From NCBI GenBank assembly GCA_963804165.1, contig CAWDPO010000017.1, positions 32,001 through 96,000 of the forward strand: a stretch of 64,000 bases of DNA. Direction: 5' to 3'. Numbering within the stretch: position 1 is the first letter of the stretch; every line of letters begins with the position of its first letter. The notes beneath the pieces were generated by a model that ran no database searches, was not told the DNA's origin, and was given only the letters and a program-made list of their open reading frames with translations. This stretch comes from an uncultured delta proteobacterium (GTDB taxonomy: Bacteria; Desulfobacterota; Binatia; UBA9968). A program made the translations under genes and the position numbers. Below, in pieces: positions 1 to 64,000 of this stretch.

Positions 1-330
1 CGATCAATTCCGGGCCCCAGGAGAATCCCGATCGGTTCGTGATCAGATTTCTGGAAAGCTCCTATGGCGCGCGCGACCCGATTCGCGGCCAAATCAAGTT
101 CTCCGTAGCTGAGCGCCTTCTCCAGGGGTGCGGATCGCAATCCGTTCTGGATATTTGCGCGCAATCTTTGCGAACCGATCGGGGATTGACGTTTCAACAT
201 CTTCTACCGGAAACTCGACAAAGGTTCCGGACGGATGGAAGCACCGATCCTTGATCGCCTGTTGTTCGGGTGGGAGTTGTGACTTTCTATTCCAGAGATC
301 GCTCACGTGCTTGAGCTTTTCCGCTGCCAT
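1..330 (-). CDS. N-terminus of an AMP-binding/NRPS-type adenylation domain protein; frameshifted near 125 and running off the window edge
   Basis: ORF 94..330 reads ...SIPDRFAKIARKYPERIAIRT. Removing one C from the CCCC run near 125-128 continues it as EKALSYGELDLAANRVARAI...EPIGILLG, which contains the adenylation A1 motif (LSYxEL..AN). Confidence 0.75.
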
Positions 331-399
331 AGCTAGAAAATTTACAGGTCCTATCAGGTATCAGACTTGCCTGACTCTACTAACGTTTGACGGGGAAAG

Positions 400-477
400 A
401 TGATGCGGCGCCATCCGCGAGTCCATGCCGAAGGATTGCTCTTTCACGTAATGGCCGGTGGCAACGACGGGCAGAAA
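400..477 (+). pseudogene. 5' remnant of a REP-associated (Y1/HUH) tyrosine transposase (RAYT)
   Basis: MRRHPRVHAEGLLFHVMAGGNDGQK matches the RAYT N-terminal pattern (R.PR....G..YHV..RGN..Q.IF). Similarity stops after about 25 codons. Confidence 0.7.
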
Positions 478-563
478 TCCGAGTCGGTCAAATTGTCGCT
501 TAACTCACTGTCCGTGAAACCCGGGCCAGCTCAATTCGACCCCGTTCTCTGCCCGAGCGAGGA

Positions 564-1586
564 TTACGCGGCGACCGTTTCGCGCTGCGCGACCTTTGCG
601 ACCCGCGACATCATCGCTGCGGCATTGCTGCGCAAGATCTTCGCGCGCGCATCTTCGCCGATCTGTGCGTCCTTAAGCGCCTTGCTGGTCCACTCGCAGC
701 CAAATTCGGTTCCGTCGGTGCCGCACACGATGCGTTCGGCGCCGTACAAGCGAACCGCGGCCTCGATCGCGCCCGGGCCGAACGAGTTGCAATCCACGTA
801 CACCTTGGCGCGGCGGAAGCGCGACGACGGCAGTTCCTCGTTCGCTGAATCCAGCAGGGAGCGGTGATCCATGCGCTCGATCTCGTACGGAATATTGCCG
901 CCGAGATTGTGAACCAGGACGGTCGCATCGGGATAGGGCGCGAGGTAGTCGGTGAGGCACAGCGTCACCATCACCGAGGACAGGCTCGCCTGCATGTCGA
1001 GCGTGCCGTTGCGGCGCCGCGCGTTGTCGGTGTCGCCGGCGACCTTGGGAAACGTGTCGCCAGGAAGCGGACCGTGGTGAATGAACACGATGGCGCGGCG
1101 GCGGTTCGCCACCTCCAATAGCGGGCGCATGTTCTCGGCGTCCTTCTTCGTGAGAAATCCGTTTCCGGGCACTTGCGCGCCGACCACGCCTGGCAGCGCC
1201 AGAGCGCGCTCGAACTCGGCAGCGGCGGCAGACATATCCACGAGCGGCAGCGCGGCAAACGCATTGAAGCGCTCGTATTTCTGGCAAAGCCCCGACAGTG
1301 CGTCGTTGACCATCCTGCACAGCGGCAGCGAAACCTCGACCGGCTGCGACTCGATCCAGCAAAACGCACCGAGCAGCGACAGCGCGCTGGTGCTCACGCC
1401 CTGGCGATCCATCCTTGCGAGATGGAATTCCACGTCATCAAACGCCTTGGACACCGGCTCCTCGCCGATCCGGCTCTTCACCACTTCTACGCCGTCCTGA
1501 TTGCGCACGATGCGCGGTTCCTTGGTGCGGGCGCGCAGGGCGTCGATCAGCTCGGCTGGCCTCCAATGAGCATGCATATCGATCAT
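564..1586 (-). CDS. Amidohydrolase_2 family protein (ACMSD-like decarboxylase/hydrolase)
   Basis: N-terminal IDMHAH metal motif, FIHHG, and C-terminal GTDG; 340 aa with an RBS upstream. Confidence 0.85.
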   Translation of the reverse strand: MIDMHAHWRPAELIDALRARTKEPRIVRNQDGVEVVKSRIGEEPVSKAFDDVEFHLARMDRQGVSTSALSLLGAFCWIESQPVEVSLPLCRMVNDALSGLCQKYERFNAFAALPLVDMSAAAAEFERALALPGVVGAQVPGNGFLTKKDAENMRPLLEVANRRRAIVFIHHGPLPGDTFPKVAGDTDNARRRNGTLDMQASLSSVMVTLCLTDYLAPYPDATVLVHNLGGNIPYEIERMDHRSLLDSANEELPSSRFRRAKVYVDCNSFGPGAIEAAVRLYGAERIVCGTDGTEFGCEWTSKALKDAQIGEDARAKILRSNAAAMMSRVAKVAQRETVAA

Positions 1587-1685
1587 GGCTGTCTCCTTAG
1601 TTTATCGAGGTTATTTGCCAACTATCGGGCAATCTATTCCAACGGCCACAGCGTGGCAAGCGCTTTCCCGACCCTAAAATATTTG

Positions 1686-1768
1686 TTCCAACCGTTCCAG
1701 CGGTTCCAATGGTTCCAACCGTTTAAGTAGGAAAACTCGTTTCAATGGTTCCAGACGTTTCAAGCGGT
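1686..1768. repeat. Intergenic repeat with 9-nt periodicity (GTTCCAA-type)
   Basis: gttccaacc gttccagcg gttccaatg gttccaacc gtttaag...; a related unit occurs at about 55713-55750. Confidence 0.7.
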
Positions 1769-1894
1769 TAATTCTACCGATTTGACCAGACCGGCTCTTG
1801 TTGCAGTCACAACGCCTGCTCGGTTATGTTCGCAAAGGTTTTACAAACCCCACCGTGGAGTTGAATTCTTCTTTACATTTTGAAGGAGGTTCAC

Positions 1895-3182
1895 ATGGCA
1901 GATTTATTTCGGTTGTCGGCGGGTGAAGCGGCGGCGCGGATTCGTGAAGGCAAACTGACGTCCGAAGCTTTGGTACGCTCCTGTCTCGAGCGGATCGATT
2001 CGCGGGAATCGCAAGTCAAAGCGTGGGTTCATTTGGATCGAGACTTTGCTCTTGCGCAGGCCCGAGAATGCGACCGGAGCGCGAGCCGCGGTCCGATTCA
2101 CGGAGTGCCATTCGCCGCCAAGGACATCATGGACACGGCCGACTTGCCCACGGAGTACGGCTCTCCGATCTACAAAGGCAATCGTCCCGCGGCGGACGCG
2201 GCGTGCGTGGCACTGAGCCGCGCGGCGGGCGGGGTGCTGTTGGGCAAGACGGTGACGACCGAGTTCGCCAGTCGATTTCCATTGGGGAAGACGACGAATC
2301 CGCACAACCCGCAGCATACGCCCGGCGGTTCCTCGAGCGGCTCCGCTGCCGCGGTCGGAGATTTCATGGTGCCGCTGGCCTTTGGCACCCAGACTGTCGG
2401 ATCGGTGATTCGTCCAGCAGCGTTCTGCGGCTGCGTCGGCTACAAACCGAGTTACGGCGAAGTGAGCACGCAGGGCGTGAAGCAAAATACCGCATCCTTC
2501 GACACCGTGGGGCTTTTCGCTCGCGCGGTCGAGGACCTCGCTCTGTTTCGCGCCGCGGTCACAGGATTCGCCGCGAAGCCTCTGGCCGCCGTTCCAGTGA
2601 ACGAGCTCAAGATCGGCTTTTGCCGCACCATGTTCTGGGACCGCGCGGAGGATTACACGAAAACCTTGCTCGAAGAGGCCGCAAGCGCGCTGGCGAAGGC
2701 CGGAGCGAAGGTCGCCGATTTCGATCTCGGAAAGCCGTTCGAACAGTTCGAGGCCATGGGCCGGCGCATCAATGATTACGAGTTCTCCCGTGGCCTCACC
2801 TGGGAACGGAGCAATCACTGGAACCTTTTGAGCGAGTTCCAGCGCGATAAACTTGCCGGCATGGCTCAATGTCTCCTACGAACAATACCGAGAGGCCGAA
2901 GCCGTGCTGGGTCAGTGCCGCGGACATCTCGCCGACTCGATGAAAGGTATAGACCTGCTGCTCACGCCCAGTGCTCTCGGAGAGGCCCCGGCGGGACTCA
3001 GCAGCACGGGCGACACCTCGTTCAATATTCTGTCGACCTGGACTTATACTCCCTGCGTCACCTTGCCCGTGTTCACCGGACCGTCCGGTCTGCCGGTCGG
3101 CATTCAGTTGATCGGTCATCGAAACCAAGATCACCGCATGTTGGAAGCGGCCCAGGCCGTGTACCAGGTGTTCTCGAAATAG
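1895..3182 (+). CDS. Amidase signature family protein, frameshifted near 2857
   Basis: KD...GGSSSGSAAAV and GTQTVGSVIRPAAFCG motifs. The C-terminus (LPVGIQLIG) is in ORF 2853..3182. GGAGG precedes ATG 1895. Confidence 0.85.
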
Positions 3183-3228
3183 CCGTGCTCGTCTTGGTCT
3201 GAGAACCTGGTCGCTGGAGGTTGAACCC

Positions 3229-4578
3229 ATGCAGAACGGAGATCGCGATATCATCGTCATCGGCGCCGGAGGGTGCGGTCTGATGGCGGCGCTGGTGGCC
3301 GCAAAAAAGGGCGCGCGGGTGCTGTTGCTCGAGAAAACCGACAAGCCTGGCGGCGGCACGGCTTTTTCTTCCAAGGGTATTCGCGCCGCGGCGAGCCGCC
3401 GGCAGCGCGAGTTGAAGATCGCGGACAGCGCGGCTCTCTACGCAGAGGATATTTTGCGGCGGAACAACGGCGAGAGCGATGCCATTCTGACGCACCGGCT
3501 GGCGGAGAATTCGGGGAGGGTCGCCGACTTTCTCGCGGACGAAGCCGGCGTCGAATTCCAGATCGGCGAGTTCGCCTTCGGCCACAGCGCGCAGCGCTCC
3601 CACTCGTGGAAGGAAGACAAAACCATCACCGATTTTCTCTTCGCGGCGGTGGAGCAGGAAAAGAACATCGAGGTGCGCTTCTCCACCTCGGTGCGCACGC
3701 TCGAGCGGGACGCCGACGGTGCGGTGACCGGCGTAAAAACCGACGACGGCATTTTCAGCGCTCGAAAAATTATTCTAGCCTCCGGCGGATTCGGAGCGAG
3801 CGCGGAGCTGCTCTCCAGGTACATTCCCAAAGCCGTCGGCATTCCCTTCCCCGGCCATCATGGCAGCACCGGCGATGGCATCAAAATGGGCTTGGAGATC
3901 GGGGCGGCAGTGGAAAATATGGGCGGGTTCCAGCCCTATCCGGCCTACCTCGGTCCGGGAAAGCGCGCTGTGCCGCCGGAGGTGGCGCTGTCCGGCGGAA
4001 TCATGGTCGATGCCGGCGGAAAGCGTTTTGTCGATGAGACCCGATACCCGGGCGGCCTCGGCGTTAGAATGCTGGATCTACCCGGCAAGCAAGCCTACGA
4101 GATTTTCGATGAGCGGATTTTCCAATTGCATCGAGACGCGCCCGGGCTGAGAAGCTTGGGCCGTCTTTTCGATGCGGGGCTTTTGCTGCGAGCCGAAACC
4201 GCGGAGAAACTCGCGGGGAAAATCGGAATCGACGCCGATGGGCTGATGCGAACCATCCGCGAGTGCAACGCGCTCGCTGCGAGTCATGGAAAAGATGCTT
4301 TCGGCCGCGTTCTGCCGCAGCCTCTTGAGGCGCCCTATTATGGAATCAGAGTGACCGTGGCGCTGTACCATACCCAGGGCGGCTTGAAAGTGACCGCGGA
4401 CGGCCAAGTCATGCGCGCCGATGGGTCCATCATCTCTAACCTTTACGCCGGCGGCGGTGTCGCAGTAGGCGTGTCAGGCCAAGGGCTGGAAGGCTATTTG
4501 CCGGGAAACGGGTTATTGGCTTCTCTCGGTCTCGGCATGATAGCGGCGGAGCATGCAGTAACTACGTTGAGCGAGTGA
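3229..4578 (+). CDS. FAD-dependent oxidoreductase, fumarate reductase/flavocytochrome c flavoprotein-like
   Basis: IIVIGAGGCG dinucleotide-binding motif, ASGGF, STGDG, HTQGGL and NLYAGG. Confidence 0.85.
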   Translation: MQNGDRDIIVIGAGGCGLMAALVAAKKGARVLLLEKTDKPGGGTAFSSKGIRAAASRRQRELKIADSAALYAEDILRRNNGESDAILTHRLAENSGRVADFLADEAGVEFQIGEFAFGHSAQRSHSWKEDKTITDFLFAAVEQEKNIEVRFSTSVRTLERDADGAVTGVKTDDGIFSARKIILASGGFGASAELLSRYIPKAVGIPFPGHHGSTGDGIKMGLEIGAAVENMGGFQPYPAYLGPGKRAVPPEVALSGGIMVDAGGKRFVDETRYPGGLGVRMLDLPGKQAYEIFDERIFQLHRDAPGLRSLGRLFDAGLLLRAETAEKLAGKIGIDADGLMRTIRECNALAASHGKDAFGRVLPQPLEAPYYGIRVTVALYHTQGGLKVTADGQVMRADGSIISNLYAGGGVAVGVSGQGLEGYLPGNGLLASLGLGMIAAEHAVTTLSE

Positions 4579-4587
4579 GCGCATTGC

Positions 4588-5680
4588 ATGGACGAGACAA
4601 TCTACCGCGATCGACACGATTACGCTGCGCATTCCGTTGGACATCTGGGCTCCGGCGCCGATGGCTCAAGGCGTGCCGCGCACGCATGTTGAAAGCCTTT
4701 ATGTACGCGTGACGACCAGCGGCGGCGTGGTGGGTTGGGGTGAGTCCTTCGGCACAGGCCGTCCCATGGTTGTCGCAGCGTTCGACAACTGGATCAGGCG
4801 TCTCGCCGTTGGACAGAGCGCCACGGATGAGGAACTTGTCCCGCGCATAGAACGGATGCTGCTTTCATTGAGCCGCTCCGGTCCGCTGGCCCACGCGCTC
4901 GCGGGACTCGACATTGCGCTGTGGGACATTCGGGGAAAGCTTGCGGGTGTTCCGGTGTCGACGCTCCTTGGCGGCGCCAAGCGAACGCACGTCGAATGCT
5001 ATGCCTCGCTGCTGCAATATTACGGCAACCCGGAATACATCAAGCGCAACACCGCTCGCGCTCTCGAACGCGGCTATCGTCAGATCAAGCTGCATGAGCG
5101 CACTCCCGAGGCGGTCGCGGCCGCGCGCGAGGTGACGGGCCCGGACATTCCTCTTATGGTGGATACCAACTGCGCTTGGACAGCGGCCGAAGCTGAGACG
5201 GCCGTCGCGGCGATAGCGCCGTACAAACCGTTCTGGGTCGAGGAGCCGATCTATCCTCCGGAAGACTTCGAAGCGCTCGCCAAGCTGCGCACGATCACCG
5301 GCGTACCCATGGGGATCGGCGAGAACGCAACCAGCCTGCGTGATTTTCGCAGAATGGTCACCATCGGCAGGGCTGATTACATTCAGCCCAGCATCGTCAA
5401 ACTGGGCATCACCGCCATGGCAAAAGTAGCAGCCGAAGTCGAGCAAGCGGGCGCCCTCTGCGTACCGAACGCCTTTTATCTGGGACCGGCGTTTCTAGCG
5501 GTGTTGCATTGCCTCGCGGCAAAGGACAAAGATTCTCCGCTGGAGCGGATGTTTGCCGATTTTGGCGCTACTCCGTTCTCCAAGACCGTGCCTGTATTCA
5601 ACGGCGGAGTTGAAGTTCCGGAGGGCCCAGGTCTCGGTGTGGACCCGGAAGACGACCTGATTGCACAGTTCAGAGTGTAA
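4588..5680 (+). CDS. Mandelate racemase/muconate lactonizing enzyme family protein; frameshift near 4603
   Basis: GWGES, DIALWDIRGK, KLH, MVDTN, EEP and GE motifs. ATG 4588 joins TAIDTITLRIPLDIW if one base is removed. Confidence 0.85.
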
Positions 5681-5776
5681 GTCCGGATCAGTGTTAAGCG
5701 TGAGTCTGAGCTTTGCACGATCAACCGAATCGCCTCAGGCCTCATGCCTCACGGCTATTCGACAAGGAGAATTTTC

Positions 5777-5989
5777 ATGCGAAGATTTCTTGCCGCCTGC
5801 CTGCTCCTGCTGCTCACGGGCTGCGGCGATAAGGCGAAGGATTTATACGATACCGCGCAGCTCGAAGAGAAGCAGTTCAACAAGCCGCACGCTACGAAGC
5901 TTTATCGGCAGATCGTAGAAGAATATCCCGACTCGCCGTACGCGAATCAGGCAAAGACTCGTTTGGCCGAGTTGGAGAAAGCGCGTTAG
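5777..5989 (+). CDS. Small lipoprotein with a single TPR-like helix pair
   Basis: RBS AAGGAG; MRRFLAACLLLLLTGC lipobox; YRQIVEEYPDSPYANQA is TPR-like. Confidence 0.75.
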   Translation: MRRFLAACLLLLLTGCGDKAKDLYDTAQLEEKQFNKPHATKLYRQIVEEYPDSPYANQAKTRLAELEKAR

Positions 5990-6200
5990 AGATTCATCAA
6001 GGACCGTGCCCCTCCTTTCCCTGCACGATTGACTCTCGGCATTCGTTTCCTTTTAAGCCGTTAAACGATGCCTTTCATGCTGCCTTACATTGCTCAATCA
6101 AGAAGTGGCCCTGGTCCGAGCCGCAGCCGTCCCGCGTTTCAGCCGGCGGCCGCAGACGGTGATCGACGGCGGGGCTCGGGCGATCGTGGTGGAGAAGTGC

Positions 6201-6668
6201 TCAGTGGCGGCGGAGTTCTTCTATAAGGGCTTCAGAACGGGCAACGGCGTCTTGAGTGGGCTCATGACCGCTCTTACAGTGTGATGCGACTTCCTGTGAA
6301 TCTTTGGACAATGCGCGGGACTTTTCCTGCAGTCTGTGGCTCTGCTTTAGTAAATGTCTAGCATTTTTTTCATCATCATCAGAGGGACGAAATTCCAGGT
6401 TGCCTATTTGTTGAATGGACTCACCGCTATGCTGTTGCAGAAGTTCAAACACCTGGCGGCAAAGCGAACCCTCTCTAAACAACAGGGTGCCCATGTATGA
6501 AGAGCCTTGAAATTCCATCATTAGGTAACATGTTGTTAGCGGCTCAAACCGAGAACGAACAACGCTTCTGAGAATCCCAATTTCACCGATCAACTTTGCG
6601 TTGCCCTCACCCTCAGTTCTGATCCAGTTGGGTGGCCAGTCTATTGATGAACAGCGGCGGAGTTGCAT
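6201..6668 (-). CDS. Hypothetical protein
   Basis: 155-aa ORF with a GAGG RBS and a natural-looking sequence (WPPNW...GEIGIL); no family recognised. Confidence 0.55.
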   Translation of the reverse strand: MQLRRCSSIDWPPNWIRTEGEGNAKLIGEIGILRSVVRSRFEPLTTCYLMMEFQGSSYMGTLLFREGSLCRQVFELLQQHSGESIQQIGNLEFRPSDDDEKNARHLLKQSHRLQEKSRALSKDSQEVASHCKSGHEPTQDAVARSEALIEELRRH

Positions 6669-7165
6669 CGGGAGGACCTCATCTCTACATTCAAAAGCGT
6701 ACCGTCTTCTACGAAAACATAAGCAAACGTACGCCCGAATCTACGCTCATGGTTGATATGCTGGTTCGCCTCGTCGTACAGATCAGGACTGGGGTATTTA
6801 TAGGCCATGGAGCGAAGCGCGTATCGCTCTCGCGGAACGCCGCTTTCGTTCGAACGTTGATTCCGCCGATGACCCGGCCATCGATGTCACGCAGTGGCGT
6901 GGATACGGCGTGGTTGCTCTAGGGTCTTTTCCACTTGTGTCACCAATAACGTACACTTGAATAACGACAATCATCGGATCTTGGATTTTCAACTCTGCAA
7001 AAAATGTTCTTCGGCGTCGGGATCACGATCGTATTTTTTGTTTCGATTTCAAATCCGGCCGCAGACTTTTGGCGTATATTCTCGTGTAGGCTAAACGAAC
7101 GCTGCCTGCGAGGAAATAAGTTCTAGATCGGTTTCCGGCTCTTGACTGGCAGAATTGCGCCGGGC

Positions 7166-7801
7166 ATGATCCTCGCCGTGGCTGCACCGGATACCAAGAC
7201 GCTCGGGGATATTCTAGATGCCGATAAGTCAAAGGTTCGCGTATCCGAGGATGAGTGGCTACAGCTCGTCCGAGCCGTCGCCGGCGGTGACCAGGGTGCA
7301 CTGCATTCCCTTTACGAGCAAACGCATCGAATCGTTTTTACATTAATTGTGCGGATAATGGCGAATCGAGAAACTGCCGAAGAAGTGACGCTCGATGTGT
7401 TCCATGAAGTATGGCGGAAAGCCTCGACCTATGATCCTGCTAACGGATCGGTCGTCGGCTGGATCATGAATCAGGCGCGCAGCAGGGCGATTGATCGCCT
7501 GCGGTTCGATCAGAGAAAAAAACGAGTGAACACGTATCCGGACAGCTTGCGGCCGACAACGGACATTGTTGATCCTCAACAAGCCTGCTTGTTTAAGGAG
7601 CAGAGCCACCTGGTGCGGAATGCGCTTGAGGTGCTGACTCCAGAAGAACGAAATGCGATCGAAACCGCATTTTTTTCTGAATTGACTTATGAAGAAACGG
7701 CAAGGAACTTGAATCAACCTCTCGGAACCGTGAAGACGCGAATCCGCTCCGGACTGGGAAAACTTCGAGAGGCGCTGGGAAGGAAATTGAAGGCCGGATG
7801 A
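7166..7801 (+). CDS. ECF sigma-70 factor (SigK/RpoE-like)
   Basis: Region 2 (AEEVTLDVFHEVWRKA..YDP; ARSRAIDRLR) and region 4 (TYEETARNLNQPLGTVKTRIRSGL). Start codon uncertain (7142/7166/7178). Confidence 0.9.
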   Translation: MILAVAAPDTKTLGDILDADKSKVRVSEDEWLQLVRAVAGGDQGALHSLYEQTHRIVFTLIVRIMANRETAEEVTLDVFHEVWRKASTYDPANGSVVGWIMNQARSRAIDRLRFDQRKKRVNTYPDSLRPTTDIVDPQQACLFKEQSHLVRNALEVLTPEERNAIETAFFSELTYEETARNLNQPLGTVKTRIRSGLGKLREALGRKLKAG

Positions 7802-8379
7802 ACGCAAAACCGGGCACACACAGTCAAGAGCATCTGGATCTCGTGTTTCTGTTTGCATTGCAGGCGCTTCCTCCGCGCGAGACCGCTTCGGTTGAAGCTC
7901 AAATCTCCTCATGCGAGGATTGCCGGCAGGAAATCGAGACGCTCCGGCCCATTGTTCGCTCGTTTGTCGGCTGGTCCGTCGATGTGTTGCGGCCTCCGGA
8001 ATCTCTATGGGGCCGGCTCGCGCAGCGAATCGCCAGCGAAACGGCCACGCGGCCGTTCGTACCTCCGTTGGAAGCGCCGGTTAAACCAGAGTGGGAGGAA
8101 GCGGCGCCAGGTCTCCACGTTAAAATACTCGCGACGAACGCGGAAAACGACAGCGTGAGCATGTTGGTCCGCCTCGATCCAGGAACCGATTATCCCGGAC
8201 ACAAGCATGCGGGCATCGAAGAACTGCATCTTCTCCACGGCATATTGAAGGTCGATGACCGAACACTATATCCCGGCGATTTCATCCACGCCGAAGCGGG
8301 CAGCGTCGATCATCGTGTGTGGAGTGAAACTGGCTGTACCTGCTTTCTGGTGACCTCGACGAAAGACGCCCTTTTCTGA
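7798..8379 (+). CDS. ChrR-like anti-sigma factor with a C-terminal cupin domain
   Basis: ATGA overlap with the sigma gene; N-terminal CEDC; cupin motif PGHKHAGIEELHLLHG...PGDF...H. Confidence 0.85.
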   Translation: MNAKPGTHSQEHLDLVFLFALQALPPRETASVEAQISSCEDCRQEIETLRPIVRSFVGWSVDVLRPPESLWGRLAQRIASETATRPFVPPLEAPVKPEWEEAAPGLHVKILATNAENDSVSMLVRLDPGTDYPGHKHAGIEELHLLHGILKVDDRTLYPGDFIHAEAGSVDHRVWSETGCTCFLVTSTKDALF

Positions 8380-8458
8380 TTTCTGGTCTTCGCCGTATCT
8401 CGGTAACCGTTGCTCGATACCGCGGCAGTCTGAAACTGGATTGGGTTTCCTATCCACG

Positions 8459-9230
8459 TCACCATTCCTTTCTTTTCTGGGCGACGTTTTTCCAGATTTG
8501 CGCAAACTCGGGATGGTCTCGTAAATAGCCGGCGTAGAGTTGTCCGAATCCAGACATCATCTCCGCTCTTCTCGGCGGCTCCGCAGGATACAAGCGGATA
8601 ACGAACCGGCCGCGCTCATCCGACAGGGCGAAGCAAGGTAATACCGGCGCTCCTAAAAGTTCGACGGTCTCAATCAGCCGACCATCGAGAAAAAACCTTC
8701 CGTAGAAAAATGGGATCTCGAACTGCGGCTCGCCTTGAGAAAATCCGCGCATGGATAGATGGACGACCTCGTTGCGCCCAAGCGCGCGCTCGATCTTTGC
8801 GAGTGCCTGCAGACCTTGGTGGCGATCGTCACCGTAGTTGATATGCTCCCAACGGGCATAGCTTCCTTCGCCCCAGCGCTCCGAGATATCATCGCCGCGC
8901 CAGCCGAAACCGGTGCGGTTCATGCGGTAGCCGCGCTCGGCCAACGCCGGGGCGACAACCCGCTCGAAGCCGTAAAAGTGCCCCGATAAGAGAAATGCGC
9001 CGCGCCCTTCACGCAGCGCCGCCTCGAGGTGTTCCTCGCCGTCGACGAGCACAAGCTCGTTATGCCGCTCCGCCCAGCCGGGCCAAGCCCACACCAGGGT
9101 ACGGCCCCATTTGCGGTAGATAAGGTGCTTTCTTCCTAGCTCCTCTAGCCGCGCCGGGTCATAGGATGAAGCCAACACGGTCCGAAAATATTTGAGCCGC
9201 GACTTGCGAATGAGTCCCGAGCGAGCCGCG
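8459..9230 (-). pseudogene. Lipid A lauroyl/LpxL-like acyltransferase lacking its 5' end
   Basis: VDGEEHLEAALREGRGAFLLSGHFYGFE motif. The frame is open up to about 9255 but has no convincing start and overlaps the end of the upstream methyltransferase. Confidence 0.65.
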
Positions 9231-9741
9231 AGGCAATGTCGGGGTCCTTCCCCGGTTCAAGATTTACAACCCGCGTAGGCTTCCAGTCGTCGATGTCATA
9301 ATCGTGAGCCACGATACGGGATCCTGGTTTGAGTTTCTGTAGCTTGGATCGAATCGCGTTGTTGAACCATTTGAACATGTAGAGTGTGACTACCGTTGCC
9401 TTGGAAATATCCGTTTGGGTCCCGTCTTCCGCGCGAAATTCGAGCAGATGGCTGACCCCTTCCTCTGTCGCCTTTTGTTTAGCCTCCGCTATGCGTTGCG
9501 GGTCCAAATCAACTCCGACGCCTCGCGTGCTATATTTTTTGGCGGCATGAATGAGTATCCGTCCATCGCCGCAGCCCAGGTCGTATATTACGTCGCCTTT
9601 CCTGACTCCAGCCAGTTCAAGCATACGCTCAACAACTGGCATCGTCGTGGGCACAAACGGGATGGGCTCTTGTGACCAGACCGTGGCGTTATTCAAAACG
9701 AATAGTAAAGCTAAGAATGATGCGATTTGCTTGAGCTTCAA
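9145..9741 (-). CDS. Class I SAM-dependent methyltransferase with a signal peptide; C-terminus after about 9235 probably chimeric
   Basis: PFVPTTMPVVERMLELA, IYDLGCGDGRI, ATVVTLY and LKPGSRIVAHDY motifs; hydrophobic leader ending WSQEP. Confidence 0.85.
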   Translation of the reverse strand: MKLKQIASFLALLFVLNNATVWSQEPIPFVPTTMPVVERMLELAGVRKGDVIYDLGCGDGRILIHAAKKYSTRGVGVDLDPQRIAEAKQKATEEGVSHLLEFRAEDGTQTDISKATVVTLYMFKWFNNAIRSKLQKLKPGSRIVAHDYDIDDWKPTRVVNLEPGKDPDIASRLARDSFASRGSNIFGPCWLHPMTRRG

Positions 9742-9861
9742 GTGCCCACCTCTCAGTCGTAAAATTTGGTGTATCCGTTCAGAATCGCATGAAATGTCAA
9801 ACGACCCGTGAGTTGGATTCAGCGTGAGTTTATTTCGTTGGAGGATTCAATCGAATCTGGG

Positions 9862-9911
9862 GGTTAACGCAATGCCACTAACCCGAAATCGGGTCAAGCG
9901 GCGGGTTAGAC
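9862..9911 (-). other. attC-like integron recombination site (short)
   Basis: Minus strand reads GTCTAAC-ccgccgcttgacccg-attt-cgggttagtggcattgc-GTTAACC, with R''/R' cores, paired arms and one extrahelical base. Confidence 0.6.
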
Positions 9912-9914
9912 TCT

Positions 9915-10118
9915 CTATCGGTAAACGTCTTTTCTGTGGTCAATTTTTACGACGTCAATGTCCGCATGGGAAGTGCGGCCATGGTAGATATCACGTAAGG
10001 CGAGTTCAAAGTTGTCGAGTATTTCTGGCGTGATCACAGTGAGTTCATCGACACGCGCAGCGATATAGTCACGCACAGCGGCCCGGATTTCTGGTCGCCG
10101 CCCCTCGTTTCGCAGCAT
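9915..10118 (-). pseudogene. Chimeric short ORF ending in a RelE/ParE toxin C-terminal motif
   Basis: Ends VVKIDHRKDVYR* (RelE-type V.IGHRKDVYR) directly before the attC; the N-terminal part is unrelated. Confidence 0.5.
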
Positions 10119-10120
10119 GG

Positions 10121-10753
10121 TCAGTAAAGCTCGGTCTTTAGGCGCTCGGCGTATTTCTCGTTATATTCCCTGGCGTAGGCAGCATCCTTGCCGTCGCGGG
10201 CGGCGGCGAAGTCGCCGTGGCTTGGCGCGCCGCTCGGCCGCGCCGCCGCGTCCCACAGCTTCGCCCGCACGAAGGCTTTGGGACAGTGATTGAAGGCTTC
10301 CTCGACAGCGACGACCATGACCACGCGCGGCCCCTTGCCACCAACCTCGAATCGCTTCAGCAACTCCGGGTCGGTGCTGATCGTCGCGCTGCCAGTCACG
10401 CGATAGGTTTCGTTCGATCCCGGGATCATGAAAATGATACCGACCTTCGGGTTGACGAGCAGGTTCTTCATCCCGTCGATGCGGTTGTTGCCTGGCCGGT
10501 CGGGGATCAGCAGGGTGCGGTCGTCGAGCGGCTGCACGAAGCCCGGCGCATCGCCCTTGGGCGAACAGTCGATGCTGGTCCCGTTCGAGGTCGCGAGCAC
10601 CAGGAACGGCGATGCCGCGATGAAGGCGCGCCCGACCTCGGTGATGTGGTCGGTTTCCTTGGCGGCGACATGGGGCAACGGCTCGGCATAAATCTTCGCG
10701 AGATCGTCCAGCGAAGTAACGGTGTAGGCATCGTTCCGGTCTATCGTATCCAT
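10121..10753 (-). CDS. Pyridoxamine 5'-phosphate oxidase-like FMN-binding protein (MSMEG_1061 type)
   Basis: FIAASPFLVLAT, DCSPKGDAPGFV, IPDRPGNNRID and HCPKAFVRAKLW; RBS GGAGG before ATG 10753. Confidence 0.85.
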   Translation of the reverse strand: MDTIDRNDAYTVTSLDDLAKIYAEPLPHVAAKETDHITEVGRAFIAASPFLVLATSNGTSIDCSPKGDAPGFVQPLDDRTLLIPDRPGNNRIDGMKNLLVNPKVGIIFMIPGSNETYRVTGSATISTDPELLKRFEVGGKGPRVVMVVAVEEAFNHCPKAFVRAKLWDAAARPSGAPSHGDFAAARDGKDAAYAREYNEKYAERLKTELY

Positions 10754-10846
10754 GTCGTATTCCTCCTGTGCTGCCCGTTCAGGCATAACTCCGTCTGCTT
10801 CCCGTGTATGACCACTCACGATGTGCACGCACGCCGCCGCATGTCA

Positions 10847-11251
10847 TCACAATGGGTAGACACGCCGGTATTCCTGCACGGCGATTTTATCGACGTCGAG
10901 GTCCAAGGTCTCCAACGCGTTGAGCGGAATCCACACCACGGATTCTGCCTCCTGGGGGATGATCTCTCCCTCCCAGCGCGTCACGGCAAAATAGTGGAGC
11001 TTGCGGAATTCTTGCGACCGATGCAGGAGGGTACAGACGTAGGTGATCTCGATGGGGACGATCCCGACTTCCTCCTGCACTTCACGGTACAGCGCCTCTT
11101 CAGGACTCTCGCGTGACTCGATATGTCCTCCTGGAAAGGCGACTGCCCCAGGGACCACCCGTTTGGTGCGCTTACGCTTCTCCGCGAGGACCTGATCGTC
11201 TTGCATGAGCATAAAGGCAATACACTCAACCAGACAGATAGCATTCACCAT
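10847..11251 (-). CDS. NUDIX hydrolase
   Basis: Nudix box PGGHIESRESPEEALYREVQEEVG; starts just after the attC at 11277. Confidence 0.9.
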   Translation of the reverse strand: MVNAICLVECIAFMLMQDDQVLAEKRKRTKRVVPGAVAFPGGHIESRESPEEALYREVQEEVGIVPIEITYVCTLLHRSQEFRKLHYFAVTRWEGEIIPQEAESVVWIPLNALETLDLDVDKIAVQEYRRVYPL

Positions 11252-11276
11252 CCGAAAGACTCCGTATAGACGTGGC

Positions 11277-11360
11277 ACCTAACGCTATGCCGCTGAGCCG
11301 TCGTTAAGAAAGTGAATCCAAAATATCATACCTGATATCGGCTCCAGCGGCGAGTTAGCC
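11277..11360 (-). other. attC integron recombination site
   Basis: Minus strand reads GGCTAAC-tcgccgctggagccg...cggctcagcggcatagc-GTTAGGT, with complementary cores, L boxes and an extrahelical G; 84 bp. Confidence 0.75.
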
Positions 11361-11476
11361 GGTAAAAACCGCCCATCTAATCCTTTCTCTTTCTTATTTT
11401 TAGTTTCACTAAACTCACGAAAACCAAAAGGTCCAAAAGGCCTGACCAATTTTCTGCGCAATTTTCTGCCTGTGCC

Positions 11477-12301
11477 TCAGTCGCAGTTCTTAAGCTTAGA
11501 CTCCTGACAGCGCCGTGCCATCTCCTGCGCGGTTTCAATCTGCTCGGCTGTCATTTTTGCTGCAATTCTATCTCGCTTCTTTGTCGCCGTATCTCCGGAA
11601 TCGCGGCTCAATGCTGCAGCAGCGAGGTTAAACCACATAGACGCACGCACGAAGTCCTGCCGCACACCTCTCCCTTTGGTATACATCGCACCCAGATTGA
11701 CCTGGGCAAATTCGTTTCCCTGCGCTGCCGCCAGGCGATACCACTTCACGGCTTCCTGAAAATCCTGCGCCACCCCTTGCCCTTTTTCATACGCCACACC
11801 CAGACTGTACTCCCCCGGTGCGTATCCCTGCGCCGCCGCGAGGCGATACCACTTCACAGCCTGCTGATAATCCTGCCGCACGCCTTTTCCCTCAGCATAC
11901 ATCGACCCCAGCCTCGTCTGCGCCCATTCGTCGTCCTGCGCCGCTGCGAGGCCATACCACACAGTGGCTTCCTGAAAATCCTGCGGCACCCCTTGCCCTT
12001 TTTCATACGCCAGACCCAGACTATACTGCGCCGGGGTATTTCCCTGCGCTGCGGCGAGGCGATACCACTTTACAGCCTCCTGAAAATCCTGCGCCACGCC
12101 TTTCCCCTCTGCGTACATCAAACCCACCCTTCTCTGCGCCCAAGGGTGTCCCCGCTCGGCAAGCTGGCGAAAAAGTTTCATCGCCTGAACATAGTCGCCG
12201 CGCTCGTACACAGCGAGTGCGTCATCAAAAGGGTTTGATGCGGCAAAACTACTCGCACCGAGAAAATAAAGGATGGCGAGCAGAAGCAGGTTGGTTCTCA
12301 T
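11477..12301 (-). CDS. Exported Sel1-like repeat protein
   Basis: Signal peptide MRTNLLLLAILYFLGASSFA; five tandem 36-aa repeats of AQ..LG.MY..G.GV.QD..EAVKWYRLAAAQG. Confidence 0.9.
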   Translation of the reverse strand: MRTNLLLLAILYFLGASSFAASNPFDDALAVYERGDYVQAMKLFRQLAERGHPWAQRRVGLMYAEGKGVAQDFQEAVKWYRLAAAQGNTPAQYSLGLAYEKGQGVPQDFQEATVWYGLAAAQDDEWAQTRLGSMYAEGKGVRQDYQQAVKWYRLAAAQGYAPGEYSLGVAYEKGQGVAQDFQEAVKWYRLAAAQGNEFAQVNLGAMYTKGRGVRQDFVRASMWFNLAAAALSRDSGDTATKKRDRIAAKMTAEQIETAQEMARRCQESKLKNCD

Positions 12302-12325
12302 GGTGATTCCGATGCCGCTACGGGG

Positions 12326-12469
12326 GGCTGTTGAAAAAGGCCCATCTGCTTGTTGCGCTCGATCGCCTCGCTCCACCAACGTGTCAGTAAATACGCCTCG
12401 AGCCTGTCCTGAGCGAAGTCGAAGGATCGATTTCTCGCGCGCCTCGCATCGGGACGTTTTTGAACAGCC
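12326..12469. mobile_element. MITE-like element with GGCTGTTGAAAAA/TTTTTGAACAGCC terminal inverted repeats and a nested palindromic unit
   Basis: 13-bp imperfect terminal IRs. The internal unit agcctgtcctgagcgaagtcgaagg (12401-12425) is related to the repeat at 60843-60920. Confidence 0.65.
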
Positions 12470-12548
12470 TGGAATCAAATTTTTTACAGCCTGATGAATC
12501 GTGATATTCCTGATTTTCTGATCCAACCGCGAGTGATGTTGCATCACC

Positions 12549-13461
12549 CTACGGGTCCAATTGGAAGCGCCGCGAGGGAGGATATCCCGCCTCGAACTCC
12601 CATAGTTTCAGGCGCGGGACCGAAACGCCGCTGCAAACCTTCCGAATATTGATCAGCTCGGTGGGCCTTTTCCAGTCGCTCTTCGACTCGCAGGTGACTT
12701 GCGCGCAGGCGGTCTGCTTCAGCCAGGAGCACACTCTCAGTGGGCGGCCGGCGGCATCCTCCAGCTCGGTCACATACAAAATGCCGAGTTTGTCCTTGGC
12801 ATGCTCTAAATGCACGCCCGGCACCAGCGTGTAGAAGACGCCGCCAATCTCCAGCAACCTGAACACCCGCTCCACAAACCCGGACAAGTCTTCGGTATAG
12901 GAGAAACCGCCGAACACGTCGGTGATGATCTGGAATTTTCCAAGCTCTTCGGGCGAATACTGGCGCAGGCGCTTGCCGGAGAGATATCGCATACTGTCAT
13001 CGCCGAGCCTCGCAGCCTGCTCTCGCCACTTGTCCGTACGACGGTCCTCTATAGACATCGCGACCGCGCGCGCCTTGGCGCCAGACCGGCGGCATCTTTC
13101 AGCCGGCGGCGCGGCGTCTTCGGGTGCGTGGTAGTCCAGTATGGCCTGCCCGGCGCCCGCGCCGATATCCAGCCATCGGTCCGAGCTACCGAGCTTGCCG
13201 AGCACGTCGCAGAACCCGGAGGGAAGAAGCTCCGCGTAGTCCGAGAGCCCTCGGCCGGTGACGTAGCCGCGGGGAACATCGGCGCCCCGGCTCCGGTATA
13301 TTTTTTCCTGCCTGGTGAATTCCTCTTCGAGTCGCGGTTGAGCAGGTTCCTGTGACCAGCCAACTGCCAGCCCAAGCGCCTGCAGAACGATGACGATCAA
13401 GACGGCCAGGCCCGTTGCTGCGGATCTTCCTCGACGATTTGACTGAACCCATGACAATCAC
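12549..13461 (-). CDS. Exported class I methyltransferase-fold protein, copy A (one-base frameshift near 13424)
   Basis: WLDIGAGAGQAILDY and FQIITDVFGGFSY motifs; signal peptide ending GWSQEP. GTG start at 13461 by alignment with copy C. Confidence 0.75.
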
Positions 13462-13636
13462 TTCCTCCTCGCGTTGAAGAAAATCCCGTTGTCAATACCG
13501 TTTTCAAAGCTGTTCCAGGCATAATCTAGGCTGCCGGTCGCCGCAAGGCCGAAGGCCGAGGCGGTCAGTGCGCTGACGAAAGTGATTTGCGCGTCCCCCG
13601 TTGTCGTCCGGGTTGTCTTCGAACGCGCGCAGCGTC
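13458..13636 (-). pseudogene. Orphan 3' tail of the alpha/beta hydrolase at 15798..16775
   Basis: TLRAFEDNPDD...FVSALTASAFGLAATGSLDYAWNSFENGIDNGIFFNARRK*; stop overlaps the next start (GTGA). Confidence 0.85.
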
Positions 13637-13717
13637 GTTCGTCTTTTAATACGCAAACGTGGCGGCTGCGTCCACCCACAAATCGTCTTGGCCAAGCTAT
13701 GCGGCAGGTTTCATCGC

Positions 13718-14614
13718 CTAGGGCTCCAATTGGAATCGCCTGCCGGGAGGAGCCCCCGCCATGTACTCCACAAGGTTCGTGCGCGGAACCGCGACGTCGC
13801 TGCAAGCTTTGTGAATTTTTATCAACTGCGTGGGCTCGTCCCAGTCGCTCTTCGACTCGCAGGTGACTTTTGTGCACGTGGTCTGCTTCAGCCAGGAGCA
13901 CACGGTTATGGGACGGCTGGCTGCATTCACAAGCTCGGTCTTATACCAGGTACCGAGTTTATCCGTGCCATCCTCCAAGTGCACGGCTGGCAACACTGTG
14001 TAGAAGGCGCCGCCGATCTCCAGCAAGCCCAGTACCTTCTCGAGGAATCGGGATAAATTTTCCGTGTAAGTGAAGCCGCCGTACACGTCGGTGATAATCT
14101 GGAATTTTCCAAGCTCATCGCGTGAATGTTGGCTCAGACGTTTGCCGGCGAGATATCGCGTACGGTCGCCGAGGCTCCCGGCCTGCTGTTTCCACCTCTC
14201 TGTCCTGCGGTCCTCGATGGAGATCGCGACCACGCGCGCCTTGGGGCCGGATCCGCCGCACTTTTCAGGAGCCCCATCGCCTTGCGGTGCGTAGTAGTCG
14301 AGTATGGCCTGCCCCTCGCCCGCGCCGATATCCAGCCATCGGTCCGAGCTGCCGAGGCTTCCGAGCGCGTCGCAGAAGCCGGTGGGAAGAACCTCCGCGT
14401 AGTTCGACAGCCCTCGGTTCGCGGTGTAGCTCCCGGCACCCCGTCTGCGGTAGATTTTTTCCTGCTTGGTGAATTCCTCGTCGAGTCGCGGTTGAGCGGG
14501 TTCCTGTGACCAGCCAGCCCGCGTTTGTAGAAGGATGACGAATAGAACGGCCAAACGCATTCCACCGGTCTTCCAGCTTCTCACCGGCGATTTGACTGAA
14601 CGCAAGACAATCAC
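13718..14614 (-). CDS. Exported class I methyltransferase-fold protein, copy B
   Basis: WLDIGAGEGQAILDY; signal peptide ending AGWSQEP; same cysteine pattern as copies A and C. Confidence 0.8.
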   Translation of the reverse strand: MIVLRSVKSPVRSWKTGGMRLAVLFVILLQTRAGWSQEPAQPRLDEEFTKQEKIYRRRGAGSYTANRGLSNYAEVLPTGFCDALGSLGSSDRWLDIGAGEGQAILDYYAPQGDGAPEKCGGSGPKARVVAISIEDRRTERWKQQAGSLGDRTRYLAGKRLSQHSRDELGKFQIITDVYGGFTYTENLSRFLEKVLGLLEIGGAFYTVLPAVHLEDGTDKLGTWYKTELVNAASRPITVCSWLKQTTCTKVTCESKSDWDEPTQLIKIHKACSDVAVPRTNLVEYMAGAPPGRRFQLEP

Positions 14615-14805
14615 TTTCTCCTCGGGTTGAAAAAATTGCCGTTTTTGAAAGCGTTTTCGAAGCTGTTCAAAGCATAGTCTAGGCTGCCGGTGGCCACAAG
14701 CACAAAGGCGGAGGCGGTCAGTGCGCTGACGAGAGTGATTTGCGCGTCCTCGGCGTCGTCCGGGTTGTCTTCGAACGCGCGCAGCGTGCGCTCGTTCGGA
14801 TACTG
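14611..14805 (-). pseudogene. Second, more diverged orphan 3' tail of the alpha/beta hydrolase
   Basis: Open frame QYPNERTLRAFEDNPDDAEDAQITLVSALTASAFVLVATGSLDYALNSFENAFKNGNFFNPRRK* with the same GTGA overlap. Confidence 0.85.
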
Positions 14806-14889
14806 ATAAAGGTCAGACTTTTAGTTCCAGACTCTAGCTTTTTGTTTTGTTCATTCCGCACTGGCGCTTTGAATTCAACTCGACCACCC

Positions 14890-15801
14890 CTACTGCTCCA
14901 ATTGGAATCGCCGCCCGGGAGGATTTCCCGCCTCGTACTTCAATAGTTTCAAGCGCGGCAAAGAGACGTCGCTGCAAACCTTCCGAATATTGATGAGCTC
15001 GGTGGGCTCGCCCCAGTCGCTCTTCGACTCGCAAGTGATTTTCACGCAGGAAGCCTTCTTCAGCCAAGAGCACACTTTCACGTCGCGGCCGGCTGTATCC
15101 ATCAACTCGGTGAGATACCAGGTGGTGGGTTTGTCCTTGCCATCCTCTAAATGCACGCTTTGCACCACGGTGTAGAAGACGCCGCCGGTCTCCAGCAAGC
15201 TCAGCACCTTCTCCAGGAACTGGGACAAGTCTTCGGTGTAGGAAAAGCCGCCGTACACGTCAGTAATGATCTGGAATTTCCCAATCTCCCCGCCCGAGTA
15301 TTGCCGCAGGCGCTTGCCGGAGAGATATCGTATACGATCATTGCCGAGGCGCGCGGCCCGCTGTTGCCACTTGTCCGTCCGGCGGTCCTCGATGGACATC
15401 GCGACTGCCCACGCTCTGCCCCCCAACCCGGCGCACTTTTCAGCCGGGGTCGCGTCGTCTGCGGGTGTATAGTAGTCCAGTATCGCCTGCCCGTCGCCCG
15501 CTCCAACATCCAGCCATCGGTCCGAGCTGCCCAGGCTGCCGAGCGCGTCGCAGAAGCCGGAGGGAAGAAGTGCCGCGTAGTCCGAAAGCCCTCGGCCGGT
15601 GACGTAGCCACGGGGAACATCGGCGCCCCGGCTCCGGTATATTTTTTCCTGCCTGGTGAATTCCTCTTCGAGTCGCGGTTGAGCAGGTTCCTGTGACCAG
15701 CCAACTGCCAGCCCAAGCGCCTGCAGAACGATGACGATCAAGACGGCCAGGCCCGTTGCTGCGGTCTTCCTCGACGATTTGACTGAACCCATGACAATCA
15801 C
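14890..15801 (-). CDS. Exported class I methyltransferase-fold protein, copy C
   Basis: WLDVGAGDGQAILDY; signal peptide; translationally coupled to the hydrolase (GTGA at 15798-15801). Confidence 0.8.
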   Translation of the reverse strand: MIVMGSVKSSRKTAATGLAVLIVIVLQALGLAVGWSQEPAQPRLEEEFTRQEKIYRSRGADVPRGYVTGRGLSDYAALLPSGFCDALGSLGSSDRWLDVGAGDGQAILDYYTPADDATPAEKCAGLGGRAWAVAMSIEDRRTDKWQQRAARLGNDRIRYLSGKRLRQYSGGEIGKFQIITDVYGGFSYTEDLSQFLEKVLSLLETGGVFYTVVQSVHLEDGKDKPTTWYLTELMDTAGRDVKVCSWLKKASCVKITCESKSDWGEPTELINIRKVCSDVSLPRLKLLKYEAGNPPGRRFQLEQ

Positions 15802-16775
15802 TTCCTCCTCGCGTTGAAGAAAATCCCGTTGTCAATACCGTTTTCAAAGCTGTTCCAGGCATAATCTAGGCTGCCGGTCGCCGCAAGGCCGAAGGCCGAG
15901 GCGGTCAGCGCGCTGACGAACGCAATTTGCGCTTCCTCTGTGTCATCGGGGTTGTCTTCGAATGCGCGCAGCGTGTGCTCGTTCGGATACTGTGCATCCT
16001 GGTGGACGGTGTCCCGTATCGATATCTCTCCGACCGCGCCCGGAATAAACCGGTAAAATTGCCCGCGGTTGCGGGTGGGCCAGATGTCCTCGTCCGCACC
16101 GATCACCATTACCGGAACTGTGATTCGCTTCAGCAACTGCGGCAATTGCCGGCCGATCCCGGCGGGATCGAGTAGGACACCGCCCACCGCGGGGGCGCTT
16201 TCCCCCAACGCAACGGCGACGGCAGTCGCGCCGAATGAGTGGCCCGCGAGAATGATCCTGTCCGCGTCTATGCGATCGTCGACGAGCTGCGGCGTCCGAT
16301 GAATGGCGTCGACGAGTTTGGCGAGGGTTCTGCCGTTGGCAATCCACGGGCCGCGGTTGGGCAAGTCGATGGCAAGGCTATGCATGCCCCAGGAGGCCAA
16401 GTGCATCGCTTGAAAGGCATGGTCCTCCTTGGAATTGTCTTGACCGTGCAACACGACCACCAGCGGCGCCTTGCGGGCCGCCGGGCACAGATATAAGTTC
16501 GCTTCCACCGTGAGACCGGAAGGCAGGGGAATCTCCAGATCTCTGCGCTCGATGGTGGCAAAGGGCCCGCGCAACCTGAATTGCGCTACGTCGGGCTTGC
16601 CGGACAATAGATAGCGCTGGAGCTCGGCCGGGCTTGCGGCCTTTATCGGCGTGGCTTCGGTCGCCGGAAACCGGCGAGCACAGCCGGCCGAATACGCCGT
16701 GAGGGCGATCAGCAGAAGGGCTGGAATGCGAAAACCTGATCGGCTGATCGCGGATTCATTTCGTTCGTCCCGCAC
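15798..16775 (-). CDS. Lipoprotein alpha/beta hydrolase (lipase/chlorophyllase/PETase-like fold)
   Basis: Lipobox ALLLIALTAYSAGC; VVLHG; nucleophile elbow GHSFG; GADED; late His (VHQDAQ). GTG 16775 follows AGGAG. Confidence 0.8.
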   Translation of the reverse strand: MRDERNESAISRSGFRIPALLLIALTAYSAGCARRFPATEATPIKAASPAELQRYLLSGKPDVAQFRLRGPFATIERRDLEIPLPSGLTVEANLYLCPAARKAPLVVVLHGQDNSKEDHAFQAMHLASWGMHSLAIDLPNRGPWIANGRTLAKLVDAIHRTPQLVDDRIDADRIILAGHSFGATAVAVALGESAPAVGGVLLDPAGIGRQLPQLLKRITVPVMVIGADEDIWPTRNRGQFYRFIPGAVGEISIRDTVHQDAQYPNEHTLRAFEDNPDDTEEAQIAFVSALTASAFGLAATGSLDYAWNSFENGIDNGIFFNARRK

Positions 16776-16789
16776 AGGCACTCCTGAAT

Positions 16790-16960
16790 TCAACTCCACA
16801 ACTTCTTGCTCGCGATCGCCGCGCCGTCGCGCAGGGCGCGGCACTTGGCTTAGGCGATTTGTGGATGGACGCCGCCGCCCAGACTACCGTCGGTGCTGAT
16901 CATCAGCGTGTTTTCGCCCGTGGAGCTCTGGATGAGATATGGCACGTCGGTGGTGCTGGT
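16790..16960 (-). pseudogene. Degenerate 3' fragment of a MetE-like gene (paralog of 54500..55705)
   Basis: About 55 bp identical to 54496-54550, then increasing divergence including an in-frame stop. Confidence 0.8.
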
Positions 16961-17110
16961 CGGTAGGCGGGTGGCGGGCTACGGCTCTTTCGTCAGAACA
17001 CCTAGGCCGAAATTCAGCACACGTTAGAGAATTTCCACGCTGGTCGGTATTCCTATTAGCACGCTGAAGGGCGATTGCTACCGTCGGAACAACCGCCCCT
17101 CCCGTATCAT

Positions 17111-18796
17111 CTATGTAGTAACTACATCGATGATCGCCGGCTTGCCGCTTCGATTGGCTTCGAGGCCGCGCTTCAGCGCATCCTGGACCTTCTCCGGATC
17201 CGTCACCGTCTCGCCGTAACCGCCGACGGATTCGGCGACCTTCACGAAGTCGGGGGCGTTGATGTGGGTGCCGTGGTAGAGATCGATTTCCGCGGCGATC
17301 CCGTCCGGATACATTTTCTGGTGCATGCCCTGCATCGCGGCGTATTTCTTGTTGTTGAAGATTACCGCCATGATCGGCAGCTTGTAATCGCGCGCCGCGC
17401 CGAGGCTGCCGAGCGCCGGGTTGTACAGGAACGCGCCGTCACCGATCAAGGTCACGACCTGCCGTTCCGGCTTCCCCAGCTTGATCCCGAGCGAAAGACC
17501 TAATCCCTGTCCGAGACCGCCCTGGCGGGTGAACAGGCACTGCGGGTCGTTCCATACGAGGTGTTGCCGCAGGGTGGCCGTGTGCGTGGTGACCTCGTCG
17601 ATGTAGATCGTATCTTTGGGCATCACGGCGTTCAGTGACGCGCACAGCCACACCGGATCGATCGGTGTTTTCTTGCGCGCCGCCGCCTGCGCCGCATTCC
17701 TTTTCTCGACGAGCGCGTCGTGCGCCGCGGCGAGCTCCTTGCGTCGTGCTTCCACCGCTGCCTTATCGACCGTCGCCGCATTCGCCAGGTCGCGCAGCGT
17801 CTGCGCGGCATTGCCTTCCAGGTACATGTCGGCCTGATGGCTTTGGTAAACCATCGCCGAGTTGTGCGGCGCTTCGTCCACCATGGCGACCACGGCCTTG
17901 GGCGGGCGGTTGCTCGGCGGATACCAGGGCGCGCGTGCGCGGACGACGATCGCGAGGTCCATGTCGTTCCAGAACGGTTTGATGTCGGTTCCCTGGTAGA
18001 GCGGATGGTCCTTGGGGAAGTTGGCGAACAGAGCGCCGGGCTTCTCGACCAGCGGCAGAGCGAACTTCTCGCACAGCGCCACCAGGGCCTCGTAGGTCTC
18101 GACCTCCTGGCCGGCGCCCTCGGTGAGCACGACCGGGCGCTTCGCCTTGGAGAGCTGGGCGGCGAGTTTTTCGATATCTTCCGGCGCTGTCAGCACGCGC
18201 GGCGCCGGCGGAACCGTGCGCGGATTAGTGGGAGGCGTCCAGCCAGCCATCAGCGTTTCCGTCGAGACGGAGAGATAGGTCGGTCCGGTCGGTTGCCGCT
18301 GCGCCAGTTCGCCGGCGCGGATAATGCTTTCATAGAGCGTGTAGACGCTGCCCGCGACCGAGGAGTACTTGACGATCGAATCGACCAGGTTGGTCGTGCC
18401 GCTGACGATGCTCAAGTTGTTCATCCACTGGGCCCCCGGATCGAACTCCGGCTGCTCGCCGTAGGTCATCGACTCGCCGGAGATCACCACCATTGGGACC
18501 CCGGCGACAAAAGCGCCGTGCATCCCCATGGCACCCTGCAGCAGGCCGGCGCCCGCGTGCAGCAACACGGCCTGCATCCGCCCCGTGGCCAGCGTGTAGC
18601 CCGCCGCGATGTCGACGGCGAGTGTTTCGTGCCACACATCCAGGAGCTTGGGACCGTCCTTTTTCCAGTGGATCTGGTCGGCCATGGCTTCCCACACGGG
18701 CGCCCATTCGGTGCCTGGCGAGGACAAGATGTATTCGACTCCGAGCTTACGAAACGCTTCGACTAAGGCGCTGCCGCCGTCGAACTGATTTTTCAT
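17111..18796 (-). CDS. Thiamine pyrophosphate-dependent enzyme (acetolactate synthase/benzoylformate decarboxylase family)
   Basis: SPGTE, HETLAV, and the TPP-binding motif GDGAFLYN...FNN. Confidence 0.9.
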   Translation of the reverse strand: MKNQFDGGSALVEAFRKLGVEYILSSPGTEWAPVWEAMADQIHWKKDGPKLLDVWHETLAVDIAAGYTLATGRMQAVLLHAGAGLLQGAMGMHGAFVAGVPMVVISGESMTYGEQPEFDPGAQWMNNLSIVSGTTNLVDSIVKYSSVAGSVYTLYESIIRAGELAQRQPTGPTYLSVSTETLMAGWTPPTNPRTVPPAPRVLTAPEDIEKLAAQLSKAKRPVVLTEGAGQEVETYEALVALCEKFALPLVEKPGALFANFPKDHPLYQGTDIKPFWNDMDLAIVVRARAPWYPPSNRPPKAVVAMVDEAPHNSAMVYQSHQADMYLEGNAAQTLRDLANAATVDKAAVEARRKELAAAHDALVEKRNAAQAAARKKTPIDPVWLCASLNAVMPKDTIYIDEVTTHTATLRQHLVWNDPQCLFTRQGGLGQGLGLSLGIKLGKPERQVVTLIGDGAFLYNPALGSLGAARDYKLPIMAVIFNNKKYAAMQGMHQKMYPDGIAAEIDLYHGTHINAPDFVKVAESVGGYGETVTDPEKVQDALKRGLEANRSGKPAIIDVVTT

Positions 18797-19127
18797 GGTT
18801 GGTCTCCTCGAATGGTTTCTTGTCGGTGTATTATCTCATGCCTGAACGTGCAAGACCCCTGATAGCAATTCTGGAGCAGCGCGGTCGCGCAATCCTCGAT
18901 GGTCGAATCTTTACCTAGACATTGCTGCAAGCGCTGGAGCTAGGCCCGGAGCTCAGACTTTTGCTTCTCGGCAACGGAGTGTGTCTGTGCCGCTCGCCCT
19001 AGGCCGTCCGTCCGCGGCTTTTTTGTAGAAGCTGATGCATCTGAAGTTATGGCACCATTAAAGAAGGCCGATTAGAGAAATCGTGTTGCGACTCGGGCCA
19101 ACTCGGAGTAAAGCTCGGTCGTGATCT

Positions 19128-20537
19128 ATGGCCAGCTCTGATTTACCAGCTACCCTGGTGCAACAGATCGCCGGCAACGTGCTCAGCGTTGCTGCTACAG
19201 CAATTCCATGGTCGGTCGTTGAGCATACCAAGGCGCTGATCCTCGACTCCATCGGCTGCGCTTTGGCCGCGGCCGAGGAGCCCGCATTTGCACGCGCGGC
19301 GCGCGTGCTTGCACAACTCGGCGGAAACCCGGACTGCACCGTGATCGGTTCATCGCGGCGCGTTAATTTACCGCAGGCCGTGTTGCTGAATGGAATTTTG
19401 ATTCGCTCGCTGGACTTGAACGATGCCTACATCGGTCCCGGACAGATGGGACATCCGAGCGACAATATCGCGGTGGCGCTTTCCGTCGGCGAAAAGTTTC
19501 GCGTCTCTGGACCGAGCGTGATCGCCAGCGTAGCGCTCGGCTACGAGATTTACTGCCGCATGCAGGACATCATTCCAGTTCGCGGCACCTGGGATCACAC
19601 GACCGCATCGGCATTGGCGGCGCCTTTGATCGCCGGCCGGTTGATGGGATTGAACGCGGAGCAGCTTGCCCACGCGGCCGCGTTGTCGGCCACGCATGGC
19701 AACACGCTCGCCGTCGTGCGCACCGGGCAGCTGGCTAATTCCAAAGCGAACGCCAACGCAATGGTGGCATCCCAAGCGGTACTGTGTTCGTTGTTCGCCG
19801 CCGAGGGCATGACCGGTCCGCTAGGAGCGATCGAACACCCGCGCGGGCTGAGCACCGGTATGCTCGCCGGGGCAAAATTAGATCTTCTCGCTCAACCGAT
19901 CGGCGAACGCTATCGAATCCTGACCTCCGCTATCAAAGCCTATCCCTGTATCGGCACGGCCCAGACCATGGTCGCCGGCGTACTTCAAGCGCGCGCCGGC
20001 ATCGCCGATCCGGCGCGAGAAGTTCAGCGCATCGAAGTAGTGATGGCCGATATCCCGATCGTCAGCGCTCAAGTGGCGGACCAACAACGGCGCTACCCGG
20101 CAAGCCGCGAAAGCGCGGATCATAGCTTCACCTATCTTGCGGCGGCGGCTCTTTCGGACGGCGAAATTTCTGAAGCGCAATTTGCCCCCGGGCGCTGGCT
20201 GCAACCCGAAATGAGAGAAGCGATGGCGCGAGTCTCGGTCCGCACCGACGCGAGTTTGAACAAGCACACGCCGGGCAGCTACCCGGCCGTGGTGAAACTG
20301 ATTTTGCAAAGCGGCGAGAGCCGAGAAGTCGAGGTCATTTTTCCCAAAGGCCATCCCAACAATCCCATGTCGCCGGCCGAGGTCGAGGCAAAATTCCGCG
20401 CCTGTGCGCGTGGGAGAATGTCATCAGCGCGCCAGGAGAAAGTCATCGGGAAAGCGCGCGAGTTAGAAAAGCTCGCGTCCATAACCGAGCTGATGAACGA
20501 GTTGGCGGAAGGCGAGAGCGGCTCGAACCAGACTTAG
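19128..20537 (+). CDS. MmgE/PrpD family protein
   Basis: LILDSIGCALAA, LDLND...GHPSD, KAYPC and PKGHPNNPMS motifs. Confidence 0.9.
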   Translation: MASSDLPATLVQQIAGNVLSVAATAIPWSVVEHTKALILDSIGCALAAAEEPAFARAARVLAQLGGNPDCTVIGSSRRVNLPQAVLLNGILIRSLDLNDAYIGPGQMGHPSDNIAVALSVGEKFRVSGPSVIASVALGYEIYCRMQDIIPVRGTWDHTTASALAAPLIAGRLMGLNAEQLAHAAALSATHGNTLAVVRTGQLANSKANANAMVASQAVLCSLFAAEGMTGPLGAIEHPRGLSTGMLAGAKLDLLAQPIGERYRILTSAIKAYPCIGTAQTMVAGVLQARAGIADPAREVQRIEVVMADIPIVSAQVADQQRRYPASRESADHSFTYLAAAALSDGEISEAQFAPGRWLQPEMREAMARVSVRTDASLNKHTPGSYPAVVKLILQSGESREVEVIFPKGHPNNPMSPAEVEAKFRACARGRMSSARQEKVIGKARELEKLASITELMNELAEGESGSNQT

Positions 20538-20540
20538 AAC

Positions 20541-20783
20541 GGCGCAATCCGCGCCGTAAAGCAACGGAAGTCTGAAATGACGACTTTCCTGAAAAGCTAT
20601 CTCGAAATGCCGGAAGACGTAGCGGCGAAGAGCTACGAATTTCTAGTCAATCACATGCCGGATAACATGATTGTCGACGACGCGGTGATCCGGCAGGCGA
20701 GGGAATTCGCCGCCTCTTCACTAAAACTGAAGCCCGATGCTGTACCCGACATTTCTAAAGTTCGCGACTGGACATCGGAGTGA
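20541..20783 (+). pseudogene. C-terminal fragment of an NMT1/SsuA-like substrate-binding protein
   Basis: AIRAVKQRKSEMTTFLKSYL...PDISKVRDW resembles the C-terminus of such proteins; no upstream part present. Confidence 0.5.
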
Positions 20784-20975
20784 ATTGAAGTTCAATGAAC
20801 GTCATAAGTAAAGGATTTGATACTATCGCTCTGCATTTACCGGCGGAAAAAGGGGGGGGGCGTGCAAGCTAAAGGCAGACTTGAGCCCGTTTTTGGTTCG
20901 TGCCGCAAAAATCTCCAAGAAATGATCAACGGACTTGCAACCAAGGGTACCCTTAGTCTATGAAAAAAAACTCCA

Positions 20976-21063
20976 GCGTCGCTTCGCTCCGATCCCCGGC
21001 CGCTTTGCCGGGTAACGCTGGCCGGTTTGCTTTACAGCGATGGGCGATTTCAGCGGATTACAC
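20976..21063. mobile_element. Degenerate IS21-family-like terminal sequence
   Basis: cgtcgcttcgctccg, repeated ggccgcttt/ggccggttt units and a terminal ttcagcggattacac resemble IS21 ends; no transposase nearby. Confidence 0.4.
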
Positions 21064-21081
21064 TGGACAAGAGGAACTGCC

Positions 21082-21837
21082 ATGTCGTTCTACGAAAAAG
21101 GTCCCGTTCGCATTCGATATGAGGAGGCCGGCTCCGGCTTCCCGTTGTTGGTTATCCCCGGCGGGGGATTGAACTCGACAATCTCCGGCTTGATGCGCGG
21201 CAGGCCGTTTAGTACGATCGAAGAGTTCGGGGGAGAATACCGCTGCATCTTCTCGGACTTGCGCAACGCCAATGGCGGTCAGTCCTCCGGTCCGCTTGAG
21301 ATCGATCGGCCGTGGGAGGGCTATACCGATGACCATATCGGCCTGATGGATCACTTGGGGATCGACAAGTTCGTGGTGATGGGCTTCTGCATCGGTGGTC
21401 CTTTGGTTTGGAACCTTCTGAAGCGGGCACCTGATCGTATCGTCGCTGCCGTGCTGGCGCAGCCGAGCGGATTCCGCCCGGAGCTGCCCAACCAAGCGTA
21501 CGAACACAACATGAAGGAGTGGGGCCCCGAGTTGGTCAAGCGCCGACCCGACCTTACGATGGAGATGGTCGACAAATTTCTAACCAAGATGTACCGCGCC
21601 AACCCAGACTTCGTCTGGTGTGTGACACGCGATTTCGTGCGCAATTGCCAGACGCCCGTGCTGATCCTGCCGGATGATATCCCGCCTCATCCCTATGCTG
21701 TAGCCATGGAGGCCGCGCTGCTCGCACCGAAGGGGGAAGTGAGCATGTTCCCGTGGAAAGAGCCGAAGGAACGGATTCCCCTAGCGGTGCGCCAGATACG
21801 TTCCTTCCTCCGGGCGCACTGGCTCGCTTCTGTTTAG
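21082..21837 (+). CDS. Alpha/beta hydrolase with a Cys nucleophile elbow (GFCIG)
   Basis: IRYEEAGSGFPLLVIPGGG, DLRNANGGQS and GFCIGG; RBS GAGG. Confidence 0.85.
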   Translation: MSFYEKGPVRIRYEEAGSGFPLLVIPGGGLNSTISGLMRGRPFSTIEEFGGEYRCIFSDLRNANGGQSSGPLEIDRPWEGYTDDHIGLMDHLGIDKFVVMGFCIGGPLVWNLLKRAPDRIVAAVLAQPSGFRPELPNQAYEHNMKEWGPELVKRRPDLTMEMVDKFLTKMYRANPDFVWCVTRDFVRNCQTPVLILPDDIPPHPYAVAMEAALLAPKGEVSMFPWKEPKERIPLAVRQIRSFLRAHWLASV

Positions 21838-21894
21838 ACGGCGATAGCAAGCGGGAAGTCGGTCAAAGCAAATAGAATTGCTCGGGGAGGAAAA

Positions 21895-23019
21895 ATGCCA
21901 ATGTCGAGAGTTGTGTTGGCGGCTTGTGCCGTATTGCTGTTGCTGGCGGATGCGCACGCTCAATCGGACTGGAAGAAGGAATGGGAAAAAACCCTCGAAG
22001 CGGCGAAGAAGGAAGGCCAAGTGAACGTCTACATCGGCGGCTGGGAAGCCGTCGTCGAATCGGGCGCGTTTCAAAAAGCCTATCCCGAAATCAAGGTGAC
22101 CTGGGTCGGCGGCCGCGCTGGCGAGATCGCCAAGCGCATTCTCGCCGAGCGCCGCGCGGGAAAGTTCCTCGCCGACGTGAGCAGCGAAGGCATCGGCTCG
22201 AACTACCGGGCGCTGCACTTGGCCAAGAGCTTCGATCCGATCAAACCCGCACTCTTGCTGCCGGAGGTGACGGACGAATCGCTCTGGTATCAGGGCAAGC
22301 ACCGCTACATCGACCCCGAAGGGCAGTTCGTCTTCCGTTACGTCGCCACGCAGCAGCAAGGAAACATCGCTTACAACAGCAAACTCGTAAACCCGAAGGA
22401 GATTCGTTCGATCTGGGACCTCGTCGACGCCAGATGGAAAGGCAAAATCATCGCCCGCGACGTGCGCGTCCCCGGGCCGGGGAGCGCGCCGATGCGTTTT
22501 TTCTACCTTCACCCGGCGATCGGTCCGGCTTTCATCAAGAAGCTGTTCGGTGAGATGGACGTGACGCTCTTCCGTGACTTCCGCCAGAGTATCGACTGGC
22601 TCGCGAGCGGCAAAGCGAGCCTGTGCTTCTTCTGCGCGGACACCGACAAGGCGAAACTCCAGGGACTGCCGGTCGACGAGTTCGTGAATCTCAAGGAAGG
22701 CGCGCCGCTCGTCACGCAATACGGCACGCTCGCGCTCTTGAACCGCGCGCCCCATGCGAATGCGGCGAAGGTTTTCATCAATTGGTTTCTCTCGCGCGAC
22801 GGCCAGATCGCGCTGCAAAAATCTTTAGCTAGGAGCGCCGCCGAGACGGCCGATTCACTGCGCATCGATATTCCAAAAGACGACGTACAGCCGCAGAACC
22901 GCCGCGCCCCGGGAGTCAACTATCTCGACCTCGACAGCCAGGTCGAATGGACGGAGATGAAGCCGGTGCTGGCAATTTTCGAAGAGGCGCTCGCGAATGC
23001 GGAAAAACAAAAAAAGTAA
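21895..23019 (+). CDS. ABC transporter extracellular solute-binding protein (Fe3+/AfuA-like)
   Basis: Signal peptide; AAKKEGQVNVY; DLVDARWKGKI; APHANAAKVFINWFLSRDGQ. Confidence 0.85.
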   Translation: MPMSRVVLAACAVLLLLADAHAQSDWKKEWEKTLEAAKKEGQVNVYIGGWEAVVESGAFQKAYPEIKVTWVGGRAGEIAKRILAERRAGKFLADVSSEGIGSNYRALHLAKSFDPIKPALLLPEVTDESLWYQGKHRYIDPEGQFVFRYVATQQQGNIAYNSKLVNPKEIRSIWDLVDARWKGKIIARDVRVPGPGSAPMRFFYLHPAIGPAFIKKLFGEMDVTLFRDFRQSIDWLASGKASLCFFCADTDKAKLQGLPVDEFVNLKEGAPLVTQYGTLALLNRAPHANAAKVFINWFLSRDGQIALQKSLARSAAETADSLRIDIPKDDVQPQNRRAPGVNYLDLDSQVEWTEMKPVLAIFEEALANAEKQKK

Positions 23020-23101
23020 TTGAACCGATCATGGAATCTGCGTGTCCTTCGTTTTGCTTTGCCATGATTGAAGGCTTACATGGCTTGCGCAAATTCTAGA
23101 A

Positions 23102-23196
23102 TCACCACGAAGACACGAAGAGCACGAAGGGAAGATCAGAAAAAGTTTCGGCAACTTCTTTGTCCGAACTTCGTATCCTTCGTGCCTTCGTGGTGA
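23102..23196. repeat. Long intergenic hairpin of 9-nt CACGAAG units
   Basis: tcaccacgaagacacgaagagcacgaag ... cttcgtatccttcgtgccttcgtggtga. Confidence 0.8.
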
Positions 23197-23214
23197 GAAT
23201 CTCGATCCGACACA

Positions 23215-23284
23215 TCAGGTAGGGCGAAAAACGCACACGCATTTGCTCGAGTTGAAGATGTGACACTCTGCCCAAGCCAGGATT
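23215..23284 (-). pseudogene. 70-bp 3' tail of the LigB-like gene at 32709..33747
   Basis: Near-identical to 32709-32778 (ILAWAEC.IFNSSKCVC.FRPT*). Confidence 0.85.
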
Positions 23285-23347
23285 AAAGATTTTTAAGGCT
23301 GTAAAGCTCGACGGATTAGTTTTTAAAATTACTGCGTGACCGGAAAA

Positions 23348-24499
23348 CTATAGGATGTCCCCATCGCGCGCCCTAGGAGGAAATAACGCTACGCACTTGC
23401 TGGAGTTGAAAATGTAGCTCTCAGCGTAGGTCAAAATTTGCGCTTCCCGCCCTTCCATAGCACCTGCCAGGCAGATCCAATTTCGCATCTCGTGTTGTCC
23501 CGATGAACGAAGTTTATCGGGATCCAGATTTCTCCACTGGTCGAATCGGCCGGCCTTCAGTTGGTCATAGTGCTCGCGATCGGACTCCACATCGCCCCAC
23601 AGAAAGCCATGCAGGTCGGTGAGCGAGGCATGGGACCAACTGGACGATCCGATGATGCACGCGCGGTAAGGGCTCGCTGCAATAATCTCTGCCACCGCCT
23701 TCCCCAAATCGTAGCAACGCCATACCGGGGGAGCCTGTGGAGGCAAGACGCCTCCTTTAGACAATATTTTGTCCACTTCCGAGCGATCGGGCAAGCGCCC
23801 AACCCATTCGTTCGCTCCCAGAGCGGGCATGCGCATGTCTTCCCCATAACAGTTGACCTGGAACGGAATTAGAGGATAAGGAAATCCCTTCCTGTCCCAG
23901 TCGAGGTAATCCAAAGTGAAAGTGAAGGCGTGGCCCAGCCCGGTCGAGTGATGGAACTGCGACGACCAACCTACATCGAACCCCTTATTGACCAGTTCGC
24001 CGGCCAGTAGGGTTCCAATCTTTTTGCTGCCTGCGATTCTCGACTGCTGGGGGGGACGTTCCATCGGAATGCCGAGGTTTGACACACCCGTGTTCAGAAT
24101 TCCATTGGGCCCGATTTCATTGCGACGTCCGCCTTTCGCGCCACCGATCGCGAATTCATCGAACGCGTAGACACAAAAGGGCGGCAGAATATCCTCTTTG
24201 AAATTCTCGTACTGATCGTCTCCGAACATCAAAACAAAATCCGGATTGAAATGGTCCAGAGCCTGCCGCGCCGCGCGAAACCCGTTGATCACTTCTTCAC
24301 GGTGTCGCCGCGCAGCAGACACTCCTTCGTCGTTCCCCCATTCCGCTCTCATCTTCGCCGGCCAGTTCTTCGGATCCCTGAGGACCGCGGGAGTCTTCGC
24401 GTTCCTCAGGTTAATGCGAAAATAAACGTTGGCCATAGTCTCATCGGTAAACCGCATATGTGGGCCGTGGGGGCACCCGATACCAAGAATCTCGCCCAT
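23348..24499 (-). CDS. LigB-like (class III) extradiol ring-cleavage dioxygenase
   Basis: MGEILGIGCPHGP, FGDDQYENF, GHAF, SSSWSH and GQHEMRNW motifs. Confidence 0.75.
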   Translation of the reverse strand: MGEILGIGCPHGPHMRFTDETMANVYFRINLRNAKTPAVLRDPKNWPAKMRAEWGNDEGVSAARRHREEVINGFRAARQALDHFNPDFVLMFGDDQYENFKEDILPPFCVYAFDEFAIGGAKGGRRNEIGPNGILNTGVSNLGIPMERPPQQSRIAGSKKIGTLLAGELVNKGFDVGWSSQFHHSTGLGHAFTFTLDYLDWDRKGFPYPLIPFQVNCYGEDMRMPALGANEWVGRLPDRSEVDKILSKGGVLPPQAPPVWRCYDLGKAVAEIIAASPYRACIIGSSSWSHASLTDLHGFLWGDVESDREHYDQLKAGRFDQWRNLDPDKLRSSGQHEMRNWICLAGAMEGREAQILTYAESYIFNSSKCVALFPPRARDGDIL

Positions 24500-24529
24500 G
24501 ATGAGGAAATCCCCCTCTAATGCTCCGCT

Positions 24530-25654
24530 TTAATTTGGTAAGAGGCTAAGCGCGCTTTTCGTCGCCGCTTTCGCCGCTGCCTCGGTATCTGCCGAGATCT
24601 GCTCCACCTTGTTCCACTGTTCCAGAGATAGATTGTCTTTTGCCGCTATAGCCCCGAAGTTGGCCGTCCAGCGGGCGTCCACGTCCCACCGACGAGTGGG
24701 CTGGCTCAGTTCTTTTGTCCAGACTTCCTGTCCTTCTTTGCTGAGCAGCCAGTTGACGAACACCTTGGTGGCATTGGGGTGGGGGCGATTCTTAATGATC
24801 GCCAAAATCCCCGACCCGGCCGTGCCATAAGTTCCTTCTTTGAAGATCGGAAGCGCCTTTAGGGGCATACCGGCTTCGACAAAGGAGCGGAACCCATAGT
24901 AATTCATGCCAATGGTCACGGCCACTTTCTCCCTGGCAAGCGACTCTGCCAATACTCGCGCATTTCGAGAGAGCTGGAGGTCTTGGGTTACAAGGCGCTT
25001 CAAGTAGTCCTCGCCTTTGTGTTTCCACATGTATTCCCAAGCTTGCGCCCCTGCGCCGGGCTGGTGCGGATCGTACCAACCAATCTTGCCTTTCCATTTT
25101 GGATTGAGGAGATCGTCATAAGAGCGAAGCTCCTCAGCGCTCGCAGATTTTGTGTTGTGCCAAAAGTTAGAGACCAAAAAGGCTGAAAAGATATAAGTGA
25201 ACCGCTTCTCCTTATCGATAGCCATATGTCCGCCCCACCAGTTTTTAGGCTCCTTAACCTCAGGAAGAATGAGATTGGGCTCAATCGGATCGACAATGTG
25301 TCCGCCAACGAAGCCGGATATCATGGACCCGGCACCCCCGATGTGGATGTCAAAGTAACGCACACCGGCTTGAAACTCGTCACTGATCCTTCTCAGCATG
25401 GCTGTAGCAGTGCCTGCGACAAGTTCCAGATCGATGCCTGGAAACCGCTGCTCGAACGCCGCCTCTAGATGCTTCCTCAAATCAGAACTAGCAGGAATGG
25501 AAACCACGACATTGCCCTCTTTCTTGCCCGCCTCCACAACCTCCTTCCAACTCTCCTGCGAAGCCCCCCAACTCTTCTGGCAGAAGCCTAAAAATAGGAT
25601 CGCCAAAGCGGTAACACAAACAACCATCTTGGGTCGTTTAGATGAACGGACCAT
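24530..25654 (-). CDS. ABC transporter extracellular solute-binding protein
   Basis: Signal peptide; AGKKEGNVVV; DLLNPKWKGKI; PHPNATKVFVNWLLSKEGQ. Confidence 0.85.
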   Translation of the reverse strand: MVRSSKRPKMVVCVTALAILFLGFCQKSWGASQESWKEVVEAGKKEGNVVVSIPASSDLRKHLEAAFEQRFPGIDLELVAGTATAMLRRISDEFQAGVRYFDIHIGGAGSMISGFVGGHIVDPIEPNLILPEVKEPKNWWGGHMAIDKEKRFTYIFSAFLVSNFWHNTKSASAEELRSYDDLLNPKWKGKIGWYDPHQPGAGAQAWEYMWKHKGEDYLKRLVTQDLQLSRNARVLAESLAREKVAVTIGMNYYGFRSFVEAGMPLKALPIFKEGTYGTAGSGILAIIKNRPHPNATKVFVNWLLSKEGQEVWTKELSQPTRRWDVDARWTANFGAIAAKDNLSLEQWNKVEQISADTEAAAKAATKSALSLLPN

Positions 25655-25706
25655 AGAAAGTCCTCTTTCTTTAGAATGGATTTACATTAACTCGACGAAT
25701 TTGTTT

Positions 25707-26885
25707 TTATGCTTTCATTCCGTCGACTGGATCGCTCGTCCGCGCAGTATTCTCAAAATATTTACGTAACTGGACGAGGGAGGCATCGGGTCTGAAGAAC
25801 ATCTCCGGCGCCGAATAGTCCAAGTGTTCCACGATCCACTTATCCTGTCCCTCGTTAAACCACTTGTGAAACACCCAACGATGCCATAGCCAGTATTGCA
25901 GTCTAAAGGCGAGCGCTTTTAAACCATGATACTTACCGGCCAACATCTGAAAGTTGCGGGTGTGGTTCGCATCGATCGGGATCGAATAGCGAATATGGGA
26001 GTAGTAGGTGTAGTGGTTGACGATAATGCATGGAAGGCGGACACCGGCAATCATGGGTTTCCCCTTGGGGCCGAATTTTTGGCGAACTTTTGCCAGGGCT
26101 TTGCGCAGCCAAGCGTGACGTGGCCAGAGGCCAAAGCCCGGATAATTTGCCTCAAAGCCAAAAGGGCCCCGGCGCCGTTGAATCAGGTATTTGCCTTGTA
26201 CTTCACTTTCCACCTTCCCAGCCCATGCCGGCGGAAGGTTAAACTGAGTTCGCCACCGCAGGCTGTACCGATGAACATATGTAGCATGGGAAGCGTCGTA
26301 GCCGTTTTCAACTGCAGGCCGCCAGTTGCTGTTCCAGACTGACGTGACCGCCTCAAAAACATATTCCGGTTTCAACAGCTCTTCCGGAACGTCTTCCTCA
26401 AGTGGCGGCGGCTTGTCATCTCCCATGTAAACGTAGATGACCCCGTTTCTCTCCTCGACCGGATAGCTGCGAACGCCTTTTCCCTTCTTACCCACAACTG
26501 CCGACTCAGGCCCGTCCGTTAGAGCTGCCATCAACTCTCCGTCGCCCAACCTGTACGTCCAACCATGATACGCACAAGTGAGCGTGCCTTCCGTCCAGCA
26601 CTTGCCTTCGGATAGTGGCATACCGCGGTGTGCACAACGATCAAAAAGCGCATAGGGCCGACCGTTGCCTCGGATAAATACGAGTTTCTCGCCAAGCAAC
26701 GTTACCGATTTAGGTTTCTCTCCAAGCTGCCTGGAAAGGAGAGCGGGGTACCAGTAGTGACGAAACCCCAATTCTGCGGCGCCATAACGAGTCCCTGTCT
26801 TTGCTTCCATCTGTTCGTCGGGATCTGTCACATTTTCCAGCTCCCCGACAGTTCCATCATGCGTTTGACGGAGTGTCTTAGCCAT
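25707..26885 (-). CDS. Rieske non-heme iron oxygenase alpha subunit (CarAa/2-oxoquinoline monooxygenase-like)
   Basis: Rieske CAHRG...CAYHGW; mononuclear iron motif NWRPAVENGYDASHATYVH; LGFRHYWYPA. Confidence 0.85.
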   Translation of the reverse strand: MAKTLRQTHDGTVGELENVTDPDEQMEAKTGTRYGAAELGFRHYWYPALLSRQLGEKPKSVTLLGEKLVFIRGNGRPYALFDRCAHRGMPLSEGKCWTEGTLTCAYHGWTYRLGDGELMAALTDGPESAVVGKKGKGVRSYPVEERNGVIYVYMGDDKPPPLEEDVPEELLKPEYVFEAVTSVWNSNWRPAVENGYDASHATYVHRYSLRWRTQFNLPPAWAGKVESEVQGKYLIQRRRGPFGFEANYPGFGLWPRHAWLRKALAKVRQKFGPKGKPMIAGVRLPCIIVNHYTYYSHIRYSIPIDANHTRNFQMLAGKYHGLKALAFRLQYWLWHRWVFHKWFNEGQDKWIVEHLDYSAPEMFFRPDASLVQLRKYFENTARTSDPVDGMKA

Positions 26886-26980
26886 TTTTACAACCCCCGT
26901 ACTTTAAGTACTTTCCCCTTTTTATCCCGCTGATAACTACGATCGCTATATAGCAAATTCACGTGGCTGAACTAGTGACC

Positions 26981-27943
26981 TCAGGGTAGATAACCGCAGT
27001 CGCGCCAAAAGCGTTCGGCGGCGGGATGAAGCGGTATAACCAGCGGGGTATCAGGTGTATTGCGGCACATGCTTTCGAGGGGAAGGGGGCCTTCGCCTTG
27101 CCAGGCGATCCGATCCTTGCGGGCCTCGAGAGCTCGGCAGAAAGCCGTGATGAAATCGTCGGGTGCGTCCGCACGAGTGAAAACCGCCCACCCGCTGAAG
27201 TCCAGGCTCACAACATCGGCCGATAATTTTGGGTAATCCGCCTTGGGGATGACGCCACGCCGGAAGCCCATCTCTTCCAGCCTGGCCAGGAGCGGCCCTT
27301 CGAGCGACAACGGACGTATGCCATGATCAAGCGCCTTATAGATCCAGCGATTGATGGCCTCGTCAAAGACGGCGTCGACTTCCCCTCGCTCGATGGCGCC
27401 GAGGCGCTCAGAGGCCTGAGGAATTGCGGCGTCGTAGCGGACCTCGCCACCCCAGGATTTAATATCGTCCAGCGAAAAGCCCGCGGCGTCCAGGATGTGC
27501 TTGATATAGAAGTGTGTGGAATGGCCCGGCTGTTTTCTAAGCGACACGCGCAGCGGGACTCGCCGCTCGCGGATTTCTTCGAGAGACGTGACGCCCGTGC
27601 GCTCGGAGACCGCGAAGGCCATCTGATCCTCAGAGGGGATCACCGTGACGACACTGAGAGGTAAGGGCTTGGTATACGGTCCTGTACCACGATAGGCCAG
27701 CGCCAGGGGATCGACCGGGTTCATGATTGCGACCTGGACCTTTCCGGACACCACGTCGTCTATCACACCGGGGTCGTCGCTGGCAAAGAAGGTCAGTTGC
27801 CAATTCCCCTGTCCCTGAGGTCGGAGGCTTATCGTGGCCTGCCGTTGCACCCAATCTTTCCCGCCCACTAGTTCAGATGCCACCTCAAGCATCAGCCTTG
27901 ATCGCGTTGTCGCAGGCACCACGAATTTTCCATGATCGATCAT
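26981..27943 (-). CDS. TAXI-type periplasmic-binding-fold protein with no signal peptide
   Basis: GVTSLEEIRE, GEVDAVF and IPLHPAAERFW (TAXI C-terminal motif). Confidence 0.75.
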   Translation of the reverse strand: MIDHGKFVVPATTRSRLMLEVASELVGGKDWVQRQATISLRPQGQGNWQLTFFASDDPGVIDDVVSGKVQVAIMNPVDPLALAYRGTGPYTKPLPLSVVTVIPSEDQMAFAVSERTGVTSLEEIRERRVPLRVSLRKQPGHSTHFYIKHILDAAGFSLDDIKSWGGEVRYDAAIPQASERLGAIERGEVDAVFDEAINRWIYKALDHGIRPLSLEGPLLARLEEMGFRRGVIPKADYPKLSADVVSLDFSGWAVFTRADAPDDFITAFCRALEARKDRIAWQGEGPLPLESMCRNTPDTPLVIPLHPAAERFWRDCGYLP

Positions 27944-28068
27944 CCGAGCTCCACCAATTAAGCAAGCACTGTCAAGTCAACCCGGCTACCAAATATCAGG
28001 TTGACATGAATAGGGGTATCAAATCTGCACGCACAAAGCCCGTTAAGGCTAGATCGACGGCAAGGCGC

Positions 28069-29184
28069 TCACGCCCCACCCTGGTCAACAGGGTCTAACC
28101 TGAGGGAAATTCCGTTCTTCTCCAACTCCTGGTAATACTCCTCGCGGATCTTGGGGTCCTCTTCGTCGTAGCGGATTTTGGACGAATAGCCGAGTGCACT
28201 ATCACTCCGAGCCGCCCCGACAGGGTCGTACTCTCCCTTCGCGTTCATACTGGGCGGCTTTCGCACCCATCCCCTGAATGCAAGCTGGCGGAAGGGGCCT
28301 TTGCCGGTATTAAAATGCTGGTGGTACTCGTTGGTATGGGGAGCGACAACGCCATATGGTTTTATATAAACCTTCTGCCGTTTCTCCGGATTGAGTTCGT
28401 CGCCTTGCTTGAACAAAAGCTCATATCCGCCTCCCTCAATAACCACGACGTGCGCGCCGGCCCCGTGCCTATGGGCGGTTACATAGGTCCCTTCGCTAAC
28501 CTCCAGTAGGTGTAACTGAGAAAGGGAATTGCCCATGTACAGGCGCGTAATGGATGTCCGAATTCCCCTCTCCTGCCAGGGGTCTAACTTAAATTTCCTT
28601 ACGTCAGGAATAAAATTGGTCGCAAATAGGCGCAGGTTCCAGCGCATTCCCTCATCCATGTAGAAATTCTCCATGGAGTAGGAGTACCGGTCCGTGAATT
28701 GGAACGGATTGTTAAAGACGAACTCAGTGTTGTGGTAGAGGTTGATGACTTGGGCCATATTGGTGCCGAATAGGAGCCGACAAGGCTCGTCGCCGGAGCT
28801 ATTGAACTCCTGATGCCATGCGTTCAACGGGATCGCGAGAAGCGCTCCCTCCTCCCATTCAACGGTTTTCCTGGGTTCTCCTTCTTGCCAGATGGTGCTG
28901 GCGCCTTTACCTTTCATGACGTACATGATCGACTCGTACATGTGGTGTTCCGGCTTCAGTTCACCCTTGGCGGGGATTTCCACGATCTGAAGGTTCACAT
29001 CCTCCTGATTGCCGAGGCGGGTATAGGCGGCCTTCCCGCCCCTTCTCTCCCAGTCTTTGAGTGGCAAGGTGGACAGGTCTTCAAGAATGCTCCCCTCGTA
29101 TAGAGGCACACCCTCTCTCTCGACGAAGCGCCTATAGTAACTCCCTACCCACCACTCCTCGAAAGTCGTCGGTGCTTGAGACAT
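28069..29184 (-). CDS. Bicupin protein, gentisate 1,2-dioxygenase-like
   Basis: EHHMYE...G.G....W.EG....IPLNAWHQEFN, and a second cupin AHRHGAG...HQHFN. Confidence 0.75.
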   Translation of the reverse strand: MSQAPTTFEEWWVGSYYRRFVEREGVPLYEGSILEDLSTLPLKDWERRGGKAAYTRLGNQEDVNLQIVEIPAKGELKPEHHMYESIMYVMKGKGASTIWQEGEPRKTVEWEEGALLAIPLNAWHQEFNSSGDEPCRLLFGTNMAQVINLYHNTEFVFNNPFQFTDRYSYSMENFYMDEGMRWNLRLFATNFIPDVRKFKLDPWQERGIRTSITRLYMGNSLSQLHLLEVSEGTYVTAHRHGAGAHVVVIEGGGYELLFKQGDELNPEKRQKVYIKPYGVVAPHTNEYHQHFNTGKGPFRQLAFRGWVRKPPSMNAKGEYDPVGAARSDSALGYSSKIRYDEEDPKIREEYYQELEKNGISLRLDPVDQGGA

Positions 29185-29257
29185 GTTTCTCGATGATCCT
29201 TTTTAATAAGGTTTTAGATCAATGAACGAGCTCGCAAAGCGTCCACCGTCGAACCGC

Positions 29258-30127
29258 TCACGGTGCTAAGAGAAAATCCAAAACGACCTGGTTGAACTTC
29301 TCCACCTCGTCATTTTGTACCTGGTGTCCCGAATGTTCGAAGACATGGAACGCACGCAAATTCGGCAGCATGTCGCGCAACGGATAGCCCAGCTCGTCGA
29401 TGGGGGCGAATCTATCTTCCTTGCCCCAGATCATAATGGTGGGAATCGTGAGTTCCGGCAATCGGTGCAGCATACTGTACTGCTGGCGCAGATTCGGATC
29501 GTTCTGAAGCCGCTGGCGGTAGTTTTGCTGCAGTTTCTGTGACCTCATGGCTCCCGGTTGGGTTGCCAGCTTGAACCGTCCCTCAATGAGCTCGTCCGTA
29601 ATGCCCGCCTTGTTGGACACCAGCCCTTCGAGGACTGCGCGCATGTTCTCTCGTGTCGGTTCCGAGTCGAAGCGCCGCATTGCCCGCATCCCCTCGGATG
29701 GCTTATGTTCGAGTCCCATGGCGGCTCCGATGGACCCCGAGGCCACGAGCACCATCTTCTTAACGCGATCCGGAAAATCGAGGGCGTACCTCGCGACTCC
29801 ATAGGCGCCCATGGAGTTGCCGATCATGTACACCTCCTTCAGGCAGACAGCATCGATGAAGTCCGCAAGGTGCCTGGCGAGCACCGGATCGCCGAGTTCG
29901 TCCTCGGGTGTGTCCGTGAGGCCGAAACCGATGCGGTCGAGAGCGAAGACTTGAAAATGTTGCGCCAGGACCGGAATGTTTCGCCACCAGCCATATTCCC
30001 CGCTTGAGCCGGGACCGCCTCCGTGGACGAGGACTACCGGCCGACCCTGACCTGCTACAATGAAACGTGTCTTGACTCCATTTGCGTTGACGAAAAGTGA
30101 TTGGAAAGTATTGGTCGGCGTTGCCAT
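29258..30127 (-). CDS. Meta-cleavage product hydrolase-like alpha/beta hydrolase (BphD/CarC/MhpC family)
   Basis: VHGGGPG, GNSMG, WGKEDRF and SGHQVQ. Confidence 0.85.
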   Translation of the reverse strand: MATPTNTFQSLFVNANGVKTRFIVAGQGRPVVLVHGGGPGSSGEYGWWRNIPVLAQHFQVFALDRIGFGLTDTPEDELGDPVLARHLADFIDAVCLKEVYMIGNSMGAYGVARYALDFPDRVKKMVLVASGSIGAAMGLEHKPSEGMRAMRRFDSEPTRENMRAVLEGLVSNKAGITDELIEGRFKLATQPGAMRSQKLQQNYRQRLQNDPNLRQQYSMLHRLPELTIPTIMIWGKEDRFAPIDELGYPLRDMLPNLRAFHVFEHSGHQVQNDEVEKFNQVVLDFLLAP

Positions 30128-30504
30128 CTATTTCTTACCCCCTCGTTGTTTTTGGTCCCACGTTCTCAGGTCTTCTGTGCCCATGCATACTAAATTTAAG
30201 CCGCTCTTTTATTCTATCACCGAAGCCTTACCGCTTAACCAGCAGGGTTGTCAACTTCGTTACTGATTTGATGAAAATCTCACTGTTGTACGGCTTGGCT
30301 CGGCGGAGGAGCGGTCGGGGTGCGCGCGCGAAAGGTTGCTTAGGCGGTGACTTTTTGAGTTTGGAAGTTTAGGACGATCAGCGGGCACGCATCGCTAGTA
30401 TCAATCGCTGGATCAGCAAGCATCGGGACATAACGTTCTTCTAGACTTGTTCTCACGGATGGAGTAATGAAAAATTGAGTTAACATCGGGAGAGGAATTG
30501 CAGT

Positions 30505-31638
30505 ATGGCCAAGGCTGGATTCAAAGTGTTCGACAGCGACATGCATGTTATGGAGCCACCTGATCTATGGCAGCGCTACATTGAACCCGAGTTCAAAGAG
30601 TTCGCCCCCATAGGACTTACCAGTGATAACTTGCGGGAACTTAGAATGGTCCACCCCGATGGGAGACCATGGGGACACAACCCATCTAGAGACAACACTC
30701 GTCGTCCCCCCGATGGAGGGAAAAATTTCGAACGCACTCAATCGGTTTATCGGCACTACGCCGATCATGGATGGTCTGCCAAAATGCAGCTCGATGCCAT
30801 GGATGTGGAAGGAGTTGATGTCGCCGTGCTGTACCCTACACGGGGACTCATTGCCCTGGCAGAACCTAACATGGAGCCGCGTCTCGCGGCGGCCATTGCC
30901 CGAGCTTACAACAATTGGCTCTACGAATTCTGCAGTGAGGATCCGCAGCGACTCTTCGGTGCCGCCATGATCTCGCCATTCGATATCAACGAAGCGGTAA
31001 AAGAAGCCCGCCGCTGCTCCAAGGAACTGGGCTTCAAGGCGGCTTTCATCCGCGCCAACCTCTTCAACGGAAAGAATTGGTACGACGAGTACTACGATCC
31101 CCTGTGGTCCACATTTGAAGAGTTGGACCTTCCCCTTGGTTTCCATGAGGCCACGCGGAGCGGTGTAAACAATCCCGGCGAGCGTTTCGAACCGAACTTC
31201 ATGCTCCGAAGGGTGTACTCCCAGCCCCTGGAACAGATGATGGCCTTAGGAAGTTTTTGCGCAGGGGGCGTTTTGGCCCGCCACCCGAAGCTCAGAGTCG
31301 CGTTCCTGGAAGGCAACTGCAGCTGGTTACCCTGGGTTCTGTGGCGGCTAGACGAAGCCGTTGAACTCGACGGCGACGTCTGGGCCAAGGGTTTGACCAT
31401 GGCACCCAGCGAGTACTTCAAAAAAAATTGTATCGTATCCGTCGAGCCCGATGAACATATCGCCCGGGGCGTGATCGATCAGTTAGGATGCGATCACATA
31501 GTCGTTTCTACCGACTATCCCCATGTAGACTCCCGTTTTCCCGATGCCATCGAAAATTTCTTAAAGTTGCCATGGACTGACGATGAAAAGCGAAAGATAC
31601 TTTGGGATAATTGTGCTTCCTACTATGGATTTCTTTAG
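30505..31638 (+). CDS. Amidohydrolase_2 family protein
   Basis: DSDMHVMEP, AYNNWL, LGFHE and STDYPHVD. Confidence 0.9.
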   Translation: MAKAGFKVFDSDMHVMEPPDLWQRYIEPEFKEFAPIGLTSDNLRELRMVHPDGRPWGHNPSRDNTRRPPDGGKNFERTQSVYRHYADHGWSAKMQLDAMDVEGVDVAVLYPTRGLIALAEPNMEPRLAAAIARAYNNWLYEFCSEDPQRLFGAAMISPFDINEAVKEARRCSKELGFKAAFIRANLFNGKNWYDEYYDPLWSTFEELDLPLGFHEATRSGVNNPGERFEPNFMLRRVYSQPLEQMMALGSFCAGGVLARHPKLRVAFLEGNCSWLPWVLWRLDEAVELDGDVWAKGLTMAPSEYFKKNCIVSVEPDEHIARGVIDQLGCDHIVVSTDYPHVDSRFPDAIENFLKLPWTDDEKRKILWDNCASYYGFL

Positions 31639-32125
31639 GGGATGCAGGCCGGATCTGAAATAAGATGAGTTCTCCTCCAGGGAAGCTATGTAAATTCTTT
31701 GAGGACATCCTATAATCTTTCTGTCAAGTAGTAGTTTTGAAAAACTTATCCGTCAACTTCATCAGCCATAGAAAAGCGTCCTTGCTAACGTCGCGAACGG
31801 CGAGTCTCCCACTTTAATCGAACTCTGCATCTAAGCGTTACAAGTATCCGGCATACATTGTTCAGTTGCCCAACATCCCTTATCCAGGTTGCAGCCGTTC
31901 AGTGAGAGAGGCCCCTGAAATTGTCCCGTACGAGGTCCATTAGGCTGTCAACGTAGTTGATCGGGGTCCTCTCTCGCCCGCAGAACCGATTCCGTTACGG
32001 ACCGGCTCGGCAGTACAGCCCTAGGGGATGTAGTTGATTTAGTTGATCAGTTTTAGAAAGCGAAAATCACAACCAGAAAATCAACGACCTACACCCACCA
32101 CAACCGCGTGAACGATCTCTGGGCA

Positions 32126-32472
32126 GTATAGGAAATTTAACTCCCCTGGTTTTTCTGACCGGAGATATATCGCTCAACCGGCGAGCGTTTCGATCATCGG
32201 AGAGCGAACTGAAATTCGCGGTTTTGCTTCGGTGGGCTCGGACAACGCAGAGGTCGGATCGCCGGCAAGTGTTACAATCTCACCGCTTGCTCGCACTGAG
32301 AGCGAGCGTTTCCATCGGCTTGGGTCGCTCAGCGGTTTGGGCTTCACCGATTGTCTGGAATAGATCGACTCGGCGAGCTGGGGCACGGGGCGGGGCGCGG
32401 GTAGGTAGGCCGAGATGGCTGAGGATTTTGACAATCACCGGCGGATATTCGATCGCGGCAATGATCTTCAAA
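32126..32472 (-). mobile_element. IS91/ISCR-family remnant: transposase C-terminal tail plus oriIS end
   Basis: LKIIAAIEYPPVIVKILSHLGLPTRAPPRAPARRVDLFQ, then TTAAATTTCCTATAC at 32140-32126. Confidence 0.8.
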
Positions 32473-32522
32473 GCGCAAAAACACAAAAAGTAATTGAACT
32501 TGTGATTGAATCTGCGTGTGCT
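32473..32522 (+). pseudogene. Last codons and downstream flank of a paralog of the binding-protein gene 21895..23019
   Basis: gcgcaaaaacacaaaaagtaattgaac...gaatctgcgtgt matches 22999-23046. Confidence 0.7.
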
Positions 32523-32565
32523 TATCGTTGAAATTTGCTGGACGTGCGAAAACTTCTCAGAAAAC

Positions 32566-32677
32566 TCACCACGGAGGTCACAGAGAACACAGAGGAAAAG
32601 ACCGAGAGAAAGACTATTTTTAAAAAAATAGGAACCTCTCTCTCCCCCCTCTGTGAACTCTGTGCGCTCTGTGGTGA
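32566..32677. repeat. Long intergenic hairpin of 9-nt CACAGAG units
   Basis: tcaccacggaggtcacagagaacacagagg ... cctctgtgaactctgtgcgctctgtggtga. Confidence 0.8.
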
Positions 32678-32708
32678 ATGATCCGAATTCTTTTGCTGCC
32701 GCGCTGCA

Positions 32709-33747
32709 TCAGGTAGGACGAAAAAGGCACACGCATTTGCTCGAGTTGAAGATGTAGCACTCTGCCCAAGCCAGGATTTCGGCCTTGCGGTCATCCATGG
32801 CACCCGCCAAGCAAATCCAATTTAAGAACTCATGTTGACCGGCGTCTCGGATCAACACTGGGTCCAAGCCCCGCCACTTCCGGTGCTCACCGCTTTTCAG
32901 TTCCGCAAGTCGCTGGCGGTCTGTTTCTACGTCCGGCCATAGATAATAGTTCTTCGTTGTGAGCGACGCATGGGACCAGCTGGATGAACCGATCACAACC
33001 GCGCGCCAGGGGCTTTGTTTGATAATTTCCGCCACCGCCTTACCAAGATCATAGCAACGCCAGGGTGGTGGCGACGGAGGTGGCGGCTCAGAAACGTTTT
33101 CTAAAAGCCGACCGATCATCTTCGTGACTGGATACTGTATCATTGGGGACACGCAGATCTCTCCCATAACAATTTACCGTCAGCGGAATAATTGGGTAGT
33201 CAAAGCCTCTCTTGTCCAGGTCCAAGTACTGCATCGTTGTCGTAAAGGCATGCCCGTATTTCTCTTGATTGCGCAAACTCCAGCAGCAGGCCACGTCGAA
33301 TCCCTTTGTCACCAACCCCTGGACCAAATAATTACCAATCTGCTTGCTTCCCTTGATGTTCGCACGCTCGTCTTTAGAGTCAGGCGAATCTTTTACTGGA
33401 ATGTTATCGATAGCGAAGACGGCGAAGGGTGGAATACAGTCTTCTTTGAAAACCTCATACTGGTCGTCACCAAAAATGAGAACAAAATCTGGCTTGAATT
33501 CGTCGATGCACTCACGGGCCTTTCGATAGGCCGGCTGTAGTATTCGTTGGTACTCTGCGGCGAAGGCCATCCCTTCATCGCCGCCCCACTCCTCCTGCAT
33601 CTTTTTCGGCCAGTTCTTTGGGTCCTTCATATGAGCCGGCGTAAGTTCGCTTTGCAAATTGCGGCGCAAGTAAATATCCGTTAGACGCTGCAGCGGCCCC
33701 GAAATTCCCGGCCCGTGACTACAACCAATACCAAGAATCTCTCCCAT
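32709..33747 (-). CDS. Second LigB-like extradiol dioxygenase, frameshifted near 33135
   Basis: MGEILGIGCSHGP and FGDDQYE in ORF 33088..33822; SSSWSH and GQHEFLNW in ORF 32709..33167; paralog of 23348..24499. Confidence 0.75.
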
Positions 33748-33803
33748 AACATCCTCCCGGTTCGGACTGAACGATGAACCAAAATCTGGTCCGCGAAACC
33801 CTT

Positions 33804-34964
33804 CTAGGGCTCTCCGAAGCATTTCGTCGCGTTGTCCCAGAGCATTTTTCGCATGACCTCATCGCCCAGAGATTTCCACGCCAGTACCACGTCGGTGGAC
33901 CCCGGAAAGCGGGATTCGGGGTGAGGGTAATCGGACGAATACATTAACAAGCCGTCGCCGAGATAGTCGCTGACCATTTTGGCCATCTTCTCGCCTTCAT
34001 GGATCACCAGGCTGGCGAAAAAGCGCCCGCTGGTGATGTACTCGCTGGGTTTGTGAGCCAGATTCTCCGGCAGTGCGTAAGAGATGTAGTCGCTTTGGTC
34101 GTCCAACCGCGCTGCCCAAAACGGCAGCCAGCCAAAGCCGGACTCGAGGATGCAGTAGCGAATATTCGGGTATCGCTCCATGATACCGGCGCCGAAAAAT
34201 GCCGCCATCGCTCGCATCGCAGCCCACGGATGCGAGGCACTCCGGCCGAGGAACGGGTTGTCCCAGAGGTCGCGGTAGCCAGGGAAACCCTCGGTAAAAC
34301 TGTGATGCGCGACACAGAGCCCGGCTTCGTTCGCCACGGCCCAGATCGGCTCCAGATCTGGGTGATCGATGGGAAAGCCTTCATCCAAGTGCGGATAGAT
34401 CCCCGCAACCCATGCCGCGCGCGCCCAGGTTTTGATTTCTTCCACGGATACGTCAACCGCTTTATTGCTCACCACGACGAGAGATTTGAGCCGATGGGGA
34501 TATTTACTGCAAAAGTCGTTCGTAAAGCGGTGACCCGCGCGAATAAATCCAACCTCGATCTCAACGTCATCCGAAGGCGGCGGCGTTGGAGGAAGCATGA
34601 GCTGGACATCGACTCCTTCTTCATCCATGTCGCAAATGCGCGCTTCGAAATTGTCATCGGAAACGCCGGGTGTCGGAAAGCGGCTACCCATAAATTTTGG
34701 GTGATGCCGCTTAACCTCTTCCCTCGGACCCGCTTCGCCTAAAATCCGCAGTTTCTGGCGCCAGCCGGATCTTTTCTTAAACTGATAGCGGTGACGATAG
34801 GGCGGTTCCAAAATCTCGCCGGACCAGCCTACACGAAATGGAACTTTAAAGCTCTCCCACTCTGGCATCCGCTTGCGGATATTGGCATCGAAATAGGGCT
34901 CCAGGGTTTCCACATTTGGAGCGAGGTGCGTATCCGAATCAAAAATCTTAAAACGTTGGCGCAT
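33804..34964 (-). CDS. Amidohydrolase_2 family protein
   Basis: DSDTH, LESGFGWLPFW and SSDYPHPE. Confidence 0.9.
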   Translation of the reverse strand: MRQRFKIFDSDTHLAPNVETLEPYFDANIRKRMPEWESFKVPFRVGWSGEILEPPYRHRYQFKKRSGWRQKLRILGEAGPREEVKRHHPKFMGSRFPTPGVSDDNFEARICDMDEEGVDVQLMLPPTPPPSDDVEIEVGFIRAGHRFTNDFCSKYPHRLKSLVVVSNKAVDVSVEEIKTWARAAWVAGIYPHLDEGFPIDHPDLEPIWAVANEAGLCVAHHSFTEGFPGYRDLWDNPFLGRSASHPWAAMRAMAAFFGAGIMERYPNIRYCILESGFGWLPFWAARLDDQSDYISYALPENLAHKPSEYITSGRFFASLVIHEGEKMAKMVSDYLGDGLLMYSSDYPHPESRFPGSTDVVLAWKSLGDEVMRKMLWDNATKCFGEP

Positions 34965-35266
34965 TTGTGCTTCCTCCTTGCGCGCAAAGCAGCGACTTTA
35001 CGCTATCCATAACACAACCATCGGCCTCGTGAACAACGGCTGTTTAGCGCTAGCACAGATAAAACCGGATACGATTTTCGTTCCGGATGGCTGCGCAACT
35101 CGCATGCAGACCGCGGCGAAACCCGTTCCGAAGAGTCCGGTGCAAGTAGTCAACACCGCGTGGCAGCCTGGTGAGCGCAACGTCAAGAGACTTGCGCGAC
35201 ACAGACCGGGAGCCAATAGCGGCGCAGCAATTCGCCTGCAGGTTGTCCAGGTCCGACTCTCACCGA

Positions 35267-36139
35267 TCACTGCCAATAAAGTTTTCGATAGGTATCGATG
35301 AGCAGGTCATCCTGGCTGCCGCTCAAAAACTCCAGCAGCGTGCGGTTGAACTCGACGTCCCGCTCGTATTGCGGCCAGTGCCCTGATTTGTCAACTAGCA
35401 CGAAGCGCGAGCCGGGCACGCTCTGGTGCACTTTGAACGCTACCGGCCATGGGCAGGTGGGATTGTGCGTCGTCCAGAAAAACAGAATCGGTGCTTGAAG
35501 CTTGGGGATCTTGTCAATCAAGTGATAGATTTTCCGGTCCCGGGCTTGTAGCACTTCTTGCATCGCGGGGTTGCTGTAAATCTTCAGCCGGATATCGACC
35601 AACTCGTCGGGCAGAACTTTTGGATCGTGAAACAACCATTCCATGCGCTTGCGGATCGTCTCCTTGGTTGGAGTTCCGGTTGCTTCGCGGGTTAGCTCTT
35701 GGAGCTGAGTCAGTCCCGCCGTGTAGCCATGCTCGTTGGACGGAATCCCGCCGACAATGAGGGCCAGCCGATTGACTCGTTCTGGGTGTTCTGACGCGGT
35801 CAGCACGCTGATCTGCCCACCCTGAGATTCGCCAACTAGGTGAGCCTTTTTAACGCCCGCCGCATCCATGAAATCGAGCAAGTGTTTGGAGAAGTTCGGC
35901 AGGTTGTAGGTGATTTTAGGTTTGTCGGTGAAGCCATGGCCGAGGTAGTCAATCGCCAACACGCGGAACTTTTCCGCGAGTGGAATCAAGTTGCGCACCC
36001 ATGTCTCGGCGTGGCCGCCGCTGCCGTGCAGTAGAATCACCGGCTCGCCCTCGCCTTTCTCAAAGCAGCGGGTGCGAACCCCCCCGGCGTTGTAGTAGCG
36101 CTCATACTTTGCGTAGGTTTCTAGTTCCTGTGATGCCAT
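35267..36139 (-). CDS. Alpha/beta hydrolase (C-C hydrolase-like)
   Basis: LHGSGGHAE, GESQGG and SGHWPQYE; the last about 15 residues may come from a junction. Confidence 0.85.
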   Translation of the reverse strand: MASQELETYAKYERYYNAGGVRTRCFEKGEGEPVILLHGSGGHAETWVRNLIPLAEKFRVLAIDYLGHGFTDKPKITYNLPNFSKHLLDFMDAAGVKKAHLVGESQGGQISVLTASEHPERVNRLALIVGGIPSNEHGYTAGLTQLQELTREATGTPTKETIRKRMEWLFHDPKVLPDELVDIRLKIYSNPAMQEVLQARDRKIYHLIDKIPKLQAPILFFWTTHNPTCPWPVAFKVHQSVPGSRFVLVDKSGHWPQYERDVEFNRTLLEFLSGSQDDLLIDTYRKLYWQ

Positions 36140-36289
36140 TTTTTTTCTCCTTTTATTGTCCAGCTTAAAACTAATATTGGTATCTTCTGAGTTACTCCCA
36201 CGCCGCCACTTGGTGCGACATCTGGATTTCTTTACGTTCCGCCGCCGATTGTAAAATCGCCAGGCAAACTTCCAGCGGGAAAAATTACA

Positions 36290-36345
36290 GGGTCAGGCGT
36301 GCATAATTGAAAATTTGGGGTTGGCGAGTTTACTGTACAGTTGCG
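36290..36345 (-). mobile_element. RAYT-type 3' end remnant (...AATTATGCACGCCTGACCC)
   Basis: Short peptide tail (KFSIMHA*) ending in CTGACCC, the terminal motif seen at several other junctions in this window; the RAYT link is recalled knowledge, not verified. Confidence 0.45.
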
Positions 36346-36354
36346 CATGTCTGA

Positions 36355-36466
36355 CCGCTTCCATGTGGCCAGCGTTTGCCTTGTCGCGCGCTGCAATCAA
36401 GCGATCCGGTCGCAGCAGGCTGCCGACATGGTCCGCCCGTGCGCTCCAAACATCACTTGTCGCCAT
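36355..36466 (-). pseudogene. 5' fragment of a cobalamin-independent methionine synthase-like gene
   Basis: RBS GAGGGG; MATSDVWSARADHVGSLLRPDRLIAAR; truncated after about 37 codons. Confidence 0.75.
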
Positions 36467-36530
36467 GGATTGCCCCTCAATCACCGGTTGGCCTCATCGT
36501 TGGGGAAAATGTAAGTCAAGCGCTTTCCGG

Positions 36531-37457
36531 TCAGGCCATAATCTGAATCAGCGCATCGATGAAGCCTTCGTCGTCAAGCTCCTTGACCCAATGCATGTCC
36601 CAGAGAGCCAGTGGATTTAGGCGCTGGGCGCCGTATTCCTCGCAAGCGATCTCGTAGGTGGCGGCCAGGGCCTGCAGCGTCGGATACGGTTTGATCTGCA
36701 GCTTCCCAACGATGGCGTCAAAATGTTTCTCCATCTCATGCACATCGCTAATTTTCATCCGCTGCATCGGCTCTCCCGTGACAACTTTCATGGCTTCCTG
36801 CTTGTGATGCTTCATCCAGCAAATCCCATGAATGACCGCCTTCACATAGTTTTTTAATATGGCAGATTTCTCGCGCGCGAACTCGGCGGTGCACGCCTGG
36901 GCGTAATGGCTCACCACCGCAAGTTCGGGCACCGGGAGAAATTTTAAGCCGGCTTGCAAAGGCTCGGCTTGATAGAGCGGGTCCATGAAACAGGCGATGC
37001 ATTCGCCACTGACAACTTTCTTCCACTGTCCCCACCTTCCCACGTCCGCATCCTTGAAGATGGGAACTCCCACTTTGCCCTCTAATCCCATCATCCTCAG
37101 CCAGAGCGTAACAGTATAAGGCCGGCCCGAATCCCTGACCGCCATATTCTTGCCAGTGAATTCGCTCACGTTTTCGACATGCTTGGGCACCATCAAATCC
37201 AAACCACGGAGGATTCGGGGGGCGCAAAAGAAAGTTATTTTCTTCCCTTTGGTCGCTTCGGCGTAAAGAAATTCCACGTGGTCGATCAACACATCGGCTG
37301 AATCGTTGAACAGCGAAGCTTCGAACTCGCCATAATCTTTGATCTTCAAAACCTCAACGTTGATTCCATAATGTTTCGCGCCCATTTCTTTGATGCAGTA
37401 GATGACCGGAGTTCGATCATCGTCGCGATAGGCGACTCTCACAGTGTCCATAGACAT
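36531..37457 (-). CDS. NMT1/SsuA-like periplasmic-binding-fold protein with no signal peptide
   Basis: EFTGKNMAV, LKNYVKAVIHGI and WDMHWVKELDDEGFID; N-terminus has no hydrophobic leader. Confidence 0.75.
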   Translation of the reverse strand: MSMDTVRVAYRDDDRTPVIYCIKEMGAKHYGINVEVLKIKDYGEFEASLFNDSADVLIDHVEFLYAEATKGKKITFFCAPRILRGLDLMVPKHVENVSEFTGKNMAVRDSGRPYTVTLWLRMMGLEGKVGVPIFKDADVGRWGQWKKVVSGECIACFMDPLYQAEPLQAGLKFLPVPELAVVSHYAQACTAEFAREKSAILKNYVKAVIHGICWMKHHKQEAMKVVTGEPMQRMKISDVHEMEKHFDAIVGKLQIKPYPTLQALAATYEIACEEYGAQRLNPLALWDMHWVKELDDEGFIDALIQIMA

Positions 37458-37779
37458 CAAACCTTCCTGCTGCTCGAGCGAAATGCTTGCGGCGACCAAA
37501 AGCTTCCTGCGGCTCGACAAAATTGTTTTCGATGCAAGGTCAACTTGACACCGATGAACCTAGCACGCTTTCGCAATTCCGAAAACGTGGGAACGAGCGG
37601 CGTCCGCAGAAATGTTTGCATTCAATCGCTGCGCCGTCGCGCAGGGCGCAGAGCTTTGATGGCGATTTGCGGATGGACAGGGCCGCCCACGCCGCAGTCG
37701 GTCGGGCAATGGTGGCGAGTCGTCGATGACGGTGTTTGTTCAGCAGTCGTCTTCGGTTCTTGCTCTCAACGATTAAGAC

Positions 37780-39033
37780 TCAGGGGTTCTTCCAGGTGTC
37801 CCACGTCCGGAGGATCTGTCCGGCGATCTTGTCTGGGTCCGCGCCGGGGATCGGTTCGAACTTCTGCAGCCGGCCGGCGAAGCAATCTGCCAGGTACAAA
37901 TTGCCGAGTTGATCGGTGGTGATCCCGTGTGAACAGTTGAGCCGGCCAGCTTGGGGACCGGGAGCGCCCCAGGCGTACAGGAAGTTTCCGTTCAGATCGA
38001 ATTTGAGGATCCGACTCGTGGGCGCATCGCCGACCCAGATGAATCCCTTGTCGTCGATGAAGTGATTCACCATGAGGGTGGGCTGATTGGCAGGCCAGTG
38101 CGGTGATTTGAGCGGCCACATATCGAGGAACTTTCCGTTCTCGTCGAAGACCTGCATCCGTGCGTGTCCGCGGTCGATGACGAAGAGCCGGCGGTCCGCG
38201 CTGATCGCGATGCTGTGGACGGTATTCCACTCGTTCGGTCCCGGGTTCTTGGGATCCTTGGGCGGCCCGCCCCAGTCCATGATGAAGTTGTCATTCGCGT
38301 CGTACTTGACGACGCGTGTGCCGCCGTAGCCATCGGTGATGAAGTAGGTTCCGTCGGGCAGCCACGCAATGTCGGTCGGCCGGTCAAAGGTGTTCGGCCC
38401 ACGACCGCGCACGCCGAGCTGCCCTTTGCTGTGCACCAGTTTACCGTCCTGCGTAAAGCGGTAAATCATGTGGAGCTGGTCGTCGATGATCCAGACGTGC
38501 TTCTGTTTATCGTAGGGGCTGATCTTGATCTGGTGCGGCCCGCGACCGCAGGGAAACTTCGAGAACAGCTCATCGAGGTGCGGCCACTCGCCGACGAGGT
38601 TGCCCTGGCGATCGAGCACGATGATCGAGTGCTGGAACCGGCGCTCCCATCCGCGCTTTTTATCAGCCTGGCAGGTGGCCGTTAAGCCGTCCGAGTTTCC
38701 GCTAGCGTTGCCGCGCGACGGATTGAGCGCCGCGTAGGGTGTCCAAGGAGCGGCGTCCTTCGGCAACGGCAGCTCGCCGCGCATGGCGACCCAGATTCGG
38801 TCGGGGGTTTCTGCGTAGACGCCGCCAAAGGATCCCCAGGTCCAACCGTCGTGCGAGTGACGCGTGTCCGGCAACGGCTTGGGCCATCCTTCGACGACCC
38901 TGTAGTGACCCGTAGGCCAGTCCTGGTGGCTCCATCGACCCGACCGCGTAGCGCCAGTGCTACACGCCACCGCGCCGATCGACAACAGCGCGCAGCCAAC
39001 GATCAGCCGCGCGAAAGAATGGTTGCGAGACAT
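37780..39033 (-). CDS. NHL-repeat beta-propeller lipoprotein (peptidyl-alpha-hydroxyglycine lyase-like)
   Basis: Lipobox AVAC; FDRPTDIAWLPDGTYFITDGYG; WNTVHSIA; DRGHARMQVFD. Confidence 0.8.
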   Translation of the reverse strand: MSRNHSFARLIVGCALLSIGAVACSTGATRSGRWSHQDWPTGHYRVVEGWPKPLPDTRHSHDGWTWGSFGGVYAETPDRIWVAMRGELPLPKDAAPWTPYAALNPSRGNASGNSDGLTATCQADKKRGWERRFQHSIIVLDRQGNLVGEWPHLDELFSKFPCGRGPHQIKISPYDKQKHVWIIDDQLHMIYRFTQDGKLVHSKGQLGVRGRGPNTFDRPTDIAWLPDGTYFITDGYGGTRVVKYDANDNFIMDWGGPPKDPKNPGPNEWNTVHSIAISADRRLFVIDRGHARMQVFDENGKFLDMWPLKSPHWPANQPTLMVNHFIDDKGFIWVGDAPTSRILKFDLNGNFLYAWGAPGPQAGRLNCSHGITTDQLGNLYLADCFAGRLQKFEPIPGADPDKIAGQILRTWDTWKNP

Positions 39034-39286
39034 GAAGCCTCCAGGGGAATTACTCATCGCTTTTCATCAACGAGTAGGATTCCTCAATAAGGTAGAGGAA
39101 AATTCAAGCAAGTTTTTTTCCGGCCCGAGCAATACCGCACGACCGGGAAAGTTGTCAATCACCTTCTGTCTGCGGAAGCTTCGGCCGGCATGGGCACCGC
39201 AGCAGTCGGAGCGAGAAGGCTAACAAATCGTTACCGATGAACTCGAGCTTGTTGACCGGCGTCTGGGATTACGTTTCAATTCAGCG

Positions 39287-40303
39287 ATGAAGAAAAAGAT
39301 TGCGCTGGTTTTGATCCTGATATTCGGCGCTGGGTTGAACGGCTTGGCCCAAACGAGCTCTACACCCAGCGCGCCGACCGCGGGTATCGTCGCCGCCACG
39401 AAAAAATTCCTCGCCACGCTTGATGATGCCCAGCGTGGCAAGGTCGTCTTTGACTTCAAAGACGAGGCGCAGCGCAAGCGCTGGTCGAATCTTCCGACAG
39501 CAATCTTCAAACGCCAGGGTTTGCGCATGGGCGACCTCACAAAACCGCAGCGCGAGGCCGCGCTGGCCGTCCTGGCAGCGGCGTTCAGTCCGCAGGGGTA
39601 CGAGAAGGTTCTGCAGATCGTCGAGGCCGACGAGGTGTTGAGAAAATCGAGCGGCCAGTCGATGTTCGGGCGCGATGAATATTACGTTTCATTCCTCGGC
39701 CAGCCTTCCACCACCGAGCCGTGGATGATTCAGTTCGGCGGGCACCATCTCGGCCTCAACCTCACGCTTGCCGGCGAGCAACGCACGCTCGCCCCTAGCC
39801 ACACCGGCGCGCAGCCAGCGATTTATGAACTCGAAGGCAAGACCGTGCGCCCCCTGGGTCGCGAGACCGACAAGGCTTTTGCCCTGCTTAGTTCGCTGAA
39901 CGAAGCGCAGCGCAAGCAGGCCATCCTCGACTTTCAGATGCGCGACCTTGTACTCGGGCCCGGCCGCGACGGGCAGACGATTCAGCCGGAAGGAATCAAA
40001 GGCTCGGCCTTGACCGAGAAGCAGCGCGAGATACTGCTGGATCTCGCCAGCGAATGGACCGGCATCCTGCACGAAGCCGTCGCGAAAGCGAGAATGGACG
40101 AGATGAAAAAGAATATCGCCGAAACCTGGTTCGCGTGGAGCGGTCCGACTGAAAGGGGCAGCGCCGCTTACTTCCGCATCCAAGGGCCGACGGTCATCAT
40201 CGAATACGCCCCGCAGCGCCTGGGCGGCGACGCGACAAAGCACATCCACACGATTTACCGCGATCCCACGAACGATTACGGAATGAAATGGTGGAAGCGG
40301 TGA
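39287..40303 (+). CDS. Exported DUF3500-family protein
   Basis: Signal peptide; RWSNLP; WMIQFGGHHLGLN; YFRIQGPTVIIEY; HIHTIYRDPTNDYG. Confidence 0.85.
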   Translation: MKKKIALVLILIFGAGLNGLAQTSSTPSAPTAGIVAATKKFLATLDDAQRGKVVFDFKDEAQRKRWSNLPTAIFKRQGLRMGDLTKPQREAALAVLAAAFSPQGYEKVLQIVEADEVLRKSSGQSMFGRDEYYVSFLGQPSTTEPWMIQFGGHHLGLNLTLAGEQRTLAPSHTGAQPAIYELEGKTVRPLGRETDKAFALLSSLNEAQRKQAILDFQMRDLVLGPGRDGQTIQPEGIKGSALTEKQREILLDLASEWTGILHEAVAKARMDEMKKNIAETWFAWSGPTERGSAAYFRIQGPTVIIEYAPQRLGGDATKHIHTIYRDPTNDYGMKWWKR

Positions 40304-40884
40304 CCAGGGCACTCTGTTGCCTGACGCTGCTGCTCGCGTTATTTGCGTTTCCGTCTGCCGTTTTCGCGCATCGGGACGACCATTATCTGCAAGCGACGCT
40401 TGTGGCCATCGAACCGAGTGGCGTCCGGCTGCAAATCAACCTTACGCCGGGCGTGACTGTCGCCGAACAGGTGATCGCCAAGATCGATCGCGACCGCGAC
40501 GGCGCGATTTCCAAGAACGAAGCGGCAGCTTATGCCAAGTTGCTGAAGCGCGATCTCACGCTCCGCGTAGACGGGCGAAAGTTAGAATTGAAACTGACCG
40601 CGTCTGAATTCGTCCCGCCTGCAGAGCTCCGCACCGGCTCGGGAACAATTCAGATGGAATTCTCCGCAATCTTCGGCGCGGTCGCGCCCGGTCCCCACAA
40701 GCTCACGATCGAGAACGGGCATTTAACCGCGATCAGCGTGTATCTCATCAACGCTGCTCAGCCCAGGTTTGCCACGGTCCAGATCACCAGGCAGAAACGC
40801 AACGAGAACCAGAGCGCTGGCGAAATCGAATTTACTTTTTATCCGTTCCGTCCAAAGGTCGCTGAATCCGGCGCGCGGTCTTGA
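40300..40884 (+). CDS. Exported protein with mature N-terminal His and an EF-hand-like loop, coupled to DUF3500
   Basis: GTGA overlap; signal ...SAVFA|HRDDHYLQATL; IDRDRDGAISKNE. Confidence 0.7.
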   Translation: MTRALCCLTLLLALFAFPSAVFAHRDDHYLQATLVAIEPSGVRLQINLTPGVTVAEQVIAKIDRDRDGAISKNEAAAYAKLLKRDLTLRVDGRKLELKLTASEFVPPAELRTGSGTIQMEFSAIFGAVAPGPHKLTIENGHLTAISVYLINAAQPRFATVQITRQKRNENQSAGEIEFTFYPFRPKVAESGARS

Positions 40885-41112
40885 AATGGATGGGGAGGAA
40901 ACAAGCAGGACAACTTCGGCTTTGCTTCCGACCAGGAGTTTTTAGCAACAGTCCGGAACAGTCAAGCGGCGGTACAACGCCTGATTTGTCAGCGGAGCGC
41001 GAAATAGATAAGGATAGAGGCTGGATTCGATACTCGTCAATATGCGTTTTCAAACGACTCTTGCATGCGCCCTCGGCAGTTTCACTGTTGCCGACGCAGA
41101 CAGCTGCTTGCA

Positions 41113-42264
41113 TCAGAGCGATAGCTTATACAAGTCAATGGCGTTCTGCCGCGTCACTTTACGTTTGGTCTCTTCTGAAATGCCCTCGAATTGTTGATCC
41201 ACGATCTGTTGAGAGTCTGGCCAAGTCGTAGCGCCGTGCGGATAGTCACTTGCCCACAAGAAGCGGTCCGCACCGTAGAGTGGCGTCGTCAAAACTCCGG
41301 CCCGATCGTTCTCGAATGTGAACCAGATGTTCCTGTGAAAGTAATCCGCCGGCGCCAACCTGAGCCCAGCTTTCGGATCATGGTCCTTAAGCTTGGCGAC
41401 CATGTGCGCGACCCAGCCGATGTCCCACTCGGCAGCGACAATTTTTAAGCGGGGGAATCTATCGAAAACTCCCCCATAGATCATCTCCAGGAGAGATGTT
41501 TGAATTTCTCCTTCGCCGCGAATGAAGGTGCGAATTTTCGGATGATGAAATTTTGATTTTTTCCAGGCGCCTGTCGTCGTATGAAGGCAGAGTGGCACAT
41601 CTGCATCTTGGGCAGCGGCCCACAATCGATCAAAATTCGCTTCGCCGTAATTCATTCCGATCGGCGTTGAGGATGCAATCATGAAGCCCTTCGCCGCCTG
41701 CTTCGCATAGTGGGTCAGATCCTCAACGGCGCCCTCGATGTTCAAGATCGAAAGAACGGGGAGGCCAATCAGCCGGTTAGGCGCGACGCTGCAGTATTCC
41801 ATTAACCAGTCGTTGTAAGAATGAACGATGGCTCGAAAAAAAGATTCGTCCTTTAAGCTCAAGCCGTAAACGTGTCGCAGGTGACTTGCGTACAAAATAT
41901 CGACTTCCACTCCATCGCGGTCCATGTCCCTGAGACGGGCATTTGGTTCCCAAGGCCCCGGCCAGTCTTCAAACCGGAAATCCTTGCGGAATTCGGTCGC
42001 TTTTGAAGAAGTGCGGCCGATAACACTGCCTACGCCAAGCCGGCCGATCATCATTCCGAGAAACTCCATCGCACAGGACTCCCGGTTTTTCCCTTCGAGA
42101 CTCGTTTCCCAGTCGCGGATCGATAGGTAAGGACCGTGTTCCTCTTCGCTCGGATTCCACACGATCTCCGGAGCCCGCTCGCCGTACTTCCGGCGCACCC
42201 GCTCCCAAGTGGCAGCGACTTCGTTGACGTGGGAATCCGCAGAGATCAGTTTGTAGTCGGCCAT
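41113..42264 (-). CDS. Amidohydrolase_2 family protein
   Basis: SADSHVNE, SYNDWL, LCLH and ASDYPH. Confidence 0.9.
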   Translation of the reverse strand: MADYKLISADSHVNEVAATWERVRRKYGERAPEIVWNPSEEEHGPYLSIRDWETSLEGKNRESCAMEFLGMMIGRLGVGSVIGRTSSKATEFRKDFRFEDWPGPWEPNARLRDMDRDGVEVDILYASHLRHVYGLSLKDESFFRAIVHSYNDWLMEYCSVAPNRLIGLPVLSILNIEGAVEDLTHYAKQAAKGFMIASSTPIGMNYGEANFDRLWAAAQDADVPLCLHTTTGAWKKSKFHHPKIRTFIRGEGEIQTSLLEMIYGGVFDRFPRLKIVAAEWDIGWVAHMVAKLKDHDPKAGLRLAPADYFHRNIWFTFENDRAGVLTTPLYGADRFLWASDYPHGATTWPDSQQIVDQQFEGISEETKRKVTRQNAIDLYKLSL

Positions 42265-42314
42265 CGAATCCTCCCGAGTTGATTCATCATCAGCTCCATA
42301 GTTAAAGTATCAAG

Positions 42315-43493
42315 TTAACTTATCAAGCGCTGTCCGTATAGTTTGACGGCGTTGTCCCAGAGAATTTTTCGCTTTGCTTCGTCGGATATGGGATGTGCAT
42401 CAAAATCGGGAAGAGCTCTTGCTGGTTCCATTCCGTCAGCATGCGGATAGTCGGTGTTCCACACAATGTTTTCTCCATTTAGAAAATCCACCGCATACTT
42501 AAGCGCCGCTTCGTCACTGTCGCAGGCAACCGTACATTGCCGCTTGAAATACTCGCTCGGTAACATGGATAAATGCTCTGGTTTTCCCATCACGCTGTGG
42601 CGACCGTGCGTGTGTACATCCATACGGCCGAGCCAAAATGGCGCCCAGCCCGCGTTCGACTCCAGTATTGCCAGCCTGAGCTGGGGAAAGCGTTCCAAAA
42701 TTCCGGTAAAAATGAACTGTCCAAGCGTAGCCATATTGTCAAAGGGAAACCCCATCGCATGATTAAGTCCCCGCAACGTCATAGCGTCATGGTACGGCGT
42801 TTTTTCGCCAGCTGATTCCTCTTTAATGACCAAATCTCGAAACGGCTGAAATCGCTCATTCCTGTACTCGCCGTGAACAGCGATGGGGACATCCAACTCG
42901 GACGCGAGGGCCCATAGCGCGTGATAGTCGGGCTCATGCAGCCATCTGCCTTTAGGCAGAAGAACGTTTCTTAAGGAAACGGCTCCCAATTTCTCAACTG
43001 CGCGCCGTCCTTCTGCAAGCATCTCATTGATATCAGTTGAAATGATTACGGCGATGAACTTTAGCCGCTTGGGAGCGGCGCTACAGTAATCGTAGGCCCA
43101 GTTGTTGTACGCGCGGCATAAGGCTGCGCCGATTTCGCTGTCTTTCAGCGCGGCCCGTGGGCCAAAATTGCCATTACTCCCGGTGGGCAGCAGAACCTGA
43201 ATATCCCACCCATGTCGGTCCATGTCTTTAAGGCGAATCTCGGGCGACCACCATTTGTGAAAGGCTTCCCCATATTTTTCCTCGAGCGCATTCCATGCGG
43301 TTTGAGGCGGGCGACTCTCTATTTGTCCTTTCGGGATGATCTTTCCATCAGGTTCATAAACCATGAATGTACCATCCATGTAGGCCACTTTAGGAACTCG
43401 GTCCTTATATCTGCCTTCTACATAGCGTTCCCACATATCCTTCGGTTCGTGCATGTGAGCGTCAGCATCGATCACTTTGAATGATTTCCACAT
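42315..43493 (-). CDS. Amidohydrolase_2 family protein
   Basis: DADAHMHEP, AYNNW, LESNAGW and NTDYPHAD. Confidence 0.9.
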   Translation of the reverse strand: MWKSFKVIDADAHMHEPKDMWERYVEGRYKDRVPKVAYMDGTFMVYEPDGKIIPKGQIESRPPQTAWNALEEKYGEAFHKWWSPEIRLKDMDRHGWDIQVLLPTGSNGNFGPRAALKDSEIGAALCRAYNNWAYDYCSAAPKRLKFIAVIISTDINEMLAEGRRAVEKLGAVSLRNVLLPKGRWLHEPDYHALWALASELDVPIAVHGEYRNERFQPFRDLVIKEESAGEKTPYHDAMTLRGLNHAMGFPFDNMATLGQFIFTGILERFPQLRLAILESNAGWAPFWLGRMDVHTHGRHSVMGKPEHLSMLPSEYFKRQCTVACDSDEAALKYAVDFLNGENIVWNTDYPHADGMEPARALPDFDAHPISDEAKRKILWDNAVKLYGQRLIS

Positions 43494-43754
43494 GGGTCAT
43501 CTCCTGCTATATGCGATTTGTCTAACAGCACTATAAAGACTGAGCCGCGAGCGACACTTTTTCGCGCGCAAAGATCACTTTCTTCATCAATATAGTTTTT
43601 GCGTCGGATCTGTCCAATACTTTTTTATCAGCAGAAAGTATAGACGTTCGTCTATAGAGGGCCAACTCTTGTGCGTTCGGCCGATGAATTCGGACGCGCC
43701 ACGCTAGAAGTCGCTCAAACGGAAAATTGCCGATGTTGAGAGAAGCGCGAGCCG

Positions 43755-44663
43755 CTAGAACTTGCGTTGAGATTTACGTAGGAGTCCGAGAAACTCCTGT
43801 GCGTTGGGAGAGAGCGGTTGGTCTTTCTTATAAACTACAAACGACTCGATCTCGATCTTCTTTAAATCAGTAATACTTAAGATCTTGAGATCACCTCTGC
43901 CAACCTCGTTCTTCAAGTGATCGCGGTAAAGCACTCCCACGCCTAAACACTTCATGACCGCAAGTTTGACAGCCTCGGCAGACTCACATTCCATAAAAAC
44001 GTTTAGCTCAAAACCTTGCTGCTCGATCTGCTTTAGAAGCTCCTGAGTTTTGGATTGACTTCTTTGCTTCACGATCAGAGGCAACTGGGCCAGTTCGGCC
44101 AAAGTCAGCCTTTTTCTCCTGCCCAGCGCGTGGTTAGTCGAAACAAAAAAAACAATCTTCTCAGCGCGACATGGCTCAACGTGAAACCTGCCTGAAACCT
44201 TCATCTGGGAAAGGTTGGTTACGACCGCAACCTCAATGCCGTCAGACTCGGCAAGAAGGCGCTCGATACTTAGACTGTCCCTGGTCCTGAGAGTTATCTG
44301 GATGAGAGGATGAGTTTTTTTAAAACTAGCCAAAAGGGATGGAATCAGAGACGCTGATGGGCCGTGTGACGCGCCGATCATCAGCCGACCGGGTGCCGGC
44401 GAAGGAGTGCGCGGACCGAAATTGTTTTCCAGGCTTTCGACTCGACGAAGAATTTCCTCCACTTCGCGCTGAAAGAGTTGTCCCTTTTCGGTCAGCTCGA
44501 TTCCACGGCCGGTTTTCCTGTACAGCTTCGTTTTATAGGACTCTTCCAGCGATCTCACTTGCTTGAACACCGAAGGCTGGCTGATCCGCAACTGTTTCGA
44601 GGCTTTGGTAAAGTTACGGTGATGGGACACCACCTGGAAAATTTTCAGCTGATGCAAGGTCAT
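43755..44663 (-). CDS. LysR family transcriptional regulator
   Basis: MTLHQLKIF...NFTKASKQLRISQPSVFKQVRSLE HTH and LTEKG. Confidence 0.9.
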   Translation of the reverse strand: MTLHQLKIFQVVSHHRNFTKASKQLRISQPSVFKQVRSLEESYKTKLYRKTGRGIELTEKGQLFQREVEEILRRVESLENNFGPRTPSPAPGRLMIGASHGPSASLIPSLLASFKKTHPLIQITLRTRDSLSIERLLAESDGIEVAVVTNLSQMKVSGRFHVEPCRAEKIVFFVSTNHALGRRKRLTLAELAQLPLIVKQRSQSKTQELLKQIEQQGFELNVFMECESAEAVKLAVMKCLGVGVLYRDHLKNEVGRGDLKILSITDLKKIEIESFVVYKKDQPLSPNAQEFLGLLRKSQRKF

Positions 44664-44916
44664 AATCTTGGCTCGTTCTCTTAAAAGCGCCGTGTTTGTG
44701 CGATGCCTATCAGGACGTGCCCTGGCGATCAATATACAAATATCTATAGCTAGCTTTGACAAAAAAGTAGTGGACGCCAGACAGGCGACCGCCGTAGGTT
44801 AGGCAAGACATATTTCTAGAAGTCCCGTGAAACGGTGGGAGCCTATACGATTGGGCCAGGCCAACGGCTGTTGCGCATGAACGGAATAAAACCACATCCT
44901 TAGAAGGACGCTCACC

Positions 44917-45975
44917 ATGACATTTTGCAATGCCAGAACTTTCGTCGGCGTTAGCATTTGCTTGTCTCTCATGAGTATACCCCTCTGTGCGGCAGATATC
45001 TCACAGATTGCGCTCTATCGCGGCGCTGACCGGCAAACGAAGCTGGAAAAAGCGGCGCAAGCGGAAGGATCGGTCGTCTGGTACACTTCTATCGCATTGG
45101 GAGAGTCGCCTCGTTACGTCGAACTGTTCGAAAAACGCTATCCTTTCATTAAAGTCCATCTCGTTCGCTCCAACTCTTCCAGAATGGCGCAACGATACAT
45201 AGCCGAATATCAGGCGGGAACTTTTCTGGCTGATATTCTCGATACCGGTGATACCACCATAGAATTTTTTCGGCGCAAGGGAATGCTTCAATCGTATTAC
45301 TCCCCGCTTGCGGAGAAATTCGACAAGCGATTTATTCAAAATCAAAATTTTTGGGTCGCCAATCGGGCGACCATGACTGTGCTCGGATACAATACGCGTC
45401 TTGTCAAAGCTGCGGAGGTTCCAACTCGCTATGAAGAAGTGCTTGATGCGAAGTGGAAGGACAAATTTTCATTAGAGCGCGAGGATTCGCCATGGTTTAT
45501 GGCCCTGATGGAATATTGGGGCGAACAGAAAGGCAGGGTTTTCTTCCAAAAACTGCGCGCACAGAATCCGAGGATTCGTACCGGCCACACGCTTCAGGCA
45601 CAGCTCATTGCGGCGGGTGAGGATGCATTTTCTCCTGACACACATAGTGGAGGGATCGCCTCGGCTCAGCGTGCCGGCGCCCCCGTCGATTGGATTGATC
45701 TTGAGCCCGTGGTCGCCGCAAACAATGTCGCCGCTTTGGGAAAAAACGCGCCGCACCCCAACGCGGCAATGCTTTTCCTTGATTTTATGTTGAGCAAAGA
45801 CGGCGCTCAGAAGGTTCTCCGAGACGTTAACCGTATACCTACGCATCCCGAGGTTCTGCCGAATCCCCCTCGCTTGCGCGAGGGATTCAATTTTATTGTC
45901 ATCGATCCTGCGAAGTATAACGACAGTGCCGCACGCTATGGAAAATTGTGGCGTGAATGGGTGCTGCGAGAGTAG
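44917..45975 (+). CDS. ABC transporter extracellular solute-binding protein
   Basis: Signal peptide; AAQAEGSVVWYTS; YNTRLV; APHPNAAMLFLDF. Confidence 0.85.
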   Translation: MTFCNARTFVGVSICLSLMSIPLCAADISQIALYRGADRQTKLEKAAQAEGSVVWYTSIALGESPRYVELFEKRYPFIKVHLVRSNSSRMAQRYIAEYQAGTFLADILDTGDTTIEFFRRKGMLQSYYSPLAEKFDKRFIQNQNFWVANRATMTVLGYNTRLVKAAEVPTRYEEVLDAKWKDKFSLEREDSPWFMALMEYWGEQKGRVFFQKLRAQNPRIRTGHTLQAQLIAAGEDAFSPDTHSGGIASAQRAGAPVDWIDLEPVVAANNVAALGKNAPHPNAAMLFLDFMLSKDGAQKVLRDVNRIPTHPEVLPNPPRLREGFNFIVIDPAKYNDSAARYGKLWREWVLRE

Positions 45976-46179
45976 ATTTCGGCCAACACGAACCTGGGAG
46001 GGACAGCGACGCGGTATCAGGCTTTGCTTATTTGATTCTCCCGGGTCGAAGGCGAGAAAACCCTAAACAAGCAAAAAGGGCAAAATCGGTGTTTGCTTTT
46101 TGTCAAAGCTTTTTCGATTCCCGAACTCTTCAGTGAAGCTCTCCTCCGTTTAGCTTGTTGAAGGATTCGCAGTTTATTC

Positions 46180-46270
46180 GACGACGACCTGCGCAACATG
46201 GATGTTCTGCGGCTGCAGCTCTAGCGCCATGCTTTGGACCAATCCGGTCAATCCCATTTTGCCCATCGCG
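46180..46270 (-). pseudogene. Internal fragment of a short-chain dehydrogenase
   Basis: AMGKMGLTGLVQSMALELQPQNIHVAQVVV. Confidence 0.6.
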
Positions 46271-46345
46271 CGGGGATAAGGGTCAAATCCTTTGTTGACA
46301 ATTACTTCTCGGCAACTGCATGTTTCTGAGAAACTGGATACTTGC

Positions 46346-46431
46346 CTAGGCCGTCTTGGCAAATCCTTCTTTCACTTCTTTCTCGTAGGCGTGCAGCTTG
46401 TTAACGCTCGGGCGCTCCTGCATGCGTTTGA
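46346..46431 (-). pseudogene. 86-bp 3' tail of the GST gene at 57044..57687
   Basis: Aligns with 57044-57129 with six substitutions and includes the stop codon. Confidence 0.85.
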
Positions 46432-46486
46432 GTCAACAAAAGGTTCGCGTCCCCTTTTCTCTCTCTCCCCCCCAAAAAAAAATCAA

Positions 46487-46604
46487 GCGCTGCATCGCCC
46501 AAGCCAACACCGGGATTGTCATCAAACAGAAAGGCGATTGACAACTCTCTAAGTCCGGCGATATTGCTCGCGTCAGAAAAAAAGGTGCTTGAAATATCCT
46601 ATAC
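46487..46604 (+). mobile_element. About 120-bp IS91/ISCR oriIS-only element
   Basis: cgcccaagcc...TTGACAactc...gtccggcgatat...cagaaaaaaaggtgcttgaaatatCCTATAC, homologous to the elements at 49433 and 51728. Confidence 0.75.
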
Positions 46605-46635
46605 AGAAACACCCGACTGAATTGCGCGAGGTACC

Positions 46636-47424
46636 ATGGACGACATGACATCGAGTCCCTATCCACCGTTCGCCGGGGTCGAGCCCTACGGCACCGTCCG
46701 TTCGGTTGTCGACGAACGGGCGCATCGCAAACGGATGTGTGCGCTTGGATACCGCATCTTCGGCGCGATGCGGTGGGGGATGCTCGGCGACGGCCACGTA
46801 TCGGCCCGTGACCCCGAGTTGACCGACCACTTCTGGCTGCTCGACTGGGGCGTCCCCTTCGGCGAGGCGACGGTCCACCAGTTGGTGCTGGTCGGACCCG
46901 GTGGCGAAGTGAAGGATGCCGACGGCAACGCGACCGGTGCCGTCAACACGGCCGGCTACAACATCCACCATCCGCTGCTCGCTGCCCGTCCCGACGTCGT
47001 GAGCGCATCTCACACCCACACCGCCTTCGGCACGCCATGGTCGGCCAACGTCGAGCCGTTTCGCGCGATCAGTCAGGAGGCGTGTGCCTTCGTGTTCGAC
47101 CAGGCACTCTTCGACGATGAGGATGTGGAGGTGCTTTCGATCGATGGCGGCAAGCGCATCGCCGCAGCACTCGGCAACAGGAAGTTCTGCATCCTGCGCA
47201 ACCACGGCCTGCTCACGGTCGGCCGGTCGGTGGAGGAATCGATCGGATGGTTTGTGATGGCCGAACGGGTGGCTGAGGTCCACGTGAAAGCGCCGAACGG
47301 GCGACCGATCTCTAACGAGGCCGCTGCGGTTGCAGCGTCGACACTCGCCCCTGACCCCGTCGGATGGCGGATGTTCCAGTGGGTCCAGCGGTCGCTCGTT
47401 CCCGATCGATCGGTGGTCGACTGA
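46636..47424 (+). CDS. Class II aldolase/adducin family protein
   Basis: GDGHVSARDPE, NTAGYNIH, ASHTHT and ILRNHGLLTVG. Confidence 0.9.
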   Translation: MDDMTSSPYPPFAGVEPYGTVRSVVDERAHRKRMCALGYRIFGAMRWGMLGDGHVSARDPELTDHFWLLDWGVPFGEATVHQLVLVGPGGEVKDADGNATGAVNTAGYNIHHPLLAARPDVVSASHTHTAFGTPWSANVEPFRAISQEACAFVFDQALFDDEDVEVLSIDGGKRIAAALGNRKFCILRNHGLLTVGRSVEESIGWFVMAERVAEVHVKAPNGRPISNEAAAVAASTLAPDPVGWRMFQWVQRSLVPDRSVVD

Positions 47425-47877
47425 ACAGCGCGCCCGGCCAGCTACGCCGGCGTCAGACCGATGAGTCGATGATCGCAGAAGCAAATGGGGTCAAGTCCGC
47501 TCGTCACACTGAAACAACAGGACCGCGCGCGGTCCTATGGAACGCTTGGTGAGAGCGACGAAAATCCGAATGTCAAAACATAGGACTCAACCCCAAGGTA
47601 TTTAAAAGCTAAAAGCGGACTTGACCCCTTTGGGACTTTCTCGTCTCCGATCGCTCGGTGGTCGACTGAACAGCGCGCCCGGCCAGCTACGCCGGCGTCA
47701 GACCGACGAGTCGATGATCGCAGAAGCAATGGGGTCAAGTCCGCTCGTCACACTGAAACAACAGGACCGCGCGCGGTCCTATGGAACGCCTGGTGAGAGC
47801 GACGAAAATCCGAATGTCAAAAACATAGGCTCAACCCCAAGGCATTTAAAAGCTAAAAGCGGACTTGACCCCTTTGG
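47402..47877 (+). repeat. Tandem duplication with 245-bp offset; each copy has the aldolase 3' tip, its flank and a 142-bp MITE
   Basis: 47402-47633 vs 47647-47877. MITEs at 47487-47628 and 47731-47872 have perfect 15-bp IRs GGGGTCAAGTCCGCT/AGCGGACTTGACCCC. Confidence 0.9.
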
Positions 47878-48128
47878 CTGTGGACCCCTTTGGCTGTGTT
47901 GACCCCTTTGGCTGTGTTTGGCTGTGCAAAGCGGGCGGCCAAATGGCGCACGGTGCAGATCAGGCCTCTGTAACTCGCGCTATCGACAGCGTAGCGGCGA
48001 CGACCTCTGGGTTTATGACTCGGATATCCCGCACGAGCCGCCTCTACAGTGCGGTCGATGCTTTCGTCAAACGAGACGATATCAGCATCAGAGTAAGCGA
48101 AAGCTACTCCGCGCCTTTTACGGGCTGA

Positions 48129-48151
48129 GCGGTTCGAACGGGAGGTTAAGG
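48129..48151 (-). other. Possible half attC site (R''/L'' arm only)
   Basis: Minus strand CCTTAAC-ctccc-GTTCGAACCG; no partner arm found. Confidence 0.35.
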
Positions 48152-48339
48152 GAACAAGGCTGAGCATACACGAGAAGTCGAGCGGCCAAAGTGATTTGTT
48201 TAGTTATCCAGCCGGACCCTGCAGCCTACACACGGGATACCAACATCCGGCAAGATAGAATCCAGATTCAGGCCTGACCCTACCACTCCAGGCCTGACCC
48301 TACCACTCTGCCCCTTTATCTTAATCTTCGGAAAGAGCC

Positions 48340-49260
48340 TTAACGCGTATCGATCGCCCGATTGTAATAGGAGAGATCTACGTACTTCTCCGCCGGTGGC
48401 AGCGGCGGCTTAAGGTATCCCATCTCGGCGCGCAGGGCGACAACGGATTTCAACCCCGGAAGATTCAATTCCGCTTTCGGATATAGACCGTAGTCCGAAT
48501 CCAGCAGGACATCTAAGGTCTCTTCCGCCACTTTGTCTTCAAGGCCGTTATGTGTAGCAAGAAGCTCCAAACAGGAGGCACGATTGTGAATGTCAAAACA
48601 CCATTCCGTCGCCTCGACATAAGCGCGAATATAGCGAACCAGCAAATCCCGATTCTTTTCAGCCCAAGAGCGCTTGGCCGCGCCCACAGTTCCCTGATAG
48701 CAGGAAACGATCTGATCGCCGCGCGCCAGCAGGTGGCAGCCTTGCGCCACAGCGTTGCCCGCGAACGGCGGCAAAAGCATGGTGCCGGCAACTCTACCCT
48801 CCAACAATGCTTGATAGCGCCGGTCGACGCCGCCGATCTCGACGAATTTGTAATCGTCGGGACCGAAGCCATTCGAGCGCAGCAGCTTTTCCAGGATGAA
48901 AACGAAACCGCTCGCGCGCGCGTCGACGGCCAGTTCTTTCCCGCGTAGCGACTCGACGGTCGTCATCCCCGGCGCTCCGACGATGCTCAAGAGGCCGCTA
49001 TGGAGTCCCATAAAGATAAAGAGGCTCGAAGGACCGCCGCCGAAGTCTTCCACATCGGCCACAATATCGTCAGCGCCCGTGTGGCCAATCTCGAATTCCC
49101 CCTTCCGCAAAGCGTCGCTGATATAAAGCGAGCCCGGCGTATAGGTTATGTCGATATCGAGACCATGCCGCGCAAATATTCCCTGCTCCCGGCCGGCGTG
49201 TACCGGAAGATTGTAGCCTGCCCGGAATTGGATCAGTCTAAGTCTTGTAAGACTGGCCAT
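48340..49260 (-). CDS. NMT1/THI5-like periplasmic-binding-fold protein with no signal peptide
   Basis: GIFARHGLDI, LRGKELAVDA..SGF and WAEKNRDLLVRYIRAY. Confidence 0.8.
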   Translation of the reverse strand: MASLTRLRLIQFRAGYNLPVHAGREQGIFARHGLDIDITYTPGSLYISDALRKGEFEIGHTGADDIVADVEDFGGGPSSLFIFMGLHSGLLSIVGAPGMTTVESLRGKELAVDARASGFVFILEKLLRSNGFGPDDYKFVEIGGVDRRYQALLEGRVAGTMLLPPFAGNAVAQGCHLLARGDQIVSCYQGTVGAAKRSWAEKNRDLLVRYIRAYVEATEWCFDIHNRASCLELLATHNGLEDKVAEETLDVLLDSDYGLYPKAELNLPGLKSVVALRAEMGYLKPPLPPAEKYVDLSYYNRAIDTR

Positions 49261-49278
49261 GGGAATCTCCTAGAGATT

Positions 49279-49910
<632 letters not shown>

Positions 49911-49950
49911 GCGGAAATGCGGTGAACCTTGGCGATCGGCATGGTGTCCT

Positions 49951-51396
49951 TCAACAGCAGGGGGGTTGTGAGCGGTAGTGCGCCGCGACCGCGTGCTCGA
50001 GTTCGCCGATCGCCGACACGAGGCCGGAATTTTGCTGCATGTCGGCGCGAAGCCGCGCCAGCATGTCGTCGCGCATCGCCGGATAGTCGATGCCGAGCAC
50101 CTGGCCGTCGCGCACGACGGAGCGGCCCGCGACGATCAGCTCGTGGATGTGGCGCATGGTGGTCCGCGAGAACAAAAGATCCTGCGGATCGAGATCGGCG
50201 CGGAGCCGCTCGTGGTCGACCGCATCCCAGTCGAGAACCAGGATGTCGGCCGGCATGCCGGGCGCGAGCGCGCCGCCGTCGTCCTTGTTGGTGACCGAAA
50301 GACGGCCATTTTGGAACGCCATGCGCAGCATCGATGGGCGATCCACGTCGGTGGTGAACGCCACGCCCTGATGCAGCAGATGCGCGAGCCGCATCTCGCG
50401 CAGCGCATCGTCGTCCTCGTCGAACGTCGAGCCGTCGAGGCCGAGCGCCACGCGGCAGCCGCGCTTCACCATCTCCTTCAGCGGGGCGACGCCCGAGCGC
50501 AGATGCAGATTCGAGCTGGTGTTGACCGAGATGGTCGCGCCGCGCGCGGCGATCAGCTCCAGCTCATCGGGTCGCGCCCAGGTGCAATGGGCGAGCGTCA
50601 GCCGCGGGCTGAGGAAGCCGATCCCGTCGAGGAATTTCAGGATGCCGCCCGGATAATTGGCGTCGAGCCAGGCCCGCTGCGTGCTGGTCTCCAGGAGGTG
50701 CATGTGAATCCGGCGGCCGGTGCGCTTCGACGCGTCCGCGATCGCTTCCAGAAGCTCATGCGTGCACCATTGCACCGCCTGCGGGCCATACTGCACGTCG
50801 AACATCGGATTGGCGGCCGCCCCGGCCACCGCATCGACCAGCGCGATCTGCTGCTCGACCGGCAGCGGCGGGCGCAGATAGCGCTTCTCGACCTCCGCGC
50901 GCGCCTGCGGCGAAAGCGCATCGAGGATCGGCTCGGACGGTCCGTACACCAGCGGGTTACGGTTGCGCATCGCGATCGCAAAGCCCACCCGCACGCCGAC
51001 GTCGCGCGCCGCGCGCGCGACCTCGGCCACCTCGGTCGGCAAATCAGTGAGACTCTGGACGCGCGTGTAGTGCACCATGACGGCCGCCGCGCCGCCAAGC
51101 GCGCTGCGCGACAACGACACCGCGCCCGCAAGATAAGGATCGACCGACGGCAGCAGCGCCAGATAAGCGATCCAGGTTTCCAGCGGCTTGCCCGCGCCGC
51201 CATAGGCCGAGGTCGACGTCACGCGCGCATGATCGTGAGCGTTGGTGAGCGCCGGCAGCGCCAGCAGGCGCCGGGCGGCGCCGGCCCTGGCCGGCTCGAC
51301 CGAGACGATGCGATCGCCGTCGATCCGGATAACGTGCGCGCCCGCGGCCGGCGCAGTGGCATCCGGCTGGATGTGGGAGCACGTCAATTCACGCAT
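49951..51396 (-). CDS. Amidohydrolase_1 family metal-dependent deaminase/chlorohydrolase-like protein
   Basis: PALTNAHDH, IHMHLLE, LAHCTW, ALGLDG and G.LAPGMPADI. Confidence 0.9.
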   Translation of the reverse strand: MRELTCSHIQPDATAPAAGAHVIRIDGDRIVSVEPARAGAARRLLALPALTNAHDHARVTSTSAYGGAGKPLETWIAYLALLPSVDPYLAGAVSLSRSALGGAAAVMVHYTRVQSLTDLPTEVAEVARAARDVGVRVGFAIAMRNRNPLVYGPSEPILDALSPQARAEVEKRYLRPPLPVEQQIALVDAVAGAAANPMFDVQYGPQAVQWCTHELLEAIADASKRTGRRIHMHLLETSTQRAWLDANYPGGILKFLDGIGFLSPRLTLAHCTWARPDELELIAARGATISVNTSSNLHLRSGVAPLKEMVKRGCRVALGLDGSTFDEDDDALREMRLAHLLHQGVAFTTDVDRPSMLRMAFQNGRLSVTNKDDGGALAPGMPADILVLDWDAVDHERLRADLDPQDLLFSRTTMRHIHELIVAGRSVVRDGQVLGIDYPAMRDDMLARLRADMQQNSGLVSAIGELEHAVAAHYRSQPPCC

Positions 51397-51455
51397 TGGC
51401 ACCGGCCCGGCAAGCGAAAACCCGCAACCCGATGATGCGGGCTCTCTCATTGCGG

Positions 51456-51725
51456 TCAATTGGACAGCACCGCCGGCATCCGATCGGCCTTGGCCGGCAG
51501 GAAGTCACGGCTGAACACGTCGGCGGCTTGGGCACGCGCGGCAGCTCGAACGACTCCGCGATGGTCGCTGCCGCCGCCGCCATCCGCTCGTCGCTCACGT
51601 CGCCGATGCCCAGCGAACGCGACTCGGGGGTGTCGATCAGCGTCTTGTAGACATAGAGCATGCGGCGCTTTTCGATGTCCTTCTTGATCAGCGCCTCCCT
51701 CTGCGCGAGAAGATCGATCGCGGCA
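51456..51725 (-). pseudogene. 3' fragment of an NMT1/THI5-like binding protein cut at the oriIS
   Basis: AAIDLLAQREALIKKDIEKRR...GIGDVSDERM...DVFSRDFLP (frameshift near 51525). Confidence 0.75.
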
Positions 51726-51727
51726 CT

Positions 51728-51847
51728 GTATAGGAAATTTAAACCACCTTTTTTTTCTGGCCTGAGCCATATCGCCGGACCGGCGAGTTGTCAATTTCTT
51801 TTCTGTCTGATGAAATTCGCAGTTTTGCTTCGGTCGGCTTGGGCGGC
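51728..51847 (-). mobile_element. 120-bp IS91/ISCR oriIS-only element
   Basis: Highly similar to 49433-49546; ends GGTGGTTTAAATTTCCTATAC. Confidence 0.85.
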
Positions 51848-52001
51848 AGGCCGAGTAAGGGGTCACAGGCCGAATAAGGGTCTTGGATATTGCTCTTTCT
51901 CGTGGTTTGCCGGATTGCGCCTTGCAAAAGGATTGAGGTTGAGTTGCTTGTGTATGATTTCTGGGCTTGAAGGCGCTGCTGCTGCACTAGAACTAGAACG
52001 C

Positions 52002-52030
52002 AAAACGCCGGGGATTTGCCCCGGCGTTTT
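52002..52030. terminator. Intrinsic terminator, potentially bidirectional
   Basis: aaaacgccgggg-atttg-ccccggcgtttt, a perfect 12-bp stem downstream of the gene ending at 52054. Confidence 0.8.
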
Positions 52031-52053
52031 CAATTGCGCGTAAGATTTGAAGG

Positions 52054-52605
52054 TTAGGCGGCACCGCGAAAGTTGGGGCGTTTCTCTACCACCATGGTAC
52101 CCGCCTCGCTGTTGTAGCGGCCGCGCGGGATGTTCTCTAGATTTGTCCCAGTGACGCGGATGAAACGCCCGCCGGCGGGGTAGGCGATGGAGTGGATGGC
52201 GCGGTTCTGAAAGATGCCGGCCTGGCCGCGCTCCATGCGGTAGGTGTTCGCCTTTTCTATTGTCGCTTTGCCGGGAACGGAGCCGTCATCCGTACGCTTC
52301 CACTCGCTCATTTCGGTATGCTTGACCGCCTGGCCGTAAATTGCCCAGGAATCACCATGATCGTGGGGTCCGCCGGCATATTCCCGGTCCATGATATGCG
52401 CCAGGATCTGGAAGCCTAGCTCCGGGTCCTCATAGAGTAGATTGGCGCCGACGCTGGCGCTCGGCCCGCAATTGGCGGCGACGAAATCGTCGTTCATCAG
52501 CAAGTCCTGCAATCTTTTTCGCACCGTTTCGCGCCCCGCCGGACCTTGGTCGGCCTTGAGGATGCGACGGCAGTCGGCGGCGAACTCATCGAGCGTGTAA
52601 GCCAT
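52054..52605 (-). CDS. Cysteine dioxygenase-like cupin protein
   Basis: LYEDPELGFQILAH, PHDHGDSWAIYGQ and AIHSI. Confidence 0.75.
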   Translation of the reverse strand: MAYTLDEFAADCRRILKADQGPAGRETVRKRLQDLLMNDDFVAANCGPSASVGANLLYEDPELGFQILAHIMDREYAGGPHDHGDSWAIYGQAVKHTEMSEWKRTDDGSVPGKATIEKANTYRMERGQAGIFQNRAIHSIAYPAGGRFIRVTGTNLENIPRGRYNSEAGTMVVEKRPNFRGAA

Positions 52606-52672
52606 GCTATTTCTCCTGACGTATCGGAAATTCAATCAACTTGTTTTCTGACGCGAGCTTTTCGTGATTTAC

Positions 52673-54192
52673 TTAGCCTTTGATTTTCATTTCCGAGGCA
52701 AGAATCTTACCGTCCGGTGAGCCCTTCCAGATCACGTTTCGCGTCACACCATAAAGTTCCGCGAGCGTATACAGCGGCGCGAACGGCACGTCTTCCATGA
52801 GAATGCGGCCCGCCTGATGCAGAATCGCGATGCGCTTCTTGTGATCGCCGGTGCGTTGTTCCTCGTCGATGAGCTTGTCGAATTCCGGATTGTTGTAGTT
52901 GATGCGCTTGGAACCGCCGGTGCGAAAGTATTGTTCGAAATAGACATCGGCGTCGCTGCCATTGCTGCCGGCGTAGTAGAACGGCAACTTGCCGCCGTTG
53001 ACGCCGTCCTTGCCCCAGTAGATGGCGTACTCTTGCGGCACCAGCTCGGCTTTGATGCCGACCTTGCCCAACTGATCGGCGATCACCTCGCAAACCTCCC
53101 TGCCTTTGAGGTGGCGGTCCGGCGCAAGATAGAGCTTGGTCTCAGTCCGTTCGGATAACCGGCTTTGGCCAGCAGCTCGCGCGCTTTTTTCGGGTCGTAA
53201 GGATAGCGCTTGATCTTGGGGTCGAAGCCCACCCAATTCGAGCCCAGCGGGCCGTTCACCACCGCGCCGTGGCCGTCGTAGATGTGCTTCAACATGACGT
53301 GGGGATCGAGGGCGTAGTTGATCGCCTGGCGCAGGAGCTTGTTGTCGAAAGGTTTCATCGTCACATTCATGCCGAGAAAATACATGCGAAAGCCGACTAC
53401 CTCCTGAAGCCGAACGCGCGGATGCTTGGCGATGCGGTCGACGTCTTCGATGGGCACATTGCTGATGAGATCGGCTTGCCCGGCCAACAGTCCCGCCACG
53501 CGCGCCGCTTCTTCCTTGACGCCTTTGATAATGACCTCGCGGATTGGCGGCTTGGCGCCCCAGTAATCGTCATTGCGCCGCAGCACCAGGTTGCCGCCGC
53601 GCTGCCAGCTCACGTATTTGTAGGGTCCCGTACCCGCCGTGGCGCTGTCCAAATCATCGCCGTATTCCTTCGAGAGAATAAACCGAGTCTCCAGCCTGGT
53701 GGGCAAAAGCGCATTGGGCGCCTTGGTCGTAAGAACAGCCGTGTAATCGTCGGGCGTTTCCACCTCGACGCCTTGCACGTAGGCGCCCTGCAGGCTGCGC
53801 TTGTCGTTCTGCAATTTGTCGATGGAGTAGGCGACGTCTTTCGAGGTAAACGGCGCGCCGTTATGAAAACGCACACCTTTGCGCAAATGAAAAATCCACT
53901 TGCGCCCCTGAAACTCCCACGACTGAGCGAGCACGCCGACATATTCATTGCGGGCATAATCCATCTGGATCAGCGGCTCGATGATGTGGCGCCAGATGCC
54001 CGTGATGCCGCCGCCGCTGTAACCGTAGGGATGGAGCGAGTCCAGACTGACGCCTTGATAAATGACAATGCGATCTTTAGTTACCGCCCACGCCTTTGGA
54101 GCCAAGGCAGGCGCGAAGAGGGTTCCCAATCCTAGAGCTGCGCTCTGTCGCAAGAATCGGCGCCGATCGATCGCTGTGCCATGTCTACGCAT
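52673..54192 (-). CDS. Tat-exported ABC peptide/nickel (family 5) substrate-binding protein; frameshift near 53140
   Basis: RRRFL Tat motif; LRKGVRFHNG; GTGPYK; YDPKKARELLAKAGYPNG; C-terminus in ORF 52673..53236. Confidence 0.85.
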
Positions 54193-54499
54193 TGAAGTTC
54201 TCCCGCGCTGAAATTGAGCCCGTTATATTCAGGCCGCGACGAACCTGTCAATGAAATTCCACTAGGTCTTAAGGATCGTGGATGCCTTGGAAAGCAGCGC
54301 TCGGCCCGCTGGGGTTCGATCGCTCAACAAGTTTTCGGATATCTATCAGACTCGGCTCGAATAGATGAATCGACCGATCTAGGTGCGCGTTGTGCACCGG
54401 GGCAGCCCACTCCGCTTCGGTAAAAAGCAAGTCCAGTGTAAAACTTTTACCTGTAGACTTTCTTCCTTTTGTTTCGCTCCCGCACACGCACTTTTGAAT

Positions 54500-55705
54500 T
54501 CAACTCCACAACTTCTTGCTCGCGATCGCCGCGCCGTCGCGCAGGGCGCGCAGCTTGGCCCAGGCGATTTGCGGATGGACGCGGCCGCCTAGGCCGCAGT
54601 CGGTGCCGGCGATGACGTTTTCCCGGCCGACGATTTCAGCGAACGTGATGATGCGATCGGCCACCAGTTCCGGGTGCTCGACGAGATCGGTGGAGTGGCT
54701 GACGACGCCGGGGATGAGGATTTTTCCGGCGGGGAGTTTCACGTCGCGCCAGACTTTGAATTCATGTTCGTGACGGACGTTGCCGGCTTCGACCAAGTAC
54801 GCCTGGGCGTTGACACGGAGCATGACGTCGACGATGTCGCGCAGCGGAAAATCGGTGGTGTGCGGACCATGCCAGCTGCCCCAGCAGATGTGATAGCGCA
54901 CGCGATCGACCGGGATGCCTTCGAGGGCGTGATTCAGAATTTCAACCCGCTGCGACGCGTAGCGCCGGTACTCCTCGACGCTTGGCTGGGGATCGAGCAT
55001 GTCCCAGGCGCCGGGAAGACCGGGGTCGTCGAGCTGGAGGATGAAGCCGGCGTCGACGATGGCGCGATACTCTTCGCGCATCGCATCGGCAATCGCTTCC
55101 AAGAATTTCTCGGTGGTCGCATAGTAACTGTTCTGATCGCGGCAGAACATCTCCAGGCTGCCGGGCGCGATGGCGCTGACGAAGGCCTCTTCGACGCCGG
55201 CGGCGTTGGCGGCGAGCTTCAAGTTGACGAGCTGGTCGCGCAGAAACTGTTGCGCGGTGTAAGCGATCGGGCCGGTGCAGGTCGGGCGCAGCGCGGCGGT
55301 GCTGGGCGCACCCAAGCCGGTGTCGGCGTAAAATTCGGCGAACTCGCGCTGCTCCCAGCGCACGCCGACGATGCGCATCGGCGCGCCGGGTTTAGCAGTA
55401 TCGGGTGCAATGGTCTGTGCCGAAGTCGGCGTGAAGCCGGAGACGCGGTCGAAGATGTAATTGCCCCAAGCGCCCCGGTCGGTGGACGCGCGCATGGGTT
55501 TGCCGAACTCGCCGTCGTTGGGAATATCGATGCCCATGTCTTTCTGCGTGCGCACGACTTCACCGATGGCCGAGCGCAGCCGCGTTTGCAGCGCCGCTTC
55601 GTCCTCCGCCGTGACGGTTTTTTTCGCCCACATGGCGCGCAAGTCCGCCGGCCGCGGCAGGCTGCCGACATGGGTGGTAAGAATGCGTTCAGTGCTTCGT
55701 TTCAT
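54500..55705 (-). CDS. Cobalamin-independent methionine synthase II (MetE-like, single barrel) family protein
   Basis: TTHVGSLPRP, DGEFGK, QLDDP, Zn ligands HICWG, and GTDCG. Confidence 0.9.
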   Translation of the reverse strand: MKRSTERILTTHVGSLPRPADLRAMWAKKTVTAEDEAALQTRLRSAIGEVVRTQKDMGIDIPNDGEFGKPMRASTDRGAWGNYIFDRVSGFTPTSAQTIAPDTAKPGAPMRIVGVRWEQREFAEFYADTGLGAPSTAALRPTCTGPIAYTAQQFLRDQLVNLKLAANAAGVEEAFVSAIAPGSLEMFCRDQNSYYATTEKFLEAIADAMREEYRAIVDAGFILQLDDPGLPGAWDMLDPQPSVEEYRRYASQRVEILNHALEGIPVDRVRYHICWGSWHGPHTTDFPLRDIVDVMLRVNAQAYLVEAGNVRHEHEFKVWRDVKLPAGKILIPGVVSHSTDLVEHPELVADRIITFAEIVGRENVIAGTDCGLGGRVHPQIAWAKLRALRDGAAIASKKLWS

Positions 55706-55904
55706 AACGAAGGCGGTTCCAATGGTTCCAGACGTTTCAATCGTTCCAATTGTAAGGCCGGGGAGGTCTCCAATATTACGAATAAGTGATTTCTCGAGCT
55801 GAAGCGAGCAGAGTTCCTGACGGTTGCCTCATCCTGAGGATTTGAGTGGGCGTTCTGAGATCAAATCTTGACTCAAGGACTTGGCCTCGTGAGCTTTCGA
55901 ATCT

Positions 55905-56997
55905 TCAGATTCCGTAGAATCGTCTGGGATTGTCGGAAAGAATTTTTCGTTTTACCTGTGGATCGAGGCCCTCCATCGCTTTGAACCGGGAAATCGCGTT
56001 GAGTTCGCTAGAGGTATCGCCATGGCCGTAGTCGGTACCGATAACCAGATTTTCCTCGCCCGCGTAAGAGATCACATAAGAAAAGTCGTCATCGGTCTGG
56101 GTTGAAACATAAATCCCGTAGTCGCGGAAGCAGTTCATCGAGACCGGGTGTTCGCTTCCCAAGGAGCGCCGCACGGCTTCGTGAACGACCCAGGGCACCC
56201 ACTGGCTCGATGTCTCGATGAAACCCCAACGCAGCTTCGCGAAGACGCGCGGTATCTCGCTCATGATCAGCGCGTAGCACGCGGTGACTGTCGGGACTCG
56301 AAATGTCGAGAAACCACCGCCGGCTTCGTTGTTCAGCAATTTGAACAGGTCGGGATTGCCGTTGGCAATGTGCACGGTCACCGGAATGTCGAGTCGCTGC
56401 GGCCTCGTCATAGATTGGATAATAAAATGGGTCCGTCATCAGCTTGCCCCTTTCGAAGGGGCGTACGCAGACGCCGACGGCGCCATGTTCCTTGGCGAAG
56501 CGAATTTGCGGCGCGGCTTCGCTCGGGGTCAATGCCGGAACGACGCAGGTCCAGCGCAAGCGGTTCTCGCCGAGTTTCCAGACATCCGCCAGCCAGCGGT
56601 TCCAGCTCCAACAGAGCGCGATCTCCACTTCGGGGTGGCGCGTGAGCGGCCGGAGCCAGAGCGAGTTGTAGAGCACTTGCACATCGATTCCCAACGCATC
56701 CATGTGTCTCAGCCGCTGGCTCACATCGCTAAGCTCCCGGGCTTGCACCGGAGTGGCCACTTCCCGGCCGAATCTTTTGACATGCTCTTCGGATTGCTTC
56801 TCGTTGGGCGAGGGAAACTTGGGGCCGAGATCCTCGCCGTCGAGAACCCAATGCTGGCGCTCGGGATTGTCCGGCTCGGCCACTAACGTAGGGCGATATT
56901 TTTCCTCGCTGGCCTCGAGATAATCCCATACTCGCTCGTTCTCTACCACGTGCGCGTCGGCGTCGATCACGTCCGTTTTTACATTCGGCGTTAACAT
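55905..56997 (-). CDS. Amidohydrolase_2 family protein; frameshift near 56405
   Basis: DADAHVVE and SWNRWL in the first frame; PVTVH and GTDYGH in the second. Confidence 0.85.
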
Positions 56998-57043
56998 GGG
57001 ATCTCCGTCGGCAAAAGCATTACCCAACATAGGCCGTTCGATC

Positions 57044-57687
57044 CTAGGCCGTCTTGGCAAACCCTTCATTCACTTCTTTCTCGTAGGCGAGCAGCTTCTT
57101 GACGCTCGGGCGCTCCTGCATGCGCTTGAAATGCGCCATGACGCTGGGGAAGCCTGAGATGTCCACCTCCAACTGGGTGGCGCGGCGGCAGCACCAAAAG
57201 AAATGCGCGTCCGGGGCGGTGAAATGGTCGAAGAAGTACTCACGCCCGACCAGCATATCGTCGCCGATCCGGAAGTTCTCGTACAGAGCTTCCGTGGCGA
57301 ACTTGATCACGCTGTCGGACGCGCCCGTTGCGTCGCAGACTTTGGGCGGGTTGTTGATCCGGCTCAGATACGGGTGAATGCCGCTGGCACACCAGCCGTG
57401 CAGCGAGATCGCTTGCAACTCGTCCCACGGATCGGCGGGCAGGATCTTCGCGTCTGGAAAGGTCCGATGGACCCATTGATGGATGGCGACGTTCTCGGTC
57501 AGGATCTTGCCGTCGACCACGAGCAAGGGACCTTGTGCTTCGGGTTGATCTTCAGATACTCGGGCGACAAATTCTGCCGCTTGCGGTAATTGAGCGGGCG
57601 GACCTCGAAGTCGGCGCCCGCCTCGGTCAAGGTGACATAGGGAGCGAGCGCGCAGGTGTTGGGGGCGTAATAAAGAACAATTTCCAT
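57044..57687 (-). CDS. Glutathione S-transferase; frameshift near 57530
   Basis: MEIVLYYAPNTCALAP...YLKINPKHKVP, then LTENVAI and FTAPDAH. Confidence 0.85.
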
Positions 57688-57824
57688 TCACGTCTCCTCA
57701 TTGGGTTGATTGATCAATTGCGAATCTAGTACCCGCGTGTGGTGAGTGCAACCCATCCAAGAGCGCAACGAAGCAGAGGTACGTTGCAACCAAGTTGAGG
57801 GAATTCTGCCAGCTTTAGATCTGA

Positions 57825-58253
57825 TCAAGCAAATATCCGCCAGTCACCGTTTACTTCCACACGACTTGATCACCGACGGCACGATCTCTAAGGGCAGATC
57901 TTTTTCCGCTTTCCAAAAACTATGCACGCCCGGCGCCGAAACGGGTGATGCCGCTTTTCGGCGCGGGTTTCATGGCGCGGAAGCCGGGCATGATCACTTC
58001 GGCGTAGACTTCCGGACTGTGGTCACGGCTGTCTTTGGAAATCTCGAAGAGAAACGGCGGCACAGGTTTTACGTTCGCGCCTGATAGTTCGCGGGTGTGG
58101 CCGATGAAGTGATTGACCAGCGCATCGGTTTCATCTTGGTTCATTTTGAATCTTGCCGCACTCACGCGCGCGCCCTCGGCAAGAGAATCGGTAATGTTGT
58201 GCGTGACGATATATGCGGCCTTTGAACTGCGTCCGGTTCTTTGCTTTCTCCCA
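57825..58253 (-). pseudogene. Frameshifted 3' third of a paralog of the gene at 59380..60745
   Basis: ITDSLAEGARVSAAR...PPFLFEISKDSRDHSPEVY aligns with 59385-59805 but carries indels. Confidence 0.85.
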
Positions 58254-58415
58254 CGGTTCGAAAACATGCGAAACCGTTGAAGTGGCCAGGTCTTCCAACG
58301 CGCGACCCCATCAATCCATCACGTAACCCTGCTGCCGTACAACTTCCCGCTTACTTCCGTATAGAGTCTGCTGAAACTCGGCACACCCGAAAACACTCGG
58401 ACCCTCTCTCGGGGG

Positions 58416-58446
58416 TTGACAAACGTGTCATCCTTTGTCCTATAAT
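58416..58446 (+). promoter_or_regulatory. Consensus sigma-70 promoter with a 19-bp spacer and a TGACA-N4-TGTCA dyad
   Basis: TTGACA at 58416-58421 and TATAAT at 58441-58446. Confidence 0.7.
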
Positions 58447-58483
58447 GACTTCGGTTTCATACTGACATTCCAGGGGGCGTACC

Positions 58484-58654
58484 ATGGTCAAAGACAAGGA
58501 ACTGACCGAGCTCCAATCAATCAATGCCAAGATGGCGAAACTCTCACGGAAGATTTTGAGCGACCCGTATGATTCGCACAGGACGGAACAGCTCAAAGAG
58601 CTCTCCGAGCTAAGAGAATCGGCCAGGCTACTACGCAACAATCGACTGCCCTGA
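58484..58654 (+). CDS. 56-aa helical small protein (not in the ORF track)
   Basis: MVKDKELTELQSINAKMAKLSRKILSDPYDSHRTEQLKELSELRESARLLRNNRLP*; preceded by AGGGGG and the promoter above. Confidence 0.5.
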   Translation: MVKDKELTELQSINAKMAKLSRKILSDPYDSHRTEQLKELSELRESARLLRNNRLP

Positions 58655-58701
58655 CCGGCAACAGGGAGTGATGCCGGTTCGGGGCAGTGAAGGAGGGGGC
58701 G

Positions 58702-59019
58702 TTACTCCCCTCCGAGCAGGAATTCAGTGACGTAGTGGTGTTGGAAATGTAGCTTCTGCTCCCGCACCTGACTTTTCCCCGTAGGGTCTTCATCGCACGG
58801 TCCATAGTAGTCGATGACATCTCCCGCCTGCGCACTTTTCAGTGCGGGATCGTTACTAGCCAAACTCTTACCTTCTATCGCCGGAAACTTTTCATGACAG
58901 TAACTGCCCGTGGAAAGTACGTCTTCGCTAATGACGCCGTCAGCGGCTAACGCTGTCACACCCACTGCGACGTTACCTAAAAAGATCAGAGCAGCTAATA
59001 GTGATTTTGTGTTTTTCAT
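58702..59019 (-). CDS. Small secreted two-cysteine protein
   Basis: RBS AAGGAGGT; signal peptide ...VTALA|AD; SYCHEKFPAI...DYYGPCDE. Confidence 0.75.
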   Translation of the reverse strand: MKNTKSLLAALIFLGNVAVGVTALAADGVISEDVLSTGSYCHEKFPAIEGKSLASNDPALKSAQAGDVIDYYGPCDEDPTGKSQVREQKLHFQHHYVTEFLLGGE

Positions 59020-59059
59020 TGGGTTCACCTCCTTTCGTGTTTGTTGAAAAACTTTATGC

Positions 59060-59074
59060 GCAAGCGATATGCCA
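59060..59074 (-). promoter_or_regulatory. Sigma-54 (-24/-12) promoter
   Basis: Minus strand TGGCATATCGCTTGC (GG-N10-GC), about 40 bp upstream of ATG 59019. Confidence 0.7.
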
Positions 59075-59379
59075 AGTAACTCTGATCTTGAGAAAGCGCT
59101 TATGGATCGCGGAAGTTCGGAAACTTATGGTGCCAGGGGAGGTGGAGCGCGGCTAGTGACAGGAAAAAAGGCGCCGAATGTTCGACAGATGTCGAATGAC
59201 AGGCGTTTACATCGAACCGAGAATGCGGTGGAGTGCGCCGGTTGCAGACCGCGAAATTGAGCAACCGGCGCTCAATGAGTTCGAAACTTATTCAAAATTA
59301 TTTTAGAGCTCAGGTCTTGCAATGACACTTAACGGACAACAGTCATGGCGCTAATGCGTGCTGCATGCGCTCGTCTGGG

Positions 59380-60745
59380 CTAAACAAAATAGCCGCCGGT
59401 TACCGCCTGATTCCACGACTTGATCACCGACGGTACTATACCCACGGACAAATCTTTTTCCGCTTTCCAGAAACTGTGCACGCCGGCGCCAAAGCGGGTG
59501 ATGGCGATCTTGGGCGCGGGCCTCATGGCGCGGAAGCCGGGCATGATCACTTCTTCGTAGACTTCCGGACTGTGGTCGCGGCTGTCTTTGGAAATCTCGA
59601 AGAGAAACGGCGGGACGGGTTTTACGTTCGCGCCTGACAGTTCGCGCGTGTAGCCGACGAAGCGGTTGACGAGCGCGTCTGTTTCGTCTTGATTCATTTT
59701 TAGCCTGGCAGCGCTGACCCGCGCGCCTTCGGCGAGCGAATCGGTGATGGCGTGTGTGACAATATATTCGGCCTTGAACTGGGGCCGGTTCTTGGCCTTT
59801 TCCCACGCTTCGAGAATGTCTTCCATGATCGCCGGCAGCCGCATCAGCGCCGCCGGTCCTTCCTGGCCGAGCGCTTCCGGTCCCTGGTAGCGCGCCAGGT
59901 CGCGCCAGGTGCGGATGTAGAGTTCGTTGAACGGGTCGGTGCGGCCCTTGCCTTGCTTTTCAACTTTCTCGTAGCCGCTGATCTTGCCCATATCGCCGCC
60001 CCACAAATCGCGACTGCCCGAGAGATAACCGAACGGTGAATGCTCGGTGGCGCAGACGCCGGCCATGTTGGGAATCCGTTGCGATAACATGCAGACAAAC
60101 GGCCCGCCGGTCGAGTGACCCTGGCCGTAGACGGAAAACTCCTTCTCGGGAAAATGGCGCCGACAGGCTTCGATCATGCCTTCTTCAAATGCCGCGGGCC
60201 AAGCCGCCATGCGATACCAGAAATTAGTATTCGGGCTTCGCGCGCGCGAGGGTGCGCGTGCCGTAACGATTGCGTTTCGAAGGATCTTTCACGATCTCGT
60301 ACTCAGCCGGCGCAATCACTTCGCCCTGTTTCCATATCGGCGTGCGCACGGTGCCGTCGCCGTGAATCGTATCATCGGGCCAATCGCGACTCGCATCGGG
60401 AAAATAAAATCTGCCCGGGAACGTTCCCGCGATCACGCGAAAGCCAAATTTACTGGCGAGCATTTTCGCGTGTCGCTCGATGCCCTTGAAGTCGCCGGAG
60501 CCGCCGTGCAGCAAGAAGAATCCGGCCTTCTTGCCGTCGGCGCCGATGGGGATTCGGCTCGCGTCTACGGGCTCGTGCACCACCATGCCGAGATCCCAGT
60601 CCATGCCCAAAACGTTGATGCGAAAAATATCCTCGGTGCTCTTTATCGGAACGTCGGCCATGCCGAGAACTTCCTCGGTGTCTTTGATGCATTGCTCGCG
60701 AGTCACAAACTCAGGGGGTTGCCAGTTAGAATTCAAATTGGCCAT
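59380..60745 (-). CDS. Uncharacterised alpha/beta-hydrolase-like protein; frameshift near 60230
   Basis: FFLLHGGSGD in the first frame and nucleophile elbow GHSTGG in the second; RBS AAGGAG. Confidence 0.65.
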
Positions 60746-60842
60746 TTTCATTCTCCTTAATACAGTTTCTTTTACTAACGCAGGTGAAGGCGTGTCAACC
60801 AGCGATAAAGTTACCAGCGGGGTGCCGAAAACGCCCAAGGAG

Positions 60843-60960
60843 TCCTTCGACAATGCTCAGGACGAACGAGGGGTTTGAAATCGTGGATGATTTTCCGTTC
60901 TGCTGAGCATGTCGAAGCATGAGGGTCTCGAAGCATTCCTAACGGTTTTTTCAGCATCCG
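60843..60960. repeat. REP-like palindromic pair
   Basis: ccttcgacaatgctcagg ... ctgagcatgtcgaagc; same family as 12401-12425. Confidence 0.65.
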
Positions 60961-61086
60961 GCTATTTCAAATTTCCGCTTTCCCGTTACCAGAAACTCGA
61001 AACTACAAACCCAAAAACTATTTCGTCGCGCACTGGACAAAGCTGAAAAACGGCTAGAAAATTTGCGTTGCAAGGAGGAGCTCTAG

Positions 61087-62049
61087 ATGAAAGTGCTGAT
61101 TACCGGCGGCTTGGGCGTCAATGGCGCAGTTACGGCGCGTCTGATGACTCAGGACGGCTTGCGGCCGGTGCTCATGGACAACCGAATGGATCTGACTTTG
61201 ATGGGCGACATCAAGGATCAGGTCGATATCGTGATCGGCGATATATGCGATCGAGCGGCGTTGGAAAAAGCCGTCGATGATTTCGGCGTCACACACATCG
61301 CTCATCTCGCGGCGTTGATGCCGGAGCCGGCGGAAGCCGATCCGCGACTCGGGGTTAAAGTCGGGGTCGACGGGACGATCAATGTTTTGGAAGTCGCGCG
61401 GGCCAAAAATATCAAACGTGTGGTTTTTACCAGCTCCAAGGCGGCGTACGGTGAGATCACCGGCGAATACGCGCCGCCGACTTGCAAGCCCGTGCGCGAG
61501 GACTATCCGAAGCGGCCGGCGGATCTGTACGGTTCAATCAAAGTTTGCTGCGAGGAGCTGGGGCGTTACTACCGTGAGACATACGGTATCGAATTCATCG
61601 CCCTGCGCTTCGTGTCGATCTACGGTCCGGGAAAAGAAGCGCGCCACGGCCCGCTGTCATTTTATGGGCAATTGATCGAGAAGGCGCGCAGCGGCGAGAA
61701 ATGGCTGATTCCACAGGGCGGGGATCAGCTGAACGACGCAGTCTACGTCGGCGACGTGGGGCGTTCAGTTTATCTCGCGGTCAAGGCGCCGACGCCGAAC
61801 GAATGGACATTTAACATCGGTACGGGTAAGGCTTGGACGCCGCGTGATTTTTTGAACGCCGCGGCCAAATTGTTTCCGGAGCACAAAATCGAGCTCGGTC
61901 CCGGCCCGAGTAAATTGGGCAGAAGCAAACAAAGCTACTGCGTCTTCGATATTTCCGCGGCGGAAAAAAATATCGGTTATGAGCCGGCATACGATGTCAC
62001 GCGCGGCGTGCGCGACTATGTCGCGACCCTTGAGCGATTGGGACGATAG
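61087..62049 (+). CDS. NAD-dependent epimerase/dehydratase (extended SDR)
   Basis: ITGGLGVNG, HLAA, FTSS, YGSIK and LRFVSIYGPG. Confidence 0.9.
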   Translation: MKVLITGGLGVNGAVTARLMTQDGLRPVLMDNRMDLTLMGDIKDQVDIVIGDICDRAALEKAVDDFGVTHIAHLAALMPEPAEADPRLGVKVGVDGTINVLEVARAKNIKRVVFTSSKAAYGEITGEYAPPTCKPVREDYPKRPADLYGSIKVCCEELGRYYRETYGIEFIALRFVSIYGPGKEARHGPLSFYGQLIEKARSGEKWLIPQGGDQLNDAVYVGDVGRSVYLAVKAPTPNEWTFNIGTGKAWTPRDFLNAAAKLFPEHKIELGPGPSKLGRSKQSYCVFDISAAEKNIGYEPAYDVTRGVRDYVATLERLGR

Positions 62050-62114
62050 GTTCGCGATGTAGCGCGGGTTGCGAGTTTGGTGCATTAAACTGAGGTCGTC
62101 GTCCGATGAGTTTT

Positions 62115-62242
62115 TCCTTCCCCCTCGACGGGGGAAGGTTAGGATGGGGGTGCTTTCGGATCCAGTGGCGAGTGGGTGCAATTCTCTGCTGATGGGGATA
62201 TCGCACCCCTACCTCATTCCTCCCCCGTCGAGGGGGGAAGGA
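62115..62242. repeat. REP-like inverted pair
   Basis: ccttccccctcgacgggggaaggttaggatgggggtg ... cacccctacctcattcctcccccgtcgaggggggaagg. Confidence 0.8.
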
Positions 62243-62341
62243 GGTCGGATGGCGTTTTAGAAGCAGCATTATGAGCGCAAGCAATTTAAAATTTAGTTCA
62301 CTTATCGTTTAGAAATTTTCCAAACAACGGAGGAATAAACG

Positions 62342-64000
62342 GTGGCAGAACAACCTAAAGGAACTCCCGAAGTCTGGGCCGCGGGGATTGGCCGCAAGAG
62401 CAACGCCCAGTACGGCTCCGATCTGATGGCCGAGGTGCTGCGCGAGTTGGGGATTAAATATATCGCGCTCAATCCCGGCGCGAGTTATCGCGGTTTCCAC
62501 GATTCGCTGGTGAACTTCGAGTCGGAGAAAGGCCCGCAGATGATCATGTGCACGCACGAAGAAATCGCCGTCGCGATCGCCAACGGTTACGCGCGCGCGA
62601 CCGGCGAGATCATGGCGACGGGTCTTCACGATATCGTCGGCTTGCAGCATGCGAGCATGGCGATCTTCAATGCATGGTGCGACCGCACGCCGATCCTCAA
62701 TCTCGGCGGCGGCGGGCCCCAGGACACGACCAACCGGCGCTCGACGGATTGGGTGCACACGGCGAACGTGCAGGGTTTGGCGGTGCGCGAATATGTGAAA
62801 TTCGATGACCAACCGAATACCGTCGACGCCGTCGCGGAATCTTTCTTGAAGGCCTATCGGATCGCCATGACCGAGCCGAAGGGGCCGGTTTACATCTGCC
62901 TCGATTCGGACGTCCAGGAAGCGAAGATCGACAAGCCGATGGTCGTGCCACATGCGCAATTTTTCCGGCCGCCTCCGGGTCCGGGACCGAATCCCGAGTC
63001 GCTGCGCAACGCGTCGCGATTGCTGGCCGAAGCTCAGTGGCCGGTCATCGTTGCCGGCGAACTCGGGCGCAATCCCAAAGCGCTGCCGCCGATGTTGGAT
63101 TTGGCGGAAGCGTTGGGTGCGCCGGTTGTCGACGCCGACGGCCGGTTCGCTTTCCCCAGCACGCATCCATTAAATCTTACTAACGCGCGCGAAGATGCTT
63201 TGCGTGGCGCCGATGTCGTCCTGGCGCTCGACGTGCCAAGCTTGGGCGTCCCGCTCGGGCCTTCGGTGCGCGAGCGCGGCAACTTCGCGCCGATTATTTC
63301 GCCGAGTTGCAAGGTCATTCACATTACGCTGCTCGATCTCGAGCGCCAGAGCTGGGTAAGCGATAGCATGTGGCTGTTACCCGTGCATGTGCCGATGGCG
63401 GCGGATACGTCGGTGGTCTTGCCGCAGTTGCTCGAACAAGTGCGCGAGCGTTTGAGCGCCAACAAGGATTCCGCGCGGCAGGTGCAGGAGCGCCGCAAAA
63501 AAGTCGAAGCCATTTATTACGAGGCCAAGAAAAAGAGTCAGGAGTGGATCGAAAAAACCTGGAACGAAAAACCGATCTCCCAGGCGCGCTTTTTCAGCGA
63601 GATCAACAAGCGGGTTCAGGGAAAACCATGGGCGCTGGTATCGTCGCACGGCCGGCGCTGGCGCGAAGCGATCGATGTGACCGAGCCGGCACACGGCATG
63701 GGCGGTGGCCGTGGCGGGGGAGTCGGTTACGGCTTGCCTTCGTCCATCGGCTCGGCGCTGGGCTTCAAGGATAGCGGGCGTCTGAGCGTAAGCATCCTCG
63801 GCGACGGCGATTTCTTGATGACTTCGAATGCGCTCTGGACGGCGGCAAAATATCAAATCCCGCTGCTCGTGGTCGTCCTTAACAACCGCTCCTATTACAA
63901 CGACGAAGAGCACCAAGAGCGCATGGCGCGCGCGCGCCAGCGGCCGGTGGAAAACAAAGGCATCGGCATCCGCATCGAGGAGCCTGCGCCGGATCTGGCG
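62342..64000 (+). CDS. Thiamine pyrophosphate-dependent enzyme, running off the window end (absent from the ORF track)
   Basis: GGAGG RBS and GTG start; YGSDLMAEVLRELGIKYIALNPGASYRGFHDSLVN; HEEIAVAIA; TPP motif GDGDFLM...LNNRSY near 63800-63895. Confidence 0.9.
   Translation, partial: MAEQPKGTPEVWAAGIGRKSNAQYGSDLMAEVLRELGIKYIALNPGASYRGFHDSLVNFESEKGPQMIMCTHEEIAVAIANGYARATGEIMATGLHDIVGLQHASMAIFNAWCDRTPILNLGGGGPQDTTNRRSTDWVHTANVQGLAVREYVKFDDQPNTVDAVAESFLKAYRIAMTEPKGPVYICLDSDVQEAKIDKPMVVPHAQFFRPPPGPGPNPESLRNASRLLAEAQWPVIVAGELGRNPKALPPMLDLAEALGAPVVDADGRFAFPSTHPLNLTNAREDALRGADVVLALDVPSLGVPLGPSVRERGNFAPIISPSCKVIHITLLDLERQSWVSDSMWLLPVHVPMAADTSVVLPQLLEQVRERLSANKDSARQVQERRKKVEAIYYEAKKKSQEWIEKTWNEKPISQARFFSEINKRVQGKPWALVSSHGRRWREAIDVTEPAHGMGGGRGGGVGYGLPSSIGSALGFKDSGRLSVSILGDGDFLMTSNALWTAAKYQIPLLVVVLNNRSYYNDEEHQERMARARQRPVENKGIGIRIEEPAPDLA

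Follow-up and report, generated by a model that had tools for sequence, protein, structure and literature searches.

Question and overall reading

The window, the whole 64,000-nucleotide stretch of DNA analysed here, carries a lipoprotein hydrolase gene followed by three genes for methyltransferase-fold (MT) proteins, with pieces of the hydrolase gene lying between them and a Sel1-repeat gene at the end. This arrangement raises the question of whether the MT-fold proteins restrain the hydrolase, as immunity proteins restrain toxins, or work beside it. The initial annotation interpreted the locus tentatively as an extracytoplasmic enzyme-partner system laid out like polymorphic-toxin and T6SS lipase (Tle/Tli) arrays. 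Our analysis supports the enzyme-partner part of that interpretation but not its toxin/immunity reading.

Layout of the locus

The hydrolase, MT and Sel1 genes lie on the minus strand throughout, and the features are as follows.

16755..16896, minus strand, MetE-like 3' end fragment and short intergenic element (GAGTTGAATTCA...), running into the hydrolase start
15798..16775, minus strand, lipoprotein alpha/beta serine hydrolase, cutinase/polyesterase-like, 325 aa from GTG 16775
14890..15792, minus strand, MT-fold gene 1, conserved ATG 15792 giving 300 aa, open also from GTG 15801
14806..14889, minus strand, spacer with a second copy of the GAGTTGAATTCA... intergenic element
14611..14805, minus strand, tail 1, putative relic of hydrolase codons 262-325, open, no start codon
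13718..14614, minus strand, MT-fold gene 2, start GTG 14614, or TTG 14605 at the conserved-ATG position
13661..13698, plus strand, inverted 38-nt piece of the MetE-like 3' fragment
13458..13642 (about), minus strand, tail 2, putative frameshifted relic of the hydrolase 3' end, its 3' part in the conversion tract
12549..13457, minus strand, MT-fold gene 3, open only from TTG 13457, GGAGG 6 nt upstream
13270..13568, minus strand, gene-conversion tract, identical to 15611-15908 bar an extra base at 13424
11477..12301, minus strand, exported Sel1-repeat protein, 274 aa, own signal peptide

The array reads hydrolase, MT gene 1, 64-codon tail, MT gene 2, frameshifted tail, MT gene 3 and Sel1, and contains a tandem unit of about 1170 nt in three copies with 76-87% nucleotide identity, far above chance. 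The array first described is confirmed. The element at 16755..16896 shares 87% identity over 144 nt with 54463-54606, the 3' end and downstream region of the Meth_synt_2 gene 54503-55705, and the inverted piece matches 16844-16879 and 54552-54589 in reverse orientation (86-87%).

The lipoprotein hydrolase

The hydrolase reading frame spans 15798-16844, and an AGGAG lies 5 nt upstream of GTG 16775, the likely start. The product was originally recognised by a lipobox and a GHSFG motif, and both hold across the family: Cys32 of the lipobox LTAYSAG-C is invariant in 29/29 aligned homologues, and the triad Ser180 (GHSFG), Asp228 and His258 is invariant as well. The best Pfam match is Abhydrolase_6 (36.3 bits, cut-off 26.3), with PAF-AH_p_II and PETase weaker, while sequence matches in the PDB are cutinases and PETases (E ~1e-7). 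The AF2 model (pLDDT 82.9) retrieves PETase, LCC and the S. exfoliatus lipase in Foldseek at TMt ~0.75. Compared with its MT neighbour, the hydrolase is the more conserved protein (mean identity 81% vs 70%), and over 190 pairs its omega is 0.23 vs 0.44 for MT, the partner changing about twice as fast.

The methyltransferase-fold proteins

All three window MT copies, which are 67-77% identical to one another in protein, carry RWLD[VI]GAGxGQ and an N-terminal hydrophobic leader, and the SAM motif I and signal peptide noted before in the ~300-aa partner are thereby borne out. The AF2 model of MT gene 1 (pLDDT 88.9) matches class I SAM methyltransferases in Foldseek with probability 1.0; on the window copies, the Pfam methyltransferase models all fell short of the cut-off, the top one scoring 17.4 bits vs 27. 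Nine residues, R70, Y75, D98, G100, G102, D181, Y188, P295 and R297, are invariant in 36/36 diverse members and stay constant down to ~25% identity; they include the D-x-G-x-G cofactor loop, and all nine occur in 87/88 MT copies, orphans included, MT gene 3 among them. At E138, the usual site of ribose binding, an acidic residue (E or D) is present in only 24/36 members. Purifying selection acts on all MT copies (omega between paralogues 0.35-0.44).

Export of these proteins was examined through their leaders and cysteines. A hydrophobic leader is found in 34/36 diverse members, and in the same set three cysteine pairs occur complete or not at all: Cys252/276 (both in 16, neither in 20), Cys244/257 (both in 8, neither in 28) and Cys84/123 (both in 4, neither in 32), one alone being found in 0 members for each. 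These signal peptides and co-varying pairs indicate that the MT-fold protein is probably extracytoplasmic, as was first proposed. The cysteines had been called conserved, which is true only within subfamilies, where they always come in pairs. The covarying pairs are nested in clades and may represent as few as three gain events.

The hydrolase and MT genes had been described as coupled by a GTGA overlap. Among relatives, only 3/28 hydrolase-MT junctions have GTGA, and 21/28 have an in-frame ATG 9 nt beyond that position; therefore, the true junction is stop, 5 nt, ATG, with no overlap. Nor is the overlap preserved at each window copy, since an extra base at 13424 in MT gene 3 places both the canonical ATG 13452 and the GTG of GTGA out of frame.

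Fusions with the Sel1-repeat protein

The exported Sel1-repeat gene was correctly recognised from the start, with its signal peptide and a Pfam Sel1 score of 162 bits (1.2e-48). What had been missed is the strongest link in the locus: MT::Sel1 fusions of ~550 aa, found in 12 protein clusters and encoded by a continuous reading frame in loci L012, L014, L027, L035 and L039, in which the MT end is joined to mature Sel1, the signal peptide being absent. Residues 25-274 of the window Sel1 protein share 80% identity with residues 301-550 of one such fusion, P0390, whose MT half is 76% identical to MT gene 3.

The hydrolase tails

Each additional MT copy was said to be preceded by the last 60-65 codons of the hydrolase. 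This holds for tail 1, where an open, diverged variant had been noted at 14611-14805 and 64 open codons with 80% amino acid identity to the hydrolase end, bounded by stops just upstream, are confirmed. Tail 2 is frameshifted: it carries one additional base, at 13602, together with a 5-nt gap, which leaves no more than the last 46 codons in frame with the hydrolase. Both tails show homology to one and the same end of the hydrolase, without the catalytic Ser, Asp and His, and in tail 1 the family-invariant Trp307 is replaced by Leu. Among relatives, 24/40 MT copies without a full hydrolase adjoin a remnant of the hydrolase's last 60 nt (nhmmer E<=0.01), which include the Shine-Dalgarno site of the MT gene; the longest remnants have ~135 codons and the shortest consist of just the ribosome-binding site, with stops or frameshifts in L009, L029 and window tail 2. 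Since the tails are without a triad, startless or frameshifted here, and of graded length with stops elsewhere, they appear to be decaying relics of lost hydrolase copies. Orphan toxin tips were considered as a candidate and rejected, the remnants shrinking to nothing in relatives.

Tail 1 is as close in nucleotides to the hydrolases of other genomes (86%) as to the resident hydrolase (83%), and its dN to 20 outgroups is 0.137 vs 0.088 for the resident, with similar dS. Between the two, omega is 0.16 (18 synonymous, 14 non-synonymous changes), so most of the divergence of tail 1 arose under constraint, which we explain by descent from another functional hydrolase copy. It is conceivable, given the same omega, that tail 1 is itself translated and under selection.

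Relatives and history of the array

Relatives were found in Candidatus Binatia and in Burkholderiales MAGs. Of 90 full-length MT copies, taken from 70 loci and the window, 48 have a full hydrolase gene immediately upstream in the same orientation; window copy 2 is classed here as 'tail', and one of the 48, L061, is fragmented. In the Burkholderiales-type group this applies to 21/27 rows, while the flanking genes vary from locus to locus; MT copies of the Burkholderiales MAGs are at ~50% identity, and there too the hydrolase is adjacent. Esterase-MT adjacency is therefore conserved across two phyla, and both this adjacency and multi-copy arrays with hydrolase tails recur in relatives, as had been anticipated. 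Additional MT copies are common among relatives. The excess of MT over hydrolase copies, the faster MT evolution and the orphan copies would also suit an inhibitor or immunity role.

In a quick LG+G4 tree, in which many deep forks are without support, window MT1, MT2 and MT3 fall in separate clades and do not group. MT2 belongs to a clade of 10 rows (support 99), none of them preceded by a full hydrolase, and MT3 is sister to L008 (support 96); on this tree the three copies represent different, old clades. The conversion tract is 298 nt identical between units 1 and 3, with flanks at 74-92%, and runs from the end of the tail across the Shine-Dalgarno site and the start into the MT gene for ~60 codons.

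A proposed three-part envelope module and its alternatives

On balance, we favour the reading that the locus of this soil bacterium is a conserved three-part chromosomal envelope module, typical of Candidatus Binatia, with the MT proteins as working subunits. The module would consist of a serine esterase with the cutinase/polyesterase fold, an outer-membrane-type lipoprotein; of class I methyltransferase-fold proteins that are exported by Sec and disulfide-bonded; and of an exported Sel1-repeat scaffold. The array would represent three old paralogous esterase-MT units, grown by unit duplication, hydrolase deletion and conversion, the esterase gene of units 2 and 3 having been deleted except for the last ~60 codons. 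The relics would yield no functional protein and may persist because they hold the MT Shine-Dalgarno site and start context, a block that may also be the substrate for gene conversion between units. Because the cofactor-type pocket is invariant, we infer that the MT-fold proteins function as subunits that bind a ligand or catalyse a reaction; they may form a complex with the Sel1 protein, share an envelope substrate with the esterase and, as paralogues, confer differing specificities. The simplest chemistry would be a methyl ester made and removed. A source of S-adenosylmethionine in the bacterial periplasm is not known, and the literature searched gave no bacterial precedent.

An effector-immunity system like Tle/Tli or polymorphic toxins would instead make the esterase a toxin that attacks membranes after surface or vesicle release, and the MT protein its periplasmic immunity, with Sel1 perhaps immunity too; extra and orphan MT copies would guard against rivals' esterases, and tail-MT pairs would be displaced or spare cassettes. 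Such a system would account for a partner that is directly downstream, exported, multi-copy and faster-evolving than the hydrolase, for the common orphan MT copies without a hydrolase, for a tail 1 from another hydrolase lineage than the resident gene, and for the clade of the hydrolase-adjacent MT, which varies by genome (10 label changes on the hydrolase tree vs a minimum of 4, with weak support). There is also a known Sel1-like-repeat immunity: PMC13736854 describes PA5088 as the immunity partner that binds the phospholipase PldB through its repeats. However, the hydrolase has a Sec/lipoprotein signal with an invariant lipobox Cys and is the conserved member of the pair, not a polymorphic one, and the decaying tails are without catalytic residues, derive from the same domain and not from alternative toxins, and vanish in relatives. 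The 172 neighbouring ORFs scanned, 41 in the window and 131 at related loci, included no VgrG, Hcp, PAAR, Rhs or other gene for delivery and no T6SS, phage or transposase family, and the metabolic genes around the operon (TPP enzyme, PrpD) are in conserved synteny. The D-x-G-x-G loop and pocket would be dispensable in an inhibitor, and their retention in nearly every copy is more in line with a working pocket than with pure inhibition. We consider an effector-immunity system unlikely.

The MT-fold protein might also be a non-catalytic, membrane-tethered periplasmic steric chaperone or activator of the esterase, in accordance with an MT gene 5 nt past the hydrolase stop, a ~22-residue hydrophobic N-terminal segment that could be an anchor, and a pair conserved in two phyla in otherwise unrelated contexts. 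This folding role is somewhat more doubtful: a Pfam match to a chaperone family is absent, and it fails to explain three old paralogues per esterase, distant orphans, the invariant pocket and the Sel1 fusion. An assembly artefact, in which strain variants of a single locus were wrongly joined in tandem, is very improbable, even though the source is probably a metagenome-assembled genome and the single-base insertions at 13424 and 13602 could be sequence errors, as the MT copies differ at the level noted above, each of their old clades has members in other genomes, 0.3-1 Mb contigs elsewhere hold several nearby MT copies, and the unit junctions are unlike one another.

Comparison with known systems

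The MT-fold proteins share with class I SAM methyltransferases (best Foldseek matches Rv0187, NmbA and cyclopropane fatty acid synthase) the seven-strand core, the D-x-G-x-G motif I and an acidic residue ending strand 4. They differ in query-normalised TM-scores of only 0.33-0.45, a C-terminal beta-rich, disulfide-bearing extension, signal peptides, the variable ribose acidic residue and the absence of any Pfam model at cut-off.

T6SS Tle/Tli pairs likewise place tandem exported partner genes after a lipolytic-type hydrolase, and the PldB system (PMC13736854) shares a Sel1-repeat protein with this operon. Here, in contrast, the hydrolase has its own lipoprotein signal and no T6SS neighbours, and the partner has a conserved cofactor-type pocket. 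None of the Pfam Tle-family models, which we take to cover the Tle families, matches the hydrolase. The orphan toxin-tip/immunity cassettes of CDI and Rhs systems resemble the array in that 3' fragments, each paired with a partner gene, come after a full-length gene, and in a recombining conserved block at the fragment-partner junction, here the conversion tract; however, the fragments here are the resident gene's own domain, and a large delivery protein is absent.

In LipA/Lif operons, the gene of an exported lipolytic enzyme is closely coupled to a downstream gene whose product is a periplasmic partner tethered to the membrane, whereas the partner here has another fold, is multi-copy, occurs as orphans and is Sel1-fused in relatives. 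CheR/CheB and BioC/BioH are methyl-ester writer/eraser pairs, and some CheR proteins have TPR fusions. No sequence relationship to them was found beyond the fold, and they are cytoplasmic, whereas all three proteins here have predicted export signals. Like them, the present locus pairs a class I methyltransferase fold genetically with an esterase, and in some genomes fuses it to a TPR-like repeat domain.

Organization of the array and gene starts

The initial annotation described a lipoprotein hydrolase followed by modules of an orphan hydrolase C-terminus and a methyltransferase-fold (MT-fold) gene, and then by a Sel1-repeat gene. This layout is real: a repeat finder and self-BLAST confirmed three tandem units of ~1170 nt with 76-87% identity, arranged as follows.

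15798-16844, minus strand: hydrolase ORF, with a likely start at GTG 16775 behind AGGAG
14890-15801, minus strand: MT-fold gene 1 (MT1)
14611-14805, minus strand: tail 1, 64 open codons in register with the hydrolase end
13718-14614, minus strand: MT-fold gene 2 (MT2)
about 13458-13642, minus strand: tail 2, a second hydrolase-end fragment
12549-13457, minus strand: MT-fold gene 3 (MT3)
11477-12301, minus strand: Sel1-repeat gene

All three MT copies show RWLD[VI]GAGxGQ after a hydrophobic leader. Tail 1 is open, as the initial annotation had it; in tail 2, an extra base (13602) and a 5-nt gap leave only the last 46 codons in frame. MT3 also carries an extra base, at 13424, and its frame is open solely from TTG 13457. 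The GTGA overlap between hydrolase and MT gene, previously regarded as preserved, occurs at only 3 of 28 Binatia-type hydrolase-MT junctions, the others reading GTAA, GTAG, ATAA, ATAG or ATGA, whereas 21 of the 28 have an in-frame ATG 9 nt further along. Because this ATG is conserved and GGAGG lies 11 nt before it, as against 2 nt before the GTG, MT1 most likely starts at 15792, five bases past the hydrolase stop.

A 247-nt spacer (12302-12548) separates MT3 from Sel1; in relatives it is variable in length, or absent as in the fusions described below. A long ORF (11477-12547) reads through it, and the upstream start of this ORF is almost certainly not the real Sel1 start. An Rfam search of the whole window gave no match, and a promoter and terminator scan of 11300-17200 gave no minus-strand site and fewer sites than shuffled sequence did, making it uninformative on operon limits.

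Two further regions of the window were noted. At 9145-9741 (minus strand) lies a second, unrelated exported methyltransferase of 198 aa, with strong class I matches (Methyltransf_25, 5e-11) and an NCBIfam match to archaeal protein-lysine N-methyltransferase (4e-37, below that model's cut-off); its predicted signal peptide ends in ...VWSQEP, and WSQEP also follows the leaders of the three MT-fold copies (GWSQEPAQP). Its end is overlapped by a 239-aa ORF (8459-9178, minus strand) with weak LpxL-like acyltransferase matches only. The stretch 21000-51500 holds a dense run of aromatic/heterocycle catabolism-type genes, including six Amidohydro_2, two LigB-type dioxygenase ORFs, a Rieske ring hydroxylase, two meta-cleavage-type alpha/beta hydrolases, a LysR regulator and several solute-binding proteins.

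A cutinase-like lipoprotein hydrolase

The hydrolase carries a bacterial lipoprotein signal (lipobox ...LTAYSAG-C), with Cys32 invariant and Gly31 nearly so among 29 homologues. Ser180 (in GHSFG), Asp228 and His258, which form a triad on the predicted fold, are invariant among 29 homologues as well. Pfam Abhydrolase_6 scored above its cut-off, a PAF-AH model matched weakly, and the PETase model reached 21.8 bits, below its cut-off of 28. The best PDB sequence matches were cutinases and PET hydrolases (E about 1e-7), and Foldseek aligned the AlphaFold model (pLDDT 82.9) with PETases, leaf-compost cutinase and Streptomyces exfoliatus lipase at a TM-score of ~0.75 of the target.

The MT-fold family

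For MT1, the AF2 model (pLDDT 88.9) has a Rossmann-like alpha/beta core with a seven-strand sheet and gave at least 500 PDB matches at E<=0.001; the top matches listed were SAM-dependent methyltransferases or MT-fold relatives (for example RdmB and CmoB), with a probability of 1.0. TM-scores to class I SAM methyltransferases were modest, at 0.33-0.45 of the query. Sequence models recognized the proteins poorly. The best Pfam hit on the window copies was Methyltransf_23 (17.4 bits, below the cut-off of 27), MT2 had no match, and NCBIfam matched none of the three. A PDB sequence search with MT1 returned only meaningless hits (E 0.45 and 0.62), and any single methyltransferase model matched at most 8 of 36 diverse members at E<=0.01. 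The family is large, unnamed and uncharacterised, comprising 2079 clusters at E<=0.001 in the 90% collection, or 646 representatives after 50% clustering.

Conservation was assessed on these 36 diverse full-length members, which are 22-79% identical to MT1. R70, Y75, D98, G100, G102, D181, Y188, P295 and R297 are invariant in all 36. The glycine-rich loop of motif I (D/E-x-G-x-G-x-G) is thus present, with D98, G100 and G102 also invariant in all 88 copies from the related loci. At position 138, where strand 2 ends and an acidic residue would bind the ribose hydroxyls, 24 of the 36 have E or D and the others Q, A, K, R, I, S or T.

An N-terminal hydrophobic leader is present in 34 of the 36 members. 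Cysteines occur strictly in pairs: Cys252/276 are both present in 16 members and both absent in 20, Cys244/257 in 8 and 28, and Cys84/123 in 4 and 32, with one alone never seen, although the pairs are nested in clades and may represent as few as three independent events. This pairing, together with positive charges before the leader and acidic residues after it, points to an extracytoplasmic protein with three disulfides. The exported partner proposed by the initial annotation is therefore supported across the family, by signal peptides and paired cysteines alike, and is predicted to be periplasmic, as a Tle/Tli-type partner would be.

Conservation of the hydrolase-MT pair and fusion to Sel1

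A scan with one genome per species, built on 8 close members, gave 70 related loci. Most were Candidatus Binatia MAGs (60-78% identity), many labelled 'uncultured delta proteobacterium', and the remaining loci were Burkholderiales/Betaproteobacteria MAGs (~50% identity). The loci were searched with the three window proteins (tblastn), and 90 full-length MT copies, the window's three included, were classed by what lies upstream.

Table. Feature directly upstream of 90 full-length MT copies.
Full hydrolase gene: 48 (one, at locus L061, fragmented)
Recognisable hydrolase tail: 9
Another MT gene: 9
Sel1: 4
None of these by tblastn: 16
Contig end: 4

With a full hydrolase upstream of 48 of the 90 copies, the adjacency claimed for the window recurs across genomes. 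Loci of the Burkholderiales type carry the hydrolase-MT pair by itself, surrounded by unrelated genes that vary between loci. Binatia loci usually run hydrolase, MT, Sel1 and have metabolic neighbours; the flanks of the window operon, a TPP enzyme and PrpD-like genes, recur there. No T6SS, Rhs, phage or transposase families were found in 41 window, 57 Burkholderiales-locus and 74 Binatia-locus ORFs. The MT types are not simply split by phylum, since two loci titled delta proteobacterium or Thermodesulfobacteriota (L061 and L064) hold a Burkholderiales-type copy, ~48% identical to MT1; in L061 it lies at 6001-6870, behind the fragmented hydrolase gene at 5033-5652. At L030, a TIR_2 protein gene (3958-4809; Pfam 4e-20) lies ~1.2 kb upstream of an orphan copy of the MT2 clade, probably by coincidence.

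Within the pair, the hydrolase was more conserved than the adjoining MT in 187 of 190 pairs from 20 loci (mean identity 81% versus 70%; omega 0.23 versus 0.44). A model of the complex between mature hydrolase (33-325) and mature MT1 (38-303), predicted from our own alignments and without controls, scored 0.00 and counts neither way.

The window Sel1 protein matched Pfam Sel1 in 5 stretches (162.2 bits, cut-off 30.7). Among longer relatives of MT1, we found 12 clusters (P0390-P0401) of ~550 aa with Sel1 repeats. In P0390, residues 1-302 match MT3 at 76% identity, and residues 301-550 match the window Sel1 at 80% over its residues 25-274, the mature part without the signal peptide. Continuous MT::Sel1 ORFs were located at five loci.

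L012: 3754-5415
L014: 3390-4967
L027: 6804-8441
L035: 7923-9449
L039: 7811-9451

The fusions always occupy the last MT position of the array, and L012 consists of hydrolase and MT::Sel1 with nothing more. Since the fusion drops the second signal peptide, its sequence places MT and Sel1 in the same compartment, where they very probably work together. The search for longer MT1 relatives gave no MT::hydrolase fusion, an absence that is weak evidence, and Pfam found no hydrolase fusion among 9 long family members. Taken together, an exported cutinase-like lipoprotein and an exported MT-fold protein form a conserved partnership, with a Sel1 scaffold as third member in Binatia.

Age and rearrangement of the array

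The window's three MT copies fall apart in a tree of 88 such copies. The clade of MT2 is well supported and has ten members, none of them located after a full hydrolase; MT3 pairs as sister with a copy from another genome, and MT1 lies near copies that follow full hydrolases. Their pairwise dS is 0.33-0.59 and omega 0.35-0.44. The separate clades and synonymous distances indicate that the triplication is old and no artefact. They rule out a recent in-situ triplication, and also the strain collapse during assembly that the initial annotation had raised; several long contigs elsewhere similarly carry one hydrolase with about three MT copies. The MT copies are thus old paralogues under purifying selection.

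More recent events were also visible. Units 1 and 3 share a 298-nt tract (15611-15908 = 13270-13568) that differs only by the extra base at 13424, with flanks at 74-92%. Its near-identity indicates a recent gene conversion that took in the end of the tail, the ribosome-binding site and roughly 60 codons at the start of the MT gene. The hydrolase tree, itself shallow, is discordant with the clade of the adjoining MT, requiring 10 label changes against a minimum of 4 (weak support), which suggests that the order of MT paralogues was reshuffled by recombination in the conserved tail-end/start block.

A repeated piece was noted as well, consisting of roughly the final 30 codons of a MetE-like gene (Meth_synt_2) and the following GAGTTGAATTCA... 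intergenic stretch. Its copies lie at 16755-16896, 54463-54606, 37625-37702, 14870-14881 and 13661-13698; the intact one ends the gene at 54503-55705. One fragment immediately precedes the hydrolase gene, another follows MT1, and a third follows MT2 in inverted orientation. Three sites match the motif exactly and two more with one mismatch, where 0.33 would be expected, and the pieces may mark old rearrangement junctions.

Origin of the hydrolase tails

The tails are homologous to hydrolase residues 262-325, so that Ser180, Asp228 and His258 lie outside them. In the hydrolase model, the 64-residue tail begins after His258 and comprises the last long helix, two short helices and the last strand; judged by this model, it is no separate domain and holds no catalytic residue. 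With a profile built from the 60 nt that end the hydrolase gene, we searched the 450 nt upstream of the 40 MT copies without a full hydrolase, and a remnant abutted the MT start in 24 of them (E<=0.01); the 16 misses included six Burkholderiales-type copies and two with too little upstream sequence. Remnant lengths ranged from 135 codons (L017, frameshifted) through 64 (tail 1), 39, 33 (L009, with an in-frame stop) and a dozen down to about 6. In the smallest, only TTTTTCAACGCGAGGAGGAA is left before the MT start, and the piece always retained is the ribosome-binding site of the MT gene. These graded lengths, with the ribosome-binding-site piece always kept, indicate that the tails are relics decaying from the 5' side and not maintained cassettes.

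Tail 1 differs from the resident hydrolase by 18 synonymous and 14 non-synonymous changes (omega 0.16), so most of the divergence arose under constraint. This value raised the idea of a translated, selected tail, which is unlikely: tail 1 has no start codon, the family-invariant Trp307 is replaced, and tails decay in relatives. Moreover, its dN to 20 outgroup hydrolases exceeds that of the resident (0.137 versus 0.088) at similar dS (0.58 versus 0.67). Tail 1 is about equally close to the hydrolases of L021 and L009 (86% nucleotide identity) and to the resident one (83%). From these comparisons we conclude that it is probably the remainder of a second, once-functional hydrolase copy, truncated fairly recently. 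The spacer before it (14806-14889) fits this, as it contains the short intergenic element also found in front of the intact hydrolase gene. Duplication of units, loss of hydrolase copies by deletion, and gene conversion have enlarged and reshuffled the array. It is a product of ordinary genome dynamics, made of tandem paralogues, gene relics and converted tracts.

Possible function of the MT-fold proteins

The MT-fold proteins may bind a small ligand or catalyse a reaction, and not merely clamp the esterase, because all nine invariant residues, the cofactor loop included, are kept in 87 of 88 copies, orphans included. We put this catalytic or ligand-binding role first, although tentatively and as something short of probable. 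A non-catalytic partner (inhibitor, immunity protein or chaperone) comes a close second, only slightly less likely. The enzyme-partner relation of the initial annotation is supported at the genetic level. What probability remains falls to some other role.

As for the reaction, a carboxylate substrate would be in keeping with the two invariant arginines, and removal of a methyl ester with the esterase partner. Exported, disulfide-bonded methyltransferases might then act as paralogous 'writers' on the Sel1 scaffold and the lipoprotein esterase as the 'eraser' of envelope methyl esters. This chemistry is a guess, and we regard the whole scheme as unlikely. Weighing against it are the acidic residue at position 138, kept in only part of the family, and the supply of SAM, since we know of none in the bacterial periplasm. 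If true, the writer/eraser module would be the first periplasmic methylation system in bacteria, and a methyl donor, SAM or another, would have to reach the periplasm.

More generally, the gene set of interest is an uncharacterised exported MT-fold family, locked to a cutinase-like lipoprotein in two phyla and fused to Sel1 in some genomes. Catalysis outside would overturn the assumption that SAM chemistry belongs to the bacterial cytoplasm only, and a non-catalytic role would show plainly that an enzyme fold can be turned into a partner subunit. Literature searches turned up no bacterial exported methyltransferase or MT-fold immunity protein; the one secreted case among the results was eukaryotic, METTL9, in a preprint.

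Comparison with known systems

The array had been likened to polymorphic toxin and Tle/Tli arrays with orphan toxin tips, and the likeness is one of layout. T6SS Tle effectors lack a Sec signal and lie beside vgrG, hcp or PAAR genes, whereas the window hydrolase has its lipobox Cys32 and the scanned ORFs hold no T6SS families. The orphan tips of polymorphic toxins are alternative complete toxin domains, while the window tails repeat the same non-catalytic hydrolase end; toxin cassettes are kept intact across genomes, in contrast to hydrolase remnants of variable length with stops and frameshifts. With a conserved hydrolase bearing its own lipoprotein signal, no delivery genes, and relics in place of orphan toxin modules, the toxin-array reading is unsupported. 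A layout of full gene, orphan ends and partner thus need not signal a toxin system. A Sel1-like repeat protein is nevertheless a proven immunity partner of the phospholipase PldB (PMC13736854).

Lipase-foldase pairs resemble the array in gene order only. The MT-fold protein does not belong to the lipase-specific foldases (Lif): Pfam gave weak methyltransferase models only, and the fold is that of a methyltransferase. The last comparison is with CheR and CheB, a cytoplasmic pair that writes and erases methyl esters, in which CheR is reportedly also found fused to a repeat domain (CheR-TPR). The window genes follow the same domain logic, repeat-domain fusions included, and differ in that CheR/CheB work in the cytoplasm.

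Follow-up and report, generated by a model that had tools for sequence, protein, structure and literature searches.

The window, the 64-kb stretch of DNA analyzed here, lies on contig C17 of a 7.5-Mb draft genome, in which genes were called with a rough ORF model. Abhydrolase, MetE-like, LigB, binding-protein, amidohydrolase, aldolase and GST genes are found in it together with stranded 3' ends ("tails") of genes whose intact copies lie nearby (Table 1). Self-BLASTN of the window recovered every gene-tail pair of the original prediction at its predicted place. These pairs are 54-434 nt long and 83-96% identical, and the stranded copies carry indels and in-frame stops. Whole-genome BLASTN did not find the tails to be genome-wide multi-copy repeats: each has two or three copies, all on C17 with the sole exception of one GST tail on C28. 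Some smaller fragments were also re-examined. The label of a RelE tail found no support, neither 58351-58641 nor 58702-59028 having a match in Pfam or NCBIfam, and 5' fragments proposed at 36466 and 49942 were absent from both censuses described below. The RAYT 5' fragment expected near position 400 is the head of a Y1 transposase gene whose parent, a Y1_Tnp match, lies at C8:138782-139483. An internal fragment at 46178 derives from a gene with a full copy at C42:121059-121775.

Table 1. Features of the window (positions in nucleotides of the 64-kb stretch)
Feature	Position	Strand	Evidence or remark
Stranded 5' head of Y1 (IS200/RAYT-like) transposase gene	360-476	+	BLASTN, 73.5% over 117 nt
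Abhydrolase/gene X tandem array	12549-16844	-	self-BLASTN and tblastn
Junction copy R1: MetE-like tail (16793-16948) running into start of intact abhydrolase gene	16632-16948	-	
Junction copy A: end of intact binding-protein gene, hairpin (23102-23196), LigB-B tail	22996-23284	+	alignment with 32470-32778
9.2-kb block between junction copies A and B	23285-32469	.	Pfam scan, repeat boundaries, oriIS matches
oriIS remnant	30185-30318	-	nhmmer, E=6.5e-17
oriIS remnant (32126-32256) and IS91-family transposase stub (32349-32483, last ~44 aa)	32126-32483	-	
Junction copy B: stranded binding-protein tail (32470-32523), hairpin, LigB-B gene end	32470-32778	+	self-BLASTN, alignment
MetE-like near-tail fragment, third copy (aa ~364-394 of 401)	37615-37711	-	upstream of gene 36531-37499
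oriIS remnant	39092-39208	-	nhmmer, E=2.9e-17
Internal gene fragment (aa 144-183 of 238)	46178-46269	-	87% DNA, 90% protein identity
Stranded GST tail (46345-46431) and 40-nt downstream flank	46305-46431	-	
oriIS remnant	46490-46606	+	nhmmer, E=5.9e-31
245-bp tandem duplication: last 30 nt of aldolase gene and ~148-nt element	47395-47877	+	
oriIS remnant (49431-49555) and IS91-family transposase stub (49656-49904, last ~83 aa)	49431-49904	-	
oriIS remnant upstream of amidohydrolase gene 49951-51459	51726-51853	-	nhmmer, E=9.8e-36
Partial oriIS terminus, weak match	52621-52659	-	nhmmer, E=7.7e-4, window-only search
Junction copy R2: tail of intact MetE-like gene (54500-55705), then abhydrolase 5' head	54348-54628	-	
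GST gene tail, second copy of 87-nt repeat	57043-57129	-	94.5% over 127 nt to G018:C8
Displaced original 3' half of 59380 gene, with indels	57827-58264	-	
Cargo block, 1.1 kb, small ORFs of no known family	58265-59386	.	
Incoming replacement 3' half inside intact 59380 gene (59380-60210)	59387-59816	-	84% identical to 57831-58264

Tandem duplications and duplicated junctions

Two abhydrolase tails, 14614-14805 and 13461-13745, correspond by tblastn to aa 285-348 and aa 240-348 and belong to an array in which a block is repeated after each tail: abhydrolase (15798-16799), X (14890-15801), tail, X' (13718-14614), tail and X'' (12549-13457). Self-alignment pairs 13708-15992 with 12538-14805 (76%) and 14888-15974 with 12547-13635 (87%). 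The aldolase pair (47640-47877 versus 47395-47633, 96.3%) includes two copies of the ~148-nt element (47484-47631 and 47728-47876) with inverted repeats at their bounds, and copies of the inverted-repeat arm also border Y1 transposase genes on C30 and C46. The abhydrolase tail with gene X (two rounds) and the 245-bp aldolase unit have the form of simple tandem duplications; the MetE, GST, LigB, binding-protein and 59380 tails do not.

The MetE-like tail (16755-16896 versus 54463-54606, 86.8% over 144 nt; third copy aligned at 37625-37711) has the same layout upstream of an abhydrolase gene in the same-genus genome G018 (contig C2). Its parent adjoins the reciprocal junction, which the original prediction had missed: an abhydrolase head at 54348-54548 that matches aa 3-71 with 45% identity (tblastn, E=7.5e-9). 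About 60 nt beside the MetE stop are nearly unchanged between the parent and the copy at 16 kb. The linkage of the third MetE fragment with gene 36531-37499 is also found in G015 (contig C9). The MetE repeats (16.8 and 54.5 kb) interleave with the GST repeats (46.4 and 57.0 kb), and this order cannot be obtained from two simple nested insertions.

The LigB tail (23213-23284 versus 32707-32778, 94.4%; 72 nt of a minus-strand gene) and the binding-protein (SBP) tail (32470-32523 versus 22996-23049, 83.3%) proved to be the two ends of a single ~310-nt duplicated convergent junction, a relation not noticed in the original prediction. The 9.2-kb block between its copies encodes LigB-A, a binding protein, a Rieske oxygenase, an NMT1-like protein, a cupin, an abhydrolase and an amidohydrolase, and contains two oriIS remnants. 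At its far end, a transposase stub is joined, with microhomology, to the final 24 nt of the binding-protein gene (32470-32476). The LigB-B gene beyond (32709-33822, minus strand) is split in two frames.

The stranded GST tail (46345-46431 versus 57043-57129, 93.1%) is followed by 40 nt of the flank that follows GST in related genomes, and tail and flank together align with G014 and G022 along their full 127 nt (85.8%). Its second copy ends a GST gene (57044-57691) with one apparent frameshift near 57524, and the junction from there into the amidohydrolase gene is conserved in G018 by synteny. GST tails occur three times in the genome with nearby breakpoints, leaving a tail of 87 nt in the window and one of ~97-115 nt on C28.

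An empty site at the 59380 gene

The 59380 gene (57831-58264 versus 59387-59816, 84.1%) is the only case in which an outgroup gives the direction of the event. The order 60224, 59380, GST, amidohydrolase, MetE is common to the window and G018, and contig C8 of G018 holds an empty site: the 1.1-kb cargo is absent and only 35 nt separate the stop of the 59380 ortholog from the GST start. In its native stop, ribosome-binding site and GST start the stranded copy agrees with G018, whereas the 3' half of the intact gene does not, and similarity of the intact gene to the native end ceases 12 nt before the native stop. These alignments identify the stranded tail as the original end, since displaced; the intact gene carries a 3' half that came in together with the cargo.

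Remnants of an IS91/ISCR-like element

The oriIS ends that had been proposed are genuine: they are what remains of an IS91/ISCR-like HUH element. An nhmmer profile search found seven decayed matches in the window, with E-values between 1e-36 and 8e-4, and six of the 12 matches in the genome fall there; the seventh is weak and came from a window-only search. The copies terminate in ...TTTCCTATACAG. A shared motif, TTCCTATAC, occurs at 13 places in 12 of 79 related loci, mostly ~200-450 nt past the transposase match, and the sequences thus have a conserved terminus a few hundred nucleotides downstream of a transposase gene. The ~83- and ~44-residue stubs match the C-terminal ends of 489-535 aa proteins in other genomes, where full-length relatives carry Y2_Tnp and Zn_Tnp_IS91. 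The stubs themselves have no Pfam domain, PF04986 has no match in the window, and neither a catalytic or 5' part of the transposase nor an intact element, circle or recognizable terIS was seen there.

Of the seven termini in the window, six point toward a gene start at a distance of 16-330 nt. Abhydrolase gene 29258-30127 starts 58 nt downstream of the terminus at 30185, NHL-repeat gene 37780-39057 (longest-ORF start) 35 nt downstream of that of 39092-39208, and the aldolase gene 30 nt downstream of that of 46490-46606; the weak match at 52621-52659 sits between the stop of an SBP_5 gene (52673) and the start of gene 52054-52605. Among 21 termini scored in other genomes, nine face a start, eight face an end and four have no ORF. 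The remnant at 46490-46606 contains a predicted outward promoter-like site, TTGACA-16-GATATT. The TTGACA is kept in six of eight aligned copies, and only the copy at 46538-46565 passes a promoter scan. Flanks past the termini differ (TATT, CCCA/TGCC, TGCC, AAAC), with no shared tetranucleotide beside oriIS in the window or in related loci; the target tetranucleotides reported for the family, CTTG, GTTC and GTCC, are not seen there.

That tails abut oriIS ends, as had been claimed, holds for two of them. The binding-protein tail is fused on the transposase side of a remnant, and 58 nt of low-complexity filler separate the GST tail from the inner side of oriIS 46490. For seven of the window's nine tails, no oriIS remnant lies less than 1 kb away. 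A third fusion-like case is found in the related genome G014, where a MetE tail lies ~40 nt from an oriIS remnant.

Polarity of gene fragments in the genome

Stranded fragments were counted in two censuses and compared over 105 non-overlapping 64-kb tiles of the genome. The predicted excess was confirmed, with the window ranking first or second in both. In the protein-seeded census it had 11 loci and came first for tails (seven tails, no heads; four tails in the runner-up), against tile maxima of 13 loci overall, five local loci and four tails. The DNA-seeded census found 10 fragment loci in the window, eight with a parent at most 64 kb away, compared with tile means of 2.15 loci (maximum 9) and 0.68 local loci (maximum 5).

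The 3' bias is local. Over the whole genome, tails and heads were nearly equal in the protein-seeded census (114 versus 107), but fragments at most 64 kb from their parent comprised 37 tails and 11 heads (p=0.0002), and 32 and 11 with the window removed (p=0.002). Distant fragments had no 3' bias (77 tails, 96 heads). Of the local tails, 33/37 were co-oriented with the intact parent and downstream of it; 10 of 11 local heads lay upstream. The DNA-seeded census concurs, with 43 tails against 24 heads and 34 of the 43 tails downstream and co-oriented.

Applied to an IS91/ISCR-like HUH element, the original prediction would have the element lie with its terIS side against gene 3' ends and scatter copied tails by one-ended read-through. 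Several observations point this way: the concentration of oriIS remnants in the window, the local 3' bias, the tails at the transposase-side fusion and near remnants in the window and G014, and the nearby breakpoints of the three GST tails. HUH transposase genes also occur in 4 of 27 parent-tail blocks, against 0.45 expected (0 of 2000 permutations). Two of the refuting conditions set out in the original prediction, no 3' bias across the genome and no link with elements, were thus examined, and neither refuted it. One-ended transposition amounts to 1-14% in IS91 and IS1294, according to passages of one report (PMC13181058). As a general account of the tails, this reading is nevertheless rather unlikely. 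Three tails are plain tandem duplications, the stranded 59380 copy is the native one and not a transduced copy, and two stranded tails are conserved in other species. A downstream, co-oriented position is not what transposition to new sites predicts, there is no overall 3' bias, and the window has no recognizable terIS, no catalytic part of the transposase and no common target tetranucleotide at its oriIS flanks.

Neutral decay offers another route to an excess of tails, if duplicates break at random and 5' heads, with a promoter and start codon and the potential to make harmful truncated proteins, are purged faster. The tandem duplications, and the indels and in-frame stops of stranded copies, are what decay would leave. 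We nonetheless consider this improbable: distant fragments remain unbiased even at 70% identity or more (33 tails, 34 heads), and the excess falls in the class with a non-repeated block between parent and fragment (22 co-oriented downstream tails versus 10 heads) and not in the tandem-like class (12 versus 9).

Equally doubtful is that tails are kept as working cis-elements of the next gene (a promoter, ribosome-binding site or coupling region) and resemble upstream gene ends because they stem from old operon junctions. The conserved MetE tails upstream of the abhydrolase gene and gene 36531, in G018 and G015, would fit, as would the nearly invariant ~60 nt by the MetE stop and the GST-tail pieces ~150-170 nt upstream of abhydrolase and Sel1 genes in G003, G022 and G015. 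A co-directional gene follows within 150 nt for only 5 of 37 local tails, however, against a baseline of 2240 of 5864, and retention for the sake of a downstream gene is therefore not general. The window's LigB, binding-protein, GST and aldolase tails lack such a gene, and a search of the window found no Rfam RNA family.

An assembly artefact is hardly credible: the draft (46 contigs, 81% complete, 5% contamination) might contain chimeric joins or strain mixtures, and three reading frames broken in the window are unbroken in relatives' contigs, but like junctions occur in independent assemblies of other species, the gene order from 60224 to MetE is found in G018, and copies that are not 100% identical are not assembler duplicates.

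A diversity-generating retroelement was rejected, with mismatches on all four bases in five of seven pairs and the genome's three RT genes outside the window. Adenine mismatches are absent from the LigB and aldolase pairs; in the GST pair they make up four of six, a small number.

Discussion

On balance, we favor the view that the stranded tails are seams, left as blocks were repeatedly inserted and duplicated in a very plastic accessory, mostly aromatic-catabolic, island. As marks at the edges of inserted or duplicated blocks, they would be the footprint of genome patchwork and not of a new copying machine. The seams are partly linked to an HUH rolling-circle (IS91/ISCR-like) element.

Two processes can be discerned. 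In insertion with tail displacement, an incoming block would bear a homologous 3' fragment of a resident gene and recombine homologously with it, in the simplest case as a circle through one crossover. The gene would remain complete and be followed by the cargo and then, farther downstream and still co-oriented, by the displaced tail. Comparison with the empty site shows just this arrangement at the 59380 gene. The GST tail and the binding-protein/LigB junction probably arose likewise, and their blocks have an inner edge at or near a 5'-truncated IS91/ISCR-like element. The second process is ordinary tandem duplication of a unit beginning inside the upstream gene, and accounts for the abhydrolase tail with gene X (twice) and the aldolase tail with its small inverted-repeat element. 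The 3' polarity probably reflects survivorship, because only events that spare the resident gene and its own promoter persist. Some tails may also hold the ribosome-binding region of the next gene and be kept across species. Several tails recur in related species and are therefore old. Some points weigh against this view: the MetE and GST repeats interleave, the window shows no intact element, recognizable terIS or circle, and most of its tails are not close to an oriIS remnant. Cargo blocks elsewhere in the genome consist mostly of ordinary genes without a recombinase, which also counts against circle insertion.

Displacement of gene ends is familiar from integration sites inside genes and from rhs loci, where an incoming 3' end replaces the resident one, which persists downstream and co-oriented. 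Duplication of 3' ends at gene integration sites uses a site-specific integrase, and rhs displacement concerns toxin tips. Here the genes encode ordinary enzymes and the contig has no tyrosine integrase; an integrase-borne island was rejected, as none of the genome's 21 PF00589 matches lies on C17 and the window has no tRNA gene. Helitrons, eukaryotic RepHel HUH rolling-circle elements, capture flanking host fragments through missed termination. An HUH rolling-circle element is common to both, but we saw no helicase-fused Rep protein, and the fragments of the window lie beside their parents, not inside element copies.

The closest known arrangement is that of complex class 1 integrons with ISCR1. 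In both, an IS91-like element lacking its terIS side is fused or adjacent to a host segment (binding-protein fusion; GST at 58 nt), oriIS faces a variable captured block, the host segment recurs past that block as a partial, co-oriented second copy (9.2 kb for binding-protein/LigB, 10.6 kb for GST), and several units can stand in a row. ISCR1 units are modeled as circles from aberrant rolling-circle replication that integrate by homologous recombination, in passages of two reports (PMC7707992, PMC3575428). The window differs in being chromosomal DNA of an uncultured soil lineage with catabolic and transport genes as cargo instead of resistance genes, in duplicating gene 3' ends and a convergent junction instead of the 3'-CS, and in holding decayed stubs only, with no integron.

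IS91, IS801 and IS1294 co-mobilize DNA beyond terIS when termination is missed, as passages of PMC13181058 describe. Judged from full-length relatives of the stubs, our element would share with them the HUH Y2 transposase family and distinct oriIS and terIS ends, whereas the window has remnants only, with no catalytic domain or recognizable terIS and none of the reported target sequences next to the oriIS termini. For cIS91sdpA of Sphingobium herbicidovorans MH, passages of PMC5737581 place a conserved oriIS ~170 nt downstream of the transposase gene, beside catabolic genes, and propose one-ended transposition and a circular form. An IS91-family oriIS beside catabolic genes is common to both; those are intact plasmid elements with a circle seen by sequencing (passages of PMC5737581), whereas for the window we infer the process from remnants.

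Possibly, though we put this forward only tentatively, gene gain by a polar route is common in this soil lineage: small circles carrying cargo and a short gene 3' fragment, made at least in part by HUH elements (IS91/ISCR-like Y2 and Y1 types), would enter by homologous recombination and give the genome-wide 3:1 excess of displaced tails that lie downstream and co-oriented.

The window reveals how an uncultured soil bacterium assembled a large island of accessory genes: stranded ends mark the block boundaries, and one case tells in which direction the event ran. Elements of the ISCR-like kind are known chiefly from antibiotic-resistance integrons; here one is found on a chromosome, among catabolic genes, in a lineage that has received little study. 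The excess of local co-oriented 3' tails, 37 to 11, is a measurable footprint that could mark gene gain by insertion with tail displacement. If the polar circle route is real, such tails could date and map gene gain in genomes without recognizable mobile elements.

Stranded gene fragments in the window

The assembly is a 7.5-Mb draft of 46 contigs (56% G+C, 81% completeness, 5% contamination), in which our own hexamer model called 7651 genes. The genome is rich in paralogs, with 24.7% of bases having a BLASTN match elsewhere in the assembly, and the window ranks near the top in paralogy, exceeded by only 6 of 318 overlapping tiles. Pfam searches showed that accessory genes are dense in the window; these encode amidohydrolases, alpha/beta hydrolases, solute-binding proteins, LigB-type dioxygenases, a Rieske oxygenase, a GST-like protein and a MetE-like protein, among others. 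The G+C content of 50001-52000, which covers an amidohydrolase gene between two oriIS remnants (oriIS being one end of an IS91/ISCR-like HUH rolling-circle element), is 65.7% compared to approximately 56% for the genome, and would fit a foreign origin. A reverse-transcriptase gene located 10 kb before the window on the same contig (C17:21344-21985) and another on contig C12 (16762-17403) have identical scores and 441-aa frames; both are probably copies of one retroelement.

The original prediction held that the window contains an excess of stranded 3' gene ends, here called tails, with intact paralogs (parents) nearby. We took two censuses of the genome in which a fragment was considered stranded if tblastn placed <60% of the parent protein's length at the locus, a rule that drops split genes and full paralogs. 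The DNA-seeded census reduced 747 candidates to 280 loci, and the 266 that are not at contig ends comprise 99 tails, 108 stranded 5' ends (heads) and 59 internal fragments. The window contains 10 of these loci, compared to a mean of 2.15 and a maximum of 9 for 105 non-overlapping 64-kb tiles. Eight window loci have the parent within 64 kb, against a tile mean of 0.68 and maximum of 5. The protein-seeded census began with 1254 loci and yielded 399 fragments (114 tails, 107 heads and 178 internal), with 11 in the window, a number exceeded by one tile (13). The window loci in this census include seven tails (tile maximum 4) and no heads, and six have a parent within 64 kb (tile maximum 5). Both censuses therefore indicate that the excess is real. 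A 70-aa BamD-like N-terminal fragment at 5765-6052 (NCBIfam E=4.5e-8, positions 5-77 of 239), which has an 87% identical copy on contig C46 (402922-403210), may be another stranded head.

The 3' bias is confined to fragments near their parents

A 3' bias was also expected across the genome. Tails and heads are similarly frequent overall (114 vs 107), but the bias was found for fragments close to their parents. Protein-seeded fragments within 64 kb of the parent include 37 tails and 11 heads (p=0.0002), or 32 and 11 once the window is subtracted (p=0.002), and those with the parent within 5 kb include 24 tails and 8 heads (p=0.007). In contrast, distant fragments in the same census show no 3' bias (77 tails vs 96 heads). 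At ≥70% identity, the corresponding numbers are 29 tails vs 9 heads for local fragments and 33 vs 34 for distant ones. The local tails are co-oriented with and downstream of the intact gene in 33 of 37 instances, and heads are upstream of it in 10 of 11 (protein-seeded); the DNA-seeded census shows the same geometry for 34 of 43 tails and for 19 of 24 heads. The intervening block is repeated after 12 of the co-oriented downstream tails and unrepeated after 22, compared to 9 and 10 for heads. Thus, the tail excess belongs to the non-tandem-like class.

Paired tails in the window

Self-BLASTN of the window recovered all of the tail pairs that had been named from the sequence, and they were found at the protein level too. 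Each tail has two to three copies genome-wide, all on the window's contig except for a third GST tail at the start of contig C28. With so few copies in 7.5 Mb, the tails are not high-copy MITE or REP sequences. A convergent junction of ~310 nt is duplicated at 22996-23284 and 32470-32778, and its opposite ends are the LigB and binding-protein tails. At 16.8 kb, the MetE tail runs on into the start of an abhydrolase gene, and the MetE gene at 54.5 kb has a stranded abhydrolase head after it; this pair is therefore a single duplicated operon junction that gives one tail and one head. The aldolase tail sits inside a 245-bp tandem duplication whose unit includes an element of ~148 nt with inverted repeats at both ends. 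An arm of this element also flanks Y1 transposase genes on contigs C30 and C46, and the element is followed by TTGACCCCTTTGGCTGTG in three tandem copies of 16-18 nt each. The 20-mer CAGGCCTGACCCTACCACTC forms a perfect tandem pair at 48269-48308, just past the stop codon of an NMT1-like gene (48340-49260, minus strand).

Remnants of an IS91/ISCR-kind element

A repeat of ~120-350 nt occurs at 49.4, 32.1, 51.7 and 46.5 kb, and an open frame on the minus strand at 49.4 kb corresponds to a typical IS91-family transposase end. By tblastn, this stretch matched 2878 plasmid records; among 15 matches listed, four were annotated as "IS91 family transposase", one as "transposase" and one as "hypothetical protein", and nine carried no annotation. 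Relatives are encoded in 220 of 594 candidate stretches from a species-representative genome collection, and the best 80 of the 220, corresponding to 79 loci, were retained. Full-length relatives are 489-535 aa in length, and the two that were scanned both contain Y2_Tnp and Zn_Tnp_IS91 domains. The window carries leftover transposase C-termini (stubs), which align to the last ~83 and ~44 residues of these proteins. The rest of the transposase was not found in the window, which also contains no Y1/Y2 transposase gene. The oriIS DNA is 83% identical at one related locus from a Binatia MAG.

The oriIS copies terminate in TTTCCTATACAG, and the motif core occurs at 13 places in 12 of the 79 loci, mostly ~200-450 nt past the transposase match, and passages in PMC5737581 and PMC6218425 locate IS91-family oriIS ends at that distance. 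A profile made from eight copies has seven matches in the window, and the genome-wide search at E<0.01 returned 12 matches, six of them in the window. Together, the profile and the stubs bear out the proposal that these ends are remnants of an IS91/ISCR-kind element. Target tetranucleotides are reported for IS91-family members in a passage of PMC13181058, and these are absent beside the oriIS termini. TTGACA is conserved in the oriIS region, and only one copy passed a promoter scan. A connection with the genome's other IS91-family elements was rejected: their flanks have no window match at E≤1e-6, and their proteins match the stubs only at E>0.3. The Y2 transposase genes of those elements directly adjoin a tyrosine-recombinase gene at all eight loci; they form a subfamily of two-gene units, which sets them apart from the ISCR-like stubs in the window.

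Locations of oriIS profile matches, REPIN-like elements and tandem copies of TTGACCCCTTTGGCTGTG in the window, and of Y2 transposase loci with adjoining tyrosine-recombinase genes on other contigs of the genome
Feature	Sequence	Positions	Remark
oriIS profile match	window	30185-30318	
oriIS profile match	window	32126-32256	
oriIS profile match	window	39092-39208	
oriIS profile match	window	46490-46606	
oriIS profile match	window	49431-49555	
oriIS profile match	window	51726-51853	
oriIS profile match	window	52621-52659	weak
~148-nt element, REPIN-like	window	47484-47631	bounded by 18-19-nt inverted repeats
~148-nt element, REPIN-like	window	47728-47876	bounded by 18-19-nt inverted repeats
Three tandem copies of TTGACCCCTTTGGCTGTG	window	47865-47916	16-18 nt each
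Y2 + tyrosine recombinase	C10	36014-37742	
Y2 + tyrosine recombinase	C23	252139-253875	
Y2 + tyrosine recombinase	C23	260030-261766	
Y2 + tyrosine recombinase	C41	58817-60553	
Y2 + tyrosine recombinase	C41	1693-3217	
Y2 + tyrosine recombinase	C5	2903-4629	
Y2 + tyrosine recombinase	C18	37620-39360	
Y2 + tyrosine recombinase	C30	155426-157043	

HUH elements and the tails

At 32.47 kb, a transposase stub joins the final 24 nt of a binding-protein gene through a microhomology of a few bases, and beyond these lie a hairpin and the gene LigB-B. The intact binding-protein gene ends in the second junction copy, which lies at a distance of 9.2 kb and breaks off 72 nt into LigB-B. At 46.4 kb, the inner edge of another oriIS remnant is 58 nt away from the GST tail; the GST gene itself ends with the second copy of this tail, at a distance of 10.6 kb. 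The sequence between this tail and the remnant (46432-46489) is low-complexity filler with runs of CT, C and A. Both sites have the same order of host segment, truncated element, oriIS, variable block and second partial host copy. This is the layout of ISCR1-linked class 1 integrons as outlined in passages of the literature, where integration of a circle from rolling-circle replication by homologous recombination is proposed for ISCR1-linked units (PMC3575428, PMC7707992). The same-genus genome G014 provides a third such case, in which a MetE tail (locus L134, 6022-6143) and the inner side of an oriIS remnant (5869-5981) are ~40 nt apart. The remaining seven tails of the window have no oriIS remnant within 1 kb. 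Proximity was rejected as a statistical link within the window, where two of nine tails within 100 nt is no more than chance by a rough estimate that confines tails and oriIS to ~10 kb of non-genic gaps.

Genome-wide, a Y1/Y2 transposase gene lies inside 4 of 27 distinct parent-to-tail blocks, compared to 0.45 expected (0 of 2000 permutations). The number rises to six blocks (0.61 expected) if oriIS remnants are counted as well, and outside the window an HUH gene is present in 4 of 23 blocks, compared to 0.30 expected (p=0.0005). None of nine head blocks contains an HUH gene. On contig C6 (99386-102006), the sole gene between two copies of a gene tail encodes a 316-aa protein with Y1_Tnp and a DnaA C-terminal HTH; an intact 370-aa gene is on one side, and a stranded copy of its last ~70 codons (76% identical) is on the other. 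Approximately ten similar Y1 genes of ~320 aa are found in the genome. Other cargo, scanned as 20 block genes from 11 of the 27 blocks, is ordinary: NMT1-like and other binding proteins, amidohydrolases, a methyltransferase, TauE, MgtE, asparagine synthase and a BrnT-type toxin.

The 59380 tail is a displaced original

The minus-strand gene at 59380-60210 (the 59380 gene) allows the direction of an event to be read against the same-genus genome G018. On its contig C8, genes 60224, 59380, GST, amidohydrolase and MetE are contiguous with 87-95% protein identity (67% for the amidohydrolase C-terminal segment), and the 59380 ortholog ends 35 nt ahead of the GST start. The stranded window copy (57827-58264, with indels) has the native last codons, ribosome-binding site and GST start in common with G018. 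The 3' half of the intact gene ceases to resemble G018 12 nt short of the native stop, and the next 1.1 kb is absent from G018. Because the native end is on the stranded copy and not on the intact gene, the stranded tail is the displaced original, which contradicts its interpretation as a transduced copy. By this comparison, the intact gene holds an incoming replacement 3' half together with cargo. Integration of a circle bearing a 3' gene fragment by single crossover would be predicted to generate this arrangement.

Recurrence of tails in related genomes and reads

Related genomes G022 and G003 have the gene order MetE, GST, abhydrolase, X, Sel1, X, in which X is the gene that follows abhydrolase in the window array at 12549-16844. 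The window GST tail and its flank match the GST-to-abhydrolase junction of this order over all 127 nt (85.8%), and the intact GST-to-amidohydrolase junction matches G018 (94.5%). The window therefore contains one intact junction type and the remnant of the other. A MetE tail is found upstream of the abhydrolase gene in G018 (contig C2), as at 16.8 kb, and upstream of gene 36531 (36531-37499) in G015 (contig C9), as at 37.6 kb. Pieces of the GST tail are also found in G003, G022 and G015, upstream of abhydrolase and Sel1 genes. These occurrences show that several tails predate the species, and their recurrence in independent assemblies counts against an assembly artefact. At locus L131 of G003 (contig C30, 8005-9070), ~1 kb separates GST from a 62-nt stranded GST tail (92% identical) just upstream of an abhydrolase gene, which is tail-displacement geometry in another species.

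In public read data, the best run contained 0.24 of the words sampled from 45.9-55.8 kb, and 21 runs from 16 soil/sediment studies each contained a share, mostly about a fifth. Four runs examined gave short contigs of relatives with 90-99% likeness, not of this assembly. One run carries, after the GST stop, the same flank as that behind the stranded GST tail in the window. Three window genes (SBP_5, amidohydrolase and GST) are split between two frames. The relatives' contigs have one base more at 53143 and 57524/57525 and one fewer at 56400/56401, coinciding with the break sites of these genes, and the three frame breaks are likely to be assembly indel errors or very recent pseudogenes.

Origin of the tails

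We considered general causes for the tails. Retention of a tail for the benefit of the next gene fits the window's abhydrolase and MetE tails, but it is not supported as a general cause. A co-directional gene follows within 150 nt of only 5 of 37 local tails (opposite for 7, nothing for 24, none for 1), compared to 2240 of 5864 past real stops. Polarity could also stem from selection for oriIS orientation. Six of the seven window termini face a gene start 16-330 nt away, but 21 termini in other genomes do not support this explanation, with nine outward, eight inward and four unscored under a crude ORF rule. Nested insertions fail for the whole island, because the MetE and GST repeats interleave in an incompatible order. 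A DGR was ruled out for the window repeats, as was an integrase or tRNA island. No known RNA family reached its gathering score in the window, and the papers found on Binatia and transposases, judged by title and abstract, do not concern this subject.

The original prediction envisioned polar copying of gene tails by an HUH element, and it is partly right. An IS91/ISCR-kind HUH rolling-circle element did shape the island and is tied to some of the tails, but these results do not demonstrate a dedicated polar tail-copying process. The tails are best read as seams, left by block insertion with tail displacement and by tandem duplication. Their polarity would come from which events leave genes intact.
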